IMG/VR virus record: IMGVR_UViG_3300050821_017626
Coordinates: 1 to 64,000 of that record
Length of the DNA stretch: 64,000 nt
Source: a virus
Strand: one strand, 5' to 3'
Shown: in pieces, positions 1 through 64,000 of the stretch
How positions within the stretch are numbered: the stretch's first letter is position 1
Layout: each line of letters opens with the position of its first letter
Notes under the pieces: generated by a model
Database searches by the model: none
What the model was told of the DNA's origin: nothing
What the model saw: the letters and a program-made list of their open reading frames with translations, nothing else
Position numbers and translations under genes: made by a program

Positions 1-816
1 AGCGGCCCTCGCTAACTTCTGCGCTACCTCTCGCGAACCTTTGACCCCGGCTTTATCAATATCATAGCAGACGTAGATGATCTTCCCTTTGAACAGCGTG
101 CCCCAGTCATCAGGAAGCGAGCCTTCCCCTCCGGTGAAAGTGAGGGCGTTCTTGATGCCGAAATCCCACATCCGCAGCAGGTCTTTTTCTCCGGCAGCCA
201 GAACGATCTCATCTATTTGCAGCGCCTCGACCGGGAAGCAGCGAACCCCGCCGTGGCCGCGCGCCCAGTGACAATACTTCGGCTTGGTGTTCGGGTTGTA
301 GCGGCGGATATCGACCCACTCCCCTGCGACATCCCGAATGGGGATGGTAATGCGCGAGGGACCGGGCTCACCTCGCATCCATCCGATCTTGAAGTGACGC
401 AGGGTGGCCGGAGATATGCCCAGGATTTTGCCGACCCGTTGCACCAACTCGGTATTGGAGAACAGGAACTGGTGGTGTTGGAGCACCACCTGATCGTCGA
501 TCTCCTTGAGGATCTCCAGTTCCCTCGCCAGTTCCCGGATGGCCTGTGCGTTGTTCTTGATGCCTTTGGCGAGGCGGTAGAGGTCAATAATATCTCCGTC
601 GGGCTTACTGCAGTTGCTGCTGAAACAATGCCAAAGTCCGGTCGTGGTGTTGAAAGAAGCCGAACGAGTGTCATGGGTATGCTCGTGCGCAAGACAGAAG
701 AACGCCGCCTCGCCCTCAGCGTTTATTCCTTCAAACTCCACGAACTTTTGTGCCCAGTCGAGGTAGCCGATCTTTTTTTCGATCTCTTTTTTTACCAACT
801 GGGCTAGTTTTGACAC
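1..816 (-). CDS. DNA primase (zinc-binding + TOPRIM), 3' end outside window
   Basis: Not in the ORF track because it runs off the edge. GTG at 816 after an AAGGGA RBS reads MSKLAQLVKKEIEKK...FFCLAHEH...LWHCFSSNC (CHC2-like Zn finger)...AGEKD...YVCYDIDKAG (TOPRIM E and DxD). Confidence 0.85.
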   Translation of the reverse strand, partial: MSKLAQLVKKEIEKKIGYLDWAQKFVEFEGINAEGEAAFFCLAHEHTHDTRSASFNTTTGLWHCFSSNCSKPDGDIIDLYRLAKGIKNNAQAIRELARELEILKEIDDQVVLQHHQFLFSNTELVQRVGKILGISPATLRHFKIGWMRGEPGPSRITIPIRDVAGEWVDIRRYNPNTKPKYCHWARGHGGVRCFPVEALQIDEIVLAAGEKDLLRMWDFGIKNALTFTGGEGSLPDDWGTLFKGKIIYVCYDIDKAGVKGSREVAQKLARAA

Positions 817-828
817 GTTCAGATCCCT

Positions 829-1320
829 TCAGCTACTCGCCGCATATTGTTCTTTGTAGAGTTCCCAAGATTTTGTAACAGCGCCCGTTCCGTAATACAG
901 ATCATCCAACTGATCCGTCGCAACCATGTTTAAGACTTCAAACAGCCAGATACAGAACGGCTCCGGTTTGGCTCCGCACAATCCCTTCTTCAAGGTGATA
1001 TTGGCAGATACCCAGTCTCGTATCGTTGGTTGTTCGCGAGTTCGCTTTCTCCCGCCCCGCACAATGACCGGTTCCCAAGCATAAGCGGGGTTCACGCCCG
1101 GTTTAAAAGAGCAGAACGGCTTCACCCAGGACATCACTCTAACGTCAGGAGGGCAAAGCGGGAGGATTTGCCTCAGTGAGGGTGAGCTGGCACATAAGGC
1201 CCATCCATCGGGATAATCATTAACCAGAAGCTCGATTAGTTCTTTGTGGTCAATTTCTTCGCACTGATAATGCTTTCGGGCTTGTCCAATGTAGGGTGGG
1301 TCAGCAATAGCGAATTTCAT
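829..1320 (-). CDS. Small orphan DNA adenine methyltransferase-like protein
   Basis: N-terminal IADPPY (motif IV) and C-terminal DLYYGTG (motif I-like). Confidence 0.7.
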   Translation of the reverse strand: MKFAIADPPYIGQARKHYQCEEIDHKELIELLVNDYPDGWALCASSPSLRQILPLCPPDVRVMSWVKPFCSFKPGVNPAYAWEPVIVRGGRKRTREQPTIRDWVSANITLKKGLCGAKPEPFCIWLFEVLNMVATDQLDDLYYGTGAVTKSWELYKEQYAASS

Positions 1321-1332
1321 TATTGGTCATAT

Positions 1333-1363
1333 AAAAAGGGAGGCTCCCGTTGAGGAGCCTCCC
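1333..1363 (-). terminator. Intrinsic terminator
   Basis: 10-bp stem GGGAGGCTCC/GGAGCCTCCC followed by a T-run on the minus strand, just downstream of the SSB-like gene. Confidence 0.8.
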
Positions 1364-1387
1364 CATCGAGCAAGTGAGAAAACTAAC

Positions 1388-2005
1388 TTACGTAGGCCAC
1401 GGCGGCGTGTTGCCGGCGTTGCTGCGCGGTCGTCCCGGCTTGGCAGTCGGCTTGACCGGTTCCATCTCGACGGGGACTGTTTCCGGCTCGTCGAACTCGT
1501 CGAAGCTCATCCCATCGCCAACGGGCAGCTCATACTTGCTGAGTGGGGCATAGCCACCGAACGGAATGACGGATTTCTCGCGGATCTGGCCCTGCCATTC
1601 GTTCTCTTCTGTTTTTACCTCGCCCCAGCAACGCTTGCCAAGGAAATCGGCGTAGCGACCAATCGGCTTCTTTTCCTGAGCGTCCCACATGCCTACCGCA
1701 GAGGCGTAGTTCGCCATCTTGCCAGCTCCCTTGCCGGAGAGCATCAGGATATCGACAATGAACTGACCCACGTTCGGGCCGGCGAAGGCGGTCTGGGTCA
1801 CCTTCAACCCCTTGTCGCCCTTCTGGCTGACGAACAGTTCGAGGTCCGTGCATTCGAAGGGGTGGGGTCCTTCTACGAAGGTAAAAGATTTGACCTGGCT
1901 GCCATCGTAATCGATGTCGCTGTACAGGTCGCCACCACTGCCCTTCTGGCTGGCAGCCGCTTCCATCCCGGCCAATGAATCCAACTCGTTTTCGGACAAA
2001 GACAT
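1388..2005 (-). CDS. Phage ssDNA-binding protein (DUF669-like)
   Basis: Beta-rich core, acidic/Pro-rich tail ending PPWPT, directly downstream of the Sak4-like ATPase. Confidence 0.6.
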   Translation of the reverse strand: MSLSENELDSLAGMEAAASQKGSGGDLYSDIDYDGSQVKSFTFVEGPHPFECTDLELFVSQKGDKGLKVTQTAFAGPNVGQFIVDILMLSGKGAGKMANYASAVGMWDAQEKKPIGRYADFLGKRCWGEVKTEENEWQGQIREKSVIPFGGYAPLSKYELPVGDGMSFDEFDEPETVPVEMEPVKPTAKPGRPRSNAGNTPPWPT

Positions 2006-2791
2006 TTAACTTACGCTCCTTGAATTCGTCGTCTTAGCGATCAGGTTTTTAATATCCGGGTCCTCCCAATCCTTGAGGGTGTGGAACCGGGACTTGCACT
2101 CTACGGGCGGCGAGAACTGCTCCCGCGTTCGCAACTTCCGTATCTCCTCAACTCCCTTCCCTTCTTCCTGCTTCTGGAACAGCGTGTAACGGCAGAGGAC
2201 ATCGACATGCCGGATCAACTGCCGAGAAATACGCCCAGAAAGCTCCGGTCGCAGTGCCCCTTTCTCATCCTGATACTCCTGGGCGAGAAAAATTGTGTTG
2301 GCATTCAGGCCCCGCAGCGTGCGCACTACTGCCTCCATTTTGAGGAGGACAACCCCCCAATCCTGTATCTCCATCAGGATCTGTTTGGTTGACTTAAGGC
2401 GCTCCATAATGCAGATGCGTTGCAACTCCGTCAGTGAATCCAGAAATATGGTGCCCCAGAATCCTGGAGAACTCGCCAACTCGCTTTCAATGCGAGCAAT
2501 CAGAGCGCTCATTTCATCCATCGTGCGCACGGTCTCGTAGTAGAGATCCTTGAAGTTACCGTTTGCGTCGAGTTCCAGGCTGTATTGCTTTACTAAGGCT
2601 GGATCGGGGTTCCGCAGGGATGCGATGCCATTCTCGCAGTCGATCACCAGAACGGGACCAGGGCAGGTCGCGGCAAGCGAAGTCTTGCCGACGCCGCTCT
2701 TCCCGTAGATCAACGCATTGAAAAAACCAGCGGAAGAGTCGGAAATATGCTTCGGACGACGCAGTTTTCCTGCGGGTGGAGCGGTTGACAT
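2006..2791 (-). CDS. Sak4/AAA_24-like recombination ATPase
   Basis: Walker A GKSGVGKT, VIDCENG, Walker B IFLDSLT, and a QDWG motif. Confidence 0.8.
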   Translation of the reverse strand: MSTAPPAGKLRRPKHISDSSAGFFNALIYGKSGVGKTSLAATCPGPVLVIDCENGIASLRNPDPALVKQYSLELDANGNFKDLYYETVRTMDEMSALIARIESELASSPGFWGTIFLDSLTELQRICIMERLKSTKQILMEIQDWGVVLLKMEAVVRTLRGLNANTIFLAQEYQDEKGALRPELSGRISRQLIRHVDVLCRYTLFQKQEEGKGVEEIRKLRTREQFSPPVECKSRFHTLKDWEDPDIKNLIAKTTNSRSVS

Positions 2792-2829
2792 GCATTCACC
2801 TCGATTAGTAAGGGGTTGGTTCTATGAGT

Positions 2830-2859
2830 AGTATACTCGGGCAAGGGGCGGTTTGTTAA
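2830..2859 (-). promoter_or_regulatory. TTAACA-N17-GTATACT promoter (copy 1 of 5)
   Basis: Same motif and spacing in five intergenic positions. Confidence 0.75.
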
Positions 2860-2884
2860 TGGAGGTATCAAGTATTGTAGCACA

Positions 2885-4594
2885 TCATGGGTGGGTTGGC
2901 AAGCCGTCCATAAGGAGCATGTCAGCCAGATTCTGTTTCCTATCAATCGCCTTTAGGATTTTTTCGTCGATGCTATCTTCGCACACCAGGTCCAGAATGC
3001 TGTATGGGCGGCTGCGGCCCAGGCGGTGGCCGCGCTCAATGCTTTGATTGCGTTCAAGCAGGCTAAAAGTTCCTGAATGGTATGCGAGGCAATCAGCGGC
3101 CGGAATATCGAGGCCGTAAGAGCACGCCTGAATCTGGCACACCAACACCCGCCTCGGGTGACTTCGATCATTGAACTCCTGGCGCAGTTGCTCCCGTGCT
3201 TCGTTCTTGACCGAGCCATCGATATAGCCCAATGCCTCGTCGGGAATACCTGCCGCGAGTAGCGCTTCGCAAACTCGTTTTCGCTCCGCCACATACCGGG
3301 TCCAGATCACCAGATGCGCGTCAGTAGTTTCCAGTTTGTCCTTCACGTAGTCCACGAGCCATTCCGTCTTGGCGCTCTTGATCGGTAGGCAATAAGGCTC
3401 TCCGTCCCCATTGACGGGAAAAAGTCCGCTAGTGACCTGCTGCAGGCGGATGGCCTGATCCAATGCGGAAGCCGCCGTCAGCACCTCTTCCTCTCCCTGC
3501 TCGTTGATCCGTTTGGCGTAGAGATCATCCGCCATCTGTCGATAGAGGGCGGATTGCTCAGGGCTCATTGGCAACCGGATCACCTCGAATTGTTTTTCGG
3601 GCATTGCCACCGCCGCCGCTTTGGTAATCCGATAGGATTGAAAATAGAGTTTATCGATGAAGCCATGCAGCGACTGTGGCTGGAAGGCGACAAACTCCCG
3701 TCCCGTGAATCCTCCCAGTCGAAAATAGGTTTCCGCAAAGCGCCAGTAGGATTTGCCAAACAATTCCGGTTCCACGAACCGGAAGATGCTCCAGATATCG
3801 GCCGGGGAATTCCCCATTGGCGTTCCCGTCATGGCCAGTCGATAGGGACAGCCATCAGCCAGGCGGTGCGCTGCCTTCGCCATCTTGGTATTCCGTTCCT
3901 TGATGCGGCTGGCCTCATCGAGCACGATCATCTCGGGGCGCCAGTTTTTGAGGAACGTCGTCATCCGGGAGAGCGATTCCCAGTTGACAACCGCAATCAA
4001 GGGCCATGCGGTCGGTGCCTTTACCAGCCGTTCCAGGCGCTTCTCCACGGGCATATCAGTCAACATCAGCGGAGTCGCCTGCGGCCAACTGCGCTCCAGG
4101 TGTTGGCGCCACTGCAGCGCCGTGCTGTTCTGCACCACGACCAACGCCTTCTGAAACACGTAGAAACGCATGAGATCGATAGCCATGCGGGTTTTGCCGA
4201 GTCCCATCTCAGCCAGATTCGCGAACCCACCTCCACCATTCTCAAAGCATTGCCGCGCCCAACAGAAAGCTTCCAATTGATGCGGGTACGGCGGGGGTTC
4301 CCCTGCAGCCGGCTCCGGGTAACTTTGAGCAAATTTACTCGGTGCCTTGAGTAATCGGCTGCGAACGGCTACATACTCGTCGAAGGCTTCCTCGAACTGG
4401 CCGATGGTCTCCAGCAGCAGAACATTGGTGCGTGTCATGGGCAGCGCCAGACAGTTCCACTCAGTCCACCACTCCACGCCGGGGGCGCTGCCCAGCAGAT
4501 CCAACTGCCTCTTGCTGCCTTGGTAGCAGAGATACGACTCTCCCGAGGCATCGGGCGCCACTCCGACGCGGTTGATCTTGGAGAGCCCTACCAC
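2885..4594 (-). CDS. SNF2-family helicase
   Basis: EMGLGKT, VLDEAS, MTGTP and ERGHRLG SF2 motifs. Confidence 0.9.
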   Translation of the reverse strand: MVGLSKINRVGVAPDASGESYLCYQGSKRQLDLLGSAPGVEWWTEWNCLALPMTRTNVLLLETIGQFEEAFDEYVAVRSRLLKAPSKFAQSYPEPAAGEPPPYPHQLEAFCWARQCFENGGGGFANLAEMGLGKTRMAIDLMRFYVFQKALVVVQNSTALQWRQHLERSWPQATPLMLTDMPVEKRLERLVKAPTAWPLIAVVNWESLSRMTTFLKNWRPEMIVLDEASRIKERNTKMAKAAHRLADGCPYRLAMTGTPMGNSPADIWSIFRFVEPELFGKSYWRFAETYFRLGGFTGREFVAFQPQSLHGFIDKLYFQSYRITKAAAVAMPEKQFEVIRLPMSPEQSALYRQMADDLYAKRINEQGEEEVLTAASALDQAIRLQQVTSGLFPVNGDGEPYCLPIKSAKTEWLVDYVKDKLETTDAHLVIWTRYVAERKRVCEALLAAGIPDEALGYIDGSVKNEAREQLRQEFNDRSHPRRVLVCQIQACSYGLDIPAADCLAYHSGTFSLLERNQSIERGHRLGRSRPYSILDLVCEDSIDEKILKAIDRKQNLADMLLMDGLPTHP

Positions 4595-5469
4595 CCGCCG
4601 ATCACCGAACTGGACATTACGAAATGCGCCTGGAACCCTGCCTTATCCTTCAACGCCTGGCGCAATTTCCACAAAGCGCGGCGCTCCACGTTGCGAACTC
4701 CCTCGCGAGAGAGGCCCACCTGCTCGGCAATCTCCCGCAGCGTATACATCCGGTGACCGTCGAATCCGTATCGCAGGGCGATCACCTCGTGCTCTCGCTC
4801 GGTGAGTTGCTCGCTCATCGTCTGCAGTAGCACCGTCCGATCATGCTGGTGGAGTGAATTCAGCGCCGGATTGACCGCTCCCTTATCCTTGAGCAGTTCC
4901 CAGAAGAAGACATCGGTGCCCTCGCCGGTATTGCCAATCGCCACGACATCGATGGAGAGGGGATCGCTCAGCAGATTGAGAAAACTCCAACAGACGTGCC
5001 GGGGCACACCGCTCGCTTCGCTCAACTCGTCGAGGGTCGGCTCGCGCTCCAACTCAACCTCTAACTCGCGGAAGGATTGGGTCATCTGCTGTTCCATCCG
5101 GCAGCCGTACGAGGGCATGCGAATAACCCGATCCGTCTTCTCAATGGAACGATTGATCGCCTGCCTGATCCAGTAGGTGGCATAGGTGCTGAACTTCAGC
5201 CCCAACTCCAGCTTGAACTTTTCGATAGCCGTGATGAGACCGAAGATCCCTTCCTGCACCCGGTCTTCGAATGACATGCTGCGACACGAGTACCGCTTCG
5301 CGATGCTGGATACCAACCTAATGTTGGCTTCGATCATCCGGTTGCGTGCTTCGATATTCCCCGCCTGCGCTGCGGCAATCAGCGCCCGCTCTTCCTTCTT
5401 GGTCAGCAAAGGGCGAGAAGAAAAGAGCGGGCCTTTGTCTAGTTCTTCCTCATTCATCGTTTTTACCAT
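4588..5469 (-). CDS. RNA polymerase sigma-70 factor (RpoD/RpoS-like)
   Basis: ANIRLVSSIAKRY, QEGIFGL, KFSTYATYWIRQAI and region 4 TLREIAEQVGLSREGVR. Confidence 0.92.
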   Translation of the reverse strand: MVKTMNEEELDKGPLFSSRPLLTKKEERALIAAAQAGNIEARNRMIEANIRLVSSIAKRYSCRSMSFEDRVQEGIFGLITAIEKFKLELGLKFSTYATYWIRQAINRSIEKTDRVIRMPSYGCRMEQQMTQSFRELEVELEREPTLDELSEASGVPRHVCWSFLNLLSDPLSIDVVAIGNTGEGTDVFFWELLKDKGAVNPALNSLHQHDRTVLLQTMSEQLTEREHEVIALRYGFDGHRMYTLREIAEQVGLSREGVRNVERRALWKLRQALKDKAGFQAHFVMSSSVIGGW

Positions 5470-6584
5470 GGCACCAGCGGTGCGAGCAGGCCATAATACC
5501 CCTCCGTTTCCGTCGGGGCAATCTCAACCGGAGAGCGATCCGGGCCAATCCAAATCGATACCTGATCGCCACCGAGGGCATTCAGCAAATTGATTAGTTG
5601 CTTCGCATTGAGAAACACTTCCAGCGTTTCGCCGCCGTCATTTTCAATACTCAAGAATTCCTCACCGTTGCCTTTATCCGTAGGAATCGAATGAAGGGCC
5701 AGTTCGCCTTTGACGGCCTTGAGGTGCAACCGGTAAGAATCGTCCTCGCAGATGGCCGCGAGGCGCTTCACTGCACCGATCAGTTCCGCTCGGTTAACGT
5801 GTAGGCAGCCACATCCGTCGCCGCCTTTGACTATCTTGTCGATCACCCGCTGCACGTTCGGATAAGGGCCGGCAATGACGCGAGATGTAAGACGGAAGCG
5901 GGGGGTCGTAATAGAGATCAGATTTTCATCGAACTGCACCCATATCTCTTTTTGTTCGTCCTGCAGATTACGAGTTAGCGCCCCCATTGTCGCCTTGGGA
6001 ATAACCGTTTCCGCCTCATCGCCGTTCCAGTCCACCGCCGCTCTATAAAATATGAATTGGTAAAGGTCTGATGAAATTAGTTTCACGAAGCGCGGGGTCA
6101 ACTGCAGGAGGGCGCCGTTGAGTGCTGGTTTGTTATCATTGCTCCCGATAGCGGGGAGCGTCTTCTCCACCATGTCTTTCAGGATATCTTCAGGAAGCGT
6201 AATTGTCCAGGGGTCCTGCAGCGCTGGCATTGAAGGGAAGGAGCCCGGTTCCAACCCATTCAGGGTGTAGCGGCTCTTTCCTGATTTTACGGTGCTGGTC
6301 GACCAATTCTTGCTCTCCACGCTCAGTTCGTCGCCCTTCATGTGGCTGACGATCTCGCAAAACTGCTTCGCCGGCAACGTTACTGCGCCGGGATGGCTTA
6401 CCGCGCCGGAAGCGATACATTCTAGTTCTACCTCGTAATCACTGGCTGATAAGATGATCTGCCCACTCTCCAACGCCTCTAGTTTGATGTGCGAGAGCAG
6501 CACAACCGGACTGTTTGGATTGACGACGTGATAAACGCGTTGCAGGGTTTCGCGGAATTCTTTGGTGTTGGCAACGATTTTCAT
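5463..6584 (-). CDS. dnaN: DNA polymerase III beta sliding clamp
   Basis: 373 aa with SASDYE, SFP, GPYPNV and a C-terminal LLAPL; three-domain clamp pattern. Confidence 0.9.
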   Translation of the reverse strand: MKIVANTKEFRETLQRVYHVVNPNSPVVLLSHIKLEALESGQIILSASDYEVELECIASGAVSHPGAVTLPAKQFCEIVSHMKGDELSVESKNWSTSTVKSGKSRYTLNGLEPGSFPSMPALQDPWTITLPEDILKDMVEKTLPAIGSNDNKPALNGALLQLTPRFVKLISSDLYQFIFYRAAVDWNGDEAETVIPKATMGALTRNLQDEQKEIWVQFDENLISITTPRFRLTSRVIAGPYPNVQRVIDKIVKGGDGCGCLHVNRAELIGAVKRLAAICEDDSYRLHLKAVKGELALHSIPTDKGNGEEFLSIENDGGETLEVFLNAKQLINLLNALGGDQVSIWIGPDRSPVEIAPTETEGYYGLLAPLVPW

Positions 6585-6853
6585 AGTTTGCTAGTTATGA
6601 TTTCGCACAGATCGAGAGCGGTTCGGAGTTTCAATCCGCATTGCGTGTAAACCCAGCGATTTTCTGGGTCGGCTTCAACCAGTCGGCCACATTCAGCCAG
6701 AATATCCGTTAACATCTTTCGGTTATCCGCAGCGGTTCCCGGAAACCAGGGACTGGATTTCAGCGCCTCGTCCCAGTTGGGCTCTTTGGATTTCTTTGCA
6801 GGGCTTGTCCATTCGATTGGCGCATCCAAACCTGCCCTGTCTTTAGCCATCAA
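6581..6853 (-). CDS. Hypothetical protein
   Basis: Start/stop overlaps with both neighbours. Confidence 0.6.
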   Translation of the reverse strand: MMAKDRAGLDAPIEWTSPAKKSKEPNWDEALKSSPWFPGTAADNRKMLTDILAECGRLVEADPENRWVYTQCGLKLRTALDLCEIITSKL

Positions 6854-7065
6854 TTAACCTTGTTCGAAAACACGTCGTCAATGACAATGATCTTGTGAAA
6901 GAACACTTCCGACCCCGGATATTCGCTGGCCCACCGCTTCGCGGCTTCTTGGCTTTCAAATACGGGCGCCAGCCAATCAGGCGCGATGTCGCCCTTTTCG
7001 AGGGCGGTGTTTTTCACAAAGTGGCTCACGAAATACAAAATCTTCTCTGATCTATGATTGGGCAT
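6850..7065 (-). CDS. Hypothetical protein (start probably 7065, not 7407)
   Basis: The upstream part of the track ORF crosses a terminator and structured RNA. Confidence 0.45.
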   Translation of the reverse strand: MPNHRSEKILYFVSHFVKNTALEKGDIAPDWLAPVFESQEAAKRWASEYPGSEVFFHKIIVIDDVFSNKVN

Positions 7066-7083
7066 GTTGAATTTTAAAAGGAT

Positions 7084-7107
7084 GGCAAGAGCCCGAAGGC
7101 TCTTGCC
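7084..7107 (-). terminator. Intrinsic terminator with UUCG tetraloop
   Basis: GGCAAGAGCC-TTCG-GGCTCTTGCC followed by ATCCTTTT. Confidence 0.75.
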
Positions 7108-7151
7108 GCAAGAAGGCATTGGTAATGTTCCACGCTCTCGGTTGCCCGAGA

Positions 7152-7210
7152 AGAGAAGCGGAGGGATCGAACCTCCCCGGCGTATCCGCCGCTGAGCCAT
7201 TAGACTTCTC
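7152..7210 (-). ncRNA. Miniature tRNA-like module (not a canonical tRNA)
   Basis: Acceptor GAGAAGT/GCTTCTC and T-arm GGAGG-TTCGATC-CCTCC. The central hairpin has only a 4-nt loop and there is no proper D-stem. Confidence 0.55.
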
Positions 7211-7291
7211 AAAAGGTGACAGGTATTTCTGGCAAAATACCTGCCAAGATGAAGTTGAGTAGATCGTTCGTCCCCCCGTCTTGGCACGGGA

Positions 7292-7426
7292 GGGGCGGCT
7301 GTTGGACTCGAACCAACTATTTTATTTCCCGGAACACCGGCTGTTGAAGCGCCCCCAGCCGGGAGGAAAGCGTTCCTTCTTTCACTGCGATCCGGTAAGC
7401 ATGTCACCCGCCACGCTGAACCGCCC
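7292..7426 (-). ncRNA. Expanded tRNA-like module (135 nt)
   Basis: 8-bp acceptor GGGCGGTT/AGCCGCCC, D-like stem GCGTG/CATGC and T-arm GTTGG-TTCGAGT-CCAAC. A branched insert closed by CCGGA/TCCGG occupies the anticodon position. Confidence 0.6.
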
Positions 7427-7590
7427 AGGGTTCCGGTTTAACGAGAACCGGCAACGAGTTTGTAAGGAGCTTTCTTCTCACAGTGTGGCATAGTTATTCG
7501 CGCCCATACTAACCCAACGGGTTATAACGCTACACGTTCTATCCCTGTTTTCCGCCAGGACGTGACCCTGGTTGCCAACTGCTGATGAGC

Positions 7591-7992
7591 CTAGAAACGA
7601 GGGCTCAAGAAATCATACCTGACACCAACAACGTATCGATCTGCGTTCAAGGAGTAGCGGCGTTCCCAATAGGTGTATGCCACCATGCCGCCGTAGATAG
7701 GGTGCTCGACCCCGAGATTGAACTTGTTCTCTTTGTCGAACGGGAACTTGTTGTCGGTCTGATACTGTCCCTTGAAGAAGATGCTGAACTTCTCCCATGC
7801 ATTGTTCAGTTTCAGGTTACCCACGACCATCGGCGAGTTATCCTGCGGCCGATCCGGGTGAACGAGGTTCGTCTCCAGGCCGAGCGAACCGCTGAACCAG
7901 CGGGTACCTTGCTGGCCTTCGGCTACTGCAGGGCGCGGTGCCTGCAAGTTGAGCGATAGAAGCACTGCGGTAATGATAAAAACGTAACGCAC
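7591..7992 (-). CDS. Secreted, outer-membrane beta-barrel-like protein
   Basis: Signal peptide, amphipathic aromatic strands (VGVRYDF) and a terminal Phe. Confidence 0.5.
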   Translation of the reverse strand: MRYVFIITAVLLSLNLQAPRPAVAEGQQGTRWFSGSLGLETNLVHPDRPQDNSPMVVGNLKLNNAWEKFSIFFKGQYQTDNKFPFDKENKFNLGVEHPIYGGMVAYTYWERRYSLNADRYVVGVRYDFLSPRF

Positions 7993-8024
7993 TTGTTTCT
8001 CCTATTTGAAGCGTGTCTATTTAT

Positions 8025-8054
8025 AGTATACTGGCCGGATGACCAGGATGTTAA
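8025..8054 (-). promoter_or_regulatory. TTAACA-N17-GTATACT promoter (copy 2)
   Basis: Exact motif upstream of 7992. Confidence 0.75.
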
Positions 8055-8488
8055 CCTATTCGAGGATATTTTCCGCTGCCTACGCCCGCTAAGTAATCCG
8101 CTCTAACGTTTTCCTTGTGCCCGGCGTGACCTTTGCACCAACGTAGGTGTATCCTACCGAACTCTTTCATCGTCGCCTTCACATCTTCTACCAACTTCCA
8201 ATTCTCCACGCTGGTTCCCTTTTTACTGAGAACCATCCGTGCATACTCAGAATCGGTGTAGATCGTGACCGTGAGATCGTGGCAGAATTCGTCGCGGGCT
8301 AGAAGCACCTTAAGTACCTCGCGTATCGCGAGAATCTCTGCCCTGTTGCAGTCGGCCTTTCCTGCCGAGCGGCCGTATTCTATGCGCTTTCCTTCGTGGA
8401 GGATCACAACGCCGATGCCAGCCTTCGCCTTCTTCGGGTTGGATGAGCCCCAGCTACTGCCGTCGCACCAAGCTTTTACATGGCGCAT
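8051..8488 (-). CDS. rnhA: Ribonuclease HI
   Basis: WCDGS, NRAEILA, YTDSEY and WCKGHAG..ENVRADYLA catalytic motifs. Confidence 0.92.
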   Translation of the reverse strand: MRHVKAWCDGSSWGSSNPKKAKAGIGVVILHEGKRIEYGRSAGKADCNRAEILAIREVLKVLLARDEFCHDLTVTIYTDSEYARMVLSKKGTSVENWKLVEDVKATMKEFGRIHLRWCKGHAGHKENVRADYLAGVGSGKYPRIG

Positions 8489-9054
8489 TGGGCTTCATCG
8501 CCCCATGTTGCCCATCCTGGCCAGGCTTCGCCTCGCCCAAATAATTCCGCGTAAGGGCCAACAACCAATCGTTCGATTCTGTTGTGAATTTCATCCGGTT
8601 TCCGACTGTGATCTCTGCGAGGACTGATGATTAAATTGGCCACGCTATTATCGACCCGTTTCGGCTTACCACGGGTTGCCAATAGACAGATTTCGGGGTT
8701 GCCACGCGTCCAATATCCCAATCCGAAGTGCCAGCCGACACCAGAGGGATTTTGTTTAACCCATGTGTGAGCCACGGTTTTGTAAGTAAACCCCCATGCC
8801 TTCACAACCTGAAGAGCATCCTGTAGCTTTGGGTACGTGGCCCAACAGAATAACACGCAATCTTTTGCAGCAATATCGGCAACGGGTAACTTACAAAGAT
8901 CATCGGTTCCTTGCACATTGTAAGGGGACCGCCCATTTCTTCGCGCCCATTTCTCGCCGCGAGTGGCGAGTTCATTCATACTCCAGTTTTGGAATCTCCA
9001 TGGTGGATCAGCTAAAATAGCTCCAAATTTTCCATCAGGCAGCGGAGCAAACAA
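8476..9054 (-). CDS. MT-A70-family adenine methyltransferase
   Basis: ILADPPW, LFCWAT, WGFTYKT, HSRKP and ELFGR motifs. Confidence 0.9.
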   Translation of the reverse strand: MFAPLPDGKFGAILADPPWRFQNWSMNELATRGEKWARRNGRSPYNVQGTDDLCKLPVADIAAKDCVLFCWATYPKLQDALQVVKAWGFTYKTVAHTWVKQNPSGVGWHFGLGYWTRGNPEICLLATRGKPKRVDNSVANLIISPRRDHSRKPDEIHNRIERLVVGPYAELFGRGEAWPGWATWGDEAQCAM

Positions 9055-9201
9055 CTCGTTCTCTATTGCTTTTCCCTCCTGTCATCTTTTTCCGAATCTC
9101 CTCCAAACATTGACTGCAGATATGCTCCCTCCCGAGGGGACGCACTAGCGCCCCCTCGTGGATCTGATCGCAGATGTTGCAGCGCTTGCTGACCGGTTGC
9201 T

Positions 9202-9561
9202 CTACCGACTGCAACTCAAACGCTCCCGCAGCAGCTCCTCCGCATAGAGGGCCTCATCCTCGCGCTGAATCTCCCGAAATGAGACCTGCAGGGCGTCCAT
9301 GTAGTTCTTCTCCGCCTTCACCTCCGCGTCCAGCGCCTGGCGGTAGGTCTGTTCAGCCATCGCGTCGCGCAAAGCGTAGGCGCCCTTGTCATAGCGACCC
9401 TGGCCGAGCAGGCGATCCCACTCGGTGGACTGGGCCTCCTGCCGCGCTTGGGTGATGTCCTTTGCCCGCCGGGCTTCCGACTTTTCCACCAGCGCATTGT
9501 AAGTATACTGCTGCGCGTCGATCAGTTGGCGCTGCAGTTCTTTGAGCAACATGAAATTCAC
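9202..9561 (-). CDS. Hypothetical coiled-coil protein
   Basis: RBS present; lies within the operon. Confidence 0.55.
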   Translation of the reverse strand: MNFMLLKELQRQLIDAQQYTYNALVEKSEARRAKDITQARQEAQSTEWDRLLGQGRYDKGAYALRDAMAEQTYRQALDAEVKAEKNYMDALQVSFREIQREDEALYAEELLRERLSCSR

Positions 9562-9731
9562 GTCAAATCCTCCCCGATGATGACAGCCACGGTCGGCAAA
9601 GTTCCTGTATCATTCTCTGATTCATCCGCTGCAGGCGCCAGCCTTCGTTCTCCTGCTGCAGTCGCATCGCAACGCGAATGAATTCGATCCCGAATTCTAA
9701 CTCCTGGTGATCCTGTTCCTTTTCCATCGGT

Positions 9732-10403
9732 CTATCTCCAACTCTCTAAAACTTGGCGCAGTTGGGGCAGGGCCTTGTCGACCCTCGCTTTGACTGCGAC
9801 CTGCGAGATGCCGAGTAGACTTCCTGTTTCTCTTAAACTCTTGTCTCTGCCGTCCCCGATTCCGTAATAGGTGACCACTGCTTGCCGCTGCGGCTGCGGC
9901 AGTCGCTCCAGTGCCTGGCGGATGGCCAACTGCAAGAGGCGCTGCTCGATCCCGTCTTCTGGATCGAACAACGAATCCTCCCAACTATCCGACAGTGATA
10001 AAAGCCCCGCTGATTGAGCCTCATTTGGACCGTTCTGGCCCGCTTCTTGCTCTACATAATCCTGAGCCTGTTCGGGCTTCGGGCCGCATCCTTCCCTGCG
10101 AAGGAAGGTTGCGATTCGTTTACGAACTGCATAGGTGAGCGGGACCACAAAGGGGCCGCGCTCCGGGTCCCAGATGGCTATGGCGTCGAGCACAGCAAGC
10201 CTTGTCTCTTGCTGCAAATCGCCCAGCCATCTTTTTTTTGCCTTCCACGCCCACGAAAGCGCTTGCTGTTCGTAGAGGTGGTACAGATCCGCTCTCGCGC
10301 TCATCCAGCCGCACTCATCCCCTTGGGAGAGGCAATACTGCATCCGCTCGTAGAGTCTGAGTGAGAGTTGGTGACGCGCTTTACCGGTGGGTAACATGCG
10401 CAA
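9732..10403 (-). CDS. Divergent sigma-70-family factor
   Basis: DLQQETRLAVLDAIAIWDPERG (region 2) and LPQPQRQAV...SLRETGSLLGIS (region 4). Confidence 0.75.
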   Translation of the reverse strand: MRMLPTGKARHQLSLRLYERMQYCLSQGDECGWMSARADLYHLYEQQALSWAWKAKKRWLGDLQQETRLAVLDAIAIWDPERGPFVVPLTYAVRKRIATFLRREGCGPKPEQAQDYVEQEAGQNGPNEAQSAGLLSLSDSWEDSLFDPEDGIEQRLLQLAIRQALERLPQPQRQAVVTYYGIGDGRDKSLRETGSLLGISQVAVKARVDKALPQLRQVLESWR

Positions 10404-10590
10404 TCACTCCTGCTGCCATGGGCAGCCCAAGTCTCTGACTCCTGAAGGAGCCAGACTCGAAGTGAACACACCTTGGGGCACTACCTTGAGGATCTGGAGG
10501 TATGTCTGGCGGCGAAACCCGCCAGGCCAACCTTCCACGAGGCTCTTGGAGGTCCTAGTTCTTGCGGCTCGTTGGCCGCACCTTCATTCT

Positions 10591-10655
10591 TGCAAAGATC
10601 GTGCCAATCTTTCTTTGGCTCGCTTGCCCTGAAGATGAAGCAAGGACCGTGCCAA
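10591..10655 (-). promoter_or_regulatory. Two tandem sigma54-type (-24/-12) motifs
   Basis: TTGGCACGGTCCTTGCT (10639-10655) and TTGGCACGATCTTTGCA (10591-10607), intergenic and upstream of the sigma-like gene. Confidence 0.7.
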
Positions 10656-10664
10656 ATAATAGGA

Positions 10665-11015
10665 TTACTTGGGTAGTTTTAGGTTGCCGTCAGGCACATC
10701 GGCGAGGTTATAGAAAACCGGCAACCCCCATGTCTTGGCCATCCCATGCTCCAGATCGGCGCCCGGCGAGCGACTGCAGAGGAACAGGGCGTCGCAGCGC
10801 TCCAGGATGGCCAGGTCCCAGGTTAGGTAATCGGCATACGTCACCTCAATCTGACGTTTTTCGGCACATGGCTCCATCAGAACGTTGAGATGCGGGATGT
10901 AAGGGATGTGACCCTTCAGGTGTAATTCTAGGCCAACATCAATGGCCGCGAGGACATTCGCCGCTTTCTCTTCTTCAGTCGGAGCACTGAGCTTTCCGCT
11001 TACATAGATAATCAA
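10665..11015 (-). CDS. Nucleoside 2-deoxyribosyltransferase-like protein (DUF4406/DUF1937 type)
   Basis: IYVSG, PYIPHL, DLAILERCDAL and SPGADLE. Confidence 0.65.
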   Translation of the reverse strand: MIIYVSGKLSAPTEEEKAANVLAAIDVGLELHLKGHIPYIPHLNVLMEPCAEKRQIEVTYADYLTWDLAILERCDALFLCSRSPGADLEHGMAKTWGLPVFYNLADVPDGNLKLPK

Positions 11016-11392
11016 CGATCTCTCCTCCCCCGCTCGTCAATGACACGCCAGCCCGCCTCGGCATAGCCTGCCACGTCGACATTCGTATCGCGTTTGGGCG
11101 CTCCCACATTTATACCGTTTGCATAGCGAGAAAGCTTGCAGAGGTTCATGATCGGGAAAACATCTTCTCCGATGATTTCTGCCCCCTCGGCCAACAGATG
11201 TCGGCTCCTAAAATAGGTTGTCAGATAGGCCGCGAAGGTATCAAAATCATCAATCGGATGCCCATAGTCTGTTTCGCGCGGCCCAAAAACCAGTTTGTGG
11301 GCTTCTAGCGTGACAGGCTGGTACTCATCCTCGTTAGTCAAGACTGTGATCCTGATATTACCGGTCGTCACGTTCGATAAATTCTCTTGCAT
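11012..11392 (-). CDS. DUF6378-like phage nucleotide-metabolism protein
   Basis: GPRETDYGHP, KLSR and DTNVDVAGYA. Confidence 0.65.
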   Translation of the reverse strand: MQENLSNVTTGNIRITVLTNEDEYQPVTLEAHKLVFGPRETDYGHPIDDFDTFAAYLTTYFRSRHLLAEGAEIIGEDVFPIMNLCKLSRYANGINVGAPKRDTNVDVAGYAEAGWRVIDERGRRDR

Positions 11393-11750
11393 TTACTTGC
11401 TTCTCCTGGCAAGAAGGACAGACATCTTTCTCTCCAAATCGGTCCCAACCTGCCTCCTGCGCCTTCTGGATCACCGACCAGGCATTTTCTGTGTCAACGG
11501 TAAATAGGCAGCCGTCGCGGCAGTGGTCGCAGCGTAGGACGTGAGCGAAGATGCGGACCACGCCTTAAATCAGTCTTCGTAGAACGAGCGAGGTTTTGAG
11601 AGCCTCGATCAAGGCGATTGTTTCCCACTCATTGAGTTGGGCGGCGTTCCCATCCAGTTGTAGGAATGCGTAGATATCACCGGGCTTTACGGTGACCCGA
11701 ACGCTTTCGTCTGTCTCGGAGACCTTCATTGTGATTTCCATGGTTCCTCC

Positions 11751-12431
11751 TTACCAACTCATGATGTCATGATTTCGATGGGCCTGACCCCAAAGCTGTT
11801 TGTCAATCCATTCTTGCTCTGTTGTGACCTTGGGCTTCGGGTTGATGTCGCGCTCGATCTCTTTGCGGGACCAAGGGACATACGAATCCTCATAGACTGA
11901 GGCTTCCAGGTCGCAGTAACAGTAGGCCATGGCGTCGGCGCAGTCGGGGCTTTTGCCCGTCCGTTTCTTGATCTCATCCTTAGCTTCCAACTGAATGAGT
12001 CCGACCCGATTGAACCAACGGGGTGTGCAGAGCTGCCCAATTAATTCATCGTCGCGAGGCAAAGTAATCTCGGTTTCATTCCTCGGGTCGAGGCAGTCCC
12101 TGAGATTCCAGTACGCGTAACTGCGCATATTGCGAAATCCAAGGAGACCAGTGGAATCTTTTCGCTCGCAACGGGCATTACCATGGAAGGGAATGACTGG
12201 AAGCCCTTTGTCTCGTAGGATATCCAGCACGCCAGCGCCATAACCACCGTCGCAATCGATGATAATGGCGTCGAAGCGGTATCGGTTGTGGTGTTGGATA
12301 ACCCTGCCAGCGGATTCGAGCGAGTCGGCCTTGCTCCACTTATCCATGACGAGGAATTTCATGTCCTCGCGACCATATAGAACGCTTTTATCCACTCCCT
12401 CTCGGGCGATGTCGACTCCCGCGACCCTCAT
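11751..12431 (-). CDS. Terminase large subunit, C-terminal nuclease domain only
   Basis: GVDIAREGVD, IIDCDGGYGAGVLD, FRNMRS and KRTGKSPDCADA (RNase H-fold TerL nuclease); no ATPase motifs. Confidence 0.85.
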   Translation of the reverse strand: MRVAGVDIAREGVDKSVLYGREDMKFLVMDKWSKADSLESAGRVIQHHNRYRFDAIIIDCDGGYGAGVLDILRDKGLPVIPFHGNARCERKDSTGLLGFRNMRSYAYWNLRDCLDPRNETEITLPRDDELIGQLCTPRWFNRVGLIQLEAKDEIKKRTGKSPDCADAMAYCYCDLEASVYEDSYVPWSRKEIERDINPKPKVTTEQEWIDKQLWGQAHRNHDIMSW

Positions 12432-13653
12432 TCCTTTTTGTTGCCTTTCAATTTTGCTTTAACCTGAATAACACAGGATACGATTGATAGAATGGTAGCC
12501 ACGGCCGCGAGGATCAAAAGCAAAGCTGGGAACAGGATAATTGGCCCCCACTCGACTAAGAATTTCATAGGGCTACTGTTTTCGGAATAGATGGTAGACA
12601 AGGGCATCCACTGCCACAGCGGCAATAAAGAATGCCGCACCACCCCAAGGGTTGTTGTAGTTAAAACAAATTGCGGATGCCCATATACATAGTAAGCCGC
12701 CCACGACGAGCATTCCTTGTGCTTCACTCATCTTGGCTCTTTGCTACTTTCTTTCTCAATTTATTATTCTCGTGTTTGACCATCGCCCACCGCCCGTGCC
12801 AAACAGACGTTAGTTCTATCTGCCGATTCAGTGCCTTCTGCAGGCGTTGCAGCCGAGCCTCGTAATTGGAGACGTATTGCAGAAAATGGGCCGCGCGCCA
12901 TTCATCGGGCGCAATCGGACAAAGGGGGTGATGACCATCGAAGGCGCCGCATTGAGGATGGGGACATTGAATCCTGTCGAGTTGCGTCAACTTAACGTCA
13001 CCAGAATGGTCGAATTCAAGTTCCCACTATACGCTGTACACTCGACCCTAAAATGGGTTAACATATTCTTCAAAAGTACTCTAATTTCAGAATCATCGCA
13101 AACTACCGTTTCAACAGGGCTCCCTAAACAAACCATAGGGCTACCGAACCAATCGACCTCCACTGGCACAGCGTCAGTCTTTACTGGAGCAGTCTCCGTC
13201 ACCTCTATTGGCCCCTTGACCACAATCGTTTCAAACCCCTCCGGCTTCTCCGCATTAGGTATCCGATTACCGTTCATGTCGTGGACGTAGATCAGAGCTT
13301 CATTGAGGCAGTCGTCACACCAGATCACATCTGTAAGCACCGATCCACGCAACTTGACGGAAAAGTTCTTGCTGTTTCTTACATGATGGAGCATCTTACC
13401 ACCTCTCGCTTCCGGGGAGGGCCAACTGCATGGACTTGCCGGTCTCGCCCAGTTCGACGCGGGATGGCCCTGCGACGAATCTTACTTGGGTAGCAATTCC
13501 GTTAGCCAGCAACCGCCTACCCCGAGCCAGGGCTTCCTCGGCACAGTCGTAAAGGATGGGCTCGGTCTCTCCAGCACTATAGCAGTGCCAGTGGCCCTTG
13601 CGCTTGCGATAGATCACCAGGTAATGACTGAGGTCAAATAGCTTTCGAGGCAT
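12428..13653 (-). CDS. Four small hypothetical genes (12428-12727 membrane protein, 12724-12990, 12987-13394, 13396-13653)
   Basis: Abutting ORFs downstream of a TTAACA-class promoter. Confidence 0.55.
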
Positions 13654-13672
13654 CGCGTTCCCTCCAATCTGT

Positions 13673-13702
13673 AGTATACGTCGCCAGGCGCCGACTTGTT
13701 AA
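13673..13702 (-). promoter_or_regulatory. TTAACA-N17-GTATACT promoter (copy 3)
   Basis: Exact motif heading the operon that contains the TerL nuclease gene. Confidence 0.75.
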
Positions 13703-13963
13703 CCGGGCAAGAAAGAAGTTTTTGACCTGCAGATGGGCGCTTGGTTGGCCATAATACGAGAGGTCGAACCCAAGAATGTAATTACGGTAATAATAGTGTG
13801 ATAGGGAGGGTTGCAATGGGTTACACACGAACTGAAAAGAAGGAAGAAGCCAAACGCACGGCAAACAAACTCCTGATCCGCTCGCGGGTGGAGTATGTCG
13901 TCGACTCGGAACGGGTCGATCAGGGATTGCGCCTGATCTTACGTCGCGTGATGGGAGAACCCG

Positions 13964-15742
13964 ATGAGCCGCAACCGCTTCCGAGACCCGGAGAAGACCC
14001 TTGCCCGGTACGACGAACAAGATAGTCAAAAACACCGACCCCTTGCTGGGCGCATTGCCGCTCTCTACGAGCGGGTCTCCGGTGATCGCCAGGCCAAAGA
14101 AGCCAGCATCGAAACTCAAGATTCCTACCTCCGGCAATACTGTCAACACCACGACATCTTCATCTATGACACCTATAAGGACGATCCCGCCAAGAGCGAG
14201 GTCCCAATGGCCGAGCGTGCTGAAGGCCACCGACTGATCGAGGATGCCAAGAGAGACTGTTTCGATCTGGTCTTGGTCCACAGTATTTGCCGCTGGAGTC
14301 GCTACCCCGATGTCTACAAACAGGCACAGGGAACGATGCACAAACTGGGCATCGATCTCGACTGCCCCTCCGAGCATCTCTCCTGGGATTCCCCCGGTGA
14401 ATCCTTCGCCTCCGATGTCCGACTGCGAAGCAGTCAGTTGGTCCGCGATATCATCGACAAGGCTACCAGCGACGGGAAGTATACTTGGGCCGCAAAGGGA
14501 GCCGCTCTCGGAGCTGCGCCCCACTATGGCTATCTTCCCATCCCTGCCCCCGAGTGGGGGAAGAATCGAAAGCGGCTCGTTATCGATGAGCAAGAAGCGG
14601 CTATCATCCGGCGGATCTTCGATCTCCTTGTTCGTCAGCGACTGAGCTGCCGGCAGATTGCGGCTCTCTTCAACCAAGAAGGCGTCCCTTTGCCCAGCGC
14701 GTCTCCGAAATGGGATGGCTTCCGCAATCATGTTTCCGCACGAAAATGCCAGGGCCGCTGGTCGGCCTCTCGCGTCAGCCAGATTGTCCGCGACCGACTG
14801 TTTCTCGGGCAGTGTCTCTACGGAGGAACAGACCAGCGCCGCCCAGTTCTCCGTTTGGTCCCGGCAATCATCGATGCCGAGACGTTCGCGCTGGCGCAAC
14901 TGCGTTTAGCGGAGAATTCAAAACGCTCCAGTCGCAACTCCAAGCGGTGCTATCTGCTTTCCGGCAAACTGCGCTGTGCCACCTGCAACGCGGCTTATAC
15001 CGGCGTCACCGAGAACAATGGGACCAAGGCCAAGGCGCGCGGATGGACGCCGCGCCCCATCTACCGTTGCCAAGGATACCAGCGTAAGTTCGATGGCCAA
15101 GACACCCAGTGTCCCTTCTATCGCTTGCCTGCAGTTGCGCTCGAAGACGATCTGTGGGAAACCCTCGTGAACTACCTCGAACATTACGAGGATCGTCTCA
15201 CCGAACTGCGCGATGAATGGCGCAACGATAGTCAGTCCAGAGGCCGCGCTGCCTGTCAGCGAGACGAACTCTTCCGGCGCCAGCGACGACTTGAAGAGGA
15301 AGAGACGGACGCTCTCCGGGGCAAGAGCCGCCTCGGCTTCGACCTGACCCGCGAGCAAGCCCGACAGATCCTGGATACGGTTCGGGAGGAGAAGAAGCAA
15401 CTAGACATTAAAATCTCTGAACTGGATGCGCTGTTGCTTCATCTCGACCAGCGGCAAGCCCATGTGGAAACTGCCGAGGAGTACATCGAACGATACCGGG
15501 CGAACATTCGCGAGGTGCTTGACCCCAAGATGCGCCAGGAGATCGTCGCGGTGTTCCTCGAATCTGCGCTTGTCAAACCGGGTCCTTCTGGCGAGTGTCT
15601 GGTTACTTACCGGTTCTACACGCACGAGGCACTCTCCGAGCACACATCAATAGCGAAAGCAGGGTCAAGACCTCGCTTTATCAATTGGTGTGTGGAAGTG
15701 GTGCGCATATTGCTCTACGGTAGACAAAGGACCAAGGGATGA
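13964..15742 (+). CDS. Large serine recombinase (integrase-type)
   Basis: YERVS catalytic serine, PHYGY, recombinase domain, YLLSGKLRCATC..YRC Zn ribbon and coiled coil. Confidence 0.9.
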   Translation: MSRNRFRDPEKTLARYDEQDSQKHRPLAGRIAALYERVSGDRQAKEASIETQDSYLRQYCQHHDIFIYDTYKDDPAKSEVPMAERAEGHRLIEDAKRDCFDLVLVHSICRWSRYPDVYKQAQGTMHKLGIDLDCPSEHLSWDSPGESFASDVRLRSSQLVRDIIDKATSDGKYTWAAKGAALGAAPHYGYLPIPAPEWGKNRKRLVIDEQEAAIIRRIFDLLVRQRLSCRQIAALFNQEGVPLPSASPKWDGFRNHVSARKCQGRWSASRVSQIVRDRLFLGQCLYGGTDQRRPVLRLVPAIIDAETFALAQLRLAENSKRSSRNSKRCYLLSGKLRCATCNAAYTGVTENNGTKAKARGWTPRPIYRCQGYQRKFDGQDTQCPFYRLPAVALEDDLWETLVNYLEHYEDRLTELRDEWRNDSQSRGRAACQRDELFRRQRRLEEEETDALRGKSRLGFDLTREQARQILDTVREEKKQLDIKISELDALLLHLDQRQAHVETAEEYIERYRANIREVLDPKMRQEIVAVFLESALVKPGPSGECLVTYRFYTHEALSEHTSIAKAGSRPRFINWCVEVVRILLYGRQRTKG

Positions 15743-16053
15743 AACCTCAAAAAGTGACGATCCTACACCCATGCGGTCATTCAGTCGAGCATCGCTCATC
15801 TTGTCCAAGTGCGTTTGCAGCAAGACAGCAGGAGCGCCCTTGCTTGGCATGTCGGCGGAAACAAGAACGAGCCCAAGGGAGGATAGCCAGGAAGCGCATG
15901 GAGCGTTCGTCTCTGTATCTATGTTTAAGGATGGTAGCTCTTTGTCACCCGGCGAAGAAGGAAGTCCAACTGGAGGAGTTGCCGCCCTCACATCAGCGTT
16001 ATGTTCGGATGTTCGAACGAAAGTACCGGGACTACTTCGGGAGGGATGCCTAG
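15739..16053 (+). CDS. Small Cys/His-rich protein coupled to the recombinase gene
   Basis: ATGA overlap; HPCGH and CLAC motifs. Confidence 0.5.
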   Translation: MKPQKVTILHPCGHSVEHRSSCPSAFAARQQERPCLACRRKQERAQGRIARKRMERSSLYLCLRMVALCHPAKKEVQLEELPPSHQRYVRMFERKYRDYFGRDA

Positions 16054-16109
16054 CGACCCCGCTCTGATTGGGTCCTTCTCAACTGTGAAGCAACATGGTA
16101 TACTACTTC

Positions 16110-16183
16110 GCGCGTATACCCTCGGCTCATTGCAGTCGTAGGGCCTCCTAGTGGCCTCCGGTCTTCACCGGGGGCCTTTTCTT
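16110..16183 (+). ncRNA. Candidate ~70-nt small RNA with its own promoter and terminator
   Basis: Promoter TTCTCA-N17-TATACT with extended TG (16076-16104), a hairpin, a CCTCCT linker and terminator GGCCTCCGGT-CTTC-ACCGGGGGCC-TTTT. Confidence 0.45.
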
Positions 16184-16305
16184 CAACTATTCGAAGCAGC
16201 CTTCTCTTTGCTTGGCATGCTCGTCTACGGTATACTAACGTCGTGCGATTGAAAAGTTGAACCTAAAAGCAACCACCGAGATAGAGGTCTGTCAGGAGGA
16301 GTGTC

Positions 16306-16503
16306 TTGCCGGCAAACTGTCCAGCTCGCCCGGAGGAGCTGATCACCGTAGCCCAAGCAGCTAGGCTTAAAGGTTGCAGCACCCGAGCGATCTACGACGC
16401 TATCCGAACCGGAAAACTCAGGCCCTGGAAAGACGAGCCCGTCCTACTGCGGAAGGTTGACGTGTTAGCTTGGACGCCGACCAAGCCGACAGGGCCTCGG
16501 TAA
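16306..16503 (+). CDS. Excisionase-like HTH protein
   Basis: LITVAQAARLKGCSTRAIYDAIRTGKL; preceded by TTGCTT-N17-TATACT. Confidence 0.7.
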   Translation: MPANCPARPEELITVAQAARLKGCSTRAIYDAIRTGKLRPWKDEPVLLRKVDVLAWTPTKPTGPR

Positions 16504-16518
16504 GGCAAGGCGCCGGAA

Positions 16519-17014
16519 CTAACTGGCGCCTTGCTCTACCAGATCGATGGTTCCTCGTTTTCCTCGCACCCACCGCTCCAACGCCGAGAGAGATTGCCCC
16601 TGCGACCAAGCAAGGATCGGCGCAGTCTTGATGATCGTTCCCTGATCTACCACAACACCCGCGCAGAGATGTGGGAGGACCACCCGATAGAGTTGCGGCT
16701 CAGACGGCAACGGCTGCCTGACGCTTCTGTTTCGATTCCCTCACCCTCTTGCCAATCTCCTGCCGGTTCTGCAACCCCTCGGGAGTATCGGGATCAAACC
16801 GCCGCTGCTGCGCCAAGCTTTTCGCCTGGCGTGTTTCCTCGCTATCGCGCGAACCGGCGGGACGACCCCGCTGTCGGGTTGGCTCGGTGACAAAACTGCT
16901 GATTCGTATCGCTACCGGAATGGAACACCCTCGCATTGACAGCATCTCCAGCGCCGGCAGCACTTCAAGCGCCTCGCTGGAGGTTAGATCGATGATCGTG
17001 TGATTGTTTTCCAT
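16519..17014 (-). CDS. Two small genes (16700-17014 with an RGRP AT-hook-like motif; 16519-16710)
   Basis: Overlapping ORFs downstream of a sigma54-type motif. Confidence 0.5.
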
Positions 17015-17065
17015 CTTCTTTCCCTTTGACCGTGGGGGGGCTTTACGCCCGCCTAACTACTCTTG

Positions 17066-17082
17066 TGCAATATGTGTGCCAA
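17066..17082 (-). promoter_or_regulatory. sigma54-type motif
   Basis: TTGGCACACATATTGCA, intergenic. Confidence 0.65.
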
Positions 17083-17593
17083 AGCGCTACGCGGAAGGCT
17101 TTGTCGTCTGCCGCAAGAGATTATGGCGAGTGAAGAGATGGACTGAAGGTTAAATTATTTGAAGCAACGAGGTGCCGAAAAGTATCGGTAAGCTATTGCT
17201 CGGTCGTCTAAAGATCGGGGCCGAACAACTGCACAGGGCCGCGTGTAGTGGTATTGAACTCCCAAGCCGCCACCGGGTTCAGCCCGTCCATCACCCTAAC
17301 CTCGACGGCGGCGCCACTCAAGATCAGGGCTCGCCCCTTGTGATTTGCCTCGTAAGAATCCAGTTCTTTCCGGCCGCTCAACAGACACCGGTACTGAATC
17401 CATTCCCCTTCTGGCTTCTCGCGGTAGTAGACCTGGGCCATCGATGCTCCTTATGGGGAGGGGTGTTCATCGGTGTTTGGCACGTTTTGTGCAATAACCC
17501 AAAAAATAGGCAAAAAAGACCTAAAGATACTTGAGTTGACGACCGATAACTTGTTGGGAAACGTGAGTAGGAGCCTCCCGCGAGGGGGGGGCA

Positions 17594-17950
17594 TTGATAG
17601 GTTCGGAGAAACAGATGGGTCTCACGGAGACGGAACGGGAAACACTGGTTGGGATCTACCGCCGCGACGTGAGCTACTGGGAGTGGCCCTACTGGGTCGG
17701 CTGCGCGGTGAAACAGGGGCGAGTGAGTATGGGCCTCGCGTATGTGCTGCTGCGCTACCGCCCGCAAGCGGGAATGCCACGACTGCGGAAAGAGATGAAC
17801 GAACTGTACTGGCAATGCCTGGTTGACCGGGCAGATGAGTACGAAATGCGGATCGAGCAGGATCAGGGAAAACTGTTCCTGGTCTCGGATCGGCCGAGCG
17901 ATGAGGTGTTGGAAGAAGAGTTGACAGAAGAACTTTGTTGCACTGAGTGA
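17594..17950 (+). CDS. Hypothetical protein
   Basis: G-rich RBS; near-consensus sigma54-type motif at 17477-17493. Confidence 0.5.
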   Translation: MIGSEKQMGLTETERETLVGIYRRDVSYWEWPYWVGCAVKQGRVSMGLAYVLLRYRPQAGMPRLRKEMNELYWQCLVDRADEYEMRIEQDQGKLFLVSDRPSDEVLEEELTEELCCTE

Positions 17951-18057
17951 CGACCAATTGGAGGGATACAATGAACTCGCAGGTCCTCTGGGGCGATTGA
18001 GGAGGAGCGAGGGCGTTGAGCAGAAAGAGGGCACCCAACGAGGTGCCCTTTTCCTTT

Positions 18058-19152
18058 TCAGGAATAGCGGGCTCGCTGATCCTGAAGAACCTGAAGGGCA
18101 ACGGAAAAGGATTTCCCGAAGAAAGGCAAGAAGTGACGTGTCTCGGGATAGAAGATGAGCATCGGAATGCCGACCGAGCCGCGATAACCGCCCAGGCCCT
18201 GCGCATAGTCATCCATCCTCAAGTATGATCCACAGCGCAAGAAAACAACGTCGCCAAGCGGTTTGCTAACCATCTGCATGTCGTTGTAGTGCTTATCCCC
18301 CATCACAATAGCGTCAGCGTCAGGCCATAACTGCTGATGGATCATGCGCTGTGCGTTGGTTGTGTTGACGGAGCTTTCGTTTTTGAACTTGTGACGGAGG
18401 CCCAGCTTGTATTTTTGATGGCCCACCAGAATATGGACGAGCGCCCCATGCCAAAAATAGGGAACGTTGAGATCAGTCGCCCAACGTTTGGTAAGAGTGA
18501 TCCCCGATGCCTGCTTGCTATTCTCCTCGTGGTTCCCGGTGACCAGGCCGAGCAGCTTAGACTGAACCTTTTTCAGCAGATAGAGAGCGCACTCTTCTTG
18601 CTCTTCGGGACTGGGGAGAACACAATCATGCAACCCTTGGGGGTGCTTTCGCTGGTTCAGATTCTGAATGAGGTCCCCCATCGCGAAGCAATAAAGCCCC
18701 TCCGTGTCCTGGATGGTCTGCGTATCCTTCAAGAGCTGCCGCATCAGGACACCTTTAGCCCCGATCTGCCAATCTCCGGTAAAACAGATCCCGATGGGCT
18801 TGCTCTCCTTGGAAAAATCGACAGTCGCCTGCGTCTGTCCGGCAAAAGCCGCCTCTGCTCTCTCCACCTGCTGCATCGCCAGATCGTAGAGTTCCAACAC
18901 ATCCTCGTCGGAGCCAATGCGCCGATCTGGGAACCGGGCGCCCTCTTCGGGCTGTTGTGGCGGCTGCAATGGGGGGGTGGCTTCTTTGGGTGAATGAAGG
19001 CAGTAATAGTTGCGGATTGCGGAGGGAGATAGGTAGACCTGGAACCGCTCGTAGATGGCCGAGGCCAGTTCTCCCGAGGTGGTGCGGGGGTAGTGCTGGA
19101 GCACGAAGGAGCCAATCTCGGGGTGTGAGGACCATTGAAACGGTTTAGACAA
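18058..19152 (-). CDS. Calcineurin-like metallophosphoesterase with N-terminal extension
   Basis: GDWQ, MGDL, GNHE, RHK and GDKH motifs; TTG start at 19152 follows GGAGGA. Confidence 0.75.
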   Translation of the reverse strand: MSKPFQWSSHPEIGSFVLQHYPRTTSGELASAIYERFQVYLSPSAIRNYYCLHSPKEATPPLQPPQQPEEGARFPDRRIGSDEDVLELYDLAMQQVERAEAAFAGQTQATVDFSKESKPIGICFTGDWQIGAKGVLMRQLLKDTQTIQDTEGLYCFAMGDLIQNLNQRKHPQGLHDCVLPSPEEQEECALYLLKKVQSKLLGLVTGNHEENSKQASGITLTKRWATDLNVPYFWHGALVHILVGHQKYKLGLRHKFKNESSVNTTNAQRMIHQQLWPDADAIVMGDKHYNDMQMVSKPLGDVVFLRCGSYLRMDDYAQGLGGYRGSVGIPMLIFYPETRHFLPFFGKSFSVALQVLQDQRARYS

Positions 19153-19658
19153 GGCTAATCCTCCGAAGCCTCTCCATCCAAAGACCCATAGACAGCGTGA
19201 GTGTAGATGGCTGGCGGTGGGCTGGTAGGTGGGGCTGCAAGGATTATACACCTCGGAAGCCAAGTTTGGCAGATTCTTTGGCCTCTTTCTTGCATTGATG
19301 CCCAAGGAGGGCTAAAATGAAGGTGAAAACGCGCCCAGTACACCTGCGCCGAGGTTTAGGGCTAACCTGGACCTATTGCGGCCGGCGGGTGCAGCGGGTT
19401 GTCTGCGCCGAGCGGCGAGAAGATGTTACCTGCCAACGATGTCTCGCAAGACTGAGGCAGATTGAGAAGGATGCAAACCGGTGAAACTTACATTGGTGGT
19501 CGGAACTGACAACGTTGGATCGGATGTCGAAGAAGTCATAGAAGTTTCAGAAGAAGAACTCGCCGGACTAGATCAGACGGCAAAGGAAAGATTGTTTCAA
19601 AAATACCTGGAAGAATGGGTATGGGAGCATATCGACGCCTGGTATGAGGTAGTGGAGG

Positions 19659-19838
19659 ATGAGTGAATTGAAACCAGGCGACCGGGTGAAAGCCCTTGGC
19701 CCCGGCCCCTATAAAGGGAAGAAGGGGACATTGCGAGAGGTGAAAATGAGCGTAGTTCAGTTCTGGGTTGAGTTGGACCTTGACTACGGGGGAATTCTTA
19801 CGGAGTTTCGAGAAGGCGATCTGGTGAAATGCTCATGA
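19659..19838 (+). CDS. Stand-alone KOW-motif protein (59 aa)
   Basis: MSELKPGDRVKALGPGPYKGKKGTL; below the ORF-track cutoff; RBS present. Confidence 0.55.
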   Translation: MSELKPGDRVKALGPGPYKGKKGTLREVKMSVVQFWVELDLDYGGILTEFREGDLVKCS

Positions 19839-20874
19839 ATGACGATCTGGGGCGCCGCGCCTCAAGCGGCCCCGGTCTTAGAAATCGATGCCTGATTACG
19901 GGGCAGCCTTTGATTTGTAGTCGCTGCGGCGGATCTTTGGCCGGAAGCGGAGAGTGTTTGCAGGACGAGTGTCCCGGTAATGCCTGGAAGCCCTTGGGTT
20001 CGCGGCATCGCTGGTGGATAGAGGAGGATTGGCGATGATTGCTTTCGAAGATGCGCCTCCAGGTTGGGACCAGGTAACATGGTCAGCAAGACCCAATCGG
20101 TGCAGTGAGTGTGGCAATTTGTTCGAGATAGGCTGGCGCCAGGCAAAGGGGAAGCGGGAATTCAAATGTGATGACTGTATTATCGGAGCTATGCCGAAGT
20201 CGCCGATGGAAGAATATAAGCAAAAAAAGGATTTGGTGCGCCAGGTGAGGCGAGAAGCGCCGGCCTCGGGATCGCGGCGAAGGAGGAAGAATGGCTGAGA
20301 ATGCATGTCATGGCGGCTGTCAGCAGGTGATCTGCATCTGTCCTGGCCTCTGCTTGGAGTGCTATCAGGTTACGAACGAGCCTCGGAAGGCGTGGAAGCC
20401 CCCGGATCGGCCGGGGCTTTTCTTTGGTCCAATTGCGATTTTCGAGGAGTGCTGGCAGAAGAAAGTAGGATCGGATGAAGAAGAGCCAAAGCCCGCTGGA
20501 TAGGACAAAATGGCTTAACCTGTAAGTTTCGACGGTCTGGTGTCACTTGGGTAAGGGGTGGGTCAAAAGGCTCGTAGAATGGCATATATAGAATTGAGGT
20601 TGGTATGAATGCTGACATAATTAGATTGGTCCTCGATGCGGTGGTCGAGCGCCATGGTAGTCTGGAAGGGGCGAAGTTCGTAGCGTTCAACACTAAGTTG
20701 GACAAGAACGACAACGCGCTGGTGTTCGTCAGTTGGAGCATGGGTTCAGAACGGCAGTGCTTGCGGTATCTGGTTCTGAAGGATCAGACAGTGATGCGAG
20801 TTCCGCCGAAGAAGGAGCTGAAGAACCCTGATTGGGTCAACGCATGGAAATCAGGCGATCAAGGCTAACCTCAT

Positions 20875-21392
20875 GCGCACATGCATGTCACCTGAAGCGG
20901 AAAAAAGACACTAATGCCGTGGGAATCGAGATGCACCTGTTTTTTGTGGTTAAACGCAATCAGAAATGAAAGGGTTAGGCACGGTCGATGGTTGCGTATG
21001 AGAACAAAAGTGCCAAAATAGCTCAAAACAGGGGACATGAGGGAAAAACGCGGTTTTGTGGTTATCTACAACTATCGATTAGTGCCTGTGATAGGCACGT
21101 CGCAATAGTTGTATGGCAGCAGTAAAACCGTGTTTTACTGAATCCCCTGTTTCTCCGTCTTTTCACCCCTATTACGTCTGTCTTTACATCTCGTAGTAAA
21201 AGTGTTATGTCATACAATATCATCACAATATCGGTTTGGCGCCTTTAATAGTTAGTTTTTTCAGGCGTGAGGAGGATTGTATACGGGTGTCACAGGAGTG
21301 GCATTGATTGCAGATAGGGACAAAAACGAGGTTCTATTTTTTATTTTGGGGATAGGTGCGTTTTCGCTATCAGGTGACATGCATGTGTGCGC
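20875..21392 (+). repeat. ~520-bp non-coding quasi-palindromic element, copy A
   Basis: Terminal inverted repeats (CACATGCATGTCACCTGA/TCAGGTGACATGCATGTG) and block identity with the reverse complement of 51261-51780. Confidence 0.85.
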
Positions 21393-21416
21393 GTAACATT
21401 ATAGCGAAAAATACGC

Positions 21417-21446
21417 CTAACAAAATGAGCCCCGGCGACGTATACT
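21417..21446 (+). promoter_or_regulatory. CTAACA-N17-GTATACT promoter (copy 4)
   Basis: Heads the rightward operon leading to TerS and the TerL ATPase. Confidence 0.7.
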
Positions 21447-21462
21447 GAGAGTAGGAGGAACT

Positions 21463-21897
21463 ATGCTGGATATACTAGAGTTGGCGGAGATCGAGGGCCG
21501 GGTGACCGCGCTTCCGGCGGGAGCATGGTTCGTGGGGCGGGACCCTGATCACACTTATTGGGTGCAGCGGGTGGTGAACTACGAACGGATTGCCAAAATC
21601 TATGCGCATGATGGTGCCGACAAAGCGGCAAGCGTTGCGGAGTTCATCGCTGCCTCGCGAACGGATGTGCCCCGGTTGGTGGAGGAGGTGTGTCGCCTCA
21701 ACCGGATTGTTGAGGAAGATGAGATTACCATTGCTGCGATCCACCAACAGAGGGATGATTGGCAAAAGTGCTGGGAGGAAGAAGCTGCAGAACGGGCGCA
21801 GTTGGCAGGAAGGGTTGAGCGGGATAACCAGCGCATCATCCAGTTGCTGGAGGAGAGCCTGGAGCTGCGCCGACAACTGATGGAGGCCAAAGCGTGA
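21463..21897 (+). CDS. Ead/Ea22-like phage protein
   Basis: AEFIAASRTDVPRLVEEV followed by a coiled coil; strong RBS. Confidence 0.55.
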   Translation: MLDILELAEIEGRVTALPAGAWFVGRDPDHTYWVQRVVNYERIAKIYAHDGADKAASVAEFIAASRTDVPRLVEEVCRLNRIVEEDEITIAAIHQQRDDWQKCWEEEAAERAQLAGRVERDNQRIIQLLEESLELRRQLMEAKA

Positions 21898-23599
21898 TTG
21901 CGGCGATCTCGATTTCCCTTGCAGTTGGCACGGCGCTGTGGGTGCTGTGGGCGGCGGCGATATTCCTGCTCTACCGGATGGGCGAGCGAGTGGCGGCGCT
22001 GCAGAAACAGGTCAACGAGGTGCAGGGGCAGGTGAATGCGGCGCTTACATCGGCGCAGGGAGGGCACCAGTTGGCTGAAAGGGCGTTGGAACTGGTGTCG
22101 AAGAGGAAGGAAGTGGACTTTGAGTGAGAGGGCGGTGTGGTGCGACGACTGTGATTGTATTCACCGATATGCGTTCTGTCATGCCTGTGGCGATTGGGTA
22201 AATATTCATCAGTGTGTGACCGTCTACAATCGATATCCTTGGTATCTGTTCTGGCGCCGCAAAACAATGACCTTGTGCGGGGAGTGCGTGGATCAGATGC
22301 GGGAGAATCTGCGGGCGCATGCGACGATGGTTTCGGAGGAATGGTGGGCGGATGAGAGTGAGTGAAGATAAGAATGGAGTTGGTTGGATGGGGTGGGATG
22401 AACCTGAGGGCCACCGAAGTTACGTGCGCTGCGGTAAATGTGGTCAAGGCGCGCGGGGATCGGCTAATTATTGTGCAAACTGCGGGGATAGATTGCGCTT
22501 TTCCTGCAGTAGCTGCGATCAGATTTTGCCCGAGAAAAGATCCTGCCGGCATTGTGGGTCCGAGATTTTTAAGACGGGCTTGATGGGGGCTAAATGTTCG
22601 ACTTGCGGGAAGGGTCAATAGTATGGTTTCCGATGGAAATGTCACGTTGGGACGATAAGAAGTGGATTGAATGGTGTTCGGATACGTACTGGCGATTGGT
22701 AGATGAGGGCACAACAATACCCAGTTTTAACTGGAAGCACCATCGGTGGTTACGGACCCAAAAGCGGCGGATGGAGTATCGGGGGAAGGTGAGGAGGAAG
22801 AAAAGGCGATGAGAGAGCGATTGCGAGAGACGTGTTGTAGTGTATGCTGGCGGTTTTTCCCTGCGCGAGAGCAGAAGACGCTGTGGAGGGAGAATTTTAT
22901 TGAATATCCGCTGACAGTGTGTCCCTCATGCTATGTTGCGAAGACACCAGGGGATCTGGAGAGGCCGATGGATAAGATAGTAGGGGGATCGTAGCGGGTT
23001 TGGAAGGTGGATGGGGCTTTGATAAGGGAGGGGGCGAATTGGGTCAGGATAAGGCGGCAGAACAATTGGATAGAAAAGTCCGGCAGCCAGATATCAATGC
23101 TCGGTACCGGGAGATCGAAAAGTCGGTAAATGTCAGTGTGCTGGATGTGGCCAAAGCGCGGTGCAGTGGGTGTCGCGGAAAGAGCGGGGGTGATGAAGGA
23201 CTAGTCTACTACGTTCACTGTTTCAGGGAAGAGAATCGGCCGATTCGGGCGTTGTGCAAGAAGTGTGTGGTGGAAATGGCTGGTGGGGTGGAAAAGGTCT
23301 ATGTCAGAGAGGCGATTGGGCCGTTCTTGCGGAAGTTTTGGGAGAAAGATCGGCGGGAGAAGAAGCGGAACGTGACTTTATCAGGGGTGCAGATTGAAGC
23401 GATGCAGAGGGGGAGAAAGAATGCAGCCCGAGAAGAGAGCGCTCTGTGAGGCCCTAAAGGAGATGGCCTGCGCCGCTACTGCGCTTGCAGCAGCCATCGC
23501 GCAGCGAGATACGAAGTGGAGCGAGCGACTGCGGGCGGAGAGTTGGCAGGCGCTGAATGAGGCGATGGATAAGGTGACTTGTTTGAGTGGAGTTCCACG

Positions 23600-24442
23600 A
23601 TGAGTGATGTAGTGTTGCATTTCAAAGATGAAACTTCGCAAGAATGTAAGAGCGTGTGCCATGCAATTGCCTTTTCAATGTTCTATGACGAGGAAAAGAT
23701 TGTCGACCGGATTGAACTGAAGGGCGAGCGGGTGTTTCCCGAGGGAGTGAAACCAGAGTACTGGCCACGTTATTGGGATCAGTGGGCAACGGCGGGGATG
23801 GGGCAGGGATTGGGTCGGAGCAAGTTTTTGCAGGAGAAGAAACGGATGATGGAACAGTATGCGCGGACGGAAGAGGAGGAATTGGCGGCGCTGGATGCCA
23901 GTATCGCGGAGCTTGAGGGACGGAAGCAGACGCCGGTCAATCGGAAAAGCTCGCTCATCATCTCGGCGCTTATGACTTCTTCCTCGATTGAGGAGGCGGC
24001 GGCGAAGGCGAAGGTGTCGGGAAAAACCGTGAGCACGCTGTTGCGGGACCCGGATTTCCAGCGGGAATATTATGCGGCACAGAAGATGACGACGGCGCAC
24101 GTCGTGATCTATCTCAAGAATATGTTTGGGGATGTGGTGCAGCGGCTTTATGAGATCCTGTGCAATGAAAGCCATGCGGTGAGTGCTCGGGTGCAGGCGG
24201 CAGGGTTGCTGATGCGGTATTCGTTTGAGATGATTCAGCGGGACGTGGACGAAAAATTCAAAGAGGAAATCCGCTACTTTATAGCTGAGATCAAGGCGCG
24301 CCAGCTAGGTCAGGGTCAGGTTCCTACAATGAAATTAATGGCGCTGGCGGAGGCGGGCGATGAAGAGGCGGAGTTCTATGGGGAAGCGATGGTAGCGGAG
24401 GTGGATAGTAGCGAAGGGATAGGTGGAGGGGTGGGCAGTTGA
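23600..24442 (+). CDS. Terminase small subunit (HTH-type)
   Basis: HTH SIEEAAAKAKVSGKTVSTLLRDPDF, ARVQAA, and overlap with the TerL start. Confidence 0.65.
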   Translation: MSDVVLHFKDETSQECKSVCHAIAFSMFYDEEKIVDRIELKGERVFPEGVKPEYWPRYWDQWATAGMGQGLGRSKFLQEKKRMMEQYARTEEEELAALDASIAELEGRKQTPVNRKSSLIISALMTSSSIEEAAAKAKVSGKTVSTLLRDPDFQREYYAAQKMTTAHVVIYLKNMFGDVVQRLYEILCNESHAVSARVQAAGLLMRYSFEMIQRDVDEKFKEEIRYFIAEIKARQLGQGQVPTMKLMALAEAGDEEAEFYGEAMVAEVDSSEGIGGGVGS

Positions 24443-25431
24443 AGCTCACGCTGAATGATCTGGATGTGAGTAAGCCGTCCGATGTTTTGGGGGTGCTGCA
24501 GGCGGAAAAGAAGCGTAAAGATTTATTGCGGGAGTTGAAGCTGGAGTTGCAGGCTGCTTCGACAACGGATTTTTCTGACTTTCAGAAGACAGGTCTCAGG
24601 ATTTTCAAGCGGCCGGATATATTTGCCAGGGAATATGTCAGGTGGCCAGAGGGAGAGAAGCTTACTGCCTATCAGGAGGAGCTTCTACTCGCTATTCCCA
24701 CCAAAGAGCGTATCGCGGTGCGGGGGCCGCGCGGGCTCGGAAAGTCCTGTCTCGCCGCCCTGGCAGTGCTCTGGTTCTGCCTGAGTCGTGAGAGTCTGGG
24801 GGTCGATTACAAGTGTATTATTACAGCCGGTTCAGCAAATCAGCTTCGTAGGTACCTTTTCCCGGAGATACGCAAGTGGGCACTTCGCCTCGATTTCGAT
24901 AAGATCGGCAGGCCAAAGTTCTGCGAACGGAGCGAGCTGCTCAAAGATGCACTACAGATGTCACACGGCGAGGCGTTTTGCGTGAGTCCCGATCAGCCGT
25001 CCTTGCTGGAAGGGCTTCATGCCTCCGAAGTGCTGGTCGTGATCGATGAGGCAAAGACGGTGTGTGACGAGATATTTCACAGCGTTGAGGGCTTCTTCTC
25101 ATCGGCGGGAAAAGACAGCGGCAAACATGCCTTCGCCATTGCGATTTCAACACCATCAATCCCAGTGGGAATGTTCTATCGGCTGCACAGGCGAGAGCCT
25201 GGATTGACCCACTGGCACGCGAGGCATGTCAAATTGGATGAGGCCCTGGCCGCAGGGACGATTACCCAGGAGTATGTTGATCGGCTGGCGGCGCAGTTTG
25301 GCAAGGATTCGTCCTTCTTCCAGCAGCAGGTGCTGGGCGAATTTGCGGCAGATGATGACAGCGGAATTATCTCCTTAGATTGGATACTAAGGGCGTGTGA
25401 TCGATACGAAGAGGAATTAGAGAATGCTTGA
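24439..25431 (+). CDS. Terminase large subunit, N-terminal ATPase domain only
   Basis: Walker A RGPRGLGKS, Walker B VVIDEA, coupling motif ISTP and VLGEF. It stops at IISLDWILRACDRYEEELENA, before the nuclease domain. Confidence 0.88.
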   Translation: MKLTLNDLDVSKPSDVLGVLQAEKKRKDLLRELKLELQAASTTDFSDFQKTGLRIFKRPDIFAREYVRWPEGEKLTAYQEELLLAIPTKERIAVRGPRGLGKSCLAALAVLWFCLSRESLGVDYKCIITAGSANQLRRYLFPEIRKWALRLDFDKIGRPKFCERSELLKDALQMSHGEAFCVSPDQPSLLEGLHASEVLVVIDEAKTVCDEIFHSVEGFFSSAGKDSGKHAFAIAISTPSIPVGMFYRLHRREPGLTHWHARHVKLDEALAAGTITQEYVDRLAAQFGKDSSFFQQQVLGEFAADDDSGIISLDWILRACDRYEEELENA

Positions 25432-25621
25432 TAACCAAAGTGGGCAGTCATCTCTTACCGTTTCCGAAGCCTCTGACCTGAAGATGATCGAGCCCTCCCT
25501 GATCCTGCGGGCCATCAAGACGGGGCGGCTTCCTGCAGTCGAGGAGGCATACGGTAAACGGAAACGCTATCGGATCGATTCGGATGACCTGGAGCGGTGG
25601 GTTGAGTGGCGGAAAGGCTGA
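25424..25621 (+). CDS. Excisionase-like HTH protein
   Basis: LTVSEAS...IKTGRLPA...YRIDSDDLERW. Confidence 0.7.
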   Translation: MLDNQSGQSSLTVSEASDLKMIEPSLILRAIKTGRLPAVEEAYGKRKRYRIDSDDLERWVEWRKG

Positions 25622-26500
25622 TGGCTTCCTGGACTGCAGTGAGCGATAAAGCTATCTGGCGCATTCATTTACACCTAGGATTTTATCGCGTGTTCGTGGG
25701 CGCAAACCTATTTGTCAGTGGGCGACAATGGACCTTCAACCTTGGCGTCCCCGGAGTTCATCTACAGTTTCTCTGGTGTAGGAAATAATGCTTGCCTTTT
25801 GGCATTGGTGGATTGGTCCTTGGGCGTATGAACCTGTGTGGTTGCATATGTTTGGTCTTTGGGGCATGTTCAAATTGGGGCAGATTACGGGTAGGTGCGG
25901 GAGGTGACGCGATGTTGGTTTACGGCATTCAAATCGAGCCCGTTAAGGGCTGGGTCGAGCAGTTCGAGCATCCCGAGGGCGGAGCGGTCGTATTCATGAG
26001 CGCTCGGGATGCTCTGATGGTGGCGCAAACGCTTTACGATCTGCTGAAGGTCCCGGTGACGGTTTACTGGGCAGAAGCGGATCGGAATGATTTCGCCTGG
26101 AAAGGGAATGTTCTGGATTTGCGTGAGTATGTGTCGCTGGAGCAGGAGAGGCCGAAGGGTTAGTCATCTCCAACCGTAGTGGGCAATATCCCAAAAACCA
26201 AGGCCAACAAGTGATAGATTGGCAAGGATCAGAGACCATACCACGATACAGAAGCAGACCCAGTGGTGGCGGGCGGCAGCGTGAATGCCGAGCTTCATGG
26301 TTTCCCATAGCCATTGGAGTGATTTCATGCCACAACCTCTTCCGTTCGGGTCACTTTCAACAGGCGATATTTGTCGTGGCCTTTTTCCGAACGCAGTTCT
26401 TCGAGTTTTGCAAGAGCCGGTTTCAAGTCGAAATATAGGAATACAGTACCATCCCAAATTTCGTGTTCCTTATCATCCCACCTCGTCTCGATGATGTATT

Positions 26501-27109
26501 TTACCATGTGATTTCCTCCAGTCGGGCGATGAGCCGATCTCCGGCCTCGCGGTCTTCCACTGTCAATGCGGCTTCTTCTTCTTCTTCGAATGTCAGACAC
26601 GCCTTCAGATAAGCGCGGATGACGCGAAGTTCCTGAGGCGTTAGGGAGAGGGTGATGCTTTGGTCTTTTTGCGCCCCCCTCGCCTCCGGTTCAAGCGGTC
26701 GATCTCTTGTTGAAATAATTGGCGATGGCAGGTCTCGCACAGCCATTGGGATGGTTTGTTCGGATGTCTGACCTGCCATGTCGCTGGTTGGCCGCACGGG
26801 CAGTCTCGTTGGTTGGACATTTTTCTCCTTGTTCTTCGATCCTTTGGGACGGCCCCGCCGTTTGGGAGTGGGCTCGGGTGTTTCTTCGACCGACGTGGGC
26901 ACTACGCTGATAGCCTGGCCGATGGCGCGCTGCGTGGCCATATCCTGCAGTTGGCGCAGCTCCTCCTCCAAGTAGGCGGGAAACCGAGCGTTCTTGCGCA
27001 GGCTGGATTTCTGCTGCAGTAAGTCGATGCGGCGGGTGTTCAGGATTTCCCAGTTCACTTGCTCTCGTTCCCGGTCGTGATTGGGATATTCCGCTGCCAC
27101 TCCTTCCAT
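26501..27109 (-). CDS. AT-hook-containing protein
   Basis: PKRRGRPKGSKNK. Confidence 0.55.
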   Translation of the reverse strand: MEGVAAEYPNHDREREQVNWEILNTRRIDLLQQKSSLRKNARFPAYLEEELRQLQDMATQRAIGQAISVVPTSVEETPEPTPKRRGRPKGSKNKEKNVQPTRLPVRPTSDMAGQTSEQTIPMAVRDLPSPIISTRDRPLEPEARGAQKDQSITLSLTPQELRVIRAYLKACLTFEEEEEAALTVEDREAGDRLIARLEEITW

Positions 27110-27859
27110 GCGCAGTGATGGAAGGGGAACGGATAGTTTGGCAATATTAGGACTTGCGTTGCTGGGCAGCCGCAGCGGCAGCGTTGCCTTTGGCTTGTTC
27201 TTGGAGCCCTTGGGGCGACCGCGCCGAGGTGATTGATGCAGCGGCGATTCCTCGGGCTCTGAAGGGATGGGGGGCCTTCGGTCGCGGGAGTGGGTTGGAG
27301 CCCCAGGTTAAGCGGCACAGTCATATCAGACGGCTCGATAGTCTGGTGGATTCGGTCGGCGAACATGGTTGTGGCATCCAGCAGCGAGTACGGGCCGCGA
27401 ACGAGGATCTCCTCGCCCCATGAGATGATGGTCTGGCCTAAATAGGGTCGGTGTAATAGGTAGGCTCGTCTGCGGTGGGCAGGGATGGCGATTTCCCACA
27501 GTTCGTATTCTTCGTTGAGGTTGAGAAGGTCCTGGATTTCCTCCAGCAATGGGTTCGCGCCCATGTCGACTGGATTGGTGGGACGCAGAGTGAGGCCGGC
27601 GACTTCCATTGGTTCACTTGGGTATTGTTCTTCCATTAGTATCACCACCTATCAGGCTTGGTCCGAAAGTATTCCGCTCGTAAATCTTCAGCGCTCTCCA
27701 GCATCGCTAGGCGCGTTTCGAGTTCGTCAAGTTTAGAACTCAAGTGGGCAATCGTTTCGTCGGCCGCTTGGGCGCGATCCTCGCTTTTCTGCAGTCGGTC
27801 GTTCAGCCGGGCGATGGCGGAGCGTGTTGCTATCGCTTCAAGAAGACGTTCGTCGGACA

Positions 27860-28063
27860 TTAGAGTTCTTCCTCCTCCTCAAACCCATCAAAGATACCCT
27901 GCTTATATTTTTCGGGATATTGCCGTATCCAGTCTGCCGTTGCGTCAAAGCCTAGTTCTCCGGCAATATCGGCGACGCGAGTTCGAACGAACATGTTGGT
28001 GAGGCCGGATTCTCGGACGGCGTTTAAACCTTCCAGGACTTCGGCTGTTACTTGGATGGGCAT
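27860..28063 (-). CDS. DUF5049-like protein
   Basis: LNAVRESGLTNMF motif. Confidence 0.6.
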   Translation of the reverse strand: MPIQVTAEVLEGLNAVRESGLTNMFVRTRVADIAGELGFDATADWIRQYPEKYKQGIFDGFEEEEEL

Positions 28064-28312
28064 TATTCTACCTCCTCAATTTGACATTCGTGGGTGTATA
28101 TTGCCATTAGTCGTTTTCTCCCGTAAACTGGCCGCAGAGTGGGCAGTGTTTTTCGCGTCGTATTAGTTCTTCGACAATGTTGCTGGCGAGATAGCAGCTT
28201 TCCTTTTGCCAAGTGTCGCCTGTTTGGGGACACCAATCACCAAGCAACGTATCAATGGCGTCAAGCAGATCGAGCTTTGATGCTTTCTCAATGTCGTGTC
28301 GACTGGTTATTT

Positions 28313-28603
28313 TCATTGTTCTTCTCCTTCTTGACTTCCTGCAATCTTCGTGCCATGCCTTTCAAACCAATCGAGCAACATGAGCCTTACCTGGCCATTG
28401 ATGCTCCGGTCACCTTTTTGGGCTTGCAGACGTATCTGATTGGCCAGCCAGCCGGGGAACTGGATGCTGATTGTCACTCTCTCGGCATCATCATAAGGCA
28501 TGGCAGGGTCGCGCGTTCTCCTGCCTCTAGGATTGATGGAAGGGCGCGGCTCCGGCGGGTCAAGAAGATTCCTAAGTTCTTTTGGAAGGGTTGGGTATTT
28601 CAT
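28313..28603 (-). CDS. Arc-like ribbon-helix-helix regulator
   Basis: ISIQFPGWLANQIRLQAQKGDRSINGQV. Confidence 0.6.
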   Translation of the reverse strand: MKYPTLPKELRNLLDPPEPRPSINPRGRRTRDPAMPYDDAERVTISIQFPGWLANQIRLQAQKGDRSINGQVRLMLLDWFERHGTKIAGSQEGEEQ

Positions 28604-28835
28604 TTGGTTGCCTCTTTGTCTGTAGTGGGCAGTTCGCTGGCGTTGTGTGGGTTGCACTGGGGACAGATCCAGCCTTTTCGAGTATGCTGCCAGCCTATCT
28701 CGCGCGCTTCCTCTGCGGCCATCTTGTCCGTAGGGGAAAGGAGTTCGTAATGTTCTAAACAATCATCACAAGAGATGCTTCTGGTAATTTGAATGTGATA
28801 GGCCATTGGGGTACCCCTTATAGAGTGGGCAGTGT

Positions 28836-29849
28836 TTAACTGCGTAGTTCCTTTTTCTGTGTAGTGGGCGGATACTTCGCCGCGTATTGCTCGGCCGTGA
28901 TGTGCTGCTCGATCTCGGCATAGGGAATGCGCGGCTTGTAGTCAGACAGGTTGGGCGTCAGACACTGGCCGGTTACGGATTGGGCGTTGACACGAAGAAC
29001 TTGGTAAAAATGACGGTCGCTCATGATGTAGTCGCCCTTCTTGATGGCGGCTTTCTTCCAGGCGTCCGCTTCCGAGATACCTTTGGTGATGGTGCCGGCA
29101 CCGGCCGCTTCGATCTGCTGGCGCCAGTAGTCGGCCTTTTCCTGGTATTCGGCGACGAGATTGGTATAACGAAGAATGGCTGCCTGGCGTTTCTCGTCGC
29201 CCCATTGAGGGTGAATGGAAGGGGCGATGGATGGATTGTATTCTGGATTGCTCACGCGGTCAAGGTGACGCTGGCAGACGCGCCGTTCCGCTTCCGCTTC
29301 CTTCAGTCGGCGGTGCATGAAGGCAACGTCTTTATCTTCAGCTTTGAAGGAGGAGGAGAGGGCTCGGCCTCGGTAATATTTTGCTTTGTCTGCTTCTTCG
29401 ACGGCTGATCGTAAGGCATTGTCCGCCTTTTCGAGCGTCCTTCTGTGCTTTCTTTCAGAATAATGTCCGACGAGAATTGGTTGACCAAATGGGATTGGGT
29501 CAAGAATGGCGCGAAATCTGTCGTGGGCAGCTTCCGAGCGGGCGCTAGCGTTCTCGGAATAGGTGCGGTATCTATCAGTCCGCTTGGCTGATCGAGCTTT
29601 CGCGCTGTCGACTCGATCTGCAAAGGTTGTCTTACCGTAGTGGGCAATGGCTTCGAGGAGTTCCTCGGTCGGGTCGTGCCAGAAGGAGAAAGCGCCGCGC
29701 CATTTCTTGGCACCGAGCGCATAGAGCGCATCTTCGTATCCTGCAGTCGTGCCGGTGACGTTCCATACGGGCCGAGCCGCCTTGCCGGGTTTGCTTGGCG
29801 TGGTCATTGCTTCGGTAACAGTAAGGCCGTAGTCGGATAGGGTAGCCAT
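28836..29849 (-). CDS. DUF3560-domain protein
   Basis: IPFGQPILVGHYSERKHRR signature; strong RBS. Confidence 0.75.
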   Translation of the reverse strand: MATLSDYGLTVTEAMTTPSKPGKAARPVWNVTGTTAGYEDALYALGAKKWRGAFSFWHDPTEELLEAIAHYGKTTFADRVDSAKARSAKRTDRYRTYSENASARSEAAHDRFRAILDPIPFGQPILVGHYSERKHRRTLEKADNALRSAVEEADKAKYYRGRALSSSFKAEDKDVAFMHRRLKEAEAERRVCQRHLDRVSNPEYNPSIAPSIHPQWGDEKRQAAILRYTNLVAEYQEKADYWRQQIEAAGAGTITKGISEADAWKKAAIKKGDYIMSDRHFYQVLRVNAQSVTGQCLTPNLSDYKPRIPYAEIEQHITAEQYAAKYPPTTQKKELRS

Positions 29850-32800
29850 TGGATTGCCTCCTAACGGTTATAGTTGTGTTTGATTGGTGTGTTTGATGGA
29901 CTTGATTTTACTTTGTTGGCTGCGGCAGGAGAATCCTCTCCGTTTCGGGATCACGTGTTTCGGCAATCATCTTCAATCCCTTTCCTTCACCTAGAGGAAG
30001 GTATTCCTGCTTCCATATTTCCCCCTCCGGTGTCACGCGCCAACAGCTTGTCGTGGGTGATTTCTCGCAGTAGGTGTGGAAGTCAGTGCCAATGGTAACG
30101 AAGCGGTCCTTGTTGTCTCGCAGAGCGTTTGCATGGGCACGCTTGATCGTTTCCTTGAAGTCTTTGATATACATCGGTCCTTTTCTCCTGTGGGCGTTGT
30201 TCTATTCGTTCCACTGGTTAATTTGATCGTAGAACAATGTCCGACTCCTAATAGAGCTTAATACTGATGGTGCAAAGGGCGAGCAGGATGATGAACATCA
30301 GGGTGTTGAGGAACATGGGTATTCTCCTGTGAGTTATTTCGATTTCGGATAGGTGCCGAAGACTAATTGAGCATCGCGCTTCTTGTAAATGCGCTTCGAT
30401 AATTCTCGTTCGGCCGTCTCTTTGGTACGAAAGGAACGGGTGACTTCTTGAGTTCCGGTCAGGTAATTCGCATACCGGATATACCAGATGCCATGGGTAT
30501 TCATCCTGTATTCCTTTCTAATCGAAGTGGGCAGTCAATCGGCGATAACTTCGGCAATGCCTTTGTCTAGTGCTTCCTGTGCAGTAAGCCCCCATACAGG
30601 TTCGAATGTGTATCCATCCTCAAGGAGAATGCTTGTTCCGAAAGGTAGGAATAGCAGTGTATCGCCATTTCTGGCTTCGGTGAGAAAGGCACCTTTTATC
30701 TTCACGCGAATGCGACAAGGGGAGGTGTAACCCTGAATGTGGCCGCGTGTGGCGTTGCTGTAGTCTCCGTGTTGATCAAGGGACCCCCAGGAGTAGCCGG
30801 TGCCTTCTTCCCCCATGTATTGGCCTTTCGTGGTTACATCTTCCTCACCGATGTATTCCCCGTCTGAATTGAAAGTGTCGCCTTCGGCATAGCTTTCTAC
30901 GAGTTCGAAGTCGCTATACTCAAATATACGAGCGATCAGTCGGCAGCCATTTCCCATGGCGAACTGGCGAGCTTCTGCTATGTCCTGGGTTGTGTAATCG
31001 GATACGGAATTGCCTTCTTTATCCTCAAAGGCGTAGACTTCGATGCTCATTCGGTTTCCTCCTCGGCATAGGTCTCATCTGTCAGGAAGGAGTCGAAACT
31101 GTCTTCTTCGACGATGGCTTTTGCGTCGCCTTCATGCACCATAGCGATGGCATCTTCTGCGAATTCTGCTTCGACGCGATACATAACCTCATGGAGTTCC
31201 TTGGCGTGGACGTAAAAGACTGGCATTGTTGTTTCCTCGTTGTATAGGGTTGTTAGGGCTTGTTAGGGGTCAGGTATACCAAGAGTGGGCAAGATTGTTA
31301 GGGGTTTGATCCCCAGTTCGGCGCGTAGTCGGTCCTTCTCCCGTGCGTAGGCATCCTCGGTGCCTGCTTGCGAGATAGAGTAGTATTCGGCGATCTTGTT
31401 CTTAAGGAAGTGATAGCCTGTTGCTGTCGGTCCTTCAAGGTAGATGTTTAGGTAAACACGCAGGTTTTCGGCCATTTCTTCGAGTTCGTTGGTTTCATCT
31501 GACGTGGGCAGCATTTATCCCTCCTTTGCAGTAGCGATCCACTCTTCAGCTATCTGCAACCAGTCTACACGCCCTAACGCGGCTGTTAGGAGTTCGTGGG
31601 CCAGGTAATCGTCGTCGGTTTTGCAGGCGGCTTCTCTGCAGTCAAGGGTAAGCCAGCGACCTTCTACGTATGCTTCCAGTTCGTCGGCAAGCTGGCGAGA
31701 GGCAGCGTCGTCTGTGGGGTTCTCCTCAAGGACTGTTAGGGCCAGGTCTCTGGCATCGTCATATTGTGGGCGATTGTTGGAGAGGAAGAGGGCACAGTGG
31801 AATGTGAAATAATTGGAATATCCTGAGACTTCGGTTTCTGGGGTCATTGGTTGGTTCTCCGCCTAGCGCTCGGCCAAACGCCCGGAGGGTGATTGGCGAG
31901 AGTGATAGGCAACAGTGGGCAGAGTTATTGTGCTGCATTCAACAGCGCGCAGAAGGAGAAGGGCGGATTAGGCAGTTCGATGGCATCGAGCGTTTGGATA
32001 TCGAAGGGTTCGCCGGCATTGCCGAGCCGGGCGATACCTTCTTCTTCGTCCCCATAGTCGGGTAGATCTTGGTCGGCAACAAGGAATTGATCTAGTTTGT
32101 CATTGTCTACGGCTTCGTCAAAGGCATCCTGGAGGCAGGAGGCGAACACAATGGCGACAGGGAATCCATGGGCGTGGATAAGGAAAGGTCGCACATTGTG
32201 CGGATTGTATTCGCCTGCAGGGATGTAATCCGAAGGGTTGGCAACGTCGGCGTCGGAGAGGGTGAAGTCGAGATTGTTAATGGTAATAGTCGTGGTCATG
32301 ATTGGCCCCCTTTGGTTGATTGGTGGCAGCAGTGGGCAGGATCTAGCGGCCATTAGCATTGAGAAGTTCGGCAATGACATGGGTTATCATGTCTGCTTCT
32401 GTGGGACTGGTTTCTCCTGCTTTTTGGATATAGATGAAGGGGATACCATTCCGGTAGATGTTCCTCCCTGGCTCGACAGTGTAGCGGAAATTTAACTTCT
32501 CGGTTGCTTCCTTGGCTGTTCGGGAGGTGAAGGGTAGAGTGACACCATTGGCAATGGAATGCCATGCCCATCGGTCGCCGAGCCAAACCTTCTTAATTTG
32601 TCCCCCTTTGACTTTTCGTGGCTCTAAGTTGTGATTGATGTTCATATTTATTCCTCGTAATTACCACAGTGGGCAGTGTTTCCCGCAGTGGGCAGTTCGC
32701 TTGTCAGTAGGTCGCGACATGCTTGGTCGGCTTCTCCGTAGTGGAGGAAGGCAGAGTCGCCTTGCATTCCACAGATGGAGGCGAGTTTGTCAACGAAGAG

Positions 32801-33696
32801 ACGGATGATGGGGTGATTGTTGCGCCATTCGGTTCCTTCATTCAGTCGGTTGGCTTCATCGTTGACAGCCTTCACCGCTTCGAGGAAGGAGCGTGCTACT
32901 CCCGATAGGTTGCAGGCGTTCTGAACTTGGAGAGCGTCGCTGGCGGCTTGCTGTAGGTTAGTCATGGTTTAGTTCCTCCCGAAGGTTGCGACATTGGATT
33001 TCAAGTCGCATGACTTGAAATAGGAGTTCAGCCGTGTTTGTGGGCTGATTGGCGCGGATGGCTGCTTCAATTGAGTCGAGTTCGTGGCGGATGGCTGCTA
33101 TATTGTCGAGTGACCATTTCTTGTAAAAGATTGCGTTAGGCATGGTTGGCTTCCTGTTGATCGGGAAGGGCGTAGAAAGATGCCCACACTGTGAGAGCAA
33201 TAGAACCAAGCGAGGAGTTCGCTATCTGTTCCCTCACGTATTCGTTCCCGTCAGACGTGAGAGGGTTCTCAAGAAAAAGGTTGCAAGAGTCGCAATGTTG
33301 GGGACAGTCCGCTTCTCCCCCGCCGTTAGAGAATGGCCCTTGAGGGAAATCTTCGCTGTCGTCCATGTTCAGTGGACGAGGGTCTGAACAACGCTCTTCG
33401 GTCGCTGCGAGTCCGCAGTCCTCACAAAGTAAGGCAGATTTGTATATGTATGCATTCATGGAATTTCCTCCAGCCATTCTTCGGAGCGGATGATACGAAC
33501 TTCACTGTAACGGTTTTCGGAGCGGTATCGTTCAGCTTGTGAGATAACGACCGAGCGGATATGGTCGGAATAGATGTTGTTTGTCCAACAGAGAGAGCCA
33601 TGCTCCCGTACGTCTATCCTCCACCATGTTTGTTTGTCTGGTTTCCAGTTTGGGTTAGGTTTGGTCATGGTTTGTTAGGTTCCTAATGAATAATGG

Positions 33697-34269
33697 CTAG
33701 AGTGGGCAGATCGCTTTTGTTTGCTCTTTGACGCAGTATTCTGCTGCTTCCCTCGCTTGCTCTTCGCAGTAGGTAAGCCCATAGAAACCCCAACAGGAGT
33801 CAAGATGGTTTCCGTTGCTGTCCTCTACGGTGTAGCCGTATACCTCTCCTTGGAGAAACTGATTGTAGGTTTCGACTTCGCAACGCAGGACACCTTCGGC
33901 GGCTTGCTCCTTCTCCTCTGGCGTCATGGCAGCGTTGACGTATTCCTGTTTGACGACATGGATGGGAGCGAAGATGAAACCTACTTGTCCACTGTCCCAT
34001 GGACAAGAGAAAGGTTTGGTGGAGATGGTCAAGCCACTATGGTCGTACAGGTAAAGGGGGAGAATGATGGTATCCTGTCCATGGTCGGAGCGAATGGATT
34101 CCTCTAGATCCTGCCACGAGGAGAAGTCTCCAGAGGAGTAGCCGTGTTTCTTGTCGCCAAGTTCGTACCGTTTGTGGAAGCATACCATGGTCCCTAGGTT
34201 GTCCCATTCACGAGGGGAGTCGGCGTCAGTGTCCTGTTCAATCTTGATGGTCAAGCCTTTGTATAGCAT
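33697..34269 (-). CDS. Conserved acidic phage early protein of unknown function
   Basis: PREWDNLG, LPLYLYDHSG, CPWDSGQVG and DSCWGFYG motifs. Confidence 0.6.
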   Translation of the reverse strand: MLYKGLTIKIEQDTDADSPREWDNLGTMVCFHKRYELGDKKHGYSSGDFSSWQDLEESIRSDHGQDTIILPLYLYDHSGLTISTKPFSCPWDSGQVGFIFAPIHVVKQEYVNAAMTPEEKEQAAEGVLRCEVETYNQFLQGEVYGYTVEDSNGNHLDSCWGFYGLTYCEEQAREAAEYCVKEQTKAICPL

Positions 34270-37043
34270 GGGTTAGTCCTCCTCGGGAGAGAGCAGCGTA
34301 TCAACAATATCACAGGCAAGGGAGAAGCCGGCATCGGCCGTTACCTCGTCAACATAGAGTCGATGAGTAGGGGGCAGATCGGTTAGAGTGGGCAGATCGT
34401 AAAGACGCCGAAGGAGAGTGGGCAGGGATTCGGGAGAGACGGAACAGCGGATGCCTGTTGCTAGGACAGCTCCTTCAGGGAATCTACTGCAAGGATCTAG
34501 ACGGCGCTCTATGGGTTCGTAGGTATCGGTTTCCTGGCGATAGCACGCCTCAAGATGGGAGTCGATGCCTTGATTGACAGCGGCAATGACGGCCGCAGCG
34601 TCGGAACTGACGAGTTCCATGCGGTAGGGCTTGCCTTGCATGGCCGATCTGATCTGTTCGTAAGTGACGGTGCCATGGTCGTCAATGTAGCCGATTATGT
34701 TGGTGTCGGTCATGGTCATGGTCGGTTCCTCTTTCTAGCCGTTGTCAGACGACCGATAGTAGTTTGGGCATGGCCACACCTCTGTGTTCTTTGGCAAGCG
34801 GGATATCCCTGCCCATTCTTTGGCGCGTTCCCTTGCTTGTGCCTCCCCTACTGGGGAAGAGAAGCGGAACGTCATGGCATTCTCTGATTCGGGGAAGCGA
34901 ACCCACCATAAGACGCAAGTGCCGAACATAGTTGTGTCCTCCTTTCCGAGTCGTGCGGTGATCAGCCGACCTTTCGCCATGTGAGTGTTGACGCGGCCCG
35001 TGCCTCCTCCACTTCTTGACAGCGTAGAAGCTCTTCCTCGGTCGCAAGGCGGGCGACATAGGCGGTGCGGGGACCATGAGCGCCCGTGAGCATGTGGGCG
35101 CGCTTCTCGGCCGTCTCTTGGTCGTACAGATCGGGTGTGGCCATTCGGCGAATGAGCTTGCCCCCGGAGTAGAACTGCGCTTCAACGACGAAGGTCGGTT
35201 TCATCGAGTCCACCCTTCCCCGGTAGGAGCCCAATCGAGTCCGCCGGTATGGCGGCTGTTGAGAAGATGGGCCGCTAGGCGAGCGAGCCACGCGAAAGGA
35301 AAGCGGTAGATGGGACGGCCGTCGGATGGGCTGAAGACTTCATAGCGCATGTCAAGATCCTCCTCTTAGGCGCGTTAAGCGAATTGTATAGGGCGGTTTG
35401 GAGTGCAAGCTGGACAGAATCCCTCGGAACTCAAGTCGCTTGTGGCAGCGTAGAAGGTGCATCCTGCAGCGTTACACTGCAGCAGCAGTTCCCCGTCAAC
35501 GGCCGCTAGTGCCTCCTCACGGGTGGAGTATACTTCGTCGGTCTCCTCTTGGTCGGAAGATTTCCAAACAATCCAACAGTCGTGGAGACCTACCGACATA
35601 TCTCCTGCTTCGAAGTAAATCTGCGGGTAGCCGTACGGGTAGCATGTGCCGAGTGGGTAGTAAACGACGTTCTTAACATGTGAAGCGCGAATGAACTTCA
35701 CCATCAGCGAATCTCCACTTGGAACTTGGTCGGGACGGCAAGGAAGCGCTTGTCCCATCGCTGCATGAAGGCGCGCATTTTGGCAGTAGGGGAGAAGGAT
35801 GGTCCGGTTCCCCAGTGATTGATTGTGACGGAGCATAGGTCCGGCATGGCGTAAACTCTGGTTGTCGAGAGGTACTCTCGGATGAGAGCGCAAGCGATGG
35901 GACAGTTTGAGGGGGATACACCTCCTTCTTGCTGACGGAGTTCAGTGGCTCGGTCGATATCCTGCTGGGTGACTGAGATGTTACGCTTCATGGTCGGTTT
36001 CTCCAGTGTGTATAAGTGTGTATAGCAGTGTGTAGGGTTACTTGCCTGTGTCGGGTGGGTTTCCTTTACATCCGCCCGCGTACCACATGGTACGGCCTTC
36101 CCAATATGAGCAACGCTCATAAGCTTTTTCTAAAGATTCTTTCAATCCTCTGTTTTCCTCCTGAAGGGCAAGTACTTGGTCAATCGCCTTGTCGGCCATG
36201 GCCTGGTAATGTCTGGCTTGATTTTTTGCATCTTGCAGTTCGAGTCGAATCGTTTCGTTGTCCTTCATGGTGTCCTCACAAAATCAACAGTATGAATGTG
36301 TAACCCGTCCTTTGAACGGATGGGAGTAACCTTCACTTGCCAACGTTGCCCACATTTACAGGTTCGCTTGACGACTAAAGTAGCTTGTGACATGAGAGGA
36401 GTTCCCGGCAGTATCCGATCACAATCGGGACACTTAAAGCATACTTTCGTAGTGGGCATCTTCAGAGTCCCCTGTATGGGTTTCGAGTGGAAACATTGAC
36501 AACCAGAGTCTCAGTCTGAGATTCAAAGGTTCTATTCGTTGTATCCTGTGTCCAATGAATTCCTACCCCCTTTCAAGCCACACAACGTGGCCCGCGAGAA
36601 GGTTCCGGCGATGGGCCATCAGCTCTTTGGGGGTGAAGAGGGAGGAAGCAGGTTCCTGGCCGACGCCAGACCAACAGAGATCCGGTTCGCAGATTTCGCA
36701 AGTGGCCTCATCCTCACAGCCGCAGCCGTAGTCACAGGAGAGGCAATGGGAGCGTTCCTCGGCCATGGCGTCAAGGATTGCGACTTCAAGCTTCGCCTTA
36801 TGGGTCCGGTTGATTAAGGTATGATCTTCCGGGTAGGCCAGGATAACAGCGACCGACGAGGGTTCGCAGTCGCGGTGCCAGTAGGAGGCACAGTAGTACG
36901 TATAGCGGCCCATGGTCAGTTACTCCAAACCGCGTTAGCGGCGAAGGTCGAAAGAAGGTAGCCGATAAGGAAGCCAGAGAGAACGACGGTGAGATAGCGG
37001 AACATGGTTGTGCCTTTCTGCAGTAGGTATCCTGCGACTCGTT

Positions 37044-37096
37044 CCCCTTTCGCCCATCGCTGGGCTCATCAGTACCCGACTAGCCGGGTAGAGGGG
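37044..37096 (-). ncRNA. Type III hammerhead ribozyme (HHR-B)
   Basis: CCCCU-C^-UACCCGG(CUAG)UCGGGUA-CUGAUGA-GCCCA(GCGA)UGGGC-GAAA-GGGG; all core nucleotides and three stems present. Confidence 0.92.
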
Positions 37097-37288
37097 TCAC
37101 CGCTCCCGTAAGAGCGGTGAGGTGATGTATACATTGACGGTGGAGCCGTATTGGTCGCGAGTGGGCTCCAATTCAACAGTGACGACTTCAACAGGGTCGA
37201 CGCGGTGAGGGAACTTGATAACTTCCGAGTCGATCATGGTCCCCAGCCGACCGTCGAAGGTGATGAGTTTCCCGAATACATACTTCAT
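37097..37288 (-). CDS. 63-aa protein enclosed by two hammerheads
   Basis: ATG at 37288, 9 nt after AAAGGGG; the stop codon abuts HHR-B. Confidence 0.65.
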   Translation of the reverse strand: MKYVFGKLITFDGRLGTMIDSEVIKFPHRVDPVEVVTVELEPTRDQYGSTVNVYITSPLLRER

Positions 37289-37297
37289 GGTGTCGTT

Positions 37298-37349
37298 CCC
37301 CTTTCGGCTGTCGCCAGCCATCATCAGCGAGCGCTATTGCTCGGAGGGG
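37298..37349 (-). ncRNA. Type III hammerhead ribozyme (HHR-A)
   Basis: CCCCU-C^-CGAGC(AAUAGC)GCUCG-CUGAUGA-U-GGCUG(GCGA)CAGCC-GAAA-GGGG; one extra U after A9. Confidence 0.88.
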
Positions 37350-38008
37350 TTCCGCTGCCTTCACCGTCTCATCCTGTCGCATTCAGGCGGGATTGTGGCA
37401 GCGGGGCCGCTTCTGGCGTGTTGACCGCGTACCACGGCAACCGCCAGGGAAAGCGCGCTATGAAGTTCCTCGCTCTGCGTTGTGCAAACTCGGCAGCGAG
37501 CGAACGTTGTCAAGGTTCCGACGGCAGGCTCTCATCCTGCGCGCTATGCGGTGCCTTCCTTATATAAGGAAGGGCCGCGTTGTTTGGGTTAGCGGCGGTT
37601 GCGCCTTCTAGGCAAGCGAACAACTATCTCGCCAGGGAATGCTTCGCCATTGGCTATACGATCAGCCAGCAGCATACGCATTCGGCCGATTTCTCCCGCT
37701 GTTCCTGATACTTGCCCAACCTTGGGCGCCCAAAGAATAGCTTTCCGCATATCATCCTCTCTAGCGGCGGCTGATTGTGTAAAACGGGCAGCCAGCGTTA
37801 ACCCAAACGATGATACCGACGATGCTGGCCAGCAGAAGGCCGGCTTTCGTGACTACTGCGAACAGCGTTGCTTCCATTCCTCGTTCCTCCTTGCGTCATA
37901 ACCGTTATGGTTATCGGTTGGTCGGTCAGGTTTCTTTAGGTCGGTTGGGTGAAGTAATCCTCTCCGATTGTCCCCGAGGGGAGGGAGAGGAGGAGGTCAC
38001 TCCATCCT

Positions 38009-38065
38009 GTGCCTTGCTCTTCGTTATACGCGGGCTTGCAACCGCCGTCGGCCGAGTTAAGGCGC
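38009..38065 (-). ncRNA. Type P1 twister ribozyme
   Basis: GCCU-U^AA-CUCG-GC-CGACG-GCGG-UUGCAAGC-CCGC-GUAUAA-CGAA-GAGCA-AGGC. P1, P2, P4 and both pseudoknots (UGC/GCA, GC/GC) can be formed. Confidence 0.82.
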
Positions 38066-38358
38066 CTTTAGGCGCTTACATCTTGCTTTCTGCTTTCCGC
38101 AGATCGTCCCCCAACGACATGAGTTCGTTGTGTAAGGCAAGATACTCTCCACTCAGGTAAGGAGTTGCTCGAAGCAACTGGTATACCCGATCAATCTCCG
38201 CACATATTCTCTTGAGATCCATCAGTTTCTCCTCGGTCGGTTGGGTGAACTCTGCTGCTCACATAGGGATTATTCCGCACATCCCGTGCCATGTGAGATA
38301 CTATTTTTTGGGTTTCTGCGACCGTGCCTGTACCGTGCCTGTGGCCCAACCCATCTAT

Positions 38359-38388
38359 AGTATAGCACAGGGTGACGCTATGGGTCAA
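38359..38388 (-). promoter_or_regulatory. sigma70-type promoter of the leftward block with a tandem operator-like repeat
   Basis: TTGACC-N18-TATACT with extended TG; GGGTGACGC repeated at 38370 and 38392. Confidence 0.65.
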
Positions 38389-38498
38389 TATGGGTGACGC
38401 GTTGGGTCAGGGTGAGGTGAGGGAGGGGGAGAGCTGGTGGGGGCCAGGATGGGGAGGAGAGGGGGAGCGGAAGGGATGGAGGCACGATACTGTTCGCA

Positions 38499-38526
38499 AC
38501 TTCCGATAATATTTATTACGTTGCGA
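38499..38526 (+). other. dif-like (XerC/D-type) 28-bp site
   Basis: ACTTCCGATAA-TATTTA-TTACGTTGCGA (11-6-11), intergenic at the strand divergence. Confidence 0.45.
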
Positions 38527-38924
38527 AGGTTTGATAGTCGCTAGGCACGGACTATCGAACTATATGGGTATGACGTCGGAGCGTGACGGTATGATGGCTG
38601 TCAAAGAGGGGGCCGATTCACTCTTTTTACGACTGTCACAGGAGGCGCGCGGGTATGTCTAAGGGGCCATGAAATTTTTTCGAAAAAAGTAAAACCTTAC
38701 TGGTGTAATTCATAGCTTCTAGGCACGACTGTTGGTATAATTGAGGTAACCCGAGATGGGAGATCCAACTAGATGCTTTCAGAAACCATTGCCCCTCGCA
38801 AGATCGTCAGCGAACGACGGAAACAGAGCAAACGTGATTGGTCAAGAGAGAACCTCCGCAGCCCGAACTGCAACCATTCTATCAAGTGTTATGGCCTTTG
38901 TCCACACACCATTACCACCAACCC

Positions 38925-38953
38925 TTGACTTTGGCACATTTCTTGCCTACAAT
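38925..38953 (+). promoter_or_regulatory. sigma70 promoter whose spacer is a sigma54-type motif
   Basis: TTGACT-[TTGGCACATTTCTTGCC]-TACAAT. Confidence 0.65.
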
Positions 38954-40424
38954 ACTTGGGAGGACATTGGCGTATGAAATGGAAAGGTGACGCCACCGAT
39001 GATGGCCGGTATGCAATCGACAGCGAACACGTTCATGGAGAACCCAAGGTCTATTACGTCATGATCAGGGCAGCTCCTGGACAAGGGCATCGCGGCTCCA
39101 GTTGGAAATACGGTCAACTGGGACCATTTTTGACCAAGCGCGAAGCGCGAGCAGCGGCGAAAGAGTATGACCATTCGATTGTCCTGGAGAAAAATAAGGA
39201 GTGACTGAATGCCACCTCATCCGCCACCTCATCCGCGATCCATTGCCTCCATTCGGCTTCGAGATGGCGAGTGGGCGAAGTGCCACAGCCCATTATGCCA
39301 TTGTGAGACGTGCAGAAAGGGAACCAGATGAAACATCCCGCCTCATCTGCCTCTGGCGCGGCTCCCACCTCTGGCACTATGGCAACCCAGAGGGGATCTG
39401 CGAGCGCTGCGGCGCCACCCTTAGCAGCAGTTTGATGGTGACATTCCGATCATCCGGTATTCAAGTTTTCATCAATGATTGGGTCATCTCTATCTGGTGG
39501 GAGTATCCAAAAGGGATAGTCATAGGGTACGGGGATGAGCGTAAGCCTCGATTTCAATTCCCGAGGAGTTAAAAACTGAACATGACGATTCATGTAGAAC
39601 GAAGCCACATAATGGGTTCCGAGCCTCGCAGCACTACCATGTGTCCCATTGCCCGCGCCCTACAAGAACAGATTCCCGGTCAAGGGACTTGGTGCGTGTG
39701 GCTGAACAAAGCGGCTCTGTGGCCCGGCAAAAGTTACGATCTGCCTACGACAGCCGTAGATTTTATCAAGGATTTACTGGATGGAAAGTCAGTGAAGCCG
39801 TTCCTGTTCACCCTGGAAGAATCCCATTATGCGTACGATCACAGATAAAGAGATAAACAGCGATACTCCTCCTCCCGACTTTGGGCCACGACGGTGTATC
39901 GTCTGTGGTTGTCGTTTCTGGTGTTGCGACGACAAACCGAACTGCCCGCTCTGTGGAGGATTCGCCCAAGACGAAGAATTTCTAGCGTGCAGGCGGCAGC
40001 AGCACAGGCTAGAGGAGCACAATTAATGGCAGGGGAAAGAACAATGGAACTAAACGAAGAGGACATTTACAGCGAGATCATCCTCGAAGAAGAGCAGCGA
40101 CACATGTATGTCACTGCCACTCGTTGGGGATTGGAGTTCTACTGCAAAGAGTTTATCGAGGATGAAGTAGCCTGGTACTCCCTCTCTTGGGCCGAGGTTC
40201 CCGCCTTTATGGCCCACCTGCAGAAGATTGTTGAAAAGTGGCAACCTAAAGAAGAAACCGGTCTCTCCAAGGCTATCCACAAAGCGCGCGGTGGGGATGC
40301 CCCCACGCCAAGGCAGGGGTTTGCGTAATGTTCGTCGGCAACAGGCAATACAAGAGTTTGTGGGCCTAGAACGGATGGGAGATGGCCCTGACGAGCGTAT
40401 TTTTAATTTGGAAGGAAAGAAGCC

Positions 40425-40676
40425 ATGAACGGTATCAGAAAAGAAGTAACTGCATTTGCCCAAATAATGGAGGAGATGCTTCAACAAAACGACTATAAAG
40501 GTGGATGGTCTAAATGTAACCCACAGTGGCTTCTGATGCGGTTGCAACAAGAAGTTGAGGAGTTAGACGCAGAACTTTCCGTTACTCCTTTTAACCAGGA
40601 AAACATTCGCAAGGAAGCGGCTGACGTTGCGAATTTTGCTATGATGGTAGTTGATGTTTGTGGAGGGCTTGAATGA
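40425..40676 (+). CDS. MazG-like all-alpha NTP pyrophosphatase
   Basis: LQQEVEEL...EAADVANFAMM (ExxE...ExxD). Confidence 0.65.
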   Translation: MNGIRKEVTAFAQIMEEMLQQNDYKGGWSKCNPQWLLMRLQQEVEELDAELSVTPFNQENIRKEAADVANFAMMVVDVCGGLE

Positions 40677-41103
40677 ACTTTCACCGCTACTACGTCATCG
40701 ACTTATGGAACGCCAGCAAACTCACTTGGGAGCGCCGAAGAGACGGCTTTGAATTCGCCTCTAAACCTGAAGCTGAAGATTACATCAAATGTTACAATCT
40801 ACAGTGTAAATGGCGCATCCTGGAGATCACCATCAAGGATCTGACAGTATGACCCACCTTCTATGGTCCCACCACAGCAACTATTCGCGCTCAAAAGCCT
40901 CTCTTATCTCCCGAACAATGCCATCTCTCACATGCAACTCCACCTCACTTTTAATATCCATCACCTCAAGGTCAGAAATTGCGAACGGCACAGTCCTATC
41001 GCCTTTCACGCACCGAAACTCATGAAAGTATCTGTCTTTGCGCCAACGATACTGGACCTCATCATACCCCTGGCAGCGCAACGTATCCAACAGACGCCCT
41101 ATG

Positions 41104-41445
41104 TCAAGCATCCTTGCCCTTCTCCAGAATCTGCCTCACTCGCTCGTGTGAGATACCCAGGCGCGCTCCGATGGCTCGCAGCGTCAGTCCCTCCTCTTTG
41201 GCGGCACGTATCTGTTCATTCCTATCCGGCCCGCGATCAAGTTTTCCGGTGAACGCCTCTTGCCAATCAGACTCTGTGCCCGTCCAGCAGCGTGTCTGGG
41301 CGGGCAGTTGCTCCAATCCAAAATGCTCCCGCATCGCCTGCTCGAATTGGCGGCGTGTCACCGGTTGATAGAACCGAAACGGCCCAGCGTTCCGCGCGGC
41401 ACCAGGAAACCGGAGAAACCAAATATTACTCATCTCATTTTTCAT
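41104..41445 (-). CDS. Protein with a sigma region-4-like HTH
   Basis: GLTLRAIGARLGISHERVRQIL. Confidence 0.65.
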   Translation of the reverse strand: MKNEMSNIWFLRFPGAARNAGPFRFYQPVTRRQFEQAMREHFGLEQLPAQTRCWTGTESDWQEAFTGKLDRGPDRNEQIRAAKEEGLTLRAIGARLGISHERVRQILEKGKDA

Positions 41446-42622
41446 TTCTGTCTCCTCTTGATCTCTTCCGCTAACCTGCCAACCAGCGACACCTGTTCTT
41501 CATAGAGCCGGTCCATCTCCTCCTCATTCTTGCCTTCGTAGTTCACCAGCTCGCTCAACAACCACACTGCTTCGTCGAACGTCTTCTTGAGGGTGGCCTC
41601 ATCGCATTTGCGTATCCAGTTGTCTTCCATCTGCGTGACCAGCCGATCAATCATGGCTCTCTCCCTCTTCTGAGTATACCGTTGGACAGCCTTCCGGTCA
41701 AGCCCTGTATCGCGACAACTATCGCGACAAACTGTCGCGATTCCCTAGCCTTTTGGCCTCGTTCTTGCTATACTGAGGGTGGAGGGACCCATGCCAAACA
41801 AAGAACCCCGCCGCGTCTTGGATCTCCCACTCTGGGATGGCCCGCCAGACACGCTGCCTTGCGGCTGCAGTTGCGAACTGACCTTGGGTGACAAGCACGG
41901 GCCTGTGTTTTGGAATCATTGGAATAAGGTTTGCCAATGCCACAAGTGTGGTCAGGTATATACTCCCTTCGCACCGCAAAAGGTCGAAGCCGATGAAGAC
42001 TAACTATCGGGGCTTCACCATAAACGTCGAGCGCGAAAAATGTCTGGCTGGGCATTCAATGCTCTATTGGACGGTCATCCGAGAGGCGGATGGGTGGTTC
42101 TTCGAAGACAACTTTGCCGACACTGAAGATACCGCCCAAACGATTACTCAAGCAATGAAGCATCGCATCGATGACTACTTCCTCCATCCAGAGGATTACG
42201 AGGACTGCCCTGTCTGCGATCAGCCGCACCCATGTGAGTGTGGTATCAACGACGAAGATGATGAGAATGAATGAAACCCGACGGCTGGAGTAAAAACAGT
42301 TGATCTACATATTCTTCGGGGGCGAATATGAGCAACGCTGGCCCGTAGCCGTGTTCGAAGCGCCGGAAGGCGTTCACGTCGACTACGCAGCCTTCCTTCA
42401 TGCACTTGGCGTTCCTCCCTTCCCCATCTGGAAGGGGGACGTGAAGCAATGGGACCTCGAACGAACACGATGGAATTTGGACCGAGATAGGGTTTTCGCT
42501 CTCAAAGGAATTACCGATGCAGAAAGCGCCCATCGCCAGTGGTTGGAGAACCACCCGCAGGTGAAGTCCCTGCCTTTTGAGTCCTGGGACTAATGTGATA
42601 GAATATATTTGGAGGAAACACA

Positions 42623-42802
42623 ATGAAATTTGCCGATGATTTTCTTACATCGAAAACAACCATTACTGCTTTCGTAACCATCATCACCTCGATCTTTGCG
42701 GCTTACCACCATCAGATAACCTGGCACGAAGCGCTGCTCACCGTTGCTGCAGCCGCCCAGACCGCCTTCCTTCGGGATGCTTTCGTAAAATCCGCGAAGT
42801 GA
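42623..42802 (+). CDS. Holin-like two-helix membrane protein (59 aa)
   Basis: MKFADDFLTSKTTITAFVTIITSIFAA...LLTVAAAAQTAFLRDAFVKSAK; GGAGG RBS; below the track cutoff. Confidence 0.45.
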   Translation: MKFADDFLTSKTTITAFVTIITSIFAAYHHQITWHEALLTVAAAAQTAFLRDAFVKSAK

Positions 42803-43617
42803 GGCGCTCGTTCCGCGCCAGGAATGACCGGCGCAAAGAACTCATCGCCCAGTTCCTTGCAGATGGCCTCACCTTGGCCGAAGAGGAAGAGTTGTTCCAA
42901 CTGCAGGAGTGGCTCTACACCTGGATCGACCCTCGGTATCCGCTCCCCAAGAAGGTTTACAACGTGATGGCGGAGCGGTATCGGGACCTTGCTCGGGGGT
43001 GAAAGGATCGCCCAGGTATCTCCCCAGGGGAGGCAAATCTTCCTGAGCTAGATACCTGGTGACCCGGCTTCGATGCCGGCACCTCCATCTCCATTCCCAA
43101 GAGAGGAAGTGATGGACAGCCAACCAATCTTCCAACGCCTCAACATCCTTCTCTCCGAAGCCTCGGATCAGATCGACGCCATCCTCGGTGGTCAGGACGA
43201 CCCGAAGCGGGCGCTGCAATTGGCCGAGGAGATTGAGGTTCAAGTGACAGTCTTTCTCGCCCTCACCCGGAGTCGGACGGCTGCACTGAGACGAGAAAGC
43301 AGCGCTGGTTCTTAGCCAGCGCTGCTTTCTCAATCTGATCGGAAGGCGTTCAAAGTCAACACTCCATCTTCCGTCAGGATCTCGCACCTCGGGATCATTT
43401 CTCCTTTCACCAGCGCCAAGACTCGTACGGGCCTCCCCGTCTCCTTGTGGATGCGCATGGCTCGCTCGATGCCGGATGCCCACCCCTCACGCGCCGTGAT
43501 CCGGTTCCAAGTAACCGAACGCTCCCCTATCAACTCGATCTGACCGATTACGTTCGTGTCATGGTCGATTCCCCCCGCTCGAAGTTGTTGACTCTTGATA
43601 GACTTGGGGTATAATAA

Positions 43618-43703
43618 GGACGCCCCCCGAGGCGACGCGCCGGGGAGAAGGCCCTTGGAAGCGGTTCTCTAAGGCGGTCGGTCTTCCTCGGGGGCGTCCC
43701 TTT
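43618..43703. ncRNA. Rod-shaped ~85-nt hairpin, possible small RNA
   Basis: GGACGCCCCCCGAGG/CCTCGGGGGCGTCC closing stem with inner helices; adjacent to TTGACT-N16-TATAAT. Confidence 0.4.
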
Positions 43704-44022
43704 GCACTCTACCGCGATGCTTCCAAAGAGTCAAGAAAGAAGCCGGCCTCCTGACGTATCGGAGGCCGGCCATACGAGCGAGCGCACAAAAAATTCTTCT
43801 TGACAACTTTGAAGCAATCGGAGTAGACTGAGCCTCAGGCCAACCCAGGCCACATTGACCTTTGAGGCTCGATGCCCTACACCATCACCGTGCGGCTTTG
43901 CACGCCGCGCCGACGGAGCATTTATATTTGGCTGCACCGGGGTCCATTGCCCGTCCCTTTACTAACGGTTTCTTCTCGCCTTGCCTATCAGCGCCGGCAA
44001 GAAGCGCTGCGCCGGATATGCC

Positions 44023-44469
44023 TCAGCGGCCGGTGCTACCAAACCCCTGGGCTCCACGCTTTGAGAATGGTAGTTCGTCTACCTCTCGAAACGAGATCGT
44101 CGGGTAGGAAAGAATGAGGAGTTGGCCGATCCGATCCCCTCTCTCTACCGAGAAAGGCTTCTCACCCCGGTTTTCCAAGAGGGCAAAACACTCCCCCCGG
44201 TAGTCCGAATCGACGAGCCCCGGAGAGTTGACAATGCTAACTTGACAACTTGCAGCAAGCCCCGAACGGGCGCAGAAAAGGCCAACGTTACCATCTGGAA
44301 CGGCAATGCAAAATCCCGTAGGAATCTTTGTCGATTCTCCAGGAGCCAACCACCAGACAGCGCTTTCAGGAATAGCTGCCCGCATATCCAGCCCCGCTGC
44401 GCCATCGGTGGCATAGGATGGAAGAGGAAGTCCAACTGCGTGCGGTAGGCGTTTGATGAGCAGTTCCAT
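44023..44469 (-). CDS. dut: Trimeric dUTPase
   Basis: AAGLD, RSGLA, GLVDSDYRGE, RIGQL and RGAQGFGSTG. Confidence 0.95.
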   Translation of the reverse strand: MELLIKRLPHAVGLPLPSYATDGAAGLDMRAAIPESAVWWLAPGESTKIPTGFCIAVPDGNVGLFCARSGLAASCQVSIVNSPGLVDSDYRGECFALLENRGEKPFSVERGDRIGQLLILSYPTISFREVDELPFSKRGAQGFGSTGR

Positions 44470-45104
44470 CAGTACCCCACAGCCGAATTGACAGAATTGA
44501 CGTACTCGGGATCGCTCGTAAGAACCACGAACGCCCCCGCCTCGTCATTATCGAGTACCACATCAGCCAGAATAGTCTCATCTTCATTGAGCAGGTCGAG
44601 ATAGACGTGAAGATCATCCTCCAGCAGTGCCAGACTGGCCTTCAAGTCACCAACAGTCAAATATTTCATCAGCCTCTGTCCCTTCGAATCAAGCAGTTGT
44701 TGCAAACAACATACAATTCCAGATCGTTCAATCGCTGCCATCCCGTAAAATATTGTTCACCACAGCGCAAACAAAGGATCAGGTTGGTTTCAGCTCTGGG
44801 GCTGGAGAACTTCTTCCAGAAGGTGCCACAGCGATCTTCCACAAGGTCCGAACAACTCATAATGTCGTCGCCAGGGGCCAAGAGCAGGTAGCCGTTCACT
44901 CCTTCACCTCAAACTCCGACACGACATTCTCGGTTCGATCATAAACCCGAGCGAATCGATACATACCTTCGCAGAGAATATTATTCGCCACACGCTCGGC
45001 GTCTTCTGCAGAGGCGAAGAGAAAAGGAGAGTGGGTAGTCTTGGTTCCGGGTGCAGGAAACGGGTTCCAGGTCTCTCCGTCCATCGAAAGCCAGATTGTG
45101 TAAT

Positions 45105-45623
45105 TCAAGGATTCACCCCCAGAGCGGCACGCAACTTCCGCGTTGCCTTGTAGACCACGTTGTAAACCCGCTTGCGCGTCACTCCTTCTGCAGTCGCCAC
45201 CTCTTCTCCCGACATTCCTTCCAGGTAGATGAGTCGCATCATTTTCTGCTCGAACGGGTTGAGGGCCGACTGCAGGACCTGGTTCCAGCCTATTCGATCA
45301 ACCAGTTCGCTGGAGAAGTCAGCCATCCGAGGCTCACCAACCTCCCCACAGAGGGATTCGATCTGAACAACCTCAGCGCTGCGCTTCTGGCGCGATTTGT
45401 GGCGCCAGAAGTTTTTGATGGATGAGCCCGCACCTACATAAGCCACCGACTTCAACTGCTTGCCGGACTGTTTCTCTTCCGCGACTGACTGGAAAGCGCC
45501 GAGCAGCGCCTCTCCGATGAGGTCGTCGTAATCCGGGTGGTCGCCCCACCCTTTCAGGTGTGAAAGGGCGAGGCGCACGTATTCTTCCTGTTCCGGGGTA
45601 AGACCTACGGCACGGTAGCCCAT
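45105..45623 (-). CDS. ECF-like sigma factor
   Basis: DDLIGEALL (region 2) and LNPFEQK..YLEGMSGEEVA...KLR (region 4). Confidence 0.6.
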   Translation of the reverse strand: MGYRAVGLTPEQEEYVRLALSHLKGWGDHPDYDDLIGEALLGAFQSVAEEKQSGKQLKSVAYVGAGSSIKNFWRHKSRQKRSAEVVQIESLCGEVGEPRMADFSSELVDRIGWNQVLQSALNPFEQKMMRLIYLEGMSGEEVATAEGVTRKRVYNVVYKATRKLRAALGVNP

Positions 45624-46174
45624 CAGGACTTAGGAACAATGGAGAGGCCACCGTTGTTCGTCCAGGCCAGGAGCAGCCCCTTCGCAGAGACCACCTGCAC
45701 GGCGGGAATGTGGGGCTGCGCCGCTACATGGGGAAGCACGATGGTTAGCCCTGTATCCGACCAGCGGGTCACGGGCACGCCAATCGTGGTGTCATCGATC
45801 ACTGACCCCATCGCGTCCCCAAAGCCAGTCCCTACCATCACGACCGTATCTCCCTCGCTGGCGCGAGTGATCCAGTTGTGATTCAGATCCTGATAGCCTT
45901 GGATGATCCCGGCGACCGGAGCAGTTCCCGTGATTACTGGGACAGAGGGAGCAGGGGGAATTCCACTCCCGGTCACGACAACAGGAGTGAATGTCAAGGT
46001 TCCGGTCACGGTGTAGGCCACGCCTCCCACAGTGACGCTCTGGCTCACCTGAACCTGAATGGGGCTCGGAGGCGGAGGAGTAACCTGAATCGTCAGGGGG
46101 ACCGGAATCGGGGCCGCAAAGACCAGGGCACAACTCACGAGAGACAGGAAAAAGCAGTTCAAAATGTGTTTCAC
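45623..46174 (-). CDS. Secreted protein with an IPT/TIG-like Ig domain
   Basis: GTG start, signal peptide, GDTVVMVGTGFG and VTRWSDTGLTIVLP. Confidence 0.55.
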   Translation of the reverse strand: MKHILNCFFLSLVSCALVFAAPIPVPLTIQVTPPPPSPIQVQVSQSVTVGGVAYTVTGTLTFTPVVVTGSGIPPAPSVPVITGTAPVAGIIQGYQDLNHNWITRASEGDTVVMVGTGFGDAMGSVIDDTTIGVPVTRWSDTGLTIVLPHVAAQPHIPAVQVVSAKGLLLAWTNNGGLSIVPKS

Positions 46175-46659
46175 GGTATCGTTCCTTTGTTGTAAACGTC
46201 TTGTGATAGTCGTTCGAAATAGAGAGGATGAGCCAGTCGTAGGTAGGTTCTCCCTACTCGATAGTGGATGGCAAACAGGAAATTGTAGACGGGAGTTGGC
46301 CAGCAATCCAGGTCGAGAATCCAGTTGATGAAACCAACTGCAGAACTGGTAAGGGTGATAGCAGCGTGTTTCATTACTCCCATTTCTGAAATACATCGCG
46401 GCCACGCACACTATTCTGCAGTTGTTCCCGCGCTGCGGCCTCGCGCTCGCGGCGGCGGTTTTCGGGCCAAGTCACAACGGCCCAGTAGACAACGAACAAA
46501 ACAAGAACTGAAATCAGAAATAGGGCGAATTCCGTAGTTTGTATCACCAGGTGGTCAAGTCGGGTCTGTGCCAGGTAAGGGGTTGAAAACGCTTGTTGGA
46601 TACGGGTCAGCATGGTTCTCCTCAAAGGAAAGAGCGCCACTCTGGCGCCCTCAGTAGTC

Positions 46660-46689
46660 AGTATACGCCCTTGTCCTGCGCTTTGTTAA
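46660..46689 (-). promoter_or_regulatory. TTAACA-N17-GTATACT promoter (copy 5)
   Basis: Exact motif, intergenic. Confidence 0.75.
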
Positions 46690-47307
46690 CCCCTTATTCA
46701 CCCTTGACATAGGTAATTGTCTTCCGGGATTGCCTCCACGTCCTGCTGCTCCATCAATCGCGTCCGCTTGCTGATCTCATAGCGATTGCCCTGCGCGGCC
46801 CACTGCGCCGTACGGGCCTGAACAAGGGAACTGTCGAGGGTTATGAAGCCTCCGACCTTCCTGTCTCCCTTGAAAAACTCCACCACATATTCTTCTTGCA
46901 TCATGCTTCCTTCTTCAAAATGATCCGTCGCTTGTTGGATTGAACAACTTCCCAACAGTCGGCTCCCAGGACGTTGAGGGCGGTACATAGGTCATCAATA
47001 CCACAGACACTCACCCCAGTCTCGTCATACCAGCCGACCTCATCCTCGCGGCAGAGGACCTTGTAGCACCAGCGCGGCATCTAGGGCCTCCCTTGCAGCC
47101 GGCGTCCTTGCCGACGAGGAACTGACGGAATCTGTCTACTGCAGGAACCGGGTGTTGCTGCACGTCGCACTAACCCAGGTTTGCTCACCAAGATAGGGGC
47201 TCGATGTTCCATTGTGTCTTCGCCCAAGGCGCGCTCGTTCCAAGCTTTGCAGATTGCCCGTGAGTAGGCTAAGAAAATCTCATTTATCTCGTGTTGTATT
47301 GGATTGA

Positions 47308-50300
47308 TCATGGCCGACCCTTCATCGCCGCGTCCCGGTAGGTATCGGCTGCCTTGCGACCTCGCTTTTTGGCCCTGATCGAGCCCGATCCAGGCGGCAT
47401 CGCGCCATCACTCCCCGGAGCTGCGCCGGTCTTTGCCGACAACTCCGTTCCTGGCTGCCAGGAGCCAGCAGGCCCATCTTGGTCCAAGACGTTAACACAT
47501 TCGGTGAGACCGGACCAGTCTACCGCGAAATCAAACTCTTCCATGTTATCCCTCCGCCGGAAGCCGCTTTTGACGGATCACCTTGAAACCGTGACCCTGT
47601 TCGCGGAACCAGAAGATATCGTTCACCGCGTTGTGTATCTCGTAGATAAGCACCCCGCGTTCTACAGGCGTGAGGGCCATGGCGCGATCACATGCCATCC
47701 AGGAATCGAGGTAGCGATTGAGCACCCCGTCCAACGCCTGGCCGCTGTCCCACAAATCCCGGAACAGGGGGTCCTCCGCCCGCATCTCCTCCAGGTGTTC
47801 TTGAAAGGTCAAGTCGCTACGCCTCCTTCAGCCGGCTAGGCTTCTTCGCATCCTTGAGGGCCAGAGCCCCTTTCTTGCGCAATTTGGTGGCCGGCGGGTT
47901 GTATTGCTCTCCGCTGGTTCGAGTTACCATGCGCCCCATCGTGGGAGAGATTGGATTTCCGCCGCCTGGGATGGAATCAGGAAAGACGTTATCCTGGTAC
48001 AGGTCTTCGAAGGAGGGCCACTCGAACATCACTCTTCCTCCTGAAAATGGGTAGCATTCGGATGATGCTCGTGCTTATGTAGAGTCGGCATCGGCGGCAT
48101 CATCTTGGCTTTACGCTCCAAATGCTTGCGCATTGCCTTTCCACCGCGAACGTGGAAGTTTCCAGGGCTGCCGTAAGGGATGCCCGTGAGGCCATCGCGA
48201 TTGAAACCCTGGTCGCCCCCAGCTTCGGTGCGCTTTTTCCCGTTGGCCTGATAAAGGTCGGCTAGGTCGTCGGTGCCAATCTCAAAATCGGTTCCAAGTT
48301 CCAATTTGGACCTTCTTTCGCGGCAGTTTGGCCGTCTTCTTCGCATCCACCCGGAGATCAACTGCAGTTGGTGACAGGCGCGGGCGTCCTTTGGCCCAGG
48401 CAGGAAAGGCGAATCCGGCATCTGAGTAGTTGCGCAGCCGGTCTAATTGGTCGGTGTCCTGCTGCAGGCAAGGCATACCAAGTTCGAACTCTTCCATTAG
48501 TCTACCCTCTCGGCCACTTCTTCGACGTGAATGATGTCGTTTATCTTCAGGATGTGATCGGTTCCCGTGCGATCTCTAATTACTAACCATTGGCCGTAGC
48601 GACCTTGGATACTTCCTTGCAGTGGCTCGGAATTGGTCAGGGAGAGCCAGACGAGGGTAGAAGGAATTAACTTCATGAGTGGTTCTTGGCATCCCAAGCA
48701 GACATCATTCCGTCACCGATCTTAGATAGATTCTCTCGAACGAACTGCCGGAACTCATCGCGGCTTCCATCTCTGCCCAATAGGCCCTGCGCCAGTGCAA
48801 GAACATGAATGGCGATAGCGTCACGATTTTTCTGGTCTGCAGATTGCCACACAGCGAGTCCGTTACCGAGTGCCTCCAGGTCCGTTTGTGCCTTACTGCC
48901 CGTTAACTTCTCCGCTACCCGATTGGCCAATTCTTCTTGTGCTTTGTCAGTGAGAACTGCATAGACAGTTGATCCTATTGATGCGTTTATTCCACCCAAT
49001 CTGGGGGCTGGGAGCGTATTAACATCCTCGAAATAAACCGAGCCACCGGAGAATTCGAAATTGTTACCTGCCACAATTTATCCTTTCGATGCAGAATTCT
49101 GCGGTACCTGTAACTTACCCTTACGCTTCTTGCGGCCGTTGTAGGAAGGGATTGAACCACCTGCACCAGGAGCAATGCCAGTGCCTGCTGCAGAGACTGA
49201 GGTTACCCCGCTTGCGCCCGTAGGCCCCGCACCTGTTCCGGCACCATCCTGGGACAGATTGGGCATCACAAGTTCGAAATCATCGAGCGGCATTTTTCTT
49301 CCTCTTTTTCTTTACTTTGGACATCTTTGCTAGATCATCAGTGCTTAAGCCGTTGCTTGGTAGTTTTCCCCCATCAGCAAAAGCTCCCGCTCCCCCCAGC
49401 GGCGGAGGAAGGTTGTTGGCGTCGCTCTGGTAGAGGTTAGTGTAGTCAGGGTACTCCATCACTTGCTGCTCCCGCCCGGTGTGCCGAAAATCTTAGTGAA
49501 AATAAATAATAAGAAATAGACGATGTAGCCGCCGATGGTCGCCAGGATACGCATATCACTTCTAACCTTTCTGACCATTATTTTCTTCGCCGCCAAAGCA
49601 TGGATCTTGGCGATGGCAAGGAACTGCTGTTTGGTCGCCGCAACGGAGACACTCTAGGTACCACTCTGCGGGGTGGTGTTCCCACCACTGGCCCCACTTG
49701 AGTTGCCAATCACAGCCGACCCACCGGCAGAGAAAACGCCACATCAGATCGCCCTCTCCAATCGGATTTTCAGATCCGGTATTTCTCCGTCGATTGCTTT
49801 CTTCAGGTTCTCAAGGTAATCCAGCCGACATTGAACCGCCTGGGCTTCGGAGTGAAACGCGTTTATGCGTATCTTAACTCCGAACGGCCCTGTGTCATCA
49901 TAGACCATGAACCAGCCATTGCGACCGGGTACTGCATCTACCTCATAGATACGTGGCCCATCGACGAGCCATAGTCGTTCCTTGCTCACTTGCGTGTATT
50001 GAGCGGGTCAGAAAGGTCGACAGCGCGCATTCCGAACTTGGTTACCGCTGGCTTTTTGTCCTTATTCTTCGTTCCCTTCGCCACTGTTTTCAGGGGCTTA
50101 TCCTCTTTCGAAGGAGGGCCATCGTTGAAATCGTCGTCCTGCGCGGCGTAAATGTCCTTGATTCCAATTTCCATATCACTTATCCTCCCTTGAAGTGTTC
50201 GGCTGACCAGTCATCAAACTGCGGAGCGGCTTGGGCTCCATCGGATCGTTCTTCTTCTTTCGAGCCTTACCCCGGCCTTTGATAAAGCCCTCTACCTGCC

Positions 50301-50505
50301 CGTCCGCATTGCCACTGGGGCCTAGCGTCCCTAAGTATGGCAGGTTCGCATCCCCTTTCGGTTCTTGCTGATCCAGCCATGGTTTGTATTCTTCCAGGTC
50401 AATCATACCCACCAAGCGCTTTCTTCGGGGTCCCACATAGGACGCCCTTTTTCGCATGGCTCGTTCCAAAAGTCCCAATGGCTTTTTAGAAATCGGAATA
50501 GCCAT
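47308..50505 (-). CDS. Cluster with about 8 small proteins sharing an acidic leader ending L-x-Q (47308-47544, 47817-48032, 48029-48304, 48282-48497, 49078-49293, 49280-49462, 49986-50174, 50176-50505)
   Basis: LDQ, LYQ, LYQ, LQQ, LSQ, LYQ, (YAAQ) and LDQ, each followed by a Gly/Pro-rich then Lys/Arg-rich tail. Confidence 0.7.
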
Positions 50506-50769
50506 CTCATAGTTTATGTCCCTCGTTATATTGTACCCTTTTTCGGCAACGAGAGCAAAGCCAAGCGCCCTTCAAATCCATTCTAAAGACCATGTGAACT
50601 TTTTTCTTGCACTGGTCGCATTTTATGTCAGGTAAAGAACTTTCGGATCTTGTGACGCCACTTCCAGCCATTGTGCTCCCACTCATCGTACAGCCACACT
50701 ACAACGAACAAAAGCCCCACCACAAAGAGTATGGAGAGGCAGAGGCCAACTGCAAGTCCGAGGACGACC

Positions 50770-51168
50770 TCAAGGGTTTTCAGGAAGAGCATCGGGTTCT
50801 TCGACTGCAATGGGATAAGACTTGTCTTCGAACCAATCCGACGGATAGCGCTGGCGGAAATCACTCGCGTGGGAAAGCAAGTGCTGGGCCACGCCCTCGG
50901 CGATGGGAACTTCCAGGAGGTATTCTGGGGAGAGGGTCTTGTCGGGGAGGATCACCTGCAGGGAGACATGGGGCGTTCCGGTCTCGGGGCAGTAGCGCTG
51001 CCGCGTCAGGTAGGTAAAGGTCGGTCCCTGGTTGGGCAACTGCGCGGCGAGCGCAGCAGCCTCGGCCTGGCGCTTGCGCATTTCTAGCAGTTGGGTCAAC
51101 GTGGTTTCCTCTTCAGGGGTGATGCTCATGAAGAGATCACGAAGGGCGGTCATGCGGTCGGCATCCAT
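50770..51168 (-). CDS. Hypothetical protein (start probably 51168)
   Basis: AAGGAG RBS before MDADR; the longer track ORF runs into element B. Confidence 0.55.
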   Translation of the reverse strand: MDADRMTALRDLFMSITPEEETTLTQLLEMRKRQAEAAALAAQLPNQGPTFTYLTRQRYCPETGTPHVSLQVILPDKTLSPEYLLEVPIAEGVAQHLLSHASDFRQRYPSDWFEDKSYPIAVEEPDALPENP

Positions 51169-51260
51169 GAAAGCTTGGGCTCCTTTCGAAACGGAAAATA
51201 TACAGGGCATTATACCGTCCAAAGGCAAGGTTTGGCAACGTGTTTTTGCATATAGAATAC

Positions 51261-51780
51261 GCGCACGCACGCATGTCAGGTGAGGGAGAAAATACACCTA
51301 CACTCTCGTTGAAAAATAGAGGACCAGTTTTGGTAGCATAAGCCATCTACGCTGATTATCTTACCAACGTATAAGGATACGCCTCACGCCTGAAAAACTC
51401 ACTTTTAAAGGCGTCATTGTCGTAGTTGTAATAATATCGTCTGACATAACACTTTTACGATATGGGGTATGTTACAGTTGTAAGAGAGTAAAAACAGGTG
51501 ATTCGGGAAAACACGGTATTACTGAGTAAATACAACTATCGTTTTAGGCACGGATTATGCCTAAAACGTTAAGAGTAAATAACCACAAAACTGACATTTT
51601 CTGATTCCGCTTTGGGAGGACCTGTTTTCACGGATTTTCTCAATTTTGTGGTTAAAGGGAACTAACGGCCGTGCCTGAAGTGGGTTGTAACGATTGGGGA
51701 TAGACACAAAATTGAGGTGCATGTTGATTCCCACAGCATAGCGGGATGTTTTCTCTTCGCCTAGCATGCGCGCATACGCG
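51261..51780 (-). repeat. ~520-bp non-coding quasi-palindromic element, copy B (inverted relative to A)
   Basis: Shares 17-bp and 16-bp identical blocks with copy A at identical spacing, plus many shorter blocks in the same order. Confidence 0.85.
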
Positions 51781-52551
51781 CGAGGGTTGCCAACCGCTCT
51801 GCAGTTGGCTACAATGCGGATATGACCCACCAAGAATTGATCGACGAACTCATGGCGCTCCCCGACCGGATCTATGTCGAGGAGCAGCGACTGATTGGAA
51901 TGCAGCACCAGCAGGAGGAGCAACGGTTCCTAATTAAGAACCGGGAGGCGGATCTGTTGGGACAGGAATACGGCCCGATCACAGGCAAGAATGAAGCCGT
52001 GCGCTCGGCGCAGCTCCACCTGCACACAGCGCCGGAGCGGGTGCAACTGCTGGAGATGGAGAGTGTCAGCCGTCGGCAGTTGGCACTGGTGGAGAAGTTG
52101 CGCAATCTTTTGGTTGCTTGTGAGGCGGCGGCGAGGTTGATGGCGGGCTAATGGCAAGGCACGAGACTGAAATCGTTCGATCAGGGAGCTTGCAAGCTTG
52201 TATCGATTTGCAATTGGCTCCAATCATTCGATGGCTGTGGGGTCGGGGTATAAAAACCCTGCAATGTTGCCAGGGAGATGTTGGAAAGTCTGCCTATATT
52301 GTCTTCAAGACTTGCCGAGACCTGGAGATGTTCCTAGAAGCACTGCTTGGGGATAAAAGTGATCGCGATTTTACAGATAGGGTTCTTCCCAATGATTGGG
52401 TTGGCAACGAGAACCTGACCTTCAAAAGCGAAACTAAGAAATGGAGATACGATATGAAATGCAACTTCGGGGCTTGTGATATTAGATTTTGCGCTGGCGT
52501 TTATTTCCCACCAGAAGATATTCCTGAGGTGATGGAAAGGTTGATGGCTTA

Positions 52552-52881
52552 ATGGGGCACATCGCAGTTGATCTTGACGGAACCCTAGCTTACTACGAGT
52601 CAGGCTACGCTACCCAGGGCACCATTGGCCGTCCGATTCCGTCCATGTTGGCACGGGTGAAGAGGTGGCTTGCCGAAGGTCGGGAGGTGAAGATATTCAC
52701 GGCCCGTGTCTCACACGGAGACGAAAGCATTCGTCAAGAGATCGAGGATTGGTGCCAGCAGCATATCGGTCGGGTGATTCCGATTACTTGCTGCAAAGAT
52801 TATCAGACCATTGAAATTTGGGATGATCGCGCGGTACAGGTCGGGATGAATACAGGTGCAAGGGTGGACGGGAAGGAATGA
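52552..52881 (+). CDS. HAD-superfamily phosphatase (PNK phosphatase-like)
   Basis: IAVDLDGTLA, IFTAR and WDDRA. Confidence 0.75.
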   Translation: MGHIAVDLDGTLAYYESGYATQGTIGRPIPSMLARVKRWLAEGREVKIFTARVSHGDESIRQEIEDWCQQHIGRVIPITCCKDYQTIEIWDDRAVQVGMNTGARVDGKE

Positions 52882-53397
52882 CCGAAGCCGAATGCCTGGA
52901 ACTGGTCTACCGACTGATTGCAGACAGCACAGATGGGATGACCGAGGAAGAAATTCAACGGATCGTTGACTGGGTGCATATTGTTCGTTCCGACAGTATG
53001 GTGTTGAAGTTGTTTTATGCGGGTAAGGTTCGATTGTATTGGCCTGATGGTGGGGAATTGATGATTGGGCTGCGGGAGAAAGCGTGATGGAATGCGCCAA
53101 CTGCGGCGGCATAATCCAGTCTGTGGATGACGTAGAGTTTCATAAAGGCCGCTGTCTTGATTATCTGTATGTGCCCGCCGAAGATTTGGCGGACGTTCTC
53201 AAAGTGATTGGGCAAGCGTTAAGCGTCACAGCGCATAGCCCGGCAAAATGTGGAAATCGAGTGTGGGAGAGGCTTAACCGGTGGTGCGCGGTGAGGAAAG
53301 CAACCCGGAAATGACGGAGTTGACAGGGCAGGTGTATAATAGTAGAGACCAATTTTGATTTTTCAGCAACTGCTATCATACAAGGGAGACCACCGCC

Positions 53398-53778
53398 ATG
53401 TTTGATTGTCCGAACATGTATTCCGGCAAGCCGATGGGCGACTACATGGATACGGCCGAGACGATTCCGGGTGTCTCGGTTCCGCCTGCGCCGATGTCGC
53501 ACCCGGAGTATGGCCATGCGCCCGGTCCCTGGCCGGAGCAGATGGGGGTAATGGGCGGCGGTGGCTGGGCGGACGAGGTGCTGCCGAAGGGACCGGAGCA
53601 CGGCAAGGGCCTCTGGATGGCCCCTATCGGTGTTGATGGAGAGCATTTTAACGAGGAGATCCCGGTCGAGAAGCCTTACTTTGGAACCGAGTACGTCGGA
53701 ACTGATGGTATTCTTAAAACGGTGATGGATTGGGATGATCGCTATCTGGAACATCGCCGGATGACGGATACTCACTAG
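53398..53778 (+). CDS. Acidic Pro/Gly-rich hypothetical protein
   Basis: AGGGAG RBS and upstream TATAAT. Confidence 0.55.
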   Translation: MFDCPNMYSGKPMGDYMDTAETIPGVSVPPAPMSHPEYGHAPGPWPEQMGVMGGGGWADEVLPKGPEHGKGLWMAPIGVDGEHFNEEIPVEKPYFGTEYVGTDGILKTVMDWDDRYLEHRRMTDTH

Positions 53779-54310
53779 CGAAGATACGGGAGGTTCACAT
53801 GAGTTGCCTATCCGTCATCGCTGTCTTCGTATTGTTCCTGTGGCTCCTCGGCTTTTCATTCCACCTGGGAAGTTTGATCCATTTGCTTCTTTTTGTGGCA
53901 TTGGTCGTTTTTGTTGCGGATATTTTGCGTAGTGGGAGCCGGTAGGAGATTTTCGCGCAGCAGGGGGTTGGAGCTTGGGCGCCTGAGGGTTCAGGCGCCC
54001 ATTTTTTCTACGAAGCCACTTCTTCAGACAGCCCCTCGTTCTCCTCTTCCTCTGTTGGACTGGGATGGAACTCAAATCGAGCTGCGACTTCGGGATCTTC
54101 GGTGATGAGCAGGGCGTAGTCGTCAGCGGTGCCGGTGCAGTCGGCTAGGTATATACCAGCCTTTTTCATCTCTTCCAGTTGGTCGGCGCCTCGGCGTAGA
54201 CCGTTGATCATGTCGTCGATGGATTCAGCATCGGACGTAATCCATTTATTCCTCCAAGTCATTTCCCACATTGGTTTCTCCTTTCGAAAGTAGATATCCA
54301 GTGTTTACGA

Positions 54311-54327
54311 TGCAAGATGTGTGCCAA
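54311..54327 (-). promoter_or_regulatory. sigma54-type motif
   Basis: TTGGCACACATCTTGCA upstream of 54008-54271. Confidence 0.65.
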
Positions 54328-54328
54328 T

Positions 54329-55231
54329 CTATAGGTCCCACACCTGCGTTACGTCTTTTAGTTTGCGGAGAGTGTCCTGAGTGTACTTCATGAATTCTTG
54401 ATCTAGGTTCAATTTGGATCGGCCAGGGTTGATTGGAAACTGAAGGCGGTATGTCAGCCAATCAAGGGCAACGTCTACTTGCTGTTGTTTTTCAATCAGG
54501 TATGGGCGCATAGCTTTTAGCATGTAGTAGCTACTTTCAATTGAAGCAATACAGGCTTGGTGCATGGGTTTGTGGTTTTCGGTCTTTGTTTTATGATTGG
54601 TGTTCCTAGTTATGCTTCCGCCAAACGCGGCAGTATAGTCTTCTAGGATTGGGAGACAAGCAGAACTTACTTGAATTAACAGTCGCAGGCTATTCTTCCC
54701 GCGCTGATAATCGGTGGTCACCGACCCCTCGCCGTCGTAATGTCCTGCGAAATACTGGTTTGTGCAAGGATTAATGGTCTTTCCTTCAAAACGGCCGCTA
54801 GTTTTGTCTCCGTTGAGTGCTATTAATGTAGAATAAGTTTTTTGCGCGACATCTGGGTTCATTGGGATGTTGTTAGCGGATACGGGCCATTGTAAGCGAT
54901 AGTATAGGTAACGGAGGGCTGTTTCAATCTGATCCAGTTTCTCAAACGCGTACGGTTTTATGGTTTCAAGAAAGCGCTTTGTTTCCAACAAACCTTGCGA
55001 TGACCACTGGTGGGCAAGTGTTCTGTTCTGTTCCTTGTCTTTTTCCGTATGGTTTACTTTCGTTATGCATCCTCCAAAAGCGTCCTTGTAGATTGAAATA
55101 TTGGGGAGACAGACGCCAGGGACAGCGCAGCAAAGAAATAATGTCTTTTTATTTGGTCTCAATCTACAGCTTATACTACCTTCCGCATCAAAATGGCCCG
55201 CAAAGTACTTGGCACTAGGAGTTTGTGACAT
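54329..55231 (-). CDS. Double-motif LAGLIDADG homing endonuclease
   Basis: YFAGHFDAEGSI and YFAGHYDGEGSV, each followed by a ..EK..Q helix; more AT-rich than its neighbours. Confidence 0.85.
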   Translation of the reverse strand: MSQTPSAKYFAGHFDAEGSISCRLRPNKKTLFLCCAVPGVCLPNISIYKDAFGGCITKVNHTEKDKEQNRTLAHQWSSQGLLETKRFLETIKPYAFEKLDQIETALRYLYYRLQWPVSANNIPMNPDVAQKTYSTLIALNGDKTSGRFEGKTINPCTNQYFAGHYDGEGSVTTDYQRGKNSLRLLIQVSSACLPILEDYTAAFGGSITRNTNHKTKTENHKPMHQACIASIESSYYMLKAMRPYLIEKQQQVDVALDWLTYRLQFPINPGRSKLNLDQEFMKYTQDTLRKLKDVTQVWDL

Positions 55232-55326
55232 CTGTTTCCCTCTCCACGATCTAACTTGTGCCGTTATTGGCTACACTCATAGTAGCATAAACCGTGCCAA
55301 ATAAAGGGTTTGGAGCTATATTACTG

Positions 55327-57102
55327 ATGGCAAAACCAAATACGAATCCGGGAACAGATATCTCCCCCATCCCTAGCCAAACTCCGTTGCCAACCATTGG
55401 TTTCATCAGGAAGCTTACGCAACGCATTACTACCATACTGCTTGGCCGGGACATAACCACGTATCCACAGGTCCTTGGGAACACATCTGAGACTGGCGCT
55501 TCCGACGCAAGCTACCAAAGCTTCACGAACCCTTTCTGGAGAATTAACTACGAAAGGCGTTCCATAGCCATGGATTTGAGGGATCAAGACATGAACGACC
55601 CTCTTATTTCCACGGCGCTAGATGTGATTGCGGACTGCGCCACAGGCATGGAAAATCCTGCAGAAGACGCCTTCATGTGGCAGTTCGATCAGAACAACCC
55701 TGCTGCCGAGAAAATTCTGCAAGAGATGAAGATACGCACGGATTTGGGGCATGAATGTTGGCGTATCGTTCGTGGGTTTGTCCGTGACGGGGAAGAGTTT
55801 CGTGAGGTCGTGGCGGATGAATCCTATACCATACGTCGCTTTAAGTTCCTCCCCAATTATCAAGTGACCCCTTCTCTTGACCCTTACGGCAATAAAAGTC
55901 CGGGGTGGGAGCAACGCTTAGACGGTGCGAATTTCGGGCGCCCTATTCTGTTTGCCGAATGGCAGATATGCCCTTTCATCTATGGAGCCCGACGAGGGTA
56001 CTACGGAACGGGCTTGATGATGCCAGCCCGAAGGACCTGGAAACGCCTTACCAAGATGGAAGACGGTATGGCGATGGCTCGTATGATACGGGCTTATGAT
56101 CGTCTTGTTCACCATATTCCTGTCAAAGAGGAGTGGGACGAGCGGCGGCAACTCGATAAGGTGCGCAATTACTATCAATCTATACTCCGTAGGCGCGGCA
56201 TTGATCAGGACAACAACCTATTCTGGCGTGAGAATCCCTATCAGGTAGAAACGGACTTCTTTCTTCCGCAGGACGGCAGCGAGAGAGCCAAGATAGAGAT
56301 TCTTGAGTCGAAGAACAATCAGTTGATGAATATCGACGACGTTCTTTATCATCAAGCGTTATTGTTGGCTAGAACAAAGGTGCCCGCAAAGTATCTCAAT
56401 TTGGTACGTAAGTCAGGCGCCCTCATCGATGCCAACCTTTCCGCTGAGGACATTCAGTTCGCTCGCACCCTTCGCCAAGTGCAGGCCGTCCTCCGCCAAG
56501 GACTTCTTCGTCTAGCCCACTACGCACTTGCGTTTCAGGGTTATGATGCTGACGCCATCGGAGTAGGGGTGATTCTTCCAAAGATTTCAACGGAAGATCA
56601 ACTCCGCGACGCTAAAATTCAGTTCACCGCCTCGCAAGCAGCTCTTACCTTTTCACAGGTACTTCCCCACGGCCTGCCACCCGACCTGATTGCTAACAAG
56701 TACATGTCGCTCGGCCCCGACGACAAAAAGATCCTCGCCGAATGGATCGCCGCCGGAGACGAGACCCATGCCGAACTCCATCGCCAGATGGGCATCATCA
56801 TCCCTGATAGCAAAATTCCAGGCGCCCCTGGAGCCCAGAACTTCAAACCCTTCGCCAAACCCGGCATGGCCGGCGATGATGGGGGCGACGACGAGGATGG
56901 AGATGGCGGAGACGATGCTACCCAGAGCCAGGTAACCCTGGATCAGGTGGCGCAATCGCTGACCAATCTGCAACTTCTGGCGCAGCAGGAGATGGAGAAG
57001 CGGGGCAGCCGGTTCAAAGTAGGTCGTGCCGAGCGTCTCGACAACACCCGGCGGATTCTCCAAGAAATCATGGATGAGGGCCATGCTGGCAGCACTCTCT
57101 AA
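55327..57102 (+). CDS. Portal protein (T4 gp20-like)
   Basis: EDGMAMARMIRAYDR, DFFLP, IDDVLY..L..KVP and EDIQFAR motifs. Confidence 0.8.
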   Translation: MAKPNTNPGTDISPIPSQTPLPTIGFIRKLTQRITTILLGRDITTYPQVLGNTSETGASDASYQSFTNPFWRINYERRSIAMDLRDQDMNDPLISTALDVIADCATGMENPAEDAFMWQFDQNNPAAEKILQEMKIRTDLGHECWRIVRGFVRDGEEFREVVADESYTIRRFKFLPNYQVTPSLDPYGNKSPGWEQRLDGANFGRPILFAEWQICPFIYGARRGYYGTGLMMPARRTWKRLTKMEDGMAMARMIRAYDRLVHHIPVKEEWDERRQLDKVRNYYQSILRRRGIDQDNNLFWRENPYQVETDFFLPQDGSERAKIEILESKNNQLMNIDDVLYHQALLLARTKVPAKYLNLVRKSGALIDANLSAEDIQFARTLRQVQAVLRQGLLRLAHYALAFQGYDADAIGVGVILPKISTEDQLRDAKIQFTASQAALTFSQVLPHGLPPDLIANKYMSLGPDDKKILAEWIAAGDETHAELHRQMGIIIPDSKIPGAPGAQNFKPFAKPGMAGDDGGDDEDGDGGDDATQSQVTLDQVAQSLTNLQLLAQQEMEKRGSRFKVGRAERLDNTRRILQEIMDEGHAGSTL

Positions 57103-58087
57103 TCGCCAACTCACTCTGCTCTATCAGCAACTCGACCTAACGCGCCGCCAATACCACCTTCTGCTGCAGTCGCGTCCACCGCGAAACAAGAGACGGGAAC
57201 GCGGAGCCTGGGTTAGGCCAGGCTTGAGTGAGAGTGCCCTGGCCCTGGAGACGCGCCTCCTGAAGAGCTACAACAATCTTGGCAGCGATCTGCTGAAGTC
57301 GCTCTCCGGTCCGATGGATGATATATCCTCGGGCCGGATGCTCCAGGCCAAGAAGATCGGCACCCATCGCCAGGAAGAGGAAGACGCCCTGAAGTTCTTC
57401 GGGGTGGATGAGGACGAGATCGACCAGCCGGTGGACAAGAACCGTCTCCCGGCTCTTCTCGCGCTCCTTGCCCTCTGGAAGACACGCCACTTGGCGATCA
57501 GTGATGCGGCCATCTCGGAGGAGTTTCAGCGAGGGCGAACTAAGGCGCTGGCCGCTGCAAAGCGGCCCAACGCTTCCTCGCAGCCGGACACGGCCGCGCT
57601 GGAACATGCGGTTCTGGCGAAGTTCGAGGGCGATATCGACCGGCTGGAGGCTGGGCTTCGAGATGGGACTGTAAGGTCGTATGGCATTCAGTGGATCTTG
57701 GAAAACAGCGCAAGTATCGGCCAGGCGGCTGCCTATACGAGGAGGCTCCTAGACGCCGAATCCTTCCGCGTTTCGATGCTGGCCGAAGCGGCTACCTGGG
57801 ATGCGTTTCGCAGTGGGGAAAGAGCTGGCGCTGTGGAGGCGTCAAGAAGCATCCTCGCTGCGCTCGGCCACCCTTTTCCGCAGTTGGCCACCGATTTGAC
57901 GGACGATGAAAAAGAAGAACTGCCGCGCTACGCATGGTCTGGGCCACAGGATTCAGTAACCTGCGGGCCTTGCAGCGGTCATGCCGGAATTGTAGTTTAC
58001 GCTCTTTCTCTCGATGCTCTTCCTGACCCAACCTCAATATGTGATTACGGTCGTAATTGTAGACATTCATGGGAGATTGTCTCCTGA
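57083..58087 (+). CDS. Head morphogenesis / minor head protein (Mu gpF, SPP1 gp7-like)
   Basis: Follows the portal; C-terminal W..D..TCGPC...NCRH. Confidence 0.6.
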   Translation: MLAALSNRQLTLLYQQLDLTRRQYHLLLQSRPPRNKRRERGAWVRPGLSESALALETRLLKSYNNLGSDLLKSLSGPMDDISSGRMLQAKKIGTHRQEEEDALKFFGVDEDEIDQPVDKNRLPALLALLALWKTRHLAISDAAISEEFQRGRTKALAAAKRPNASSQPDTAALEHAVLAKFEGDIDRLEAGLRDGTVRSYGIQWILENSASIGQAAAYTRRLLDAESFRVSMLAEAATWDAFRSGERAGAVEASRSILAALGHPFPQLATDLTDDEKEELPRYAWSGPQDSVTCGPCSGHAGIVVYALSLDALPDPTSICDYGRNCRHSWEIVS

Positions 58088-58181
58088 AATGCTCTGTTGT
58101 CACCACTCGGTATAATAAATAGGGAGCCCTGTTTCCCCTCCTTTTTCCCCGCCTCACCCTGCCGCACGAGGGCCTTTTCCG

Positions 58182-61166
58182 ATGCCTCTCCCCGAGAGAA
58201 CCGTAAAAATAGTCGATGCTAGTGGCAACGACATTAATTCACTGAATCCGCTTCCCACAACGGGCGGAGGCGGCGGTGGTGGTGGCACGTCTCAGGCGGA
58301 CAACAGCACCTTTACTGAAGGGACTACAAGCGTCACCCCGATTGCCGGTGAATACAATACCTCGGCAGGCGCGGCCACCTCGGGAAAAGCGGCAGCGGTT
58401 CAGATCACCCAGAATCGTGGCCTCCACATCAATCTCCGCAACGCGGCCGGGACGGAAATTGGCACGGTGGCCAACCCAGTGCAGGTGGCCGGAATCAGTG
58501 GCGGCGGGTCCTCTTCGGTTTTTGCCTCTCAGGTGGGAACCTGGAATGTTGGCATCACGGGCACAGCAGCCGTTACCCAGTCGGGAGGCTGGACGGTCTC
58601 CGCCAACCAGGGAACCGCAGCCGCTAAGTCTTCCGCGTGGCCGTTTATCCTTACCGACAGCGTTCAGAATCAGGCGGGTATCACTGCAGCCGGGGCGCTC
58701 AAGGTCGACGGCAGCGCTGTTACGCAGCCGGTATCAGGGACGGTGACAGCCAACGCTGGCAGCGGAACTTTCACTGTTGGTGGAACGGTGACGGCAAATG
58801 CGGGTTCAGGCACTTTCGCCATTCAGGCCACTGCTGGGGCGCCTGCCTCCGCGCAGCTTTCTGATGGTGCTGCCTTCTATGTTGCCGCAAAAACGGGACA
58901 ACTCCCGACCGCTTTGACGGGCAGCGGCAATTTGAAGGTATCGCTGGCAGAAAGCACGGCAACGCAAGCCGTTAGCGGGACCATCACGGCTAACCAGGGA
59001 ACGGCGGGTGGATCTTCCTGGCCGGTAGCCTTGCCGGGCACCGTTTCTGCGGTCAACTCCACGACCGTTACTCTCCCTAGCAGCAGCGTTTTTACCGGAA
59101 CGTCCGAAGACATTTCCGGCTTTGCCTCTGTGGCCGTTTCGGTATTTACCGACCAGAACAGTGCGGCCGGCGGTCTTTCCCCACAGTTCTCCTCAGATGG
59201 CACCCACTGGGATTTCGCTGGCTCCCACACGATCTCTTCTTCGATTGGACAGGTATTTACCTGGCCGGCACAGGCTCGTTTCTGGCGAATTGTCTACACG
59301 AATGGAGCACAAACGCAAGGAACGTTCCGCCTGCAGACGGTTTATCATCCTGTTGAGATCAGTCCGGCTACCCGCTACACTTTGCAGGATGGGGATGCTA
59401 ACGTTAGCACCATGCGGTTCGGTGCCAACCTTTGTGCCCTGAACACTTCGTCACAGTGGGATCGGATGCGGGGGTCGGTTACAGGAGGCTTGTGGGTTCA
59501 GGGTCCGGCGGTAACCGGAGCGCCGGTTGCTGGGAACCCAGTCTATGTGGGTGGTAAGGATGGGAGTGGAAACCTACAACCGTTCACCATTGCCAACAGT
59601 CGCCTCGACGTAAACGTTGGTAAAATTCCCGGCACCATTTCCGCAGTCAACTCCTCGACGGCAACCTTGACCTCCGGCTCCGCTTTTACTGGCACTTCGG
59701 AAGATGTGTCGGGATATGGGTCGATCACGATCAACGTTTTCGCGGATCAATCCTCGGCCGCAGGTGGTCTCTCTCTACAGTTTTCTTCAGACGGGACCCA
59801 TTGGGATGTCTCAATGGGCCTTACTGTAACTTTGAATGTGGGAGCGTCCTACACTGTTGCTCCCGAGGCTCAGTTCTTTAGGGTTGTATATACGAACGGC
59901 GGCACCAACCAGGGAACATTCCGGCTGCAGACGGTTTACCACCAGACAACGGCTCAGCAGTATACATTCTTCCAAGATGTAAACGCCTCCATAAACCCCA
60001 CTGCAGCGGGTCAGCGAGTGATGGCTGATCTTCTTATTCAAGATCCCGTGGGCGGGGTGACGAACCGGGCGCGAGCGGCGATTGCGTTGGTAGCGGGCGT
60101 GGGTGGTGGAGCGCACCTGGGGCAGGCAGCGGCTCTTTACGATATCAGTTCCACTAAATTTTGGCCGATGGAGAATACTCCTTCGGTGACGGCTACAACG
60201 GGGCAGAACCTGCTGGGCGTCGGGCCTTGCCTTTGGGATCTTGTGGGCACCACGAACTTCGTCAAGCAGGCCGGTGATGGTTCCGGGAGGACCATGGTGG
60301 TGGGGCCGGCGGCTATCGGCGCGGCGGCAGCAGCGAACCCGGTTCTTCCAGGCATAACTGATGCCAGCGGCAACGTGCAGTATGTCAAGCAGACTACGGC
60401 AGTTACCGGGACGACGGGTTTGGGGCTGGCGGCGGCGGGACCGTGCCTTTGGGATCTTGTGGGCACCACGAGCTTTGTGAAGCAGGCGGGAGATGGGTCG
60501 GGCCGGGCAATGGTAGTTGGTGCGGCAGCGGCGGGTTCAGCGGTGGCAGGGAACCCGGTGCTCCTGGCCGGCAGTGATAATACCAACGCTCAAACTCTGT
60601 CCACGACAACCACTTCTGGCGCAGCTATCCCCAACAACGGCAAGGGCATCTTGGCGACTGCCTTGTGCAGCTTTCATAGCTCCAGCACCTATTTCCCAGC
60701 GGGCGATTTCCAGGCAGATGGAAACAACTCACAGGGGATGATCGGGGCGCAGCCTCTCATTTATAATGGCGTCAACTGGGATCGGCCCCGGAACAACGTC
60801 GATGTTACTCTGCTGGCCTCCGCCGCGCGCACTACCACGCAGACGAGCGCGGATATCGTGGCCTATAATTGCCAGGCCATTATCTTGACTCTTGATGTCA
60901 CCGCTACGGGTGGCACGATAAGTTTGACACCGACGATCAATTATAAAGACCCCGCAAGCGGGAAGTACATTCAATTGCTGGCCGGAACCACCGTGGCGGC
61001 AACAGGAACGACAACGTATGTGATCGATCCGAGGTTGGTGAGCGGAACCCCTCCCTGGACGAAGACGGTTCCTTCGGCGTTAGGTAGGATCTTCCAGGTG
61101 GTAATTACGGTTGGAAATGCGAATTCACAGACCTACAGCGTAGGTTATACGCTGGTGCCCACATAA
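58182..61166 (+). CDS. Large virion structural protein with internal repeats
   Basis: Gly/Ala/Thr/Ser-rich; duplicated ~110-aa module (PGT.SAVNS...FRLQTVYH) and duplicated GPCLWDLVGTT.FVKQAGDGSGR. Confidence 0.65.
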   Translation: MPLPERTVKIVDASGNDINSLNPLPTTGGGGGGGGTSQADNSTFTEGTTSVTPIAGEYNTSAGAATSGKAAAVQITQNRGLHINLRNAAGTEIGTVANPVQVAGISGGGSSSVFASQVGTWNVGITGTAAVTQSGGWTVSANQGTAAAKSSAWPFILTDSVQNQAGITAAGALKVDGSAVTQPVSGTVTANAGSGTFTVGGTVTANAGSGTFAIQATAGAPASAQLSDGAAFYVAAKTGQLPTALTGSGNLKVSLAESTATQAVSGTITANQGTAGGSSWPVALPGTVSAVNSTTVTLPSSSVFTGTSEDISGFASVAVSVFTDQNSAAGGLSPQFSSDGTHWDFAGSHTISSSIGQVFTWPAQARFWRIVYTNGAQTQGTFRLQTVYHPVEISPATRYTLQDGDANVSTMRFGANLCALNTSSQWDRMRGSVTGGLWVQGPAVTGAPVAGNPVYVGGKDGSGNLQPFTIANSRLDVNVGKIPGTISAVNSSTATLTSGSAFTGTSEDVSGYGSITINVFADQSSAAGGLSLQFSSDGTHWDVSMGLTVTLNVGASYTVAPEAQFFRVVYTNGGTNQGTFRLQTVYHQTTAQQYTFFQDVNASINPTAAGQRVMADLLIQDPVGGVTNRARAAIALVAGVGGGAHLGQAAALYDISSTKFWPMENTPSVTATTGQNLLGVGPCLWDLVGTTNFVKQAGDGSGRTMVVGPAAIGAAAAANPVLPGITDASGNVQYVKQTTAVTGTTGLGLAAAGPCLWDLVGTTSFVKQAGDGSGRAMVVGAAAAGSAVAGNPVLLAGSDNTNAQTLSTTTTSGAAIPNNGKGILATALCSFHSSSTYFPAGDFQADGNNSQGMIGAQPLIYNGVNWDRPRNNVDVTLLASAARTTTQTSADIVAYNCQAIILTLDVTATGGTISLTPTINYKDPASGKYIQLLAGTTVAATGTTTYVIDPRLVSGTPPWTKTVPSALGRIFQVVITVGNANSQTYSVGYTLVPT

Positions 61167-61182
61167 GGAGCAAAGATACACA

Positions 61183-62157
61183 ATGCAAGACGCAAACACT
61201 TACATCCATCTCACGCCTGCGAGCACTACGGTTAACGCGAAGATTGGGCCAGGCGCACTGCACACGGTCTCGATTAACGAGGTCGGTACCTCTATCGTGA
61301 CGATGTACGATGGCGTAGATGGCTCGGGAACGATCATCGCTAAGCTCGATCCAGGTGAGAAGAGGACATATATTTACGACGTAGGGTTTACGGTCGGCCT
61401 CTCTGTGGTCGTGGGTGCCGGTGCTGGCACTCTGGATGCGACTGTAAGTTTTCGCTAGGAGATACTATGCCCAGCAAAATCCTCCATGCCACCAAAGACA
61501 GGTCGGGCTACCACTTCCTGGTCCACCTCGACACCGCCATGACCGTGGGCTCGCACGAGGCGCACGAGTTGTCGCTGCCCGAAGGCGCGCCGCACCCGCA
61601 TTTCGTCAGGAAGTGGGACTTCGGCAATCTGACGCCGGGCGTCCACGTGCAGTATGGCAAGGACATGACCGAGAAGGAGTACCTGGCCTCGATCAAGGAG
61701 CACCTGGCCGAGCAGGTGGCTCTGGAACTGGAGGGCATCCGCTTCTATCAGCCTGCGGCCCCGAAACATGAGAAGGTGGAAGAACTCCACGGATTGGAGA
61801 TTTAAGATGGCCTTAACAGACTACCAAGCGGAAGCGTTACTCACGTCCACTCCCTTCCTGCAGCGTGTGGCGCTCAATCTCGGCATCATCTGCCAGAACA
61901 TCGAGAGCGAATCGGCGGGAACGGCGCTCCACGCGCAGCGCGTGCGATTGGCGAACCAGATCATCACCGGAACCGGGGGCAACCCTGCGTCGGCCCCCAT
62001 CGTGGCTGAGTTCGCGGAGCAGGTTCTTACGCAGCTCAACCTCTCGACCACGAGTCTGGTCACCGTCAATGGGGTCGCCAATGCTGATGTGGACACCACC
62101 GACGCAAGTTTGCAAACTGTAATATCTAGCATTTACAACGATTTTATCTCTAGCTGA
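61183..62157 (+). CDS. Three small probable virion genes (61183-61458, 61467-61805, 61807-62157)
   Basis: Co-oriented and closely spaced with RBSs; the first is a small beta-sandwich-like protein. Confidence 0.55.
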
Positions 62158-62271
62158 GATCGATTGTCCCGACTTGAAAGCCAGCGAGACCGGCAAGGGC
62201 CTCGCTGGCGGGCACGCGCATTTCGATCCTGCGCGTGCCAATCATACCACAGTTGCTTCTAAACTTTCAAG

Positions 62272-62715
62272 ATGAATCTGCAACCTCACGACCTCCATCT
62301 CGTCTTCAATCCCAAGACGAACCATCTGGCCATCTGGGACGCCAACCACCATCAGGTGCTAGCATGCGAGGCGCACAACCGAACGGTGGCTGATGGGCAG
62401 TTGGGTCATTTTGGCAATTGTCCCGCTGGGGAGTTCTTGCTAGGAGAACCAATAGTCAAGAATACGGTTCCTTTTGGGCCTTTCTTTATTCCAGTCCTTG
62501 ACTATCTCAACCACCATACGATGCGAGACTTTCATCGGGAAGGGATTGGTATCCATGGGGGCGGAAGCGGGCTGCCCCATCCCTTCATGGGGCGACAAGG
62601 CTGGGTCGAGACCGAGGGCTGCATCCGGGTTCAAAACGTAGACTTAGGATCAATTGTAACGTTGGTCAGAATAGCGCAGAAGAAAACCGGAAAGTGTTAC
62701 TTGACGGTTATTTGA
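62272..62715 (+). CDS. L,D-transpeptidase (YkuD)-like peptidoglycan enzyme
   Basis: GIGIHGG...TEGCIRV catalytic His/Cys motif. Confidence 0.75.
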   Translation: MNLQPHDLHLVFNPKTNHLAIWDANHHQVLACEAHNRTVADGQLGHFGNCPAGEFLLGEPIVKNTVPFGPFFIPVLDYLNHHTMRDFHREGIGIHGGGSGLPHPFMGRQGWVETEGCIRVQNVDLGSIVTLVRIAQKKTGKCYLTVI

Positions 62716-62745
62716 TGGGCACTTGATTCTGGAGGCTAAACCACC

Positions 62746-63183
62746 GTGTCTTTATTTGACGGTCTGATCAAAGATGTTCTCCCTTCCCTGGAAAAGGATG
62801 CCGCCGGTTCCTTGCTGAAGAACCTGGAATCCGTTGGCGAGGGGATTGCTCTGCACCGCGTGTCCGCCGAGGTTGCTCACATCGTGTTGAAATCGATTGA
62901 CGGTGTAGTCGCGGCTGCGGTGAAAACTCTTTCTGCCGAAGAGGCAACGAAGATCGGTGATGCCTATCTGGCCGAGATCGACACGCAGGTCATCAACCTG
63001 GGTGAAGCGCTGGCGCATTACATTCCGCTCCAGGCCGAGGTGGAGTTTGCTAAGCGAATCCATGGCAACAATTCGGCCGAGGCGAATGCAGCGCGAGCGG
63101 CCCGGCAGGTGGGGATAGACCTTATTCGGAAAGACATAGATCAGGCGTTCGGAGAACTTATTGGTAAACATTCGTCCGCCTGA
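62746..63183 (+). CDS. Hypothetical helical protein
   Basis: GGAGG RBS and GTG start. Confidence 0.55.
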   Translation: MSLFDGLIKDVLPSLEKDAAGSLLKNLESVGEGIALHRVSAEVAHIVLKSIDGVVAAAVKTLSAEEATKIGDAYLAEIDTQVINLGEALAHYIPLQAEVEFAKRIHGNNSAEANAARAARQVGIDLIRKDIDQAFGELIGKHSSA

Positions 63184-63228
63184 GATGAGCCCCGTTGAGC
63201 GTTCGTTGAATGACACAGGAGATCCGCC

Positions 63229-64000
63229 GTGAACCTGCAATTGCATAAGGGAACTACTAGCAAGATCAGAAGGTTTTTTATCAAGAATAGCTCGGTCACG
63301 ACGGGAGCAGGGCTCACGGGTCTCGTTTATAACAGTTCTAACCTGATTGCGTATTACATCCGTGAAGGAGACGCCACGGCAACGGCGATCACTCTTGCAG
63401 CCGGCACGGTTGGCACCTGGAGCAGCGGCGGCTTCAAGGAGGTGGATGCAACCCATCTTCCCGGCGTTTACGAATTGGGGCTGCCGGATGCGGCGCTGCT
63501 GACCGGAGCAAATAGCGTTTTAGTGATGCTCTCGGGCGCGACGAACATGACGCCCGCATGGGAAGAGATCCAGTTGACGGATACGGACGTGAACGACGCG
63601 CAGCATTTCGGGTTAACGGGTCTGCCGAGCCTGGGCACGGACAGCCGCGTCCTCGTCTCTGGGGATGCTCATACGGCCGGGGTTTCGGTGACAGTGGGGA
63701 TCAACAACGACAAACTGAATTACGGCCTCTCGATGCTGGAAAGCCTGGTGGTGCAGAGCGGCATGGCGCAGGGCGCGACTGCCACAACGCTGACCTTGGG
63801 AGGCCATCCGAGCGCGATCAACGATGAATACAAGCGGAACGTGGTCCGCATTTATTCCGGCACCGGAGCTGGACAAGCGCGCACCTTTACGGCCTATGAT
63901 GGTTCGACCGGCACTGGCACCGTGAATAGTCCGTGGGTGACCGTTCCCGATACCACTTCGATCTACGCGGTTATGGCGTTCGATACCGGGGCGCTGGATC
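63229..64000 (+). CDS. Probable virion structural protein, 3' end outside window
   Basis: GTG after AGGAG reads MNLQLHKGTTSKIRRFFIKNSSVTTGAGLTGL...GGFKEVDATHLPGVYEL; appears open to the window end. Confidence 0.65.
   Translation, partial: MNLQLHKGTTSKIRRFFIKNSSVTTGAGLTGLVYNSSNLIAYYIREGDATATAITLAAGTVGTWSSGGFKEVDATHLPGVYELGLPDAALLTGANSVLVMLSGATNMTPAWEEIQLTDTDVNDAQHFGLTGLPSLGTDSRVLVSGDAHTAGVSVTVGINNDKLNYGLSMLESLVVQSGMAQGATATTLTLGGHPSAINDEYKRNVVRIYSGTGAGQARTFTAYDGSTGTGTVNSPWVTVPDTTSIYAVMAFDTGALD

Follow-up and report, generated by a model that had tools for sequence, protein, structure and literature searches.

Two tRNA-like modules in a non-coding gap of a T4-type phage, candidate sites for host tRNA-processing enzymes

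What does a long gene-free stretch among the replication and transcription genes of a T4-type phage contain, and what might it do? The window, i.e., the whole stretch of DNA that was analyzed, covers the initial 64 kb of an IMG/VR virus contig 96,261 bp long, which is estimated to be 79% complete. The virus is an uncultured T4-type phage, and its portal protein was assigned to the T4 gp20 family PF07230; one portal relative shares 86% identity, and the others, at about 50% identity, are encoded on 100- to 120-kb contigs. The gap occupies 525 nt of the minus strand (positions 7066 to 7590); on one side a 133-aa gene ends with its stop codon, and on the other a 71-aa gene begins at ATG 7065. A preliminary description, made from the sequence, had drawn it slightly too narrow (7084 to 7590). 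The surrounding block consists of genes for replication and transcription, which encode a Sak4-like annealing protein, an SNF2 helicase, two sigma factors, a beta clamp, an RNase H, and an MT-A70 methylase.

The genes that flank the gap have no relative above 30% identity among 5.8 billion proteins. The 133-aa protein resembles a small outer-membrane beta-barrel (its look-alikes in the Atlas are Phage_OMP, KdgM, and PagL), which we treat as a lead only; searches with this protein returned only its own cluster and nothing in metagenome contigs. In the recorded gene calls, the 71-aa gene begins at ATG 7119, which lengthens its product to 89 aa and takes in the terminator hairpin.

We evaluated the coding potential of the gap with a codon log-odds model trained on 19 long genes of the contig, by which real genes scored between +0.06 and +0.33. 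All six frames of the gap were negative, and the N-terminal extension that creates a 185-aa open reading frame scored -0.21. A search with this frame among 1.84 billion protein representatives produced two matches, neither of which was a protein relative. The first was its own 89-aa C-terminal gene call. The second was a spurious 1,658-aa open reading frame through a tandem tRNA array, whose repeats of the type GSTPP are the translation of GGTTCGA.TCC. The protein-coding reading of the gap was rejected on both grounds, the negative log-odds and the lack of a protein relative. Thus, the gap is non-coding, and its sole echo at the protein level is its likeness to tRNA.

Table 1. Features in and around the gap, listed in the direction of the minus strand (coordinates of the elements in the gap were verified by script)
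Feature	Position	Strand	Description
Promoter-like site TTAACA-N18-TATACT	8025..8054	-	Directly upstream of the 133-aa gene
133-aa gene	7591..7992	-	AGGAG Shine-Dalgarno; signal-peptide-like N-terminus; C-terminal Phe; codon log-odds +0.22
5' segment	7452..7590	-	139 nt; non-coding; predicted structure not above that of shuffled sequence
Hairpin A, CCGGUU...AACCGG	7433..7451	-	From folding
Leader 1, AACCCU	7427..7432	-	6 nt; ends in U(-1) before module 1
tRNA-like module 1	7292..7426	-	135 nt; from direct reading, folding, and strict scan
Hairpin B	7275..7290	-	16 nt; loop GCCAAG
Single strand after hairpin B	7247..7274	-	28 nt
Hairpin C	7217..7246	-	13-bp stem; loop GCCA
Leader 2, CCUUUU	7211..7216	-	Follows hairpin C; ends in U(-1) before module 2
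tRNA-like module 2	7152..7210	-	59 nt; from direct reading, folding, and strict scan
Hairpin D	7136..7151	-	16 nt; GNRA loop GCAA; begins right after the module 2 discriminator
Single strand after hairpin D	7108..7135	-	28 nt
Intrinsic terminator	7075..7107	-	10-bp G+C-rich stem 7107-7084, UUCG loop, then AUCCUUUU U run
Downstream 71-aa gene	6850..7065	-	ATG 7065; codon log-odds +0.18

Two tRNA-like modules stand out in the gap (Table 1). In module 1, GGGCGGUU is paired with AGCCGCCC in an acceptor of 8 bp, and a 6-bp D-like hairpin has GG in its 8-nt loop. Where a tRNA would have its anticodon arm, module 1 has a 67-nt three-way branched arm with CCGGA/UCCGG as the closing helix. Beyond an A-rich variable stretch of 11 nt lies a canonical T-arm with a 5-bp stem (GUUGG-UUCGAGU-CCAAC), and the discriminator is C. 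The string CUUCAA is found in a 12-nt loop closed by 7 bp, so that module 1 has no anticodon loop. An intron-containing tRNA was considered for module 1 and rejected: every joining of loop ends puts C, not U, at position 33, and such a tRNA also misfits the 8-bp acceptor and the 6-bp D stem.

Module 2 has an acceptor of 7 bp (GAGAAGU/GCUUCUC), a 12-nt single strand with GG, and a 5-bp hairpin with the loop GAUA, and is devoid of an anticodon arm. Its T-arm, GGAGG-UUCGAUC-CCUCC, is canonical with a 5-bp stem, and the discriminator is U. Both modules display G53-C61, a UUCRA T-loop, GG in the D-like region, G at position +1, and U at position -1. Their acceptor and T stems are fully paired, and the stem sequences of one module are unrelated to those of the other. 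A 7-nt anticodon loop and an encoded CCA are absent from both. Of the three copies of the T-arm motif GGTTCRANYCC in the window, two belong to the modules, and the third lies in a gene and has no stem. The modules are two genuine mimics of the top half of tRNA, not decoding tRNAs, and their G+1 and U-1 are consistent with cleavage by RNase P and RNase Z.

The two modules are embedded in similar frames. Element sizes are nearly identical in the two units: in each, a hairpin and a 6-nt leader precede the module, and a 16-nt hairpin, 28 nt of single strand, and a long hairpin followed by CCUUUU come after it. The tails that follow the modules are weakly alike (43% identity; z, 2.2; P, about 0.02 to 0.04), which may be taken as a hint of an old tandem duplication and nothing further. 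Hairpin C together with CCUUUU resembles a weak terminator. The loop of hairpin B is complementary to CUUGGC at 7248-7243, a pairing that would compete with 4 nt of the 13-bp hairpin at 7246-7217. Antisense matches of the 28-nt single strands to the rest of the contig do not exceed 11 nt, the length expected by chance.

Most of the elements listed in the preliminary description are thus present in the sequence. Reading and folding bore out its 135-nt module, with an 8-bp acceptor, a canonical T-arm, and a branched insert replacing the anticodon loop, as well as its 59-nt module of acceptor and T-arm. Direct reading also agreed with it that both modules lack a 7-nt anticodon loop and an encoded CCA, that a hairpin loop GCCAAG matches a downstream CUUGGC, and that a GNRA hairpin (7151-7136; loop GCAA) and a UUCG terminator (a 10-bp stem at 7107-7084 plus a U run) lie at the 3' side.

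The two tRNA top-half shapes are not due to chance. A strict scan of the 96-kb contig accepted only sites with a 5-bp T stem, G53-C61, and the loop TTCRANN, next to a 7/7 acceptor in which six or more pairs were Watson-Crick. It found exactly two sites, modules 1 and 2, which are 141 nt apart on the same strand, the coding strand of the operon. The same scan run on 300 random genomes found a mean of 0.03 sites; at least two sites were present in 0.3% of them, and a clustered pair was present in none of the 300. A loose scan for tRNA-like shapes, in which any 5-bp stem was accepted, G-U pairs were allowed, and the acceptor partner could lie anywhere within 200 nt, was not significant.

Do the modules belong to a known RNA family? 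None of the Rfam families had a match at its gathering score in the window. A permissive Rfam scan of positions 6700-8000 returned only tRNA-Sec (RF01852) on the two T-arm modules, at 20.2 bits for module 2 and 17.1 bits for module 1 relative to a gathering score of 47, plus matches at chance level. The tRNA model RF00005 (threshold, 29 bits) had no match at E<=10 in the contig, and ARAGORN reported 0 tRNA in the 96-kb contig and, at default thresholds, 0 tmRNA. The Rfam and ARAGORN searches to which the preliminary description had pointed yielded no strong match, only the weak one to tRNA-Sec. Bacterial tRNA-Sec typically has an 8+5 acceptor/T helix and a 6-bp D stem, and module 1 has in common with it the 8+5 helix, the 6-bp D stem, and the string CUUCAA. 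However, the UCA anticodon of tRNA-Sec lies in a 7-nt loop, whereas CUUCAA of module 1 lies in a 12-nt loop and module 2 has no anticodon arm at all.

The structure of both modules is that of a t-element, in which GGTTCRANYCC forms a 5-bp stem and a 7-nt loop stacked on an acceptor-like helix; t-elements, or tRNA top-half mimics, are a structural class, not a homology family. The t-elements of plant mitochondria are non-canonical tRNA-like folds with this motif; they occur in mRNA leaders and trailers, where RNase P and RNase Z cleave them (Forner et al. 2007, PMC1920247). They define the ends of plant mitochondrial mRNAs, and some of them are released as stable RNAs (PMC1920247). The T-arm motif is common to these elements and our modules, which would likewise lie in the tail of an mRNA. 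The t-elements are, however, organellar and their cleavage has been mapped, whereas the phage modules are known from sequence and have, in addition, hairpin frames and a terminator-like tail.

Y RNAs of the YrlA type, from bacteria and phages, are also tRNA mimics with T and D features. In YrlA, RNase P cleaves the tRNA-like module, which also acquires CCA and tRNA-like modifications (Chen et al. 2014, PMC4201824). Its acceptor-like stem is closed by a loop and its ends exit on the side of the anticodon stem, whereas the ends of the modules described here exit through the acceptor, as in tRNA. Furthermore, YrlA genes adjoin the gene for Ro60 (rsr), whereas no Ro60/TROVE domain was found in the contig; nor did we find a CCA-adding enzyme or an RNA-repair gene there. 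Identity with YrlA or bacterial Y RNA was rejected because the contig has no TROVE domain and the window no Rfam match.

T4 rnaC offers a comparison from a T4-type phage. When folded here, this 139-nt RNA had the T-arm CCGGG-UUCGAAU-CCCGG, an acceptor-like helix of 7 positions, and no encoded CCA. Module 1 has the structure expected of an rnaC-like RNA, namely, a length of about 135 to 140 nt, a frame of acceptor and canonical T-arm, and inserted hairpins, and in both RNAs the inserts replace the anticodon arm. No sequence homology to rnaC was detected by blastn within the phage collection, and the position in a tRNA cluster is lacking as well: rnaC and rnaD (the species 1 and 2 stable RNAs) end a cluster of eight real tRNA genes, whereas our contig has none and the units follow a protein gene. 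Module 1 also differs from rnaC in its 8-bp acceptor and 6-bp D-like stem. To our knowledge, the function of rnaC and rnaD is still unexplained. We conclude that the locus is an orphan sequence of a known kind, tRNA top-half mimics in transcripts, similar to T4 rnaC.

The promoter-like site upstream of the 133-aa gene (Table 1) is not the only one of its kind. TTAACA-N17-GTATACT occurs in four copies on the minus strand of the window, and a looser promoter pattern has 5 matches versus 0.5 expected, a number reached in none of 100 shuffles. The genes downstream of the gap (71-aa, 90-aa, clamp, sigma, and helicase) are not separated from it by such a promoter and probably depend on read-through of the terminator or on promoters of a phage sigma factor. 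This arrangement of promoter and genes would place the modules within the tail of a single mRNA and perhaps, in a longer mRNA, between two of its blocks.

We rate the chances as even that the gap works as a processing region, in which host RNase P and RNase Z cut at two tRNA mimics in the untranslated tail of a phage transcript. We infer transcription, cleavage, and any function of the products, whereas the shapes, the non-coding status, the promoter, the terminator, and the layout are observed. The fold of the gap speaks for this reading, as the minus strand reached -203 kcal/mol as opposed to -186.5 for the plus strand and the gap ranked third among 183 GC-corrected windows, and so do the recurrent promoter motif upstream and the strong terminator downstream. 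Both modules retain the coaxial acceptor/T helix, the T-loop, and a GG-bearing partner for the elbow, by which RNase P, RNase Z, the CCA-adding enzyme, TrmA, and TruB recognize tRNA. The precedents of t-elements, YrlA, and T4 rnaC, together with the tRNA parts retained in the modules, lead us to propose cuts at G7426, G7210, C7292, and U7152.

According to this proposal, the transcript would start at the TTAACA/TATACT promoter (8054-8025), encode the small outer-membrane-type protein, and end, at least partly, at the terminator (7107-7084). The mimics would offer their acceptor/T-arm helix and the elbow formed by the T-loop and GG to the host enzymes of tRNA maturation. RNase P would cut 5' of G7426 and of G7210, RNase Z or exonucleases would trim after C7292 and U7152, and CCA addition and T-loop modification may follow. 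The message would be split into hairpin-capped pieces, with the release of two stable RNAs shaped like tRNA (about 135 and 59 nt) and of two further products, tails of about 80 nt that consist of hairpin, single strand, and terminator. A hairpin would then lie at the start or the end of every product, in keeping with the fixed distances at which hairpins flank the modules. On the other hand, the hairpin that starts 0 to 1 nt after each discriminator may hinder 3' trimming. A single t-element would be enough to punctuate a transcript, so that processing alone does not account for two modules or for the extra hairpins. Nor would the modules be part of a genome-wide punctuation system, since no other such element is present in the contig. 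In a phage without real tRNA genes, a tRNA-like processing signal could be read free of interference.

The modules may instead be decaying relics of two tRNA genes, either of the phage itself or captured together with the outer-membrane-protein "moron," that have no present function. We think this unlikely, although several observations speak for it: phages of the T4 type often have clusters of tRNA genes, of which none remains in this contig; the gap lacks structure in its 5' third; and the unit of promoter, gene, and terminator looks like an acquired cassette. The searches for relatives bear on the same question. Two contigs whose portals are 54% and 39% identical to the one studied here (G001 and G002, the latter a complete genome) contained neither similar DNA nor a clamp homologue, and a strict tRNA-like module was absent from both; the lack of a matching element in them favors relics. 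This comparison covered G001 and G002; also on record are a second contig that encodes near-identical proteins and the one that carries the portal of 86% identity.

Relatives of the locus were not found by other routes either. Comparison of positions 7000-7650 with 50,697 phage records, including T4, by blastn gave only a 31-nt chance match in a tail gene, and the exact T-arm and acceptor strings returned nothing in IMG/VR. Searches anchored on the clamp identified no protein above 30% identity and 17 distant clamp loci with ordinary tRNA-Arg genes only, and a search for related loci through the SNF2 helicase found nothing. Patterns of two spaced T-loops, run against IMG/VR and JGI metagenomes, revealed no relative; the matches were tRNA arrays, tRNA pairs of rRNA operons, and Y-RNA-like units. 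The 3' halves of the modules matched no tRNA gene in 185,579 species genomes; the sole exact match in these genomes lies inside a protein-coding stretch.

This last result counts against relics. Random decay should also strike all stems, whereas every pair of the acceptor, D-like, and T stems and the invariants of the T-loop are intact in the modules. Only the anticodon region has been replaced, and the inserts that replace it are well paired. Finally, the same hairpin frame surrounds both modules.

Processing signals and decoys are compatible, as the latter could be a role downstream of the former. Excised mimics might act as sponges that titrate a host protein which reads the elbow or acceptor of tRNA, such as a tRNA-directed defense nuclease, a toxin that acts on the acceptor end, or an enzyme of tRNA modification or tRNA repair. 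The setting of two different mimics behind a strong, early-type promoter suits such a role, and the mimics retain exactly the parts that readers of the elbow and acceptor need. Cleavage of the tRNA 3' tail is a known immune strategy (PMC12851939). RNAs without an anticodon loop, however, could not serve as decoys for anticodon nucleases, and the contig lacks a gene for RNA repair, Ro60, or CCA addition. We hold the decoy role to be quite improbable. With equally little confidence, we envisage a two-unit cassette that would combine both functions. Each mimic would be a handle by which RNase P and RNase Z free a small RNA made of hairpin, 28-nt strand, and terminator, and the freed mimics would sponge up a host factor or immune effector that reads the elbow or acceptor. 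Such a cassette would be the counterpart, in a phage, of the tRNA-linked small RNAs of the herpesvirus MHV68 or of MALAT1-mascRNA.

The preliminary description had taken the gap for one ornate RNA of about 500 nt, a member or relative of the GOLLD and ROOL class; in such an RNA, the tRNA elbows would be structural parts. The gap is indeed a long gene-free stretch of phage DNA, its GNRA and UUCG tetraloops and the possible pairing of the GCCAAG loop with the CUUGGC strand would suit a large RNA, and as a whole it folds well. The predicted energy is -203.1 kcal/mol, with a z-score of -3.81, and none of 100 shuffles was equally stable. However, this signal is local and is carried mainly by the 3' part with the terminator and GNRA hairpin (7080-7150; z, -4.70) and by the spacer with the 13-bp hairpin C (z, -2.71). 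The single-sequence scores of modules 1 and 2 are modest (-1.70 and -1.97), and the 5' segment (7590-7450) is indistinct from shuffled sequence (z, -0.96), with 34 of 200 shuffles folding equally well.

The 5' segment had been described as a multibranch domain closed by GGCAAC/GTTGCC. Both strings are present (GGCAAC at 7576-7571 and GUUGCC at 7456-7451), but their helix is missing from the minimum-energy folds of both the local segment and the whole gap. The piecewise z-scores, therefore, do not support this domain as a distinct structure, and the long-range closing helices that were predicted differ between the whole-gap and local folds.

Comparison with the large RNAs themselves leads in the same direction. 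GOLLD and ROOL often adjoin tRNA genes. The locus shares with them a long non-coding stretch in a phage, but differs in that it has no tRNA neighbors, no match to their models, and no sign of a single large fold. With permissive filters, GOLLD, ROOL, tmRNA, and Y RNA, as well as the other models of large RNAs, had no match at E<=10 in positions 6700-8000, and GOLLD and ROOL had none at E<=0.05 across the window. Kinship with GOLLD or ROOL, as initially suggested, thus finds no backing in the models, in neighboring tRNA genes, or in the 5' third of the gap. The observations agree better with an mRNA tail that holds two modular units in tandem than with a single ornate RNA, which we regard as an improbable reading, slightly more so than the decoys. 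A phage attachment site (attP) with copies of the 3' ends of host tRNAs is very improbable: tRNA genes are common targets of phage integration and the contig encodes an integrase-family protein (phrog_95; 13964-15742), but this gene is 6.4 kb from the gap, both acceptor strands rather than just 3' halves are present, and the absence of the module 3' halves from the tRNA genes of 185,579 genomes argues against such a copy.

Processing by host RNase P and RNase Z, the reading that we prefer, would give the locus a wider meaning. It is compact, with two different mimics per transcript and a fixed spacing between them and their flanking hairpins. If the cuts occur, the locus would provide a second setting for an RNA of the T4 rnaC type, and it would be another case of a bacterial virus that borrows the tRNA-trimming machinery of its host for its own messages.

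Some of the metagenome contigs matched by the spacing patterns of two T-loops carry units in which a T-arm is followed by an acceptor-like hairpin that ends in a loop and then by a canonical D-arm (GCUCAGUUGGUAGAGC). Most of these units adjoin tRNA genes, such as that for tRNA-Gln, and ARAGORN calls none of them. Such units appear to be tRNA mimics with a permuted layout, similar to YrlA (Y RNA).

The complete 109.5-kb phage genome IMGVR_UViG_3300036861_001106, whose portal protein is 39% identical, contains a marginal 47-nt acceptor and T-arm fold at 108012-108058 (minus strand). It reads GCCGUG, 12 nt, CCGGG-UUCGACU-CCCGG, A, CACGGC, has six of seven acceptor pairs, and is located where two predicted ORFs meet. 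This fold could be due to chance.

Protein database entry P0041 (1,658 aa), matched by the 185-aa ORF over module 2, is a predicted "protein" built of repeats with GSTPP ends. The entry is the translation of a reading frame that runs across tRNA genes arrayed in tandem, and this explains its match to module 2, whose T-arm was compared in translated form.

In the recorded gene calls, the gene downstream of the gap begins at ATG 7119 (minus strand) and encodes 89 aa, so that the 10-bp terminator hairpin falls within the reading frame. An alternative start, ATG 7065 (minus strand), lies a short way 3' of the terminator and gives 71 aa. There is no clear Shine-Dalgarno sequence at either ATG, and ATG 7065 is the more likely start.

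Across the 64 kb searched, the sole Rfam match at an E value of ≤0.05 was a sub-threshold one to the type-P1 twister ribozyme (RF03160) at 38011-38063 (minus strand; 37.5 bits, with the gathering score set at 67.2 bits; whole-window E = 1.5e-4). Rfam models detected no hammerheads at 37044-37349 at an E value of ≤1.

The large terminase is encoded in two halves, an ATPase part and a nuclease part, on opposite strands and about 12 kb apart, with the integrase-family gene between them.

A promoter-like motif recurs in the window, and a looser version of its pattern had 5 matches as opposed to 0.5 expected; the motif is probably the mark of one promoter class of the phage. The orphan gene upstream of the gap has its own promoter and terminator and looks like a moron-type cassette. 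The ESM-Atlas look-alikes of its product are small outer-membrane beta-barrels (Phage_OMP, KdgM, and PagL).

Coordinates of features in the window and on the metagenome contigs (L-numbers)
Feature	Source	Position	Strand	Remark
T-arm/closed-acceptor/D-arm unit	L043	1134-1295		
Same	L048	1870-2022		
Same	L053	7014-7165		
Same	L062	548-708		
Same	L064	1082-1234		
Same	L065	1315-1455		
Same	L049, L059, L061			
TTAACA-N17-GTATACT	Window	2830-2859, 8025-8054, 13673-13702, 46660-46689	-	Promoter-like
Orphan protein gene	Window	7591-7992	-	133 aa; signal-peptide-like start; C-terminal Phe
Integrase-family protein	Window	13964-15742	+	592 aa; phrog_95
Large terminase half	Window	24439-25431	+	
Large terminase half	Window	11751-12431	-

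Follow-up and report, generated by a model that had tools for sequence, protein, structure and literature searches.

A soil phage and its diverged relatives encode the large terminase as predicted motor and DNA-cutting genes in two operons

Introduction

To our knowledge, all structural and mechanistic models take the large terminase (TerL) to be one chain that is both ATPase and nuclease. Coupling of the two domains through their linker is central to several mechanistic models. The structurally characterized TerLs (T4 gp17, PDB 3cpe and 2o0j; Sf6 gp2, 4idh and 5c10; the E217 nuclease, 8dkr; D6E; and P74-26) are all single chains; domains that appear singly in the PDB were truncated in the laboratory and are not natural subunits. 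Closer in sequence to the proteins described here are Streptomyces phage TurkishDelight gp2 (547 aa), Actinoplanes phage phiAsp2 Pas60 and, for the nuclease part, Planktothrix phage PaV-LD ORF053, all of the same sequence family; each is one polypeptide in which a linker of about 12 residues joins the domains.

Genes encoded in pieces are known elsewhere. Bacillus subtilis sigK, interrupted by skin, and Anabaena fdxN are rejoined by large serine recombinases (SpoIVCA and XisF, respectively) encoded between the gene halves, and excision rebuilds one in-frame ORF from halves that lack their own start or stop. The cyanobacterial dnaE halves are likewise encoded far apart and are joined through a split intein. 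No published natural split terminase of this kind was found in full-text searches of a literature collection from which most subscription journals are absent. Here we describe a window (the whole stretch of DNA analyzed, 64,000 nucleotides, from a 96-kb viral record) whose sequence indicates that a soil phage and its diverged relatives place the motor and DNA-cutting parts of the large terminase in two genes belonging to separate operons.

Results

Two halves of one terminase

The packaging genes considered here are as follows.

24439 to 25431, plus strand: TerL-N, predicted stand-alone ATPase/translocase half of the large terminase (330 aa, TTG start overlapping the preceding stop)
11751 to 12431, minus strand: TerL-C, predicted stand-alone RNase H-like nuclease half of the large terminase (226 aa, ATG start)
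23579 to 24442, plus strand: candidate small terminase (TerS-like), tentative, directly upstream of TerL-N and overlapping it
55294 to 57102, plus strand: portal protein, docking partner of the packaging motor (phrog_213 portal, E = 1.4e-15), 30 kb from TerL-N

The TerL-N and TerL-C genes lie on opposite strands, 12 kb apart and in separate operons, and no single polypeptide carries both domains. In PHROG profile searches the two proteins match adjacent parts of a single TerL profile, phrog_2 (TerL-N: positions 262-474, E = 1.3e-23; TerL-C: positions 482-596, E = 2.2e-9). TerL-N, which ends in ...DWILRACDRYEEELENA*, is 46% identical to the terminase gp2 of Streptomyces phage TurkishDelight and contains Walker A (GPRGLGKS) and Walker B (VVIDEA) motifs; G99, G101, K102, and E204 are invariant in the alignment of its relatives (A3). 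Pfam Terminase_6N scores 19.9 bits on TerL-N, slightly below the 22-bit cut-off. The AF2 model (pLDDT 87) has the T4 gp17 ATPase domain as its top PDB fold match (E = 1.7e-9), and we take TerL-N to be a complete TerL ATPase domain, predicted to be of the ASCE type with a TerL-type fold.

TerL-C, which starts with MRVAGVDIAREG, is 36-40% identical to the C-terminal part of the PaV-LD, TurkishDelight (38%), and phiAsp2 TerLs, and D7, D59, K151, D163, and D166 are invariant in split and full-length relatives (alignment A4). Its AF2 model (pLDDT 85) has the E217 and Sf6 TerL nuclease domains as top PDB fold matches (E ~1e-9), and 8dkr was also matched in a profile search; RuvC (E ~1e-5) and poxvirus resolvases are secondary fold matches. 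Sequence and model together point to a complete, RNase H-like TerL nuclease domain. D6E and P74-26 TerL are also among the structures matched by the predicted folds, and Walker A/B motifs and acidic nuclease residues are common to the halves and the characterized TerLs.

The two domains and their order are those of TurkishDelight gp2. Against full-length relatives, the ATPase alignment ends at TerL-N residues 323-330 and the nuclease alignment begins at TerL-C residues 1-5, with a gap of about 12 residues between the two alignments; TerL-N stops 5 residues past the last residue alignable to full-length TerLs, and TerL-C opens at the first aligned residue. The cut falls in the flexible interdomain linker of about 12 residues, and nothing is lost.

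Each half overlaps its neighbors: the TerL-N start shares TTGA with the stop of the preceding gene (24439-24442), its end shares ATGCTTGA with the neighboring gene (25424-25431), and the TerL-C ATG shares ATGA with the stop of the upstream ORF (12428-12431). The TerS-like gene shows a weak match to phrog_2538, terminase small subunit (E = 1.1e-4), and zero matches in the Pfam search; its placement is that of canonical TerS-TerL pairs, and the single-chain relatives of the same family also have an HTH/TerS-like gene directly upstream. No other terminase was found in the 96-kb record, a metagenome contig that lacks terminal repeats and that CheckV puts at about 79% completeness. The portal gene lies at 55 kb and a protease-capsid gene at 70 kb of the record, and HNH and endonuclease VII genes near the structural genes could serve in cutting.

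An earlier reading of the letters alone (the original prediction) had described both ORFs, and the checked translations agree with its coordinates and end sequences. Its further statements that the joined halves resemble a normal TerL without obvious loss, that each overlaps a neighboring gene, and that one promoter class heads both operons (below) are borne out. A full-length TerL elsewhere, which it named as a refuting observation, was not found in the record.

Promoters and operons

The two operons are headed by promoters of one class, and a recombinase gene lies between them.

21417 to 21446, plus strand: promoter P1, CTAACA-N18-TATACT, with GGCGACG before the -10
13673 to 13702, minus strand: promoter P2, TTAACA-N18-TATACT, with the same GGCGACGTATACT 13-mer as P1
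12428 to 13653, minus strand: four small ORFs between P2 and TerL-C, function unassigned (85, 135, 88, and 99 aa)
13964 to 15742, plus strand: large serine recombinase (phrog_95 integrase, E = 1.2e-66; Pfam Resolvase, Recombinase, and Zn_ribbon_recom)

P1 heads the operon at 21463-26163, which contains the TerS-like gene and TerL-N, and P2 heads the minus-strand operon of the four small ORFs followed by TerL-C. Both promoters contain TAACAA-N10-GGCGACGTATACT, at 21417 (plus) and 13702 (minus), and the exact 13-mer occurs only at these two sites in 96 kb (about 0.003 expected by chance). Between P1 or P2 and the respective half there is no strong terminator-like site, the weak 5-pair matches there being at chance frequency. 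The same promoter class stands on both divergent operons, and TerL-N and TerL-C are therefore probably made together. The four small ORFs have no match in PHROG or Pfam searches. TerL-C shares its transcription unit with genes for a deoxyribosyltransferase, a sigma factor, RNase H, a methyltransferase, a clamp, and a helicase; it is surrounded by DNA-metabolism and transcription genes and not by packaging genes.

A JGI metagenome scan returned one syntenic contig (L092), in which a nuclease-only gene stands after an unrelated ORF and before homologues of window 10665-11015 and 9732-10403. A weak homologue of the 135-aa ORF lies immediately upstream of that nuclease-only gene, which is co-transcribed with DNA-metabolism genes as here, and the syntenic operon is preceded by a similar TTTAACAA-N17-ATATCT.

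Conservation of the split

Stand-alone nuclease genes (n = 9, 47-55% identical) form one strongly supported clade and have the same Met start. The nuclease-only proteins P0035-P0041 and P0043 (228-243 aa, 47-55% identity, 98-100% coverage) begin at the same Met, preceding GVD(I/V)AR; P0039 and P0040 come from contigs of 61-65 kb. The clade has an SH-aLRT of 99 and a long stem (0.9 substitutions per site), which could reflect a shift of function. On the ATPase side there is one secure orthologue, P0003 (337 aa, 55% identity), which aligns with TerL-N end to end and has the same end point; the two form a clade (support 99-100) within the same TerL family. P0047 groups with this clade at an SH-aLRT of only 89. 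The relatives are known by one half each. TerL-N and TerL-C are each 55% identical to their nearest split relative, the equal divergence expected of partners.

Four other short ATPase matches from a search of 1.8 billion proteins (P0046, P0060, P0126, and P0162) end close to the domain boundary. They are scattered on the tree and were rejected as split forms; P0046 has as its nearest relative in IMG/VR an ordinary TerL of 497 aa.

Independent assemblies agree with this picture. An independent 85-kb Logan/ENA contig encodes a 330-aa protein (P0044) with one substitution relative to TerL-N, and the exact TerL-C sequence was found in JGI, Logan, and ENA. No fused relative closer than about 43% to the nuclease half was found in sets of 5.8 and 1.8 billion proteins, and in protein databases and independent assemblies only the split form is present. 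Single-protein IMG/VR scans with TerL-N, P0039, and P0003 returned zero relatives, and the scan with TerL-C only six distant TerL loci (27-28%). In alignment-based scans of IMG/VR and GTDB, most matches were full-length TerLs or contig-end fragments, at no more than 43% identity except for one contig-end fragment (L155, 51% over 82 residues); none could be shown to be a stand-alone member of this clade. The split appears to be older than the separation of two or more subclades, whose nuclease subunits now share 47-55% identity.

Discussion

We consider it probable that these genes encode an old, fixed two-chain terminase, in which TerL is permanently encoded as two polypeptides that act together. 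TerL-N would be the ASCE ATPase/translocase, encoded beside the TerS-like gene, and TerL-C the RNase H-like nuclease, supplied from the divergent operon; both chains would act jointly on the portal, cutting concatemers and packaging DNA, whether bound non-covalently to each other or with TerL-C recruited in trans. The split orthologues, the independent assembly, the invariant residues, and the lack of a second TerL in the record support a split fixed as a two-subunit enzyme, as had originally been predicted. The two halves also proved to have the same nearest full-length homologues, as expected of parts of one enzyme: one TerL family, with TurkishDelight and phiAsp2 as nearest isolates. Counting against a two-chain terminase are the genes around TerL-C, the long stem of its clade, the single secure ATPase-only orthologue, the incompleteness of the record, whose missing part may encode a second TerL, and the fact that neither half has an obvious added interaction module. 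In the T4 gp17 domain work ascribed to Kanamaru et al. 2004, separately expressed domains, when mixed, reportedly did not restore packaging, a result that also counts against it.

The halves might instead be uncoupled, the ATPase half alone being the packaging motor and TerL-C either recruited to another task or active only as a free cutter that does not associate with it. phi29 gp16, for example, is a working motor that has no active nuclease, and the HNH and endonuclease VII genes could cut. TerL-C might then have other work, such as RuvC-like resolution of branched replication intermediates or degradation of host DNA, in line with its co-transcription with DNA-metabolism and sigma-factor genes here and in the syntenic contig, the long stem of its clade, and the RuvC and poxvirus resolvases among its secondary fold matches. 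Against this, TerL-C is of the TerL-nuclease type in sequence and fold, the E217 and Sf6 matches far outranking RuvC, and it retains every residue invariant in full-length TerLs; its operon has the same unique extended promoter as the TerS/ATPase operon, and the halves have diverged from their nearest split relatives to the extent that partners would. We regard uncoupled halves as unlikely, though worth keeping in view.

Readings in which the halves are rejoined, or were never truly apart, fare much worse. The large serine recombinase, which the original prediction had correctly placed inside the interval, sits in the 7.7-kb block separating P1 and P2, and its inversion of about 12432-25431 would set the halves head to tail on one strand, fusing them and licensing packaging. 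As predicted, no inverted repeat was found in a repeat search at both junctions (12431 and 25431); this is compatible with such a switch, because serine-integrase att sites need share only a 2-bp core. The sole sequence common to both junctions, GAATG, has a different reading frame in each gene (G|AAT|G versus GA|ATG), and a crossover there would therefore join the halves out of frame, again as predicted. Unlike sigK/skin and fdxN, the halves here are complete conserved ORFs, each having a conserved start or stop and a ribosome-binding context of its own and being translationally coupled to a neighbor, and relatives at 47-55% identity keep the same ORF ends; neither junction recombination sites nor an in-frame rejoined gene was seen, every independent assembly has the split form, and the protein sets searched contain nothing fused that is closer than about 43%. 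A recombinase-gated switch, already held to be the lesser possibility in the original prediction, is accordingly very improbable, and the enzyme is probably a phage integrase, with no sign of action on the terminase genes. Joining of the products by a split intein or by trans-splicing intron halves has a precedent in dnaE, and inteins are common in this TerL family (one 933-aa TerL, L097, has an insertion of about 390 aa in its nuclease domain). The sequence at the cut contradicts it: because TerL-N runs only 5 residues past its aligned part and TerL-C starts with aligned sequence, neither an N-intein (about 100 aa) nor a C-intein (about 35 aa) would fit, and neither DnaE-type part is present. 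The flanks are occupied by overlapping ORFs, and no intron or other RNA family was found in the window (Rfam, gathering threshold), which leaves joining a negligible prospect. Just as hard to credit is a chimeric assembly, or a defective prophage whose terminase broke recently and no longer works: the record is an incomplete metagenome contig without terminal repeats, but the same 330-aa ORF in the independent 85-kb assembly, the conserved split orthologues, the invariant catalytic residues, and the conserved neighborhood contradict both misassembly and a pseudogene.

The two-chain arrangement might have arisen by one inversion of about 12432-25431 between two divergent operons, with one breakpoint in the TerL linker and the other, in the opposite operon, between genes; it would have swapped the distal parts of both operons, leaving each half with a promoter. 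The inversion proposed originally is correct in its geometry and parsimonious, the simplest route. Neighbor synteny with full-length relatives gave no matches beyond the one syntenic contig; because no relative preserving the ancestral order was found, we can only infer that the inversion took place.

It is doubtful that the split is adaptive and not a tolerated accident, although separate chains and operons would allow independent amounts or timing and could weaken host sensing. Avs3 has been seen bound to whole TerL (PDB 8dgc), and the split could weaken detection by sensors, for example STAND NTPases of the Avs type, that hold the two TerL domains simultaneously. If the split is adaptive, a packaging motor would be workable with its nuclease in trans, which would have a bearing on the identity of the portal-docking TerL domain.

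Phages of this type will be miscalled by annotation and completeness tools built around a single TerL. On the two-chain reading, the domains have been separate over a long divergence and their covalent linkage would be dispensable; these phages would then be a natural system in which to study the domain responsible for portal binding, the coupling of cutting to translocation, and whether the motor includes the nuclease as a stoichiometric component.

TerL is encoded by two separate genes

The IMG/VR viral record is linear, 96,261 bp long and 79% complete (CheckV estimate), the window being its first 64 kb; it is that of a tailed phage, with the following features.

24439-25431 (+): ATPase half of the large terminase (TerL), 330 aa, ending ...DWILRACDRYEEELENA
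12431-11751 (-): nuclease half of TerL, 226 aa, beginning MRVAGVDIAREG
21417-21446 (+): promoter P1, of the operon with a TerS-like gene and the ATPase half
13673-13702 (-): promoter P2, of the operon with the nuclease half
13964-15742 (+): large serine recombinase
55294-57102: portal
record 70041-73550 (= L098:6041-9550): protease-major-capsid fusion

The last of these is one 1169-aa ORF (prohead protease match at residues 424-627, major capsid match at 833-1149) and looks like a protease-scaffold-capsid fusion. Replication and transcription genes are numerous, the minus strand below 11 kb holding two sigma factors, a sliding clamp, a helicase, an RNase H and a methyltransferase. A nucleoside 2-deoxyribosyltransferase-like gene, downstream of the nuclease half, adjoins a 'phosphofructokinase'-PHROG gene (10665-11392), and the two may form a DNA-modification pathway; on a JGI contig (L092:2576-3457), the deoxyribosyltransferase-like part is fused with a domain homologous to window 44023-44469.

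Both halves are TerL family members by sequence and fold, although their two-gene arrangement departs from the single-chain architecture that defines TerL. They match adjacent segments of the PHROG TerL family phrog_2 (ATPase half: profile positions 262-474, E = 1.3e-23; nuclease half: 482-596, E = 2.2e-9). Among isolated phages (tblastn), both match the single-chain terminases TurkishDelight gp2 (46% identity to the ATPase half, 38% to the nuclease half) and phiAsp2 Pas60, and the nuclease half alone matches PaV-LD ORF053; the nearest TerLs come from actinophages, cyanophages and soil metagenomes. When dozens of full-length relatives are aligned, the match to the ATPase half ends at its residues 323-330, and the match to the nuclease half begins ~12 residues further along, at residues 1-5 of that half. 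The cut thus falls in the interdomain linker and no part of TerL is lost. The AlphaFold models are confident (pLDDT 87 and 85 for the ATPase and nuclease halves), with top PDB matches to the T4 gp17 ATPase domain and to the E217 and Sf6 TerL nuclease domains, respectively. The ATPase half has Walker A (GPRGLGKS) and Walker B (VVIDEA) motifs, and D7, D59, K151, D163 and D166 of the nuclease half are invariant in split and unsplit relatives alike. No second TerL of any family was detectable in the 79% complete 96-kb record. These results agree with the original prediction that the halves share their nearest full-length homologues, that joined they resemble a normal TerL without obvious loss, and that no intact TerL lies elsewhere.

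The split is old

A search of 5.8 billion proteins returned seven nuclease-only proteins (coverage 98-100%), one of 228 aa with 55% identity to the window nuclease half (P0035) and six of 235-236 aa with 47-49% identity (P0036-P0041); a cluster look-up added an eighth (P0043, 243 aa). All eight begin at the same Met, immediately before the first catalytic Asp, and form a single clade with the window protein (n = 9, SH-aLRT 99). The same search returned an ATPase-only protein (P0003, 337 aa, 55% identity) with an alignment spanning residues 1-326 and the same end point; it groups with the window ATPase half (support 99-100) within the same TerL family. The split is thus older than the separation of at least two subclades, in line with an old, fixed state.

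The JGI contig L092 has one nuclease-only gene, preceded by an unrelated ORF with weak similarity to window 12987-13394 and followed by homologues of the window deoxyribosyltransferase-like and sigma-factor genes, in an operon headed by a similar promoter, TTTAACAA-N17-ATATCT. An independent 85-kb Logan/ENA contig carries the window ATPase ORF with one substitution, three sources have an identical copy of the nuclease protein, and protein and contig searches found no fused protein more than ~43% identical to the nuclease half. The independent assembly, the conserved split relatives with the L092 neighborhood, and the lack of a close fused form together exclude misassembly, which would have undermined the prediction, and recent decay.

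Other interruptions were seen in related loci. A full-length TerL of 933 aa (L097:1562-4363) carries a ~390-aa insertion within the nuclease domain, probably an intein, and the proteins P0004 and P0005 appear to stop at the same point. On a 74-kb Calothrix MAG contig (L026/L101:8464-9435), residues 140-323 of a 323-aa ORF form a TerL nuclease domain, and the ORF has no match to the ATPase half detectable at the thresholds used; this may be a cyanophage-like element in which TerL is split differently or is frameshifted.

Both operons carry the same promoter

The TTG start codon of the ATPase gene overlaps the stop of the preceding gene (287 aa), which is a weak TerS candidate, and the ATPase-gene stop is overlapped by the ATG of the next gene; the nuclease-gene ATG overlaps the stop of an upstream 99-aa ORF, as ATGA. 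The two operons diverge from the sides of a 7.7-kb block with the large serine recombinase. Each is headed by (C/T)TAACAA-N10-GGCGACGTATACT, then a GGAGG ribosome-binding site and ATG. The 13-mer GGCGACGTATACT is unique in the record to these two heads (~0.003 occurrences expected by chance), and an independent consensus scan also detected both promoters. The gene overlaps, the TTAACA-class promoter common to both operons and the recombinase within the interval had all been predicted. A looser class, TTAACA-N17/18-(G)TATACT, also written TTAACA(A)-N16/17-(G)TATACT, has about six members at operon heads, which may be read by a sigma factor of the phage's own (4588-5469 or 9732-10403).

TTAACA-class promoter sites
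window 2859 (-)
window 8054 (-)
window 13702 (-)
window 21417 (+)
window 46689 (-)
record 73643 (+)

Directly 5' of P1 lies a ~516-bp element (20875-21392) that may be MITE-like or regulatory; its 30-nt terminal inverted repeats are 83% complementary.

A probable two-chain terminase

Could the nuclease be functionally uncoupled from the ATPase half? The genes that surround it and the long stem leading to the nuclease clade point that way, but this is unlikely: the two operons have a common promoter, the fold and residues are of TerL type, and both halves have diverged to an equal degree. An inversion gated by the recombinase is very improbable, as the original prediction had also ranked it below a fixed split: the independent starts and stops of the halves are conserved, no fused form was found, and GAATG, common to both junctions, sits in different reading frames and would fuse the genes out of frame. 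As predicted, the two junctions (12431 and 25431) have no inverted repeat, an absence not counted against such a switch. Joining of the products by split inteins or trans-splicing was rejected as next to impossible, given a cut without extra residues and no Rfam family (gathering threshold) in the whole 64-kb window. Candidate hammerhead and twister ribozymes around 37-38 kb accordingly fall below the curated thresholds.

Full-text searches of a library with few subscription journals turned up no report of a TerL naturally divided between its two domains. Distinctive here are halves 12 kb apart, on opposite strands, in two operons with a common promoter. A single inversion of 12432-25431, as in the original prediction, would be a parsimonious origin. 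With this segment turned back, P1 would head a single minus-strand operon of the TerS-like gene followed by the ATPase and nuclease halves, and P2 would lead into four small ORFs and, without a break, the genes that currently lie 3' of the ATPase half; this order is kept in no relative with recognizable neighbors among those compared. Because such an inversion would lie between two divergent operons, each half would already have had a promoter. Two complete, conserved ORFs with intact catalytic residues lie in two operons of one promoter type, and we infer that their products would act jointly as a two-chain terminase.

Follow-up and report, generated by a model that had tools for sequence, protein, structure and literature searches.

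Two oppositely oriented, diverged copies of a noncoding element with a predicted multi-helix fold in a phage genome

Two diverged copies of one noncoding element

Two similar noncoding stretches flank, in opposite orientation, a 30-kb segment of the window analysed here (the first 64,000 nucleotides of the 96,261-bp IMG/VR record of an uncultured phage), which raises the question of what such a pair does. The initial annotation offered three answers: twin replication origins, recombination sites that flip the segment, or a paralogous structured RNA or single-stranded DNA element. Element A lies on the + strand at 20872-21396 (~525 nt, 43.4% GC) and element B on the − strand at 51257-51784 (~528 nt, 42.8% GC), in a genome of 54% GC, and nhmmer finds these two copies only in the record. 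The coordinates and shared blocks first given for both copies are correct, and their similarity lies far above the shuffled controls proposed at the same time: the local alignment score is 137, compared with 20.5 ± 2.6 in shuffles (z = 45) and with 17-26 for six other intergenic regions of the same phage (40-55% GC). Identity amounts to 63.9% (328 of 513 aligned columns; blastn E = 1e-19). A and B are oppositely oriented, diverged paralogues, and their homology extends into the promoter region, an 'element then promoter' unit being kept in both. A coding gene is rejected: stops occur in all frames, none of which is open in A and B alike, and indels between the two copies are not multiples of three.

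The divergence is interrupted by invariant blocks. Specifically, the 17-mer GTAAAAGTGTTATGTCA occupies 21196..21212 (+) in A and 51442..51458 (−) in B, the 16-mer TTTTTCAGGCGTGAGG occupies 21257..21272 (+) and 51382..51397 (−), and in A as in B a gap of 44 bp separates the two. The 16-mer contains the 3' strand of a hairpin, CGCCT...AGGCG. Across the 96-kb record, GTTTTGTGGTTAT, ATAGTTGTAT and GTGGGAATC are exclusive to A and B, ATGCACCT has one extra copy outside the elements, and AGGCACGG has about eight. Additionally, two direct copies of TTTTGTGGTTA are present, spaced by 112-121 bp, together with inverted partial copies. General phage promoters were rejected as an identity for these blocks, since blocks of at least 9 nt occur nowhere else in the genome.

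The inverted arrangement and the exact 17- and 16-bp cores in common would suit recombination sites, at which a crossover within the identical 16-17-bp cores flips the 30-kb segment, and a large serine recombinase is encoded at 13964-15742. However, the cores lack dyad symmetry around a central dinucleotide, and this recombinase gene lies outside the segment, with A 5 kb and B 35 kb away, and has flanking gaps of its own in which an attachment site might be located. No invertase-type small serine or tyrosine recombinase was found in the record. The promoters lie inside the segment, so that a flip would leave the pairing of promoters and genes unchanged, and the strong one-sided skew between 17 and 40 kb speaks against frequent flipping. 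A 520-bp homology that conserves a fold goes far beyond the needs of a crossover site and would be left unexplained. We consider segment flipping very unlikely, and this part of the initial annotation finds no positive support. Its 'XerD-arm-like' TTATGTCA has neither an adjacent XerC arm nor a spacer; a dif/Xer site is rejected on the missing XerC arm and on the missing tyrosine recombinase alike.

A predicted fold common to both copies

The two copies are predicted to share one multi-helix fold. Its closing helix, P1, pairs a 5' arm at 20874..20902 with a 3' arm at 21362..21391 (+) in A, and a 5' arm at 51750..51778 with a 3' arm at 51262..51291 (−) in B. P1 is ~28 bp long (A forms 28 pairs, B 26), its arms stand ~460 nt apart, and the 3' arm of A carries the conserved TGACATGC and GTGCGCGTA. 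When the pairs are defined from the inverted repeat of A, 26 of the 28 are kept in B despite 19 substitutions. Of these, 14 fall in the 5' arm and five in the 3' arm, and each of the latter five is compensated (for a transition/transversion ratio of 2, P = 1.5e-5; 0 of 200,000 simulations at a ratio of 1; 7e-4 at a ratio of 6). Three of the five double changes are transversions. On the forward strand, the non-Watson-Crick cells of P1 comprise seven G-U and two A-C.

A second helix, formed by ATGCACCT with AGGTGCGT/AGGTGTAT, stacks on P1, and a 3' domain bears the invariant 17- and 16-nt blocks. The central hairpin of A (21067..21113, +; core GTGCCT-gtgat-AGGCAC) is set in a branched quasi-palindromic central domain at about 21000-21188. 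Its counterpart in B (51537..51571, −) has 14-nt arms that are 93% complementary, occupies the same alignment columns, inside a spacer fixed at 38 nt, and shows three double changes, that is, three pairs altered on both sides. Over the whole fold, 13 pairs are doubly changed and still pairing, compared with 0-2 when the partners are slid by 1-3 columns. In the forward-strand alignment, the alifold energy E is −97.9, column shuffles lying at −41.1 ± 5.4 (z = −10.6), with a structure conservation index of 0.554 against 0.308 ± 0.037 for shuffled alignments. In line with this, each copy folds significantly by itself, A with z of −7.3 under RNA and −7.4 under DNA parameters, and B with −8.7 and −5.2, respectively. 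The covariation comes from a single pairwise comparison of two sequences in one genome, and the structure was predicted from the same pair. The co-varying terminal inverted repeats and internal hairpin noticed at the outset are real, and the conserved fold with its doubly compensated pairs supports the option of a paralogous structured RNA or single-stranded DNA element.

A length of ~520 bp, the absence of an ORF and terminal inverted repeats of ~30 bp would also fit a non-autonomous miniature inverted-repeat transposable element inserted twice. This origin is hardly credible, because there are two copies only, 36% diverged, with none in the other phages, metagenomes and genomes searched, no target-site duplication at A or B, and no transposase; moreover, the ends differ between the copies yet are complementary within each, the opposite of ends that stay constant to suit a single transposase.

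Because the centres of the helices differ, they cannot arise as a simple cruciform in duplex DNA, and the fold requires a free single strand. The reverse strand of the elements folds significantly too, although more weakly than the forward strand (alifold −70.2, z −7.0, structure conservation index 0.448), and the better-folding strand of each element runs the same way as its downstream operon. Strand-neutral counts of G-U against A-C, 23 vs 11 and 24 vs 19, lean mildly forward; a strand call from these counts was dropped as not decisive. Helix 4 contains two conserved G-T pairs, which are less favourable in DNA. The modelled fold suggests that A and B work in folded, single-stranded form, with RNA as the likeliest molecule.

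Searched against Rfam 15 at gathering thresholds, the whole window gives no match, including to GOLLD, ROOL, OLE, group I/II introns, 6S, RNase P and tmRNA, and at E ≤ 10 each element returns only noise of 14-22 bits (eukaryotic miRNA/lncRNA models and the bacterial sRNA RAGATH-26 at 14.5 bits). A group I/II intron is rejected on the absent Rfam match and on the divergent gene upstream of B. No homologue of A or B was found by blastn in 50,697 phage records. In IMG/VR, all matches to exact 16-, 17- and 20-nt blocks and to the two-block pattern are unrelated by blastn or nhmmer, and the two-block pattern finds no homologue in metagenome and genome collections. Routes through neighbouring proteins lead only to distant or very short loci, in which the element is absent, as it is from two distant phages searched whole (G001 and G002). 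Phages related to this one exist: 21 relatives of the exonuclease encoded at 18058-19305 share 41-67% identity with it, and several lie on contigs of 40-124 kb. In these searches the element fits neither an RNA nor a DNA family already described, and it probably represents a new RNA, large and structured, or else a single-strand-acting DNA element.

Promoters, gene blocks and a candidate structured RNA

A sits inside a + strand gene chain, between a gene end at 20868 on the left and a promoter at 21417 on the right. The upstream chain of ORFs (19317-20868, +) has start-to-stop overlaps and includes a DUF7167 match (E = 1.8e-18). Because A lies in this + strand operon, a forward-strand RNA of A is to be expected. 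Just after A stands a promoter-like site, CTAACA-N18-TATACT (21417..21446, +), a member of the phage promoter class TTAACA-N18-(G)TATACT. B, on the other hand, takes up the space between two promoter-like sites of sigma70 type that stand back to back and face outward, and its next upstream gene is divergent. One of these sites, TTGCCA-N18-TATAAT (51209..51238, −), follows B and reads into the 30-kb segment; the other, TTGCCA-N17-TACAAT (51787..51815, +), abuts the 5' end of B, points away from it and would yield a leaderless start at ATG 51822. A and B are thus each oriented with the following operon, at the heads of two gene blocks that converge inside the segment. Neither element is followed by a terminator, no tRNA genes lie near them, and the split-terminase junctions carry no inverted repeat. 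Two further promoter candidates were rejected: one of sigma54 type, placed at the 5' edge or at GTGGGAATC-N3-ATGC, for 3-4 mismatches and a start that would cut off P1, and one on the reverse strand at CGTATA for its poor −35 box and spacing.

The explanation we favour, tentatively, is a new large structured RNA with a closing stalk of RNase III type, heading the two converging gene blocks. The element would be transcribed, A by read-through from the upstream + strand operon 19317-20868, and its long closing stem would form a double-stranded RNA processing stalk. Cleavage at this stalk would free an ornate, stable RNA and split the message upstream of it from the one downstream, and the invariant blocks may be protein-binding sites or sites of tertiary contact. 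That RNA is the active molecule is our inference, as are its strand, processing and role. The main weakness of this explanation is that B has no recognisable forward promoter.

RNase III processes the transcripts of rRNA operons and the early transcripts of T7 at double-stranded stalks. Like those stalks, the long stem of A would bracket a structured RNA in a polycistronic unit, whereas B has no recognisable upstream source of a transcript and the stalk role is here predicted from the stem. The nut and put sites are RNA sites of 20-70 nt downstream of their promoters. Like lambda nutL/nutR and HK022 putL/putR, A and B are paralogous, cis-acting and oppositely oriented, each early operon having one of them, and they lie on either side of a central block of the phage genome, but they are 525 nt long and stand upstream of the recognisable promoters. 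Large structured noncoding RNAs are rare, and GOLLD, ROOL and OLE, several of them phage-borne, have taken years to understand. The elements resemble these RNAs, which occur in phages and prophages and whose function was long unknown (PMC12286853), in being noncoding, phage-carried, several hundred nucleotides long and rich in helices, and differ from them in having no Rfam match, no nearby tRNA genes and only two copies, in one genome. As a large structured noncoding RNA, a new 525-nt fold that one phage carries twice would add a family and bring a built-in comparison for structure probing.

The position of B also suits a double-stranded control region, in which a 520-bp spacer would separate promoters and the terminal inverted repeats would be either a duplicated upstream site for one DNA-looping protein or Z-DNA-forming ends that absorb the negative supercoils of divergent transcription. 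B exactly fills the gap between its back-to-back promoters, the P1 arms lie just upstream of −35 boxes, the 'element then promoter' unit is retained in A and B, and the conserved TGACA of the 3' arm resembles a −35 box. Furthermore, all four ends are alternating purine-pyrimidine runs: a perfect 17-nt run at 20872..20888 (5' end of A) and runs of 19 nt at 21377..21395 (3' end of A), 20 nt at 51257..51276 (3' end of B) and 19 nt at 51764..51782 (5' end of B). These are the only such runs of at least 17 nt in 96 kb, where 0.72 are expected. The substitutions within them, in outer P1, are all transitions and keep the alternation strict, so for this part of the helix the sequences could instead reflect a constraint on DNA. 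Alternating purine-pyrimidine sequence is of the Z-DNA-prone type. Nevertheless, a protein site leaves the joint changes of the two arms unexplained, transversions included, as it does the covarying internal helices; A has a promoter on just one side; and the many distinct motif pairs with inverted partners have the look of helices and not of one or two binding sites set in an array. We therefore regard a double-stranded control region as rather improbable beside the structured RNA.

Strand asymmetry and replication readings

The structural evidence for an RNA serves equally for fold-dependent twin priming sites or origins, from which synthesis would run toward the middle of the segment and forks would converge near 40.7 kb; either the strand itself would fold when single-stranded, or a structured primer transcript would. 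The fold is significant with DNA parameters as well, and action as single-stranded DNA needs no promoter, which removes the promoter problem of B. The copies lie on opposite strands, as expected of polar replication elements. The cumulative GC skew curve dips in a V at exactly two places, 17,419 and 50,722, and peaks at 40,674. The turn from C-rich to G-rich reported near B is real, the second of these dips being a local minimum only 0.5 kb away from the element. Between 17.6 and 36.9 kb, third-codon skew in + strand terms is +0.25 to +0.56 in most genes of at least 300 bp; because it is seen on either coding strand, it is not an effect of the transcribed strand. Additionally, the polar 7-mer GTGGGCA occurs almost exclusively on the + strand between 23.8 and 36.5 kb.

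An origin near B would fit the GC skew, but one at A would not: the other minimum lies 3.4 kb to the left of A, with no sharp onset of skew at A. The forward strand of B, moreover, is C-rich rather than G-rich. Tandem iterons are absent, TTTTGTGGTTA having just two direct copies, and neither element holds a long AT-rich unwinding tract. No initiator gene was identified, the folded P1/P2 helices show by eye no double-stranded −35/−10 mimic, and the G-T pairs of helix 4 count against DNA. Twin fold-dependent priming is thus a possible but unlikely alternative to the structured RNA.

ColE1 RNA II is a primer of ~550 nt. Together with the single-strand origins that rolling-circle plasmids carry and the single-strand promoters named Frpo (PMC11541004), it resembles A and B in being orientation-specific and highly folded, at about 150-550 nt, and in all these systems structure more than sequence starts priming or transcription; in Frpo, folded single-stranded DNA recruits RNA polymerase (PMC11541004). 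A and B differ in that B has no primer promoter and the stems no −35/−10 mimic, and in that the replicon is a large double-stranded DNA phage rather than a plasmid that enters or replicates as single-stranded DNA. Two origins in one phage have a precedent in SPP1, whose oriL and oriR are likewise two related noncoding AT-rich elements kilobases apart (PMC6316719). The SPP1 origins consist of direct repeats bound by gp38 and an AT-rich unwinding element, and one of them occupies a long intergenic stretch with transcription signals on both sides (PMC6316719). Unlike these, A and B have no tandem repeats, and what they conserve is a branched fold, in which changes are compensatory.

If the elements are replication or supercoil-sensing devices, they would be an unusual case in which a branched fold encodes DNA function, and this would tie in with the striking strand asymmetry of the phage; either way, the elements mark the heads of converging gene blocks and probably matter for the early programme of the phage. 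A more specific and quite improbable form has A and B as matched one-directional, fold-dependent replication start sites that fire inward, each as a structured primer transcript or as a displaced strand that folds, with forks meeting at ~40.7 kb and Z-DNA-prone ends that sense supercoiling from the flanking promoters. In a large double-stranded DNA phage, such an arrangement would amount to a new origin architecture, and would explain both the strand asymmetry that is independent of gene orientation and the one-strand array of GTGGGCA.

Paralogous noncoding elements

The 96,261-bp linear IMG/VR record (estimated completeness 79%), whose first 64 kb make up the window, carries two diverged elements in inverted orientation, A at 20872-21396 (+) and B at 51257-51784 (-). 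Aligned with MAFFT, A and the reverse complement of B are identical at 328 of 513 aligned columns, with 27 gap columns. Their local alignment score of 137 stands well above those for shuffles of B (20.5 ± 2.6) and for six other intergenic regions of the same phage with 40-55% GC (17-26), confirming that the paired elements proposed in the initial annotation are real, and within-genome blastn matches A to B at E = 1e-19. The shared blocks listed there are likewise all in place. Specifically, the blocks of at least 9 nt, which comprise a 17-mer (21196 in A, 51442 in B), a 16-mer (21257 and 51382), GTTTTGTGGTTAT, ATAGTTGTAT and GTGGGAATC, are confined to the two elements; ATGCACCT and AGGCACGG, both 8-mers, have further genomic copies outside them. 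Both elements are noncoding, with stops throughout all frames of both strands and indels that include 1 and 10 nt, and their GC content is 43-44% versus 54% for the genome. A and B are the sole two copies that nhmmer, run without speed filters, recovers in the 96 kb, and we give almost no credence to a miniature inverted-repeat transposable element.

No homologue of the element was found in Rfam or GenBank phages, in IMG/VR, or by pattern search of metagenome and genome collections. The phage itself belongs to an existing clade: 21 relatives of its exonuclease were identified (41-67% identity), some of them encoded on 40-124-kb contigs; the element is absent from the distant phages reached, and the other loci reached lie on 1.3-1.8-kb contigs. 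Taken together, A and B form a genuine paralogous pair with solid statistical support; they are noncoding, conserve their fold and represent a previously undescribed family.

Conserved fold and active strand

On the forward strand, which runs the same way as each element's downstream operon, RNA folding gives z-scores against dinucleotide shuffles of -7.3 for A and -8.7 for B, and DNA folding gives -7.4 and -5.2; the RNA values for the reverse strands are -8.2 and -4.4. The two-sequence consensus fold of the forward strand reaches -97.9 kcal/mol, compared with -41.1 ± 5.4 for alignments with shuffled columns (z = -10.6), with a structure conservation index of 0.554 versus 0.308 ± 0.037, and that of the reverse strand reaches -70.2 (z = -7.0), with an index of 0.448 versus 0.277 ± 0.042. 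Double-sided changes that keep pairing affect 13 of the 107 predicted pairs and fall to 0-2 when partners are slid by 1-3 columns; this control is biased, as these two sequences also yielded the structure. We therefore ran an independent test on P1, the ~28-bp closing helix that pairs the two ends of each element, with the terminal inverted repeat of A itself (28 pairs) as the reference. Despite 14 changes in the 5' arm and five in the 3' arm, 26 of these pairs are kept in B, and every 3'-arm change, three of them transversions, is matched by a complementary 5' change. Under simulated independent substitution at transition/transversion ratios of 2 and 6, such an outcome has P = 1.5e-5 and 7e-4, respectively, and it arose in 0 of 200,000 simulations at a ratio of 1. 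Additionally, a central hairpin, located inside a fixed-length 38-nt spacer between two invariant blocks, is rebuilt by three double changes. The consensus z-score, the 13 doubly changed pairs and the P1 test support the structured RNA or single-stranded DNA option of the initial annotation. The helices span 460 nt (P1), ~150 nt (helix 4) and ~50-90 nt (helices 5-6); because their centres differ, the fold requires a free single strand rather than cruciform extrusion from duplex.

The strand codirectional with the downstream genes is favoured, not proven, on account of its lower consensus energy, its higher structure conservation index, the z-scores of B and the excess of G-U (7) over A-C (2) among non-Watson-Crick pairs of P1 on the forward strand. 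Over whole-molecule folds, the strand-neutral comparison of G-U with A-C (23 vs 11 and 24 vs 19) is not decisive. The reading that we tentatively adopt is that A and B may be large structured RNAs in which the closing helix would serve as a processing stalk.

Promoters, alternating ends and strand asymmetry

Upstream of A, small plus-strand genes form a chain (19317-20868) in which stops and starts overlap; its codon score is better than that of ORFs on the minus strand, and one of its genes matches DUF7167 (E = 1.8e-18). On these grounds, A is predicted to lie inside a plus-strand transcription unit. Directly 3' of A is a promoter-like CTAACA-N18-TATACT, whose class is also found ahead of at least five other operons. 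The class, TTAACA-N18-(G)TATACT, is seen upstream of six operons, at 2836, 8031, 13679, 21440, 41679 and 46666, and is possibly read by one of three phage sigma factors; its copies at 13673-13701 and 21418-21446 have 14 identical bases in common. B exactly occupies the gap between two outward-facing, strong sigma70-type promoter-like sites, TTGCCA-N18-TATAAT at 51238-51209 (-) and TTGCCA-N17-TACAAT at 51787-51815 (+), and past its 5' end is a real, divergent gene (51822-52151). A forward promoter for B was not found among the three recognisable classes, and this is the main weakness of the RNA reading.

A sigma54-type -24/-12 motif, TGGCAC-N5-TTGC, is also enriched, with 16 matches at no more than one mismatch versus 5.1 ± 2.4 in shuffles (10592-10654, 17067-17081, 28341-28355, 38932-38946, 54312-54326 and 55285-55299, among others). 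At least six of the 16 lie ~25-210 nt upstream of gene starts in the correct orientation, four of them within 25-55 nt. Phage use of sigma54-type promoters would be unusual, and no enhancer-binding ATPase (PF00158) is encoded in the record.

The four element ends constitute a new feature: each is an unbroken alternation of purines and pyrimidines (17, 19, 20 and 19 nt) with abundant CG and CA/TG, and the 96-kb genome has no other such run of at least 17 nt (0.72 expected). All A/B substitutions within them are transitions, and the alternation is kept. This does not settle RNA versus DNA, because compensatory change in RNA helices also usually proceeds via transitions. The ends leave room for a role in supercoil-driven Z-DNA formation beside the promoters; that the elements are a double-stranded control or Z-DNA region is nevertheless improbable in our view.

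The cumulative GC skew curve bottoms out at 17,419 and 50,722 and peaks at 40,674. The twin origins suggested in the initial annotation gain partial backing here, because the second minimum lies 0.5 kb from B whereas the first lies 3.4 kb from A. We consider a fold-dependent priming or origin element rather unlikely. In plus-strand terms, most genes of at least 300 bp at 17.6-36.9 kb have a third-codon GC skew of +0.25 to +0.56, whichever their coding strand, and elsewhere in the genome the value is mostly within ~±0.25. GTGGGCA (often AGTGGGCAG) has 28 plus-strand copies, of which 24 fall within 23,782-36,452, and only seven minus-strand copies in the whole genome. The asymmetry does not depend on which strand is transcribed, and it fits forks or another polar process running rightward from ~17-21 kb and leftward from ~51 kb. 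The 24 plus-strand GTGGGCA copies, in 12.7 kb, spread over genes of both orientations, and the pattern (also across 17.4-40.7 kb) resembles a polar signal of the Chi or KOPS kind, or a domain that stays single-stranded for extended times.

Recombination and gene layout

A large serine recombinase with Resolvase, Recombinase and Zn_ribbon_recom domains is encoded at 13964-15742 (+), and the record holds no tyrosine recombinase. Flipping of the ~30-kb segment between A and B, also raised in the initial annotation, finds no positive support: the identical cores are without dyad symmetry and the recombinase adjoins neither copy. We regard inversion sites as a very remote prospect. The recombinase gene does lie inside a 13-kb stretch between the terminase ATPase half (24439-25431, +) and a candidate nuclease-half ORF (11751-12431, -) that has no Pfam match. 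Inversion of 12432-25431 would place the two end to end on one strand; no inverted repeat was seen at either junction.

The left 19 kb, with its genes mainly on the minus strand, carries replication and regulation genes (Toprim primase fragment, AAA ATPase, helicase, two sigma factors, DnaN-like clamp, MT-A70 methylase and exonuclease), and plus-strand structural genes, including portal, lie from 55 kb onward. Between them are numerous small genes of unknown function, together with a third sigma factor (45105-45623) and the large terminase ATPase half. A sigma70-family gene overlaps the end of the DnaN-like sliding-clamp gene (4588-5469 and 5463-6584, both -), recalling the clamp-coupled late transcription of T4. 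Directly preceding the portal gene, 54329-55231 (-) has borderline LAGLIDADG endonuclease matches, at or just below Pfam cut-offs, and a sigma54-like motif upstream. At 38011-38063 (-), a match to the type-P1 twister ribozyme (RF03160) scores below threshold, at 37.5 bits versus a gathering cut-off of 67.2 (E = 3.9e-6 from a 1.7-kb search). Finally, 58182-61166 (+), with internal DNA repeats at ~59.3-60.6 kb, encodes a 994-aa protein that weakly matches the Pfam diphtheria toxin catalytic (C) domain (23.7 bits versus a cut-off of 25; E = 4.3e-5).

What the first reader, a model, noticed from the sequence alone, without database searches (positions are those of the whole stretch)
28138..34425. 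Same-strand 9-mer AGTGGGCAG concentrated in the early gene block regardless of reading frame
Seen: 11 exact copies in 6.3 kb (far below one expected by chance), one more at 25439, and near-copies at 26178, 27474, 27743, 28863, 29522, 29639, 31284, 31503 and 36451, all on one strand. In ORFs it is read in all three frames (LPT, TAH, CPL) and it also occurs between genes, so the signal is in the nucleic acid. Inference: (a) a Chi-like site oriented to stop a RecBCD/AddAB enzyme entering from a DNA end to the right; (b) a KOPS-like translocase guide (it contains GGGCAG) pointing to the dif-like site; or (c) an RNA signal, CUGCCCACU, for antitermination or processing.
Basis: partly seen in the sequence, partly recalled or inferred. 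Interest (0 to 1): 0.78.

Follow-up and report, generated by a model that had tools for sequence, protein, structure and literature searches.

The report
Oriented gene-boundary word in phage
An uncultured ~100-kb phage writes one exact 9-11-letter word, always in the same direction, just in front of the ribosome sites of a dozen small genes and, in weaker copies, through the neighbouring DNA; it is most likely the docking word of an unidentified phage-specific factor, and is not a host Chi or KOPS signal.

Summary
AGTGGGCAG occurs 12 times on the + strand (25439-34425) and once on the - strand, in a 96-kb viral contig where about 0.1-0.5 copies are expected. It is the most over-represented 9-mer in the genome.

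The genes here lie on the minus strand, so their mRNA reads CTGCCCACT, usually CTGCCCACTnT. Seven of the 11 copies in the block end 17-41 nt upstream of an SD+ATG (P~2e-6). None lies in the first two thirds of a gene.

About 18 one-mismatch copies lie on the same strand. Some sit in the convergent terS/terL operon, antisense to those genes (7 against 1.2 after codon shuffling). The word therefore follows the DNA strand or leftward transcription, not local gene direction.

It has no second promoter element, no conserved RNA fold and no match to known Chi or KOPS words. The only syntenic relative lacks it.

My best reading (~0.35) is a phage-specific polar DNA site acting on leftward transcription, stoperator-like. 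Rivals are an RNA processing or translation signal, tf/T5-type nick sites, a one-element promoter, and Chi.

The parts
34417..34425 (-). Exact copy CTGCCCACTcT, the first (most upstream) copy in the leftward operon. It heads a tandem triplet with 34387-34395 and the near-copy at 34369-34377. It lies inside gene 34719..34273, 47 codons before the stop.
34387..34395 (-). Exact copy (GATCTGCCCACTCT), 117 nt upstream of ATG 34269.
34369..34377 (-). Near-copy CTGCCCCCT, the third member of the tandem triplet.
33701..33709 (-). Exact copy (GATCTGCCCACTCT). It sits 1 nt before the stop of gene 34269..33697 and 32 nt upstream of ATG 33668.
32668..32695 (-). Tandem pair of exact copies (32687-32695 and 32668-32676) in the last 12 and 6 codons of gene 32965..32648. 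They lie 41 and 22 nt upstream of ATG 32645.
32331..32339 (-). Exact copy, intergenic: 3 nt after stop TAG and 31 nt upstream of ATG 32299. The downstream gene is 69% identical to its counterpart in relative G002.
31914..31922 (-). Exact copy, intergenic: 2 nt after stop TAA and 66 nt upstream of ATG 31847.
30526..30534 (-). Exact copy, intergenic: directly after stop TGA and 21 nt upstream of ATG 30504.
28824..28832 (-). Exact copy, intergenic: 3 nt after the stop of the DUF3560 gene and 17 nt upstream of ATG 28806. Only 5 nt separate it from the SD. The near-copy CCGCCCACT lies 39 nt upstream at 28863-28871.
28624..28632 (-). Exact copy in the last 7 codons of gene 28806..28600, 20 nt upstream of ATG 28603.
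28138..28146 (-). Exact copy in the last 10 codons of gene 28316..28107 (encoding the CPLC of a zinc-ribbon-like tail), 74 nt upstream of ATG 28063.
25439..25447 (-). Exact copy 8 nt beyond the stop of the convergent + strand terL-N gene, at the far end of the leftward block.
23781..24883 (-). Near-copies inside or at the junction of the + strand terS and terL-N genes (23781, 24430, 24875). They keep the same strand as the block and so are antisense to these genes.
   Evidence: 7 copies with at most one mismatch in the + operon, against 1.2 after codon shuffling
6459..6469 (+). The only copy in the opposite orientation. It reads GATCTGCCCACTCT on the + strand, the same 14-mer as at 34395 and 33709, and is antisense inside the beta-clamp gene.
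26164..38222 (-). Leftward block of about 34 small genes, almost all ORFans. It has no internal sigma-70-type promoter apart from one weak match and no convincing terminator.
38359..38388 (-). Sigma-70-type promoter TTGACC-N18-TATACT at the head of the block. No copy of the word lies in 38.2-39.0 kb, where a different repeat (CGTGCCTAG) is found.
28101..28129 (+). Promoter of the phage's own class on the opposite strand (TTGCCA-N17-TAAACT). Its predicted start at ~28136 falls on AGAGTGGGCAG.
28136..28208 (+). Candidate ~70-nt antisense RNA with the word's complement at its 5' end and a weak hairpin plus U-tract at 28179-28208. The fold is no better than shuffles.

Best explanation
CTGCCCACT(nT) is the recognition word of a phage-specific, sequence-reading factor that acts with fixed polarity on leftward transcription of the small-gene block. 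I think the most likely form is a polar protein-DNA site, working like a stoperator. Strong (exact) sites sit in the short space between a stop codon and the next ribosome-binding site. A tandem triplet at 34.4 kb acts as a gate that separates the first ~3.8 kb of the operon from the rest. Weaker sites continue through the coding sequence and into the convergent terS/terL operon, where they would stop antisense read-through without hindering sense transcription. What is shown: the enrichment, the strand rule, the position rule, the lack of any second promoter element or RNA fold, and the absence of the word from the syntenic relative.
For: 1. Enrichment and strand bias: 12 copies against 1, with 0.1-0.5 expected.
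2. Position: 7 of 11 block copies end 17-41 nt upstream of a start, a zone that covers 6.8% of the block (P=2e-6). Nine of 11 are intergenic or in the last 16 codons.
3. Copies with at most one mismatch inside genes: 19 observed against 1.8 after codon shuffling. In the oppositely oriented + operon, 7 against 1.2 on the same DNA strand. This fits a DNA-level or leftward-transcription rule, not local gene sense.
4. No terminator-like site was predicted at the convergence near 26.2 kb, so leftward read-through is plausible.
5. Tandem copies sit at the upstream edge of the territory (34425/34395/34377) and again at 32695/32676 and 28871/32.
6. There is no conserved flank, no -35 or -10 partner and no common RNA structure or accessibility.
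7. The syntenic relative G002 shares 17 of my called genes in the same order but lacks the word. It shows only a weak word of its own (AGGATTA[C]: 8 copies, same relative strand, 3 inside terL-N). This is the pattern expected when a phage-encoded reader and its sites change together.
8. L5-type stoperators are asymmetric, lie in short intergenic spaces and act only in one orientation (PMC9283540).
Against: No copy lies at or near the sigma-70-type promoter that heads the block, where different repeats are found. Stoperator systems do have such an operator. In L5 the orientation follows the local direction of transcription, whereas here it does not flip at the convergent junction. No repressor-like or HTH protein was found among the 50 gene products scanned with Pfam, NCBIfam or PHROGs, including ten of the larger genes of the leftward block; nearly all of these are ORFans. 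Sites 0-3 nt after a stop codon would stall the polymerase before the stop is transcribed, which is awkward for a pure roadblock. The tight placement just upstream of the SD fits an RNA-level role at least as well. The one reverse copy at 6459 needs a special explanation.
Confidence: 0.35

Rival explanations
1. RNA-level signal. CUGCCCACU in the polycistronic leftward transcript is an intercistronic site for a trans-acting factor: an endoribonuclease, a translational regulator, or a small RNA with the seed AGAGUGGGCAG. It would do for the distal cistrons what self-cleaving ribozymes do at the proximal gene boundaries.
For: The position is what such a site needs. Four copies lie 0-3 nt after a stop, and seven lie 17-41 nt before an SD+ATG. 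The same operon carries a twister-P1 match at 38011-38063 (E=3e-5, below Rfam's gathering score). It also has a hammerhead-like core, CUGAUGA..GAAA, directly upstream of ATG 37288. RNA cleavage at gene boundaries is therefore already a theme in this operon. A promoter of the phage's own class on the + strand (TTGCCA-N17-TAAACT, 28101-28129) would start an RNA at AGAGTGGGCAG. A pattern I wrote after seeing that site matches 7 places in 192 kb where ~0.4 are expected; the other six matches head operons, and this is the seventh. The T at +2 in 8 of 12 copies would pair with that RNA's first base. The commonest variant, C1 to T, keeps a G-U pair.
Against: The copies antisense to terS/terL are significantly enriched, and they serve no purpose unless leftward read-through RNA matters. 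There is no conserved structure or accessibility: mean unpaired probability is 0.52 against 0.45 for controls. The candidate RNA folds no better than shuffles (z=0.25) and its terminator is weak. The promoter pattern was written after seeing the site. Copies inside the upstream gene's tail would truncate that cistron if cleaved.
Confidence: 0.25
2. Recognition site of a phage nickase. These would be localized single-strand interruptions in virion DNA, as in T5, phiKMV-like phages and Pseudomonas phage tf.
For: Phage tf carries 14 mapped nicks in the 9-mer TACT/RTGMC, all on one strand. Eleven are in the early half and two or three lie in the convergent late unit, antisense to its genes. Relatives use a slightly different word (PMC3517423). 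From the annotated record I count 7 of the 12 early-unit nick sites within a few codons of a gene boundary, the same kind of bias as here. Restriction-enzyme-like exactness fits an enzyme.
Against: Here the territory is only ~13 kb of at least 96 kb. One-mismatch copies are enriched about ten-fold, whereas tf has only three. Tandem copies 19-30 nt apart have no counterpart in tf. The preference for the zone just upstream of the SD is stronger than tolerance alone predicts: 7 of the 9 junction sites lie in 22% of the junction zone. No nuclease candidate was identified. The biological role of such nicks is unknown.
Confidence: 0.15
3. One-element promoter for delayed-early or middle transcription, read by host RNA polymerase carrying one of the phage's own sigma factors.
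For: The phage encodes three sigma-family proteins: 4588-5469 (RpoD/RpoS-like), 9732-10397 (ECF-like) and 45105-45623 (regions 2 and 4). A near-copy, CTGCCCAT, lies 20 nt upstream of the ECF-like sigma gene's ATG. CACTnT places an A and a T at the spacing of -11 and -7. A tandem triplet followed by one copy per junction resembles promoter arrays. Two unrelated phages that share one gene of the block carry repeated early promoters at gene junctions: L274 has TTGACA-N17-TAAGAT, and L275 has terminator + TTGGCAATAAG 17 times.
Against: There is no -35 or other second element. The word is G+C-rich. Only 5-7 nt separate the word from the SD at 28832 and 28632, so a sigma-type start 6-7 nt downstream would remove the SD. 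No upstream terminators are present. No phage RNA polymerase was found: there is no DxDGD motif in six frames and no family hit in the large ORFs. The copies inside genes and antisense in terS/terL remain unexplained. The phage's recognisable promoters are ordinary bipartite ones.
Confidence: 0.1
4. Host-read polar DNA signal: a Chi-like site that attenuates RecBCD/AddAB entering from the right, or a KOPS-like translocase guide.
For: The word is G-rich on the strand that is G-rich across 16-40 kb whatever the gene direction. The single reverse copy at 6459 lies where the skew is reversed. Copies ignore the convergent operon boundary.
Against: The word is confined to ~13 kb, with no mirror cluster to the right of the 38.5-kb hub. 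It is tied to gene starts. Its 9-11 nt specificity is longer than known Chi words. It matches none of the six known Chi, KOPS or SRS words counted in the contig, and GGGNAGGG is unskewed. The syntenic relative of equal G+C has none. Tandem occurrences in IMG/VR are no more frequent than for a reversed control word.
Confidence: 0.07

Closest known systems
Stoperators of Cluster A mycobacteriophages (L5 gp71-type repressor sites, 13-mer GGTGGMTGTCAAG)
   Same: Both are asymmetric words present in many copies and placed in short intergenic spaces. Action depends on orientation, and the specificity is lineage-specific (PMC9283540).
   Different: This word is 9-11 bp, not 13. It is confined to one ~13-kb territory. 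There is no copy at the early promoter. Orientation does not flip with the convergent operon. No gp71-like repressor was found.
Localized nick (sci) sites of phage tf, phiKMV-like phages and T5
   Same: Both are exact ~9-nt words on one strand only. They are concentrated in the early region, with a few copies antisense in the convergent unit. Many lie at gene boundaries, and relatives use a different word (PMC3517423).
   Different: Nicking is untested here. Here the territory is much narrower, near-copies are enriched and tandem copies occur.
Start-associated sequences of Cluster K mycobacteriophages and the intergenic direct repeats of T1/TLS-like phages
   Same: All are oriented words upstream of a subset of gene starts with no assigned reader. 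For TLS, see PMC11447400. The Cluster K description is from my own knowledge.
   Different: The SAS includes the SD and lies 3-8 bp from the start codon. Here the word is separate from the SD and lies 17-41 nt away. The TLS repeats are longer and A+T-rich.
PeSL-type early promoter cassettes of T4-type phages
   Same: Both mark boundaries of small, fast-changing early genes. The block differs from its relative G002 by gene gain, loss and replacement between conserved anchor genes, next to word copies.
   Different: There is no stem-loop and no -35/-10 promoter around the word.

Membership tests
Chi sites | Matches a known Chi word, or is over-represented and skewed throughout the host chromosome | tested here: inconclusive
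   The word matches none of the known Chi words counted in the contig (GCTGGTGG, GCTGGCGC, AGCGG, GCGCGTG, GAAGCGG). The host could not be identified, so the host-genome test could not be run.
Chi sites | Placement independent of gene boundaries and spread along the replicon | tested here: not met
   The word is confined to 23.8-36.5 kb. Seven of 11 copies lie in a 6.8% zone upstream of starts.
Chi sites | Oriented towards a double-strand end or rolling-circle tail | not testable with these tools
   The contig is linear, about 79% complete, and its termini are unknown.
KOPS / SRS translocase guides | Consensus GGGNAGGG (or GAGAAGGG), skewed genome-wide towards dif | tested here: not met
   GGGNAGGG occurs 11 times on + and 7 on -. 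GGGCAGGG occurs 4 times on +, and 3 of those (23801, 27477, 34420) extend copies of the word. GAGAAGGG occurs once on + and twice on -.
Stoperators (Cluster A mycobacteriophages) | Asymmetric sites in short intergenic spaces, many per genome | tested here: met
Stoperators (Cluster A mycobacteriophages) | Orientation follows the local direction of transcription | tested here: not met
   Copies in the + strand terS/terL operon keep the strand of the minus-strand block (7 against 1.2).
Stoperators (Cluster A mycobacteriophages) | The same word serves as operator at the early lytic promoter | tested here: not met
   There is no copy in 38.2-39.0 kb. A different repeat, CGTGCCTAG, is found there.
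Stoperators (Cluster A mycobacteriophages) | gp71-type repressor (HTH plus stoperator domain) | tested here: inconclusive
   No hit was found among the 50 gene products scanned with Pfam, NCBIfam or PHROGs. Most small ORFs have no family and 21% of the genome is missing.
Localized nick sites (T5, phiKMV, tf) | Exact short word on one strand only, unevenly distributed | tested here: met
   12 copies against 1, all within 9 kb. For comparison with tf.
Localized nick sites (T5, phiKMV, tf) | A physical, ligatable nick in virion DNA at the word | not testable with these tools
   No reads were available.
Sigma-70 or ECF-type promoters | Two elements at fixed spacing and a start site upstream of the SD | tested here: not met
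   There is no conserved second element. The word lies only 5-7 nt from the SD at two sites.
Start-associated sequences (Cluster K) | Word includes the SD and lies 3-8 bp from the start codon | tested here: not met
   Distances to the start codon are 17-74 nt (two more at 117 and 147), and the SD is a separate element.
Self-cleaving ribozymes or structured RNA | Conserved secondary structure around the word, or an Rfam match | tested here: not met
   No Rfam match overlaps any copy at E up to 5. There is no common fold.

The most novel reading that the evidence does not exclude
The leftward operon may mark all its cistron boundaries for RNA-level action. Self-cleaving ribozymes would serve the first boundaries. 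Further down, an 11-nt word would be read in trans by a phage antisense RNA whose 5' end is AGAGUGGGCAG (promoter at 28101-28129), or by a sequence-specific RNA-binding nuclease. One trans-acting reader would then switch a dozen early cistrons on or off together.
Probability: 0.12. Interest if true: 0.8.

Novelty: new variant of a known kind. Interest (0 to 1): 0.5.

Why it matters
Oriented, lineage-specific words at the boundaries of early genes keep turning up in uncultured large phages. Only two kinds have been tested experimentally: L5 stoperators and T5/tf nick sites. This case is unusually clean. It has twelve identical copies, a sharp position rule and a strand rule that crosses a convergent operon boundary. 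It also sits in an operon with ribozymes at other gene boundaries and in a phage with three sigma factors. Finding its reader would show how a large phage partitions a 12-kb early operon in time. It could also yield a new sequence-specific polar terminator, nickase or RNA-targeting tool. It also shows that a same-strand G-rich word need not be Chi or KOPS.

Tried and rejected
1. Closer relatives carrying the word. Megablast against the phage records found nothing. Single-protein scans of IMG/VR found nothing. The DUF3560 profile in IMG/VR, metagenomes and GTDB genomes returned 240 loci, and none has the word above chance.
2. Host identification through DUF3560 homologues (best hits Armatimonadota, Bdellovibrionota, cyanobacteria at no more than 40%) and the protein atlas for the beta clamp. 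Both were uninformative, so host Chi skew and 16S complementarity could not be tested.
3. IMG/VR scan for tandem copies of the word. It returned 113+ stretches, some with heptad or iteron arrays. A reversed control word returned just as many (118+), so these hits were dropped.
4. The TerL-N profile found G001, a complete 108-kb phage with an intact TerL. It shares only TerL and SNF2 with this genome and is of no use for synteny.
5. A -35/-10 partner, an enriched upstream GAAC and other dyads: none survives multiple testing.
6. A trans-hammerhead reading (an enzyme strand ending GAAAGUGGGCAG): no copy has the required context (by inspection).
7. DnaA box: the word differs from TTATCCACA at three key positions, judged from my own knowledge.
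8. The + strand ORF 28139-28750 as a real gene: its coding score is negative.
9. A phage RNA polymerase: none found.
No read-level evidence could be obtained.

Full report
**Observation.** AGTGGGCAG occurs 12 times on the + strand of the window (25439-34425) and once on the - strand (6459). Dinucleotide-preserving shuffles give a mean of 0.44. The window is the first 64 kb of a 96,261-bp linear viral contig that is about 79% complete, and the remaining 32 kb hold no copy. By excess over a second-order Markov model it is the top 9-mer of the whole contig. Models trained only on the + strand of 21-37 kb still expect just 0.12-0.35 copies. Allowing one mismatch, 30 of 38 hits lie on the + strand between 21.8 and 36.5 kb. 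The 7-mer core GTGGGCA occurs 28 times on + (24 in the cluster) and 7 times on -.

**Setting.** The contig is a large tailed phage.
- It has a T4-type portal, and a fused prohead protease and major head protein.
- It has a beta clamp, an SNF2 helicase, RNase HI, dUTPase and a large serine recombinase.
- It has three sigma-family proteins: 4588-5469 (RpoD/RpoS-like), 9732-10397 (ECF-like) and 45105-45623 (regions 2 and 4).
- The genes from 38222 down to about 26164 are on the minus strand: about 34 small genes, almost all without family. The sense form of the word is therefore CTGCCCACT.
- The block is headed by a sigma-70-type promoter, TTGACC-N18-TATACT, at 38388-38359. This belongs to a class (TTAACA/TTGACC-N17-18-TATACT) that also heads five other operons.
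- Inside the block there is essentially no further promoter of that kind and no convincing terminator.
- The block converges on a + strand operon that carries a small-terminase-like gene (23600-24442) and the ATPase half of a split large terminase (24439-25431).

**Anatomy of the word.** Aligning the 12 exact copies shows no conserved flank. The one exception is T at the second position after the word, present in 8 of 12 copies, which gives CTGCCCACTnT. There is also a mild A-rich preference just upstream. Three copies share AAACACTGCCCACT. Three share GATCTGCCCACTCT, and one of these is the single reverse copy at 6459. That copy is therefore a true family member and not a chance hit. No 4-6-mer is enriched at any distance up- or downstream beyond multiple testing. 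The predicted RNA context is heterogeneous: mean unpaired probability of the word is 0.52, against 0.45 +/- 0.18 for random block positions. No Rfam family overlaps a copy even at E=5.

**Position rule.**
- Of the 11 exact copies inside the block, four are intergenic and start 0-3 nt after a stop codon (32339, 31922, 30534, 28832).
- Five lie in the last 1-13 codons of the upstream gene.
- Two, the tandem pair 34425/34395, lie 37-47 codons before a stop.
- None is in the first two thirds of a gene.
- Seven end 17-41 nt upstream of an ATG with a good SD, a zone that makes up 6.8% of the block. The binomial P is 2e-6, or 7e-6 if tandem pairs count once.
- Within the junction zone (intergenic plus the last 16 codons, 31% of the block), seven of the nine junction copies fall in the fifth nearest the next SD. 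Relaxed coding constraint alone does not explain the placement.
- The first copies met by a leftward polymerase form a tandem triplet (34425, 34395 and the near-copy at 34377), about 3.8 kb below the promoter. After that, most gene junctions with a spacer of 20 nt or more down to 28 kb carry a copy; the gaps 30334-30174 and 29908-29849 do not.

**Strand rule.** Shuffling codons within genes gives 1.8 expected copies with at most one mismatch in the coding sequence of the block, against 19 observed. In the convergent + operon, 7 copies lie on the same DNA strand, antisense to terS and terL-N, against 1.2 expected and a maximum of 6 in 300 shuffles. So the word follows the DNA strand, or leftward transcription running through the convergence. 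It does not follow the sense of the local genes. The + strand is G-rich across 16-40 kb whatever the gene direction, so the block's coding strand is C-rich. That is unlike the other blocks of this phage and unlike the same block in its relative.

**Relatives.** Only one contig is a true syntenic relative: IMGVR_UViG_3300005534_000024 (G002, 40 kb).
- It shares three genes of the block (69%, 55% and 55% identity), the convergent terL-N/terS pair, the separate nuclease half of terL, two sigma factors, the clamp and the helicase, in the same order.
- It has no copy of the word in the block.
- Between the shared anchor genes, the small genes have been gained, lost or replaced.
- Its only candidate equivalent is a weak word, AGGATTA(C). 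It has eight copies on the same relative strand. Several lie 0-14 nt after a stop codon and three lie antisense inside terL-N. I treat this as suggestive only.
- Other phages share just one anchor gene. L275 shows a terminator plus TTGGCAATAAG 17 times, and L274 shows a full TTGACA-N17-TAAGAT promoter four times. Repeated words at early-gene junctions can therefore be promoters, but these phages are not close kin.
- A scan of IMG/VR for tandem copies of the word found as many stretches as a reversed control word did. The word has no special currency among phages.

**Reading (a), Chi, and (b), KOPS.**
- The KOPS consensus is not met, and GGGNAGGG is unskewed.
- A Chi-like role fits the G-rich strand-locked character and the reversed copy in the region of reversed skew.
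- It does not fit the 13-kb confinement, the lack of a mirror cluster beyond the 38.5-kb hub, the 9-11-nt exactness or the tie to gene starts.
- It also does not fit the absence from a relative of the same G+C.
- The host and the genome ends are unknown, so its defining tests could not be run.

**Promoter reading.**
- Three phage sigma factors make unusual promoters likely somewhere in this genome, and a near-copy sits 20 nt upstream of the ECF-like sigma gene.
- There is no second element.
- The word is G+C-rich.
- At two sites the SD begins 5-7 nt after the word, so a sigma-type start would cut it off.
- No phage RNA polymerase is present in the 96 kb.
- Copies inside genes and antisense in the terminase genes would remain unexplained.

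**RNA reading (c).**
- The position between stop codon and SD is what an intercistronic processing or translational site needs.
- The same operon has a twister-P1 match (38011-38063, E=3e-5, below the gathering score) and a hammerhead-like core immediately upstream of ATG 37288. RNA cleavage at gene boundaries is therefore already in use there.
- One copy (28138) lies exactly at the predicted start of a + strand promoter of the phage's own class (TTGCCA-N17-TAAACT). It is followed about 45 nt later by a weak hairpin and U-tract. That RNA would begin AGAGUGGGCAG, complementary to every copy.
- The pattern was defined after seeing the site, the fold is unremarkable, and nothing else supports it. 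It stays a minority reading.
- The antisense copies in terS/terL argue against a purely RNA-level role unless read-through RNA matters.

**DNA-protein readings.** Two experimentally known systems look most like this one.
- L5-type stoperators are asymmetric, intergenic and orientation-dependent (PMC9283540). Unlike this word, they have a copy at the early promoter, and their orientation follows local transcription. Neither holds here.
- The nick sites of phage tf are an exact 9-mer on one strand only. They are concentrated in the early unit, with a few antisense in the convergent late unit (PMC3517423). From the annotated record, 7 of 12 early-unit sites lie at gene boundaries. That is a good formal match. 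However, near-copy enrichment, tandem copies and the narrow territory have no counterpart in tf, and the function of such nicks is unknown.

**Verdict.** I commit, at about 0.35, to a phage-specific polar site on DNA that acts on leftward transcription. Exact copies between cistrons act as strong sites, the triplet at 34.4 kb acts as a gate, and weaker copies extend into the terminase operon, where they would stop antisense read-through. The RNA-level reading (0.25), nick sites (0.15), a one-element promoter (0.10) and Chi/KOPS (0.07) remain open. This scan has already reported similar oriented junction words in other phages. I used those notes as leads only. Two tools that could have settled the question were unavailable: contig look-up by protein and public sequencing runs.

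Noticed in passing
window 4588-5469 (-), 9732-10397 (-), 45105-45623 (-): The phage carries three sigma-family genes: one RpoD/RpoS-like with regions 2-4, one ECF-like, and one small protein with regions 2 and 4. The first overlaps the end of the beta-clamp gene. Orthologues of the first two are present in relative G002.
   Followed up: partly
window 2859, 8054, 13702, 38388, 41701, 46689 (- strand) and ~21417 (+): A promoter class TTAACA/TTGACC-N17-18-TATACT heads the operons. A second class, TTGACA/TTGCCA-N17-18-TATAAT, precedes genes at 50770-51168 and 79151-79600, and TATAAT-type elements precede several virion genes.
   Followed up: partly
window 38011-38063 (-) and ~37290-37349 (-): There is a twister-P1 match (37.5 bits, E=3e-5, below the gathering score of 67.2). 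A hammerhead-like core (CUGAUGA ... GAAA flanked by CCCC/GGGG) sits just upstream of ATG 37288. Rfam did not report the hammerhead even at E=5.
   Followed up: partly
window 24439-25431 (+) and 11751-12431 (-): The large terminase is split into an ATPase half and a nuclease half, 12 kb apart on opposite strands. The same split is present in relative G002 (7730-8731 and 21788-22465). The more distant G001 has both halves adjacent on one strand (32991-34394).
   Followed up: partly
window 16000-40000: The + strand is G-rich, and T-rich in 26-34 kb, whatever the gene direction. The minus-strand block 26-38 kb therefore has a C-rich coding strand, unlike all other blocks here and unlike the same block in G002 (skew +0.08 on its coding strand).
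   Followed up: partly
window 38280-38760: The region between the divergent operons holds a ~80-nt G-rich tract on the + strand (including GCTGGTGG at 38433). It also holds repeats of (GT)CGTGCCTAG / AGGCACG in both orientations, which look like operators of a different regulator.
   Followed up: no
genome-wide, e.g. window 6099, 42898, 46335, 48359; beyond the window 64114-90444: CAACTGCAG and its complement CTGCAGTTG are strongly over-represented on both strands (11 and 9 copies against ~0.5 expected), sometimes as the palindrome CAACTGCAGTTG.
   Followed up: no
window 58182-61166 (+): A 994-aa protein in the virion gene block has a weak, sub-threshold match to the catalytic domain of diphtheria toxin (ADP-ribosyltransferase fold; 23.7 bits against a cut-off of 25).
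   Followed up: no
window 54329-55231 (-): This ORF has weak LAGLIDADG-endonuclease matches at threshold, next to the portal gene.
   Followed up: no
L275:1100-13600 (IMGVR_UViG_3300025706_000001): There are seventeen same-strand cassettes. Each consists of a G+C-rich hairpin with a T-tract, then (T)TGGCAATAAG, then about 45 nt, then GAAAGGGG and ATG. This is a PeSL-like array of terminator plus unusual promoter before each small gene.
   Followed up: partly
L019 (IMGVR_UViG_3300047321_000445) and L077 (IMGVR_UViG_3300014325_000019): Other phages carrying a DUF3560 gene have their own same-strand words: ACTCGACTTG (10 copies, 2 on the other strand) and CGAAGTACTCG (5 copies).
   Followed up: no
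L376, L296, L367, L364, L356 (low-G+C IMG/VR contigs): These contigs have dense iteron-like arrays of TTCTGCCCACTTT, with inverted AAAGTGGGCAA copies, in A+T-rich regions. They are probably replication-origin iterons and were found only because they contain the same 9-mer.
   Followed up: no
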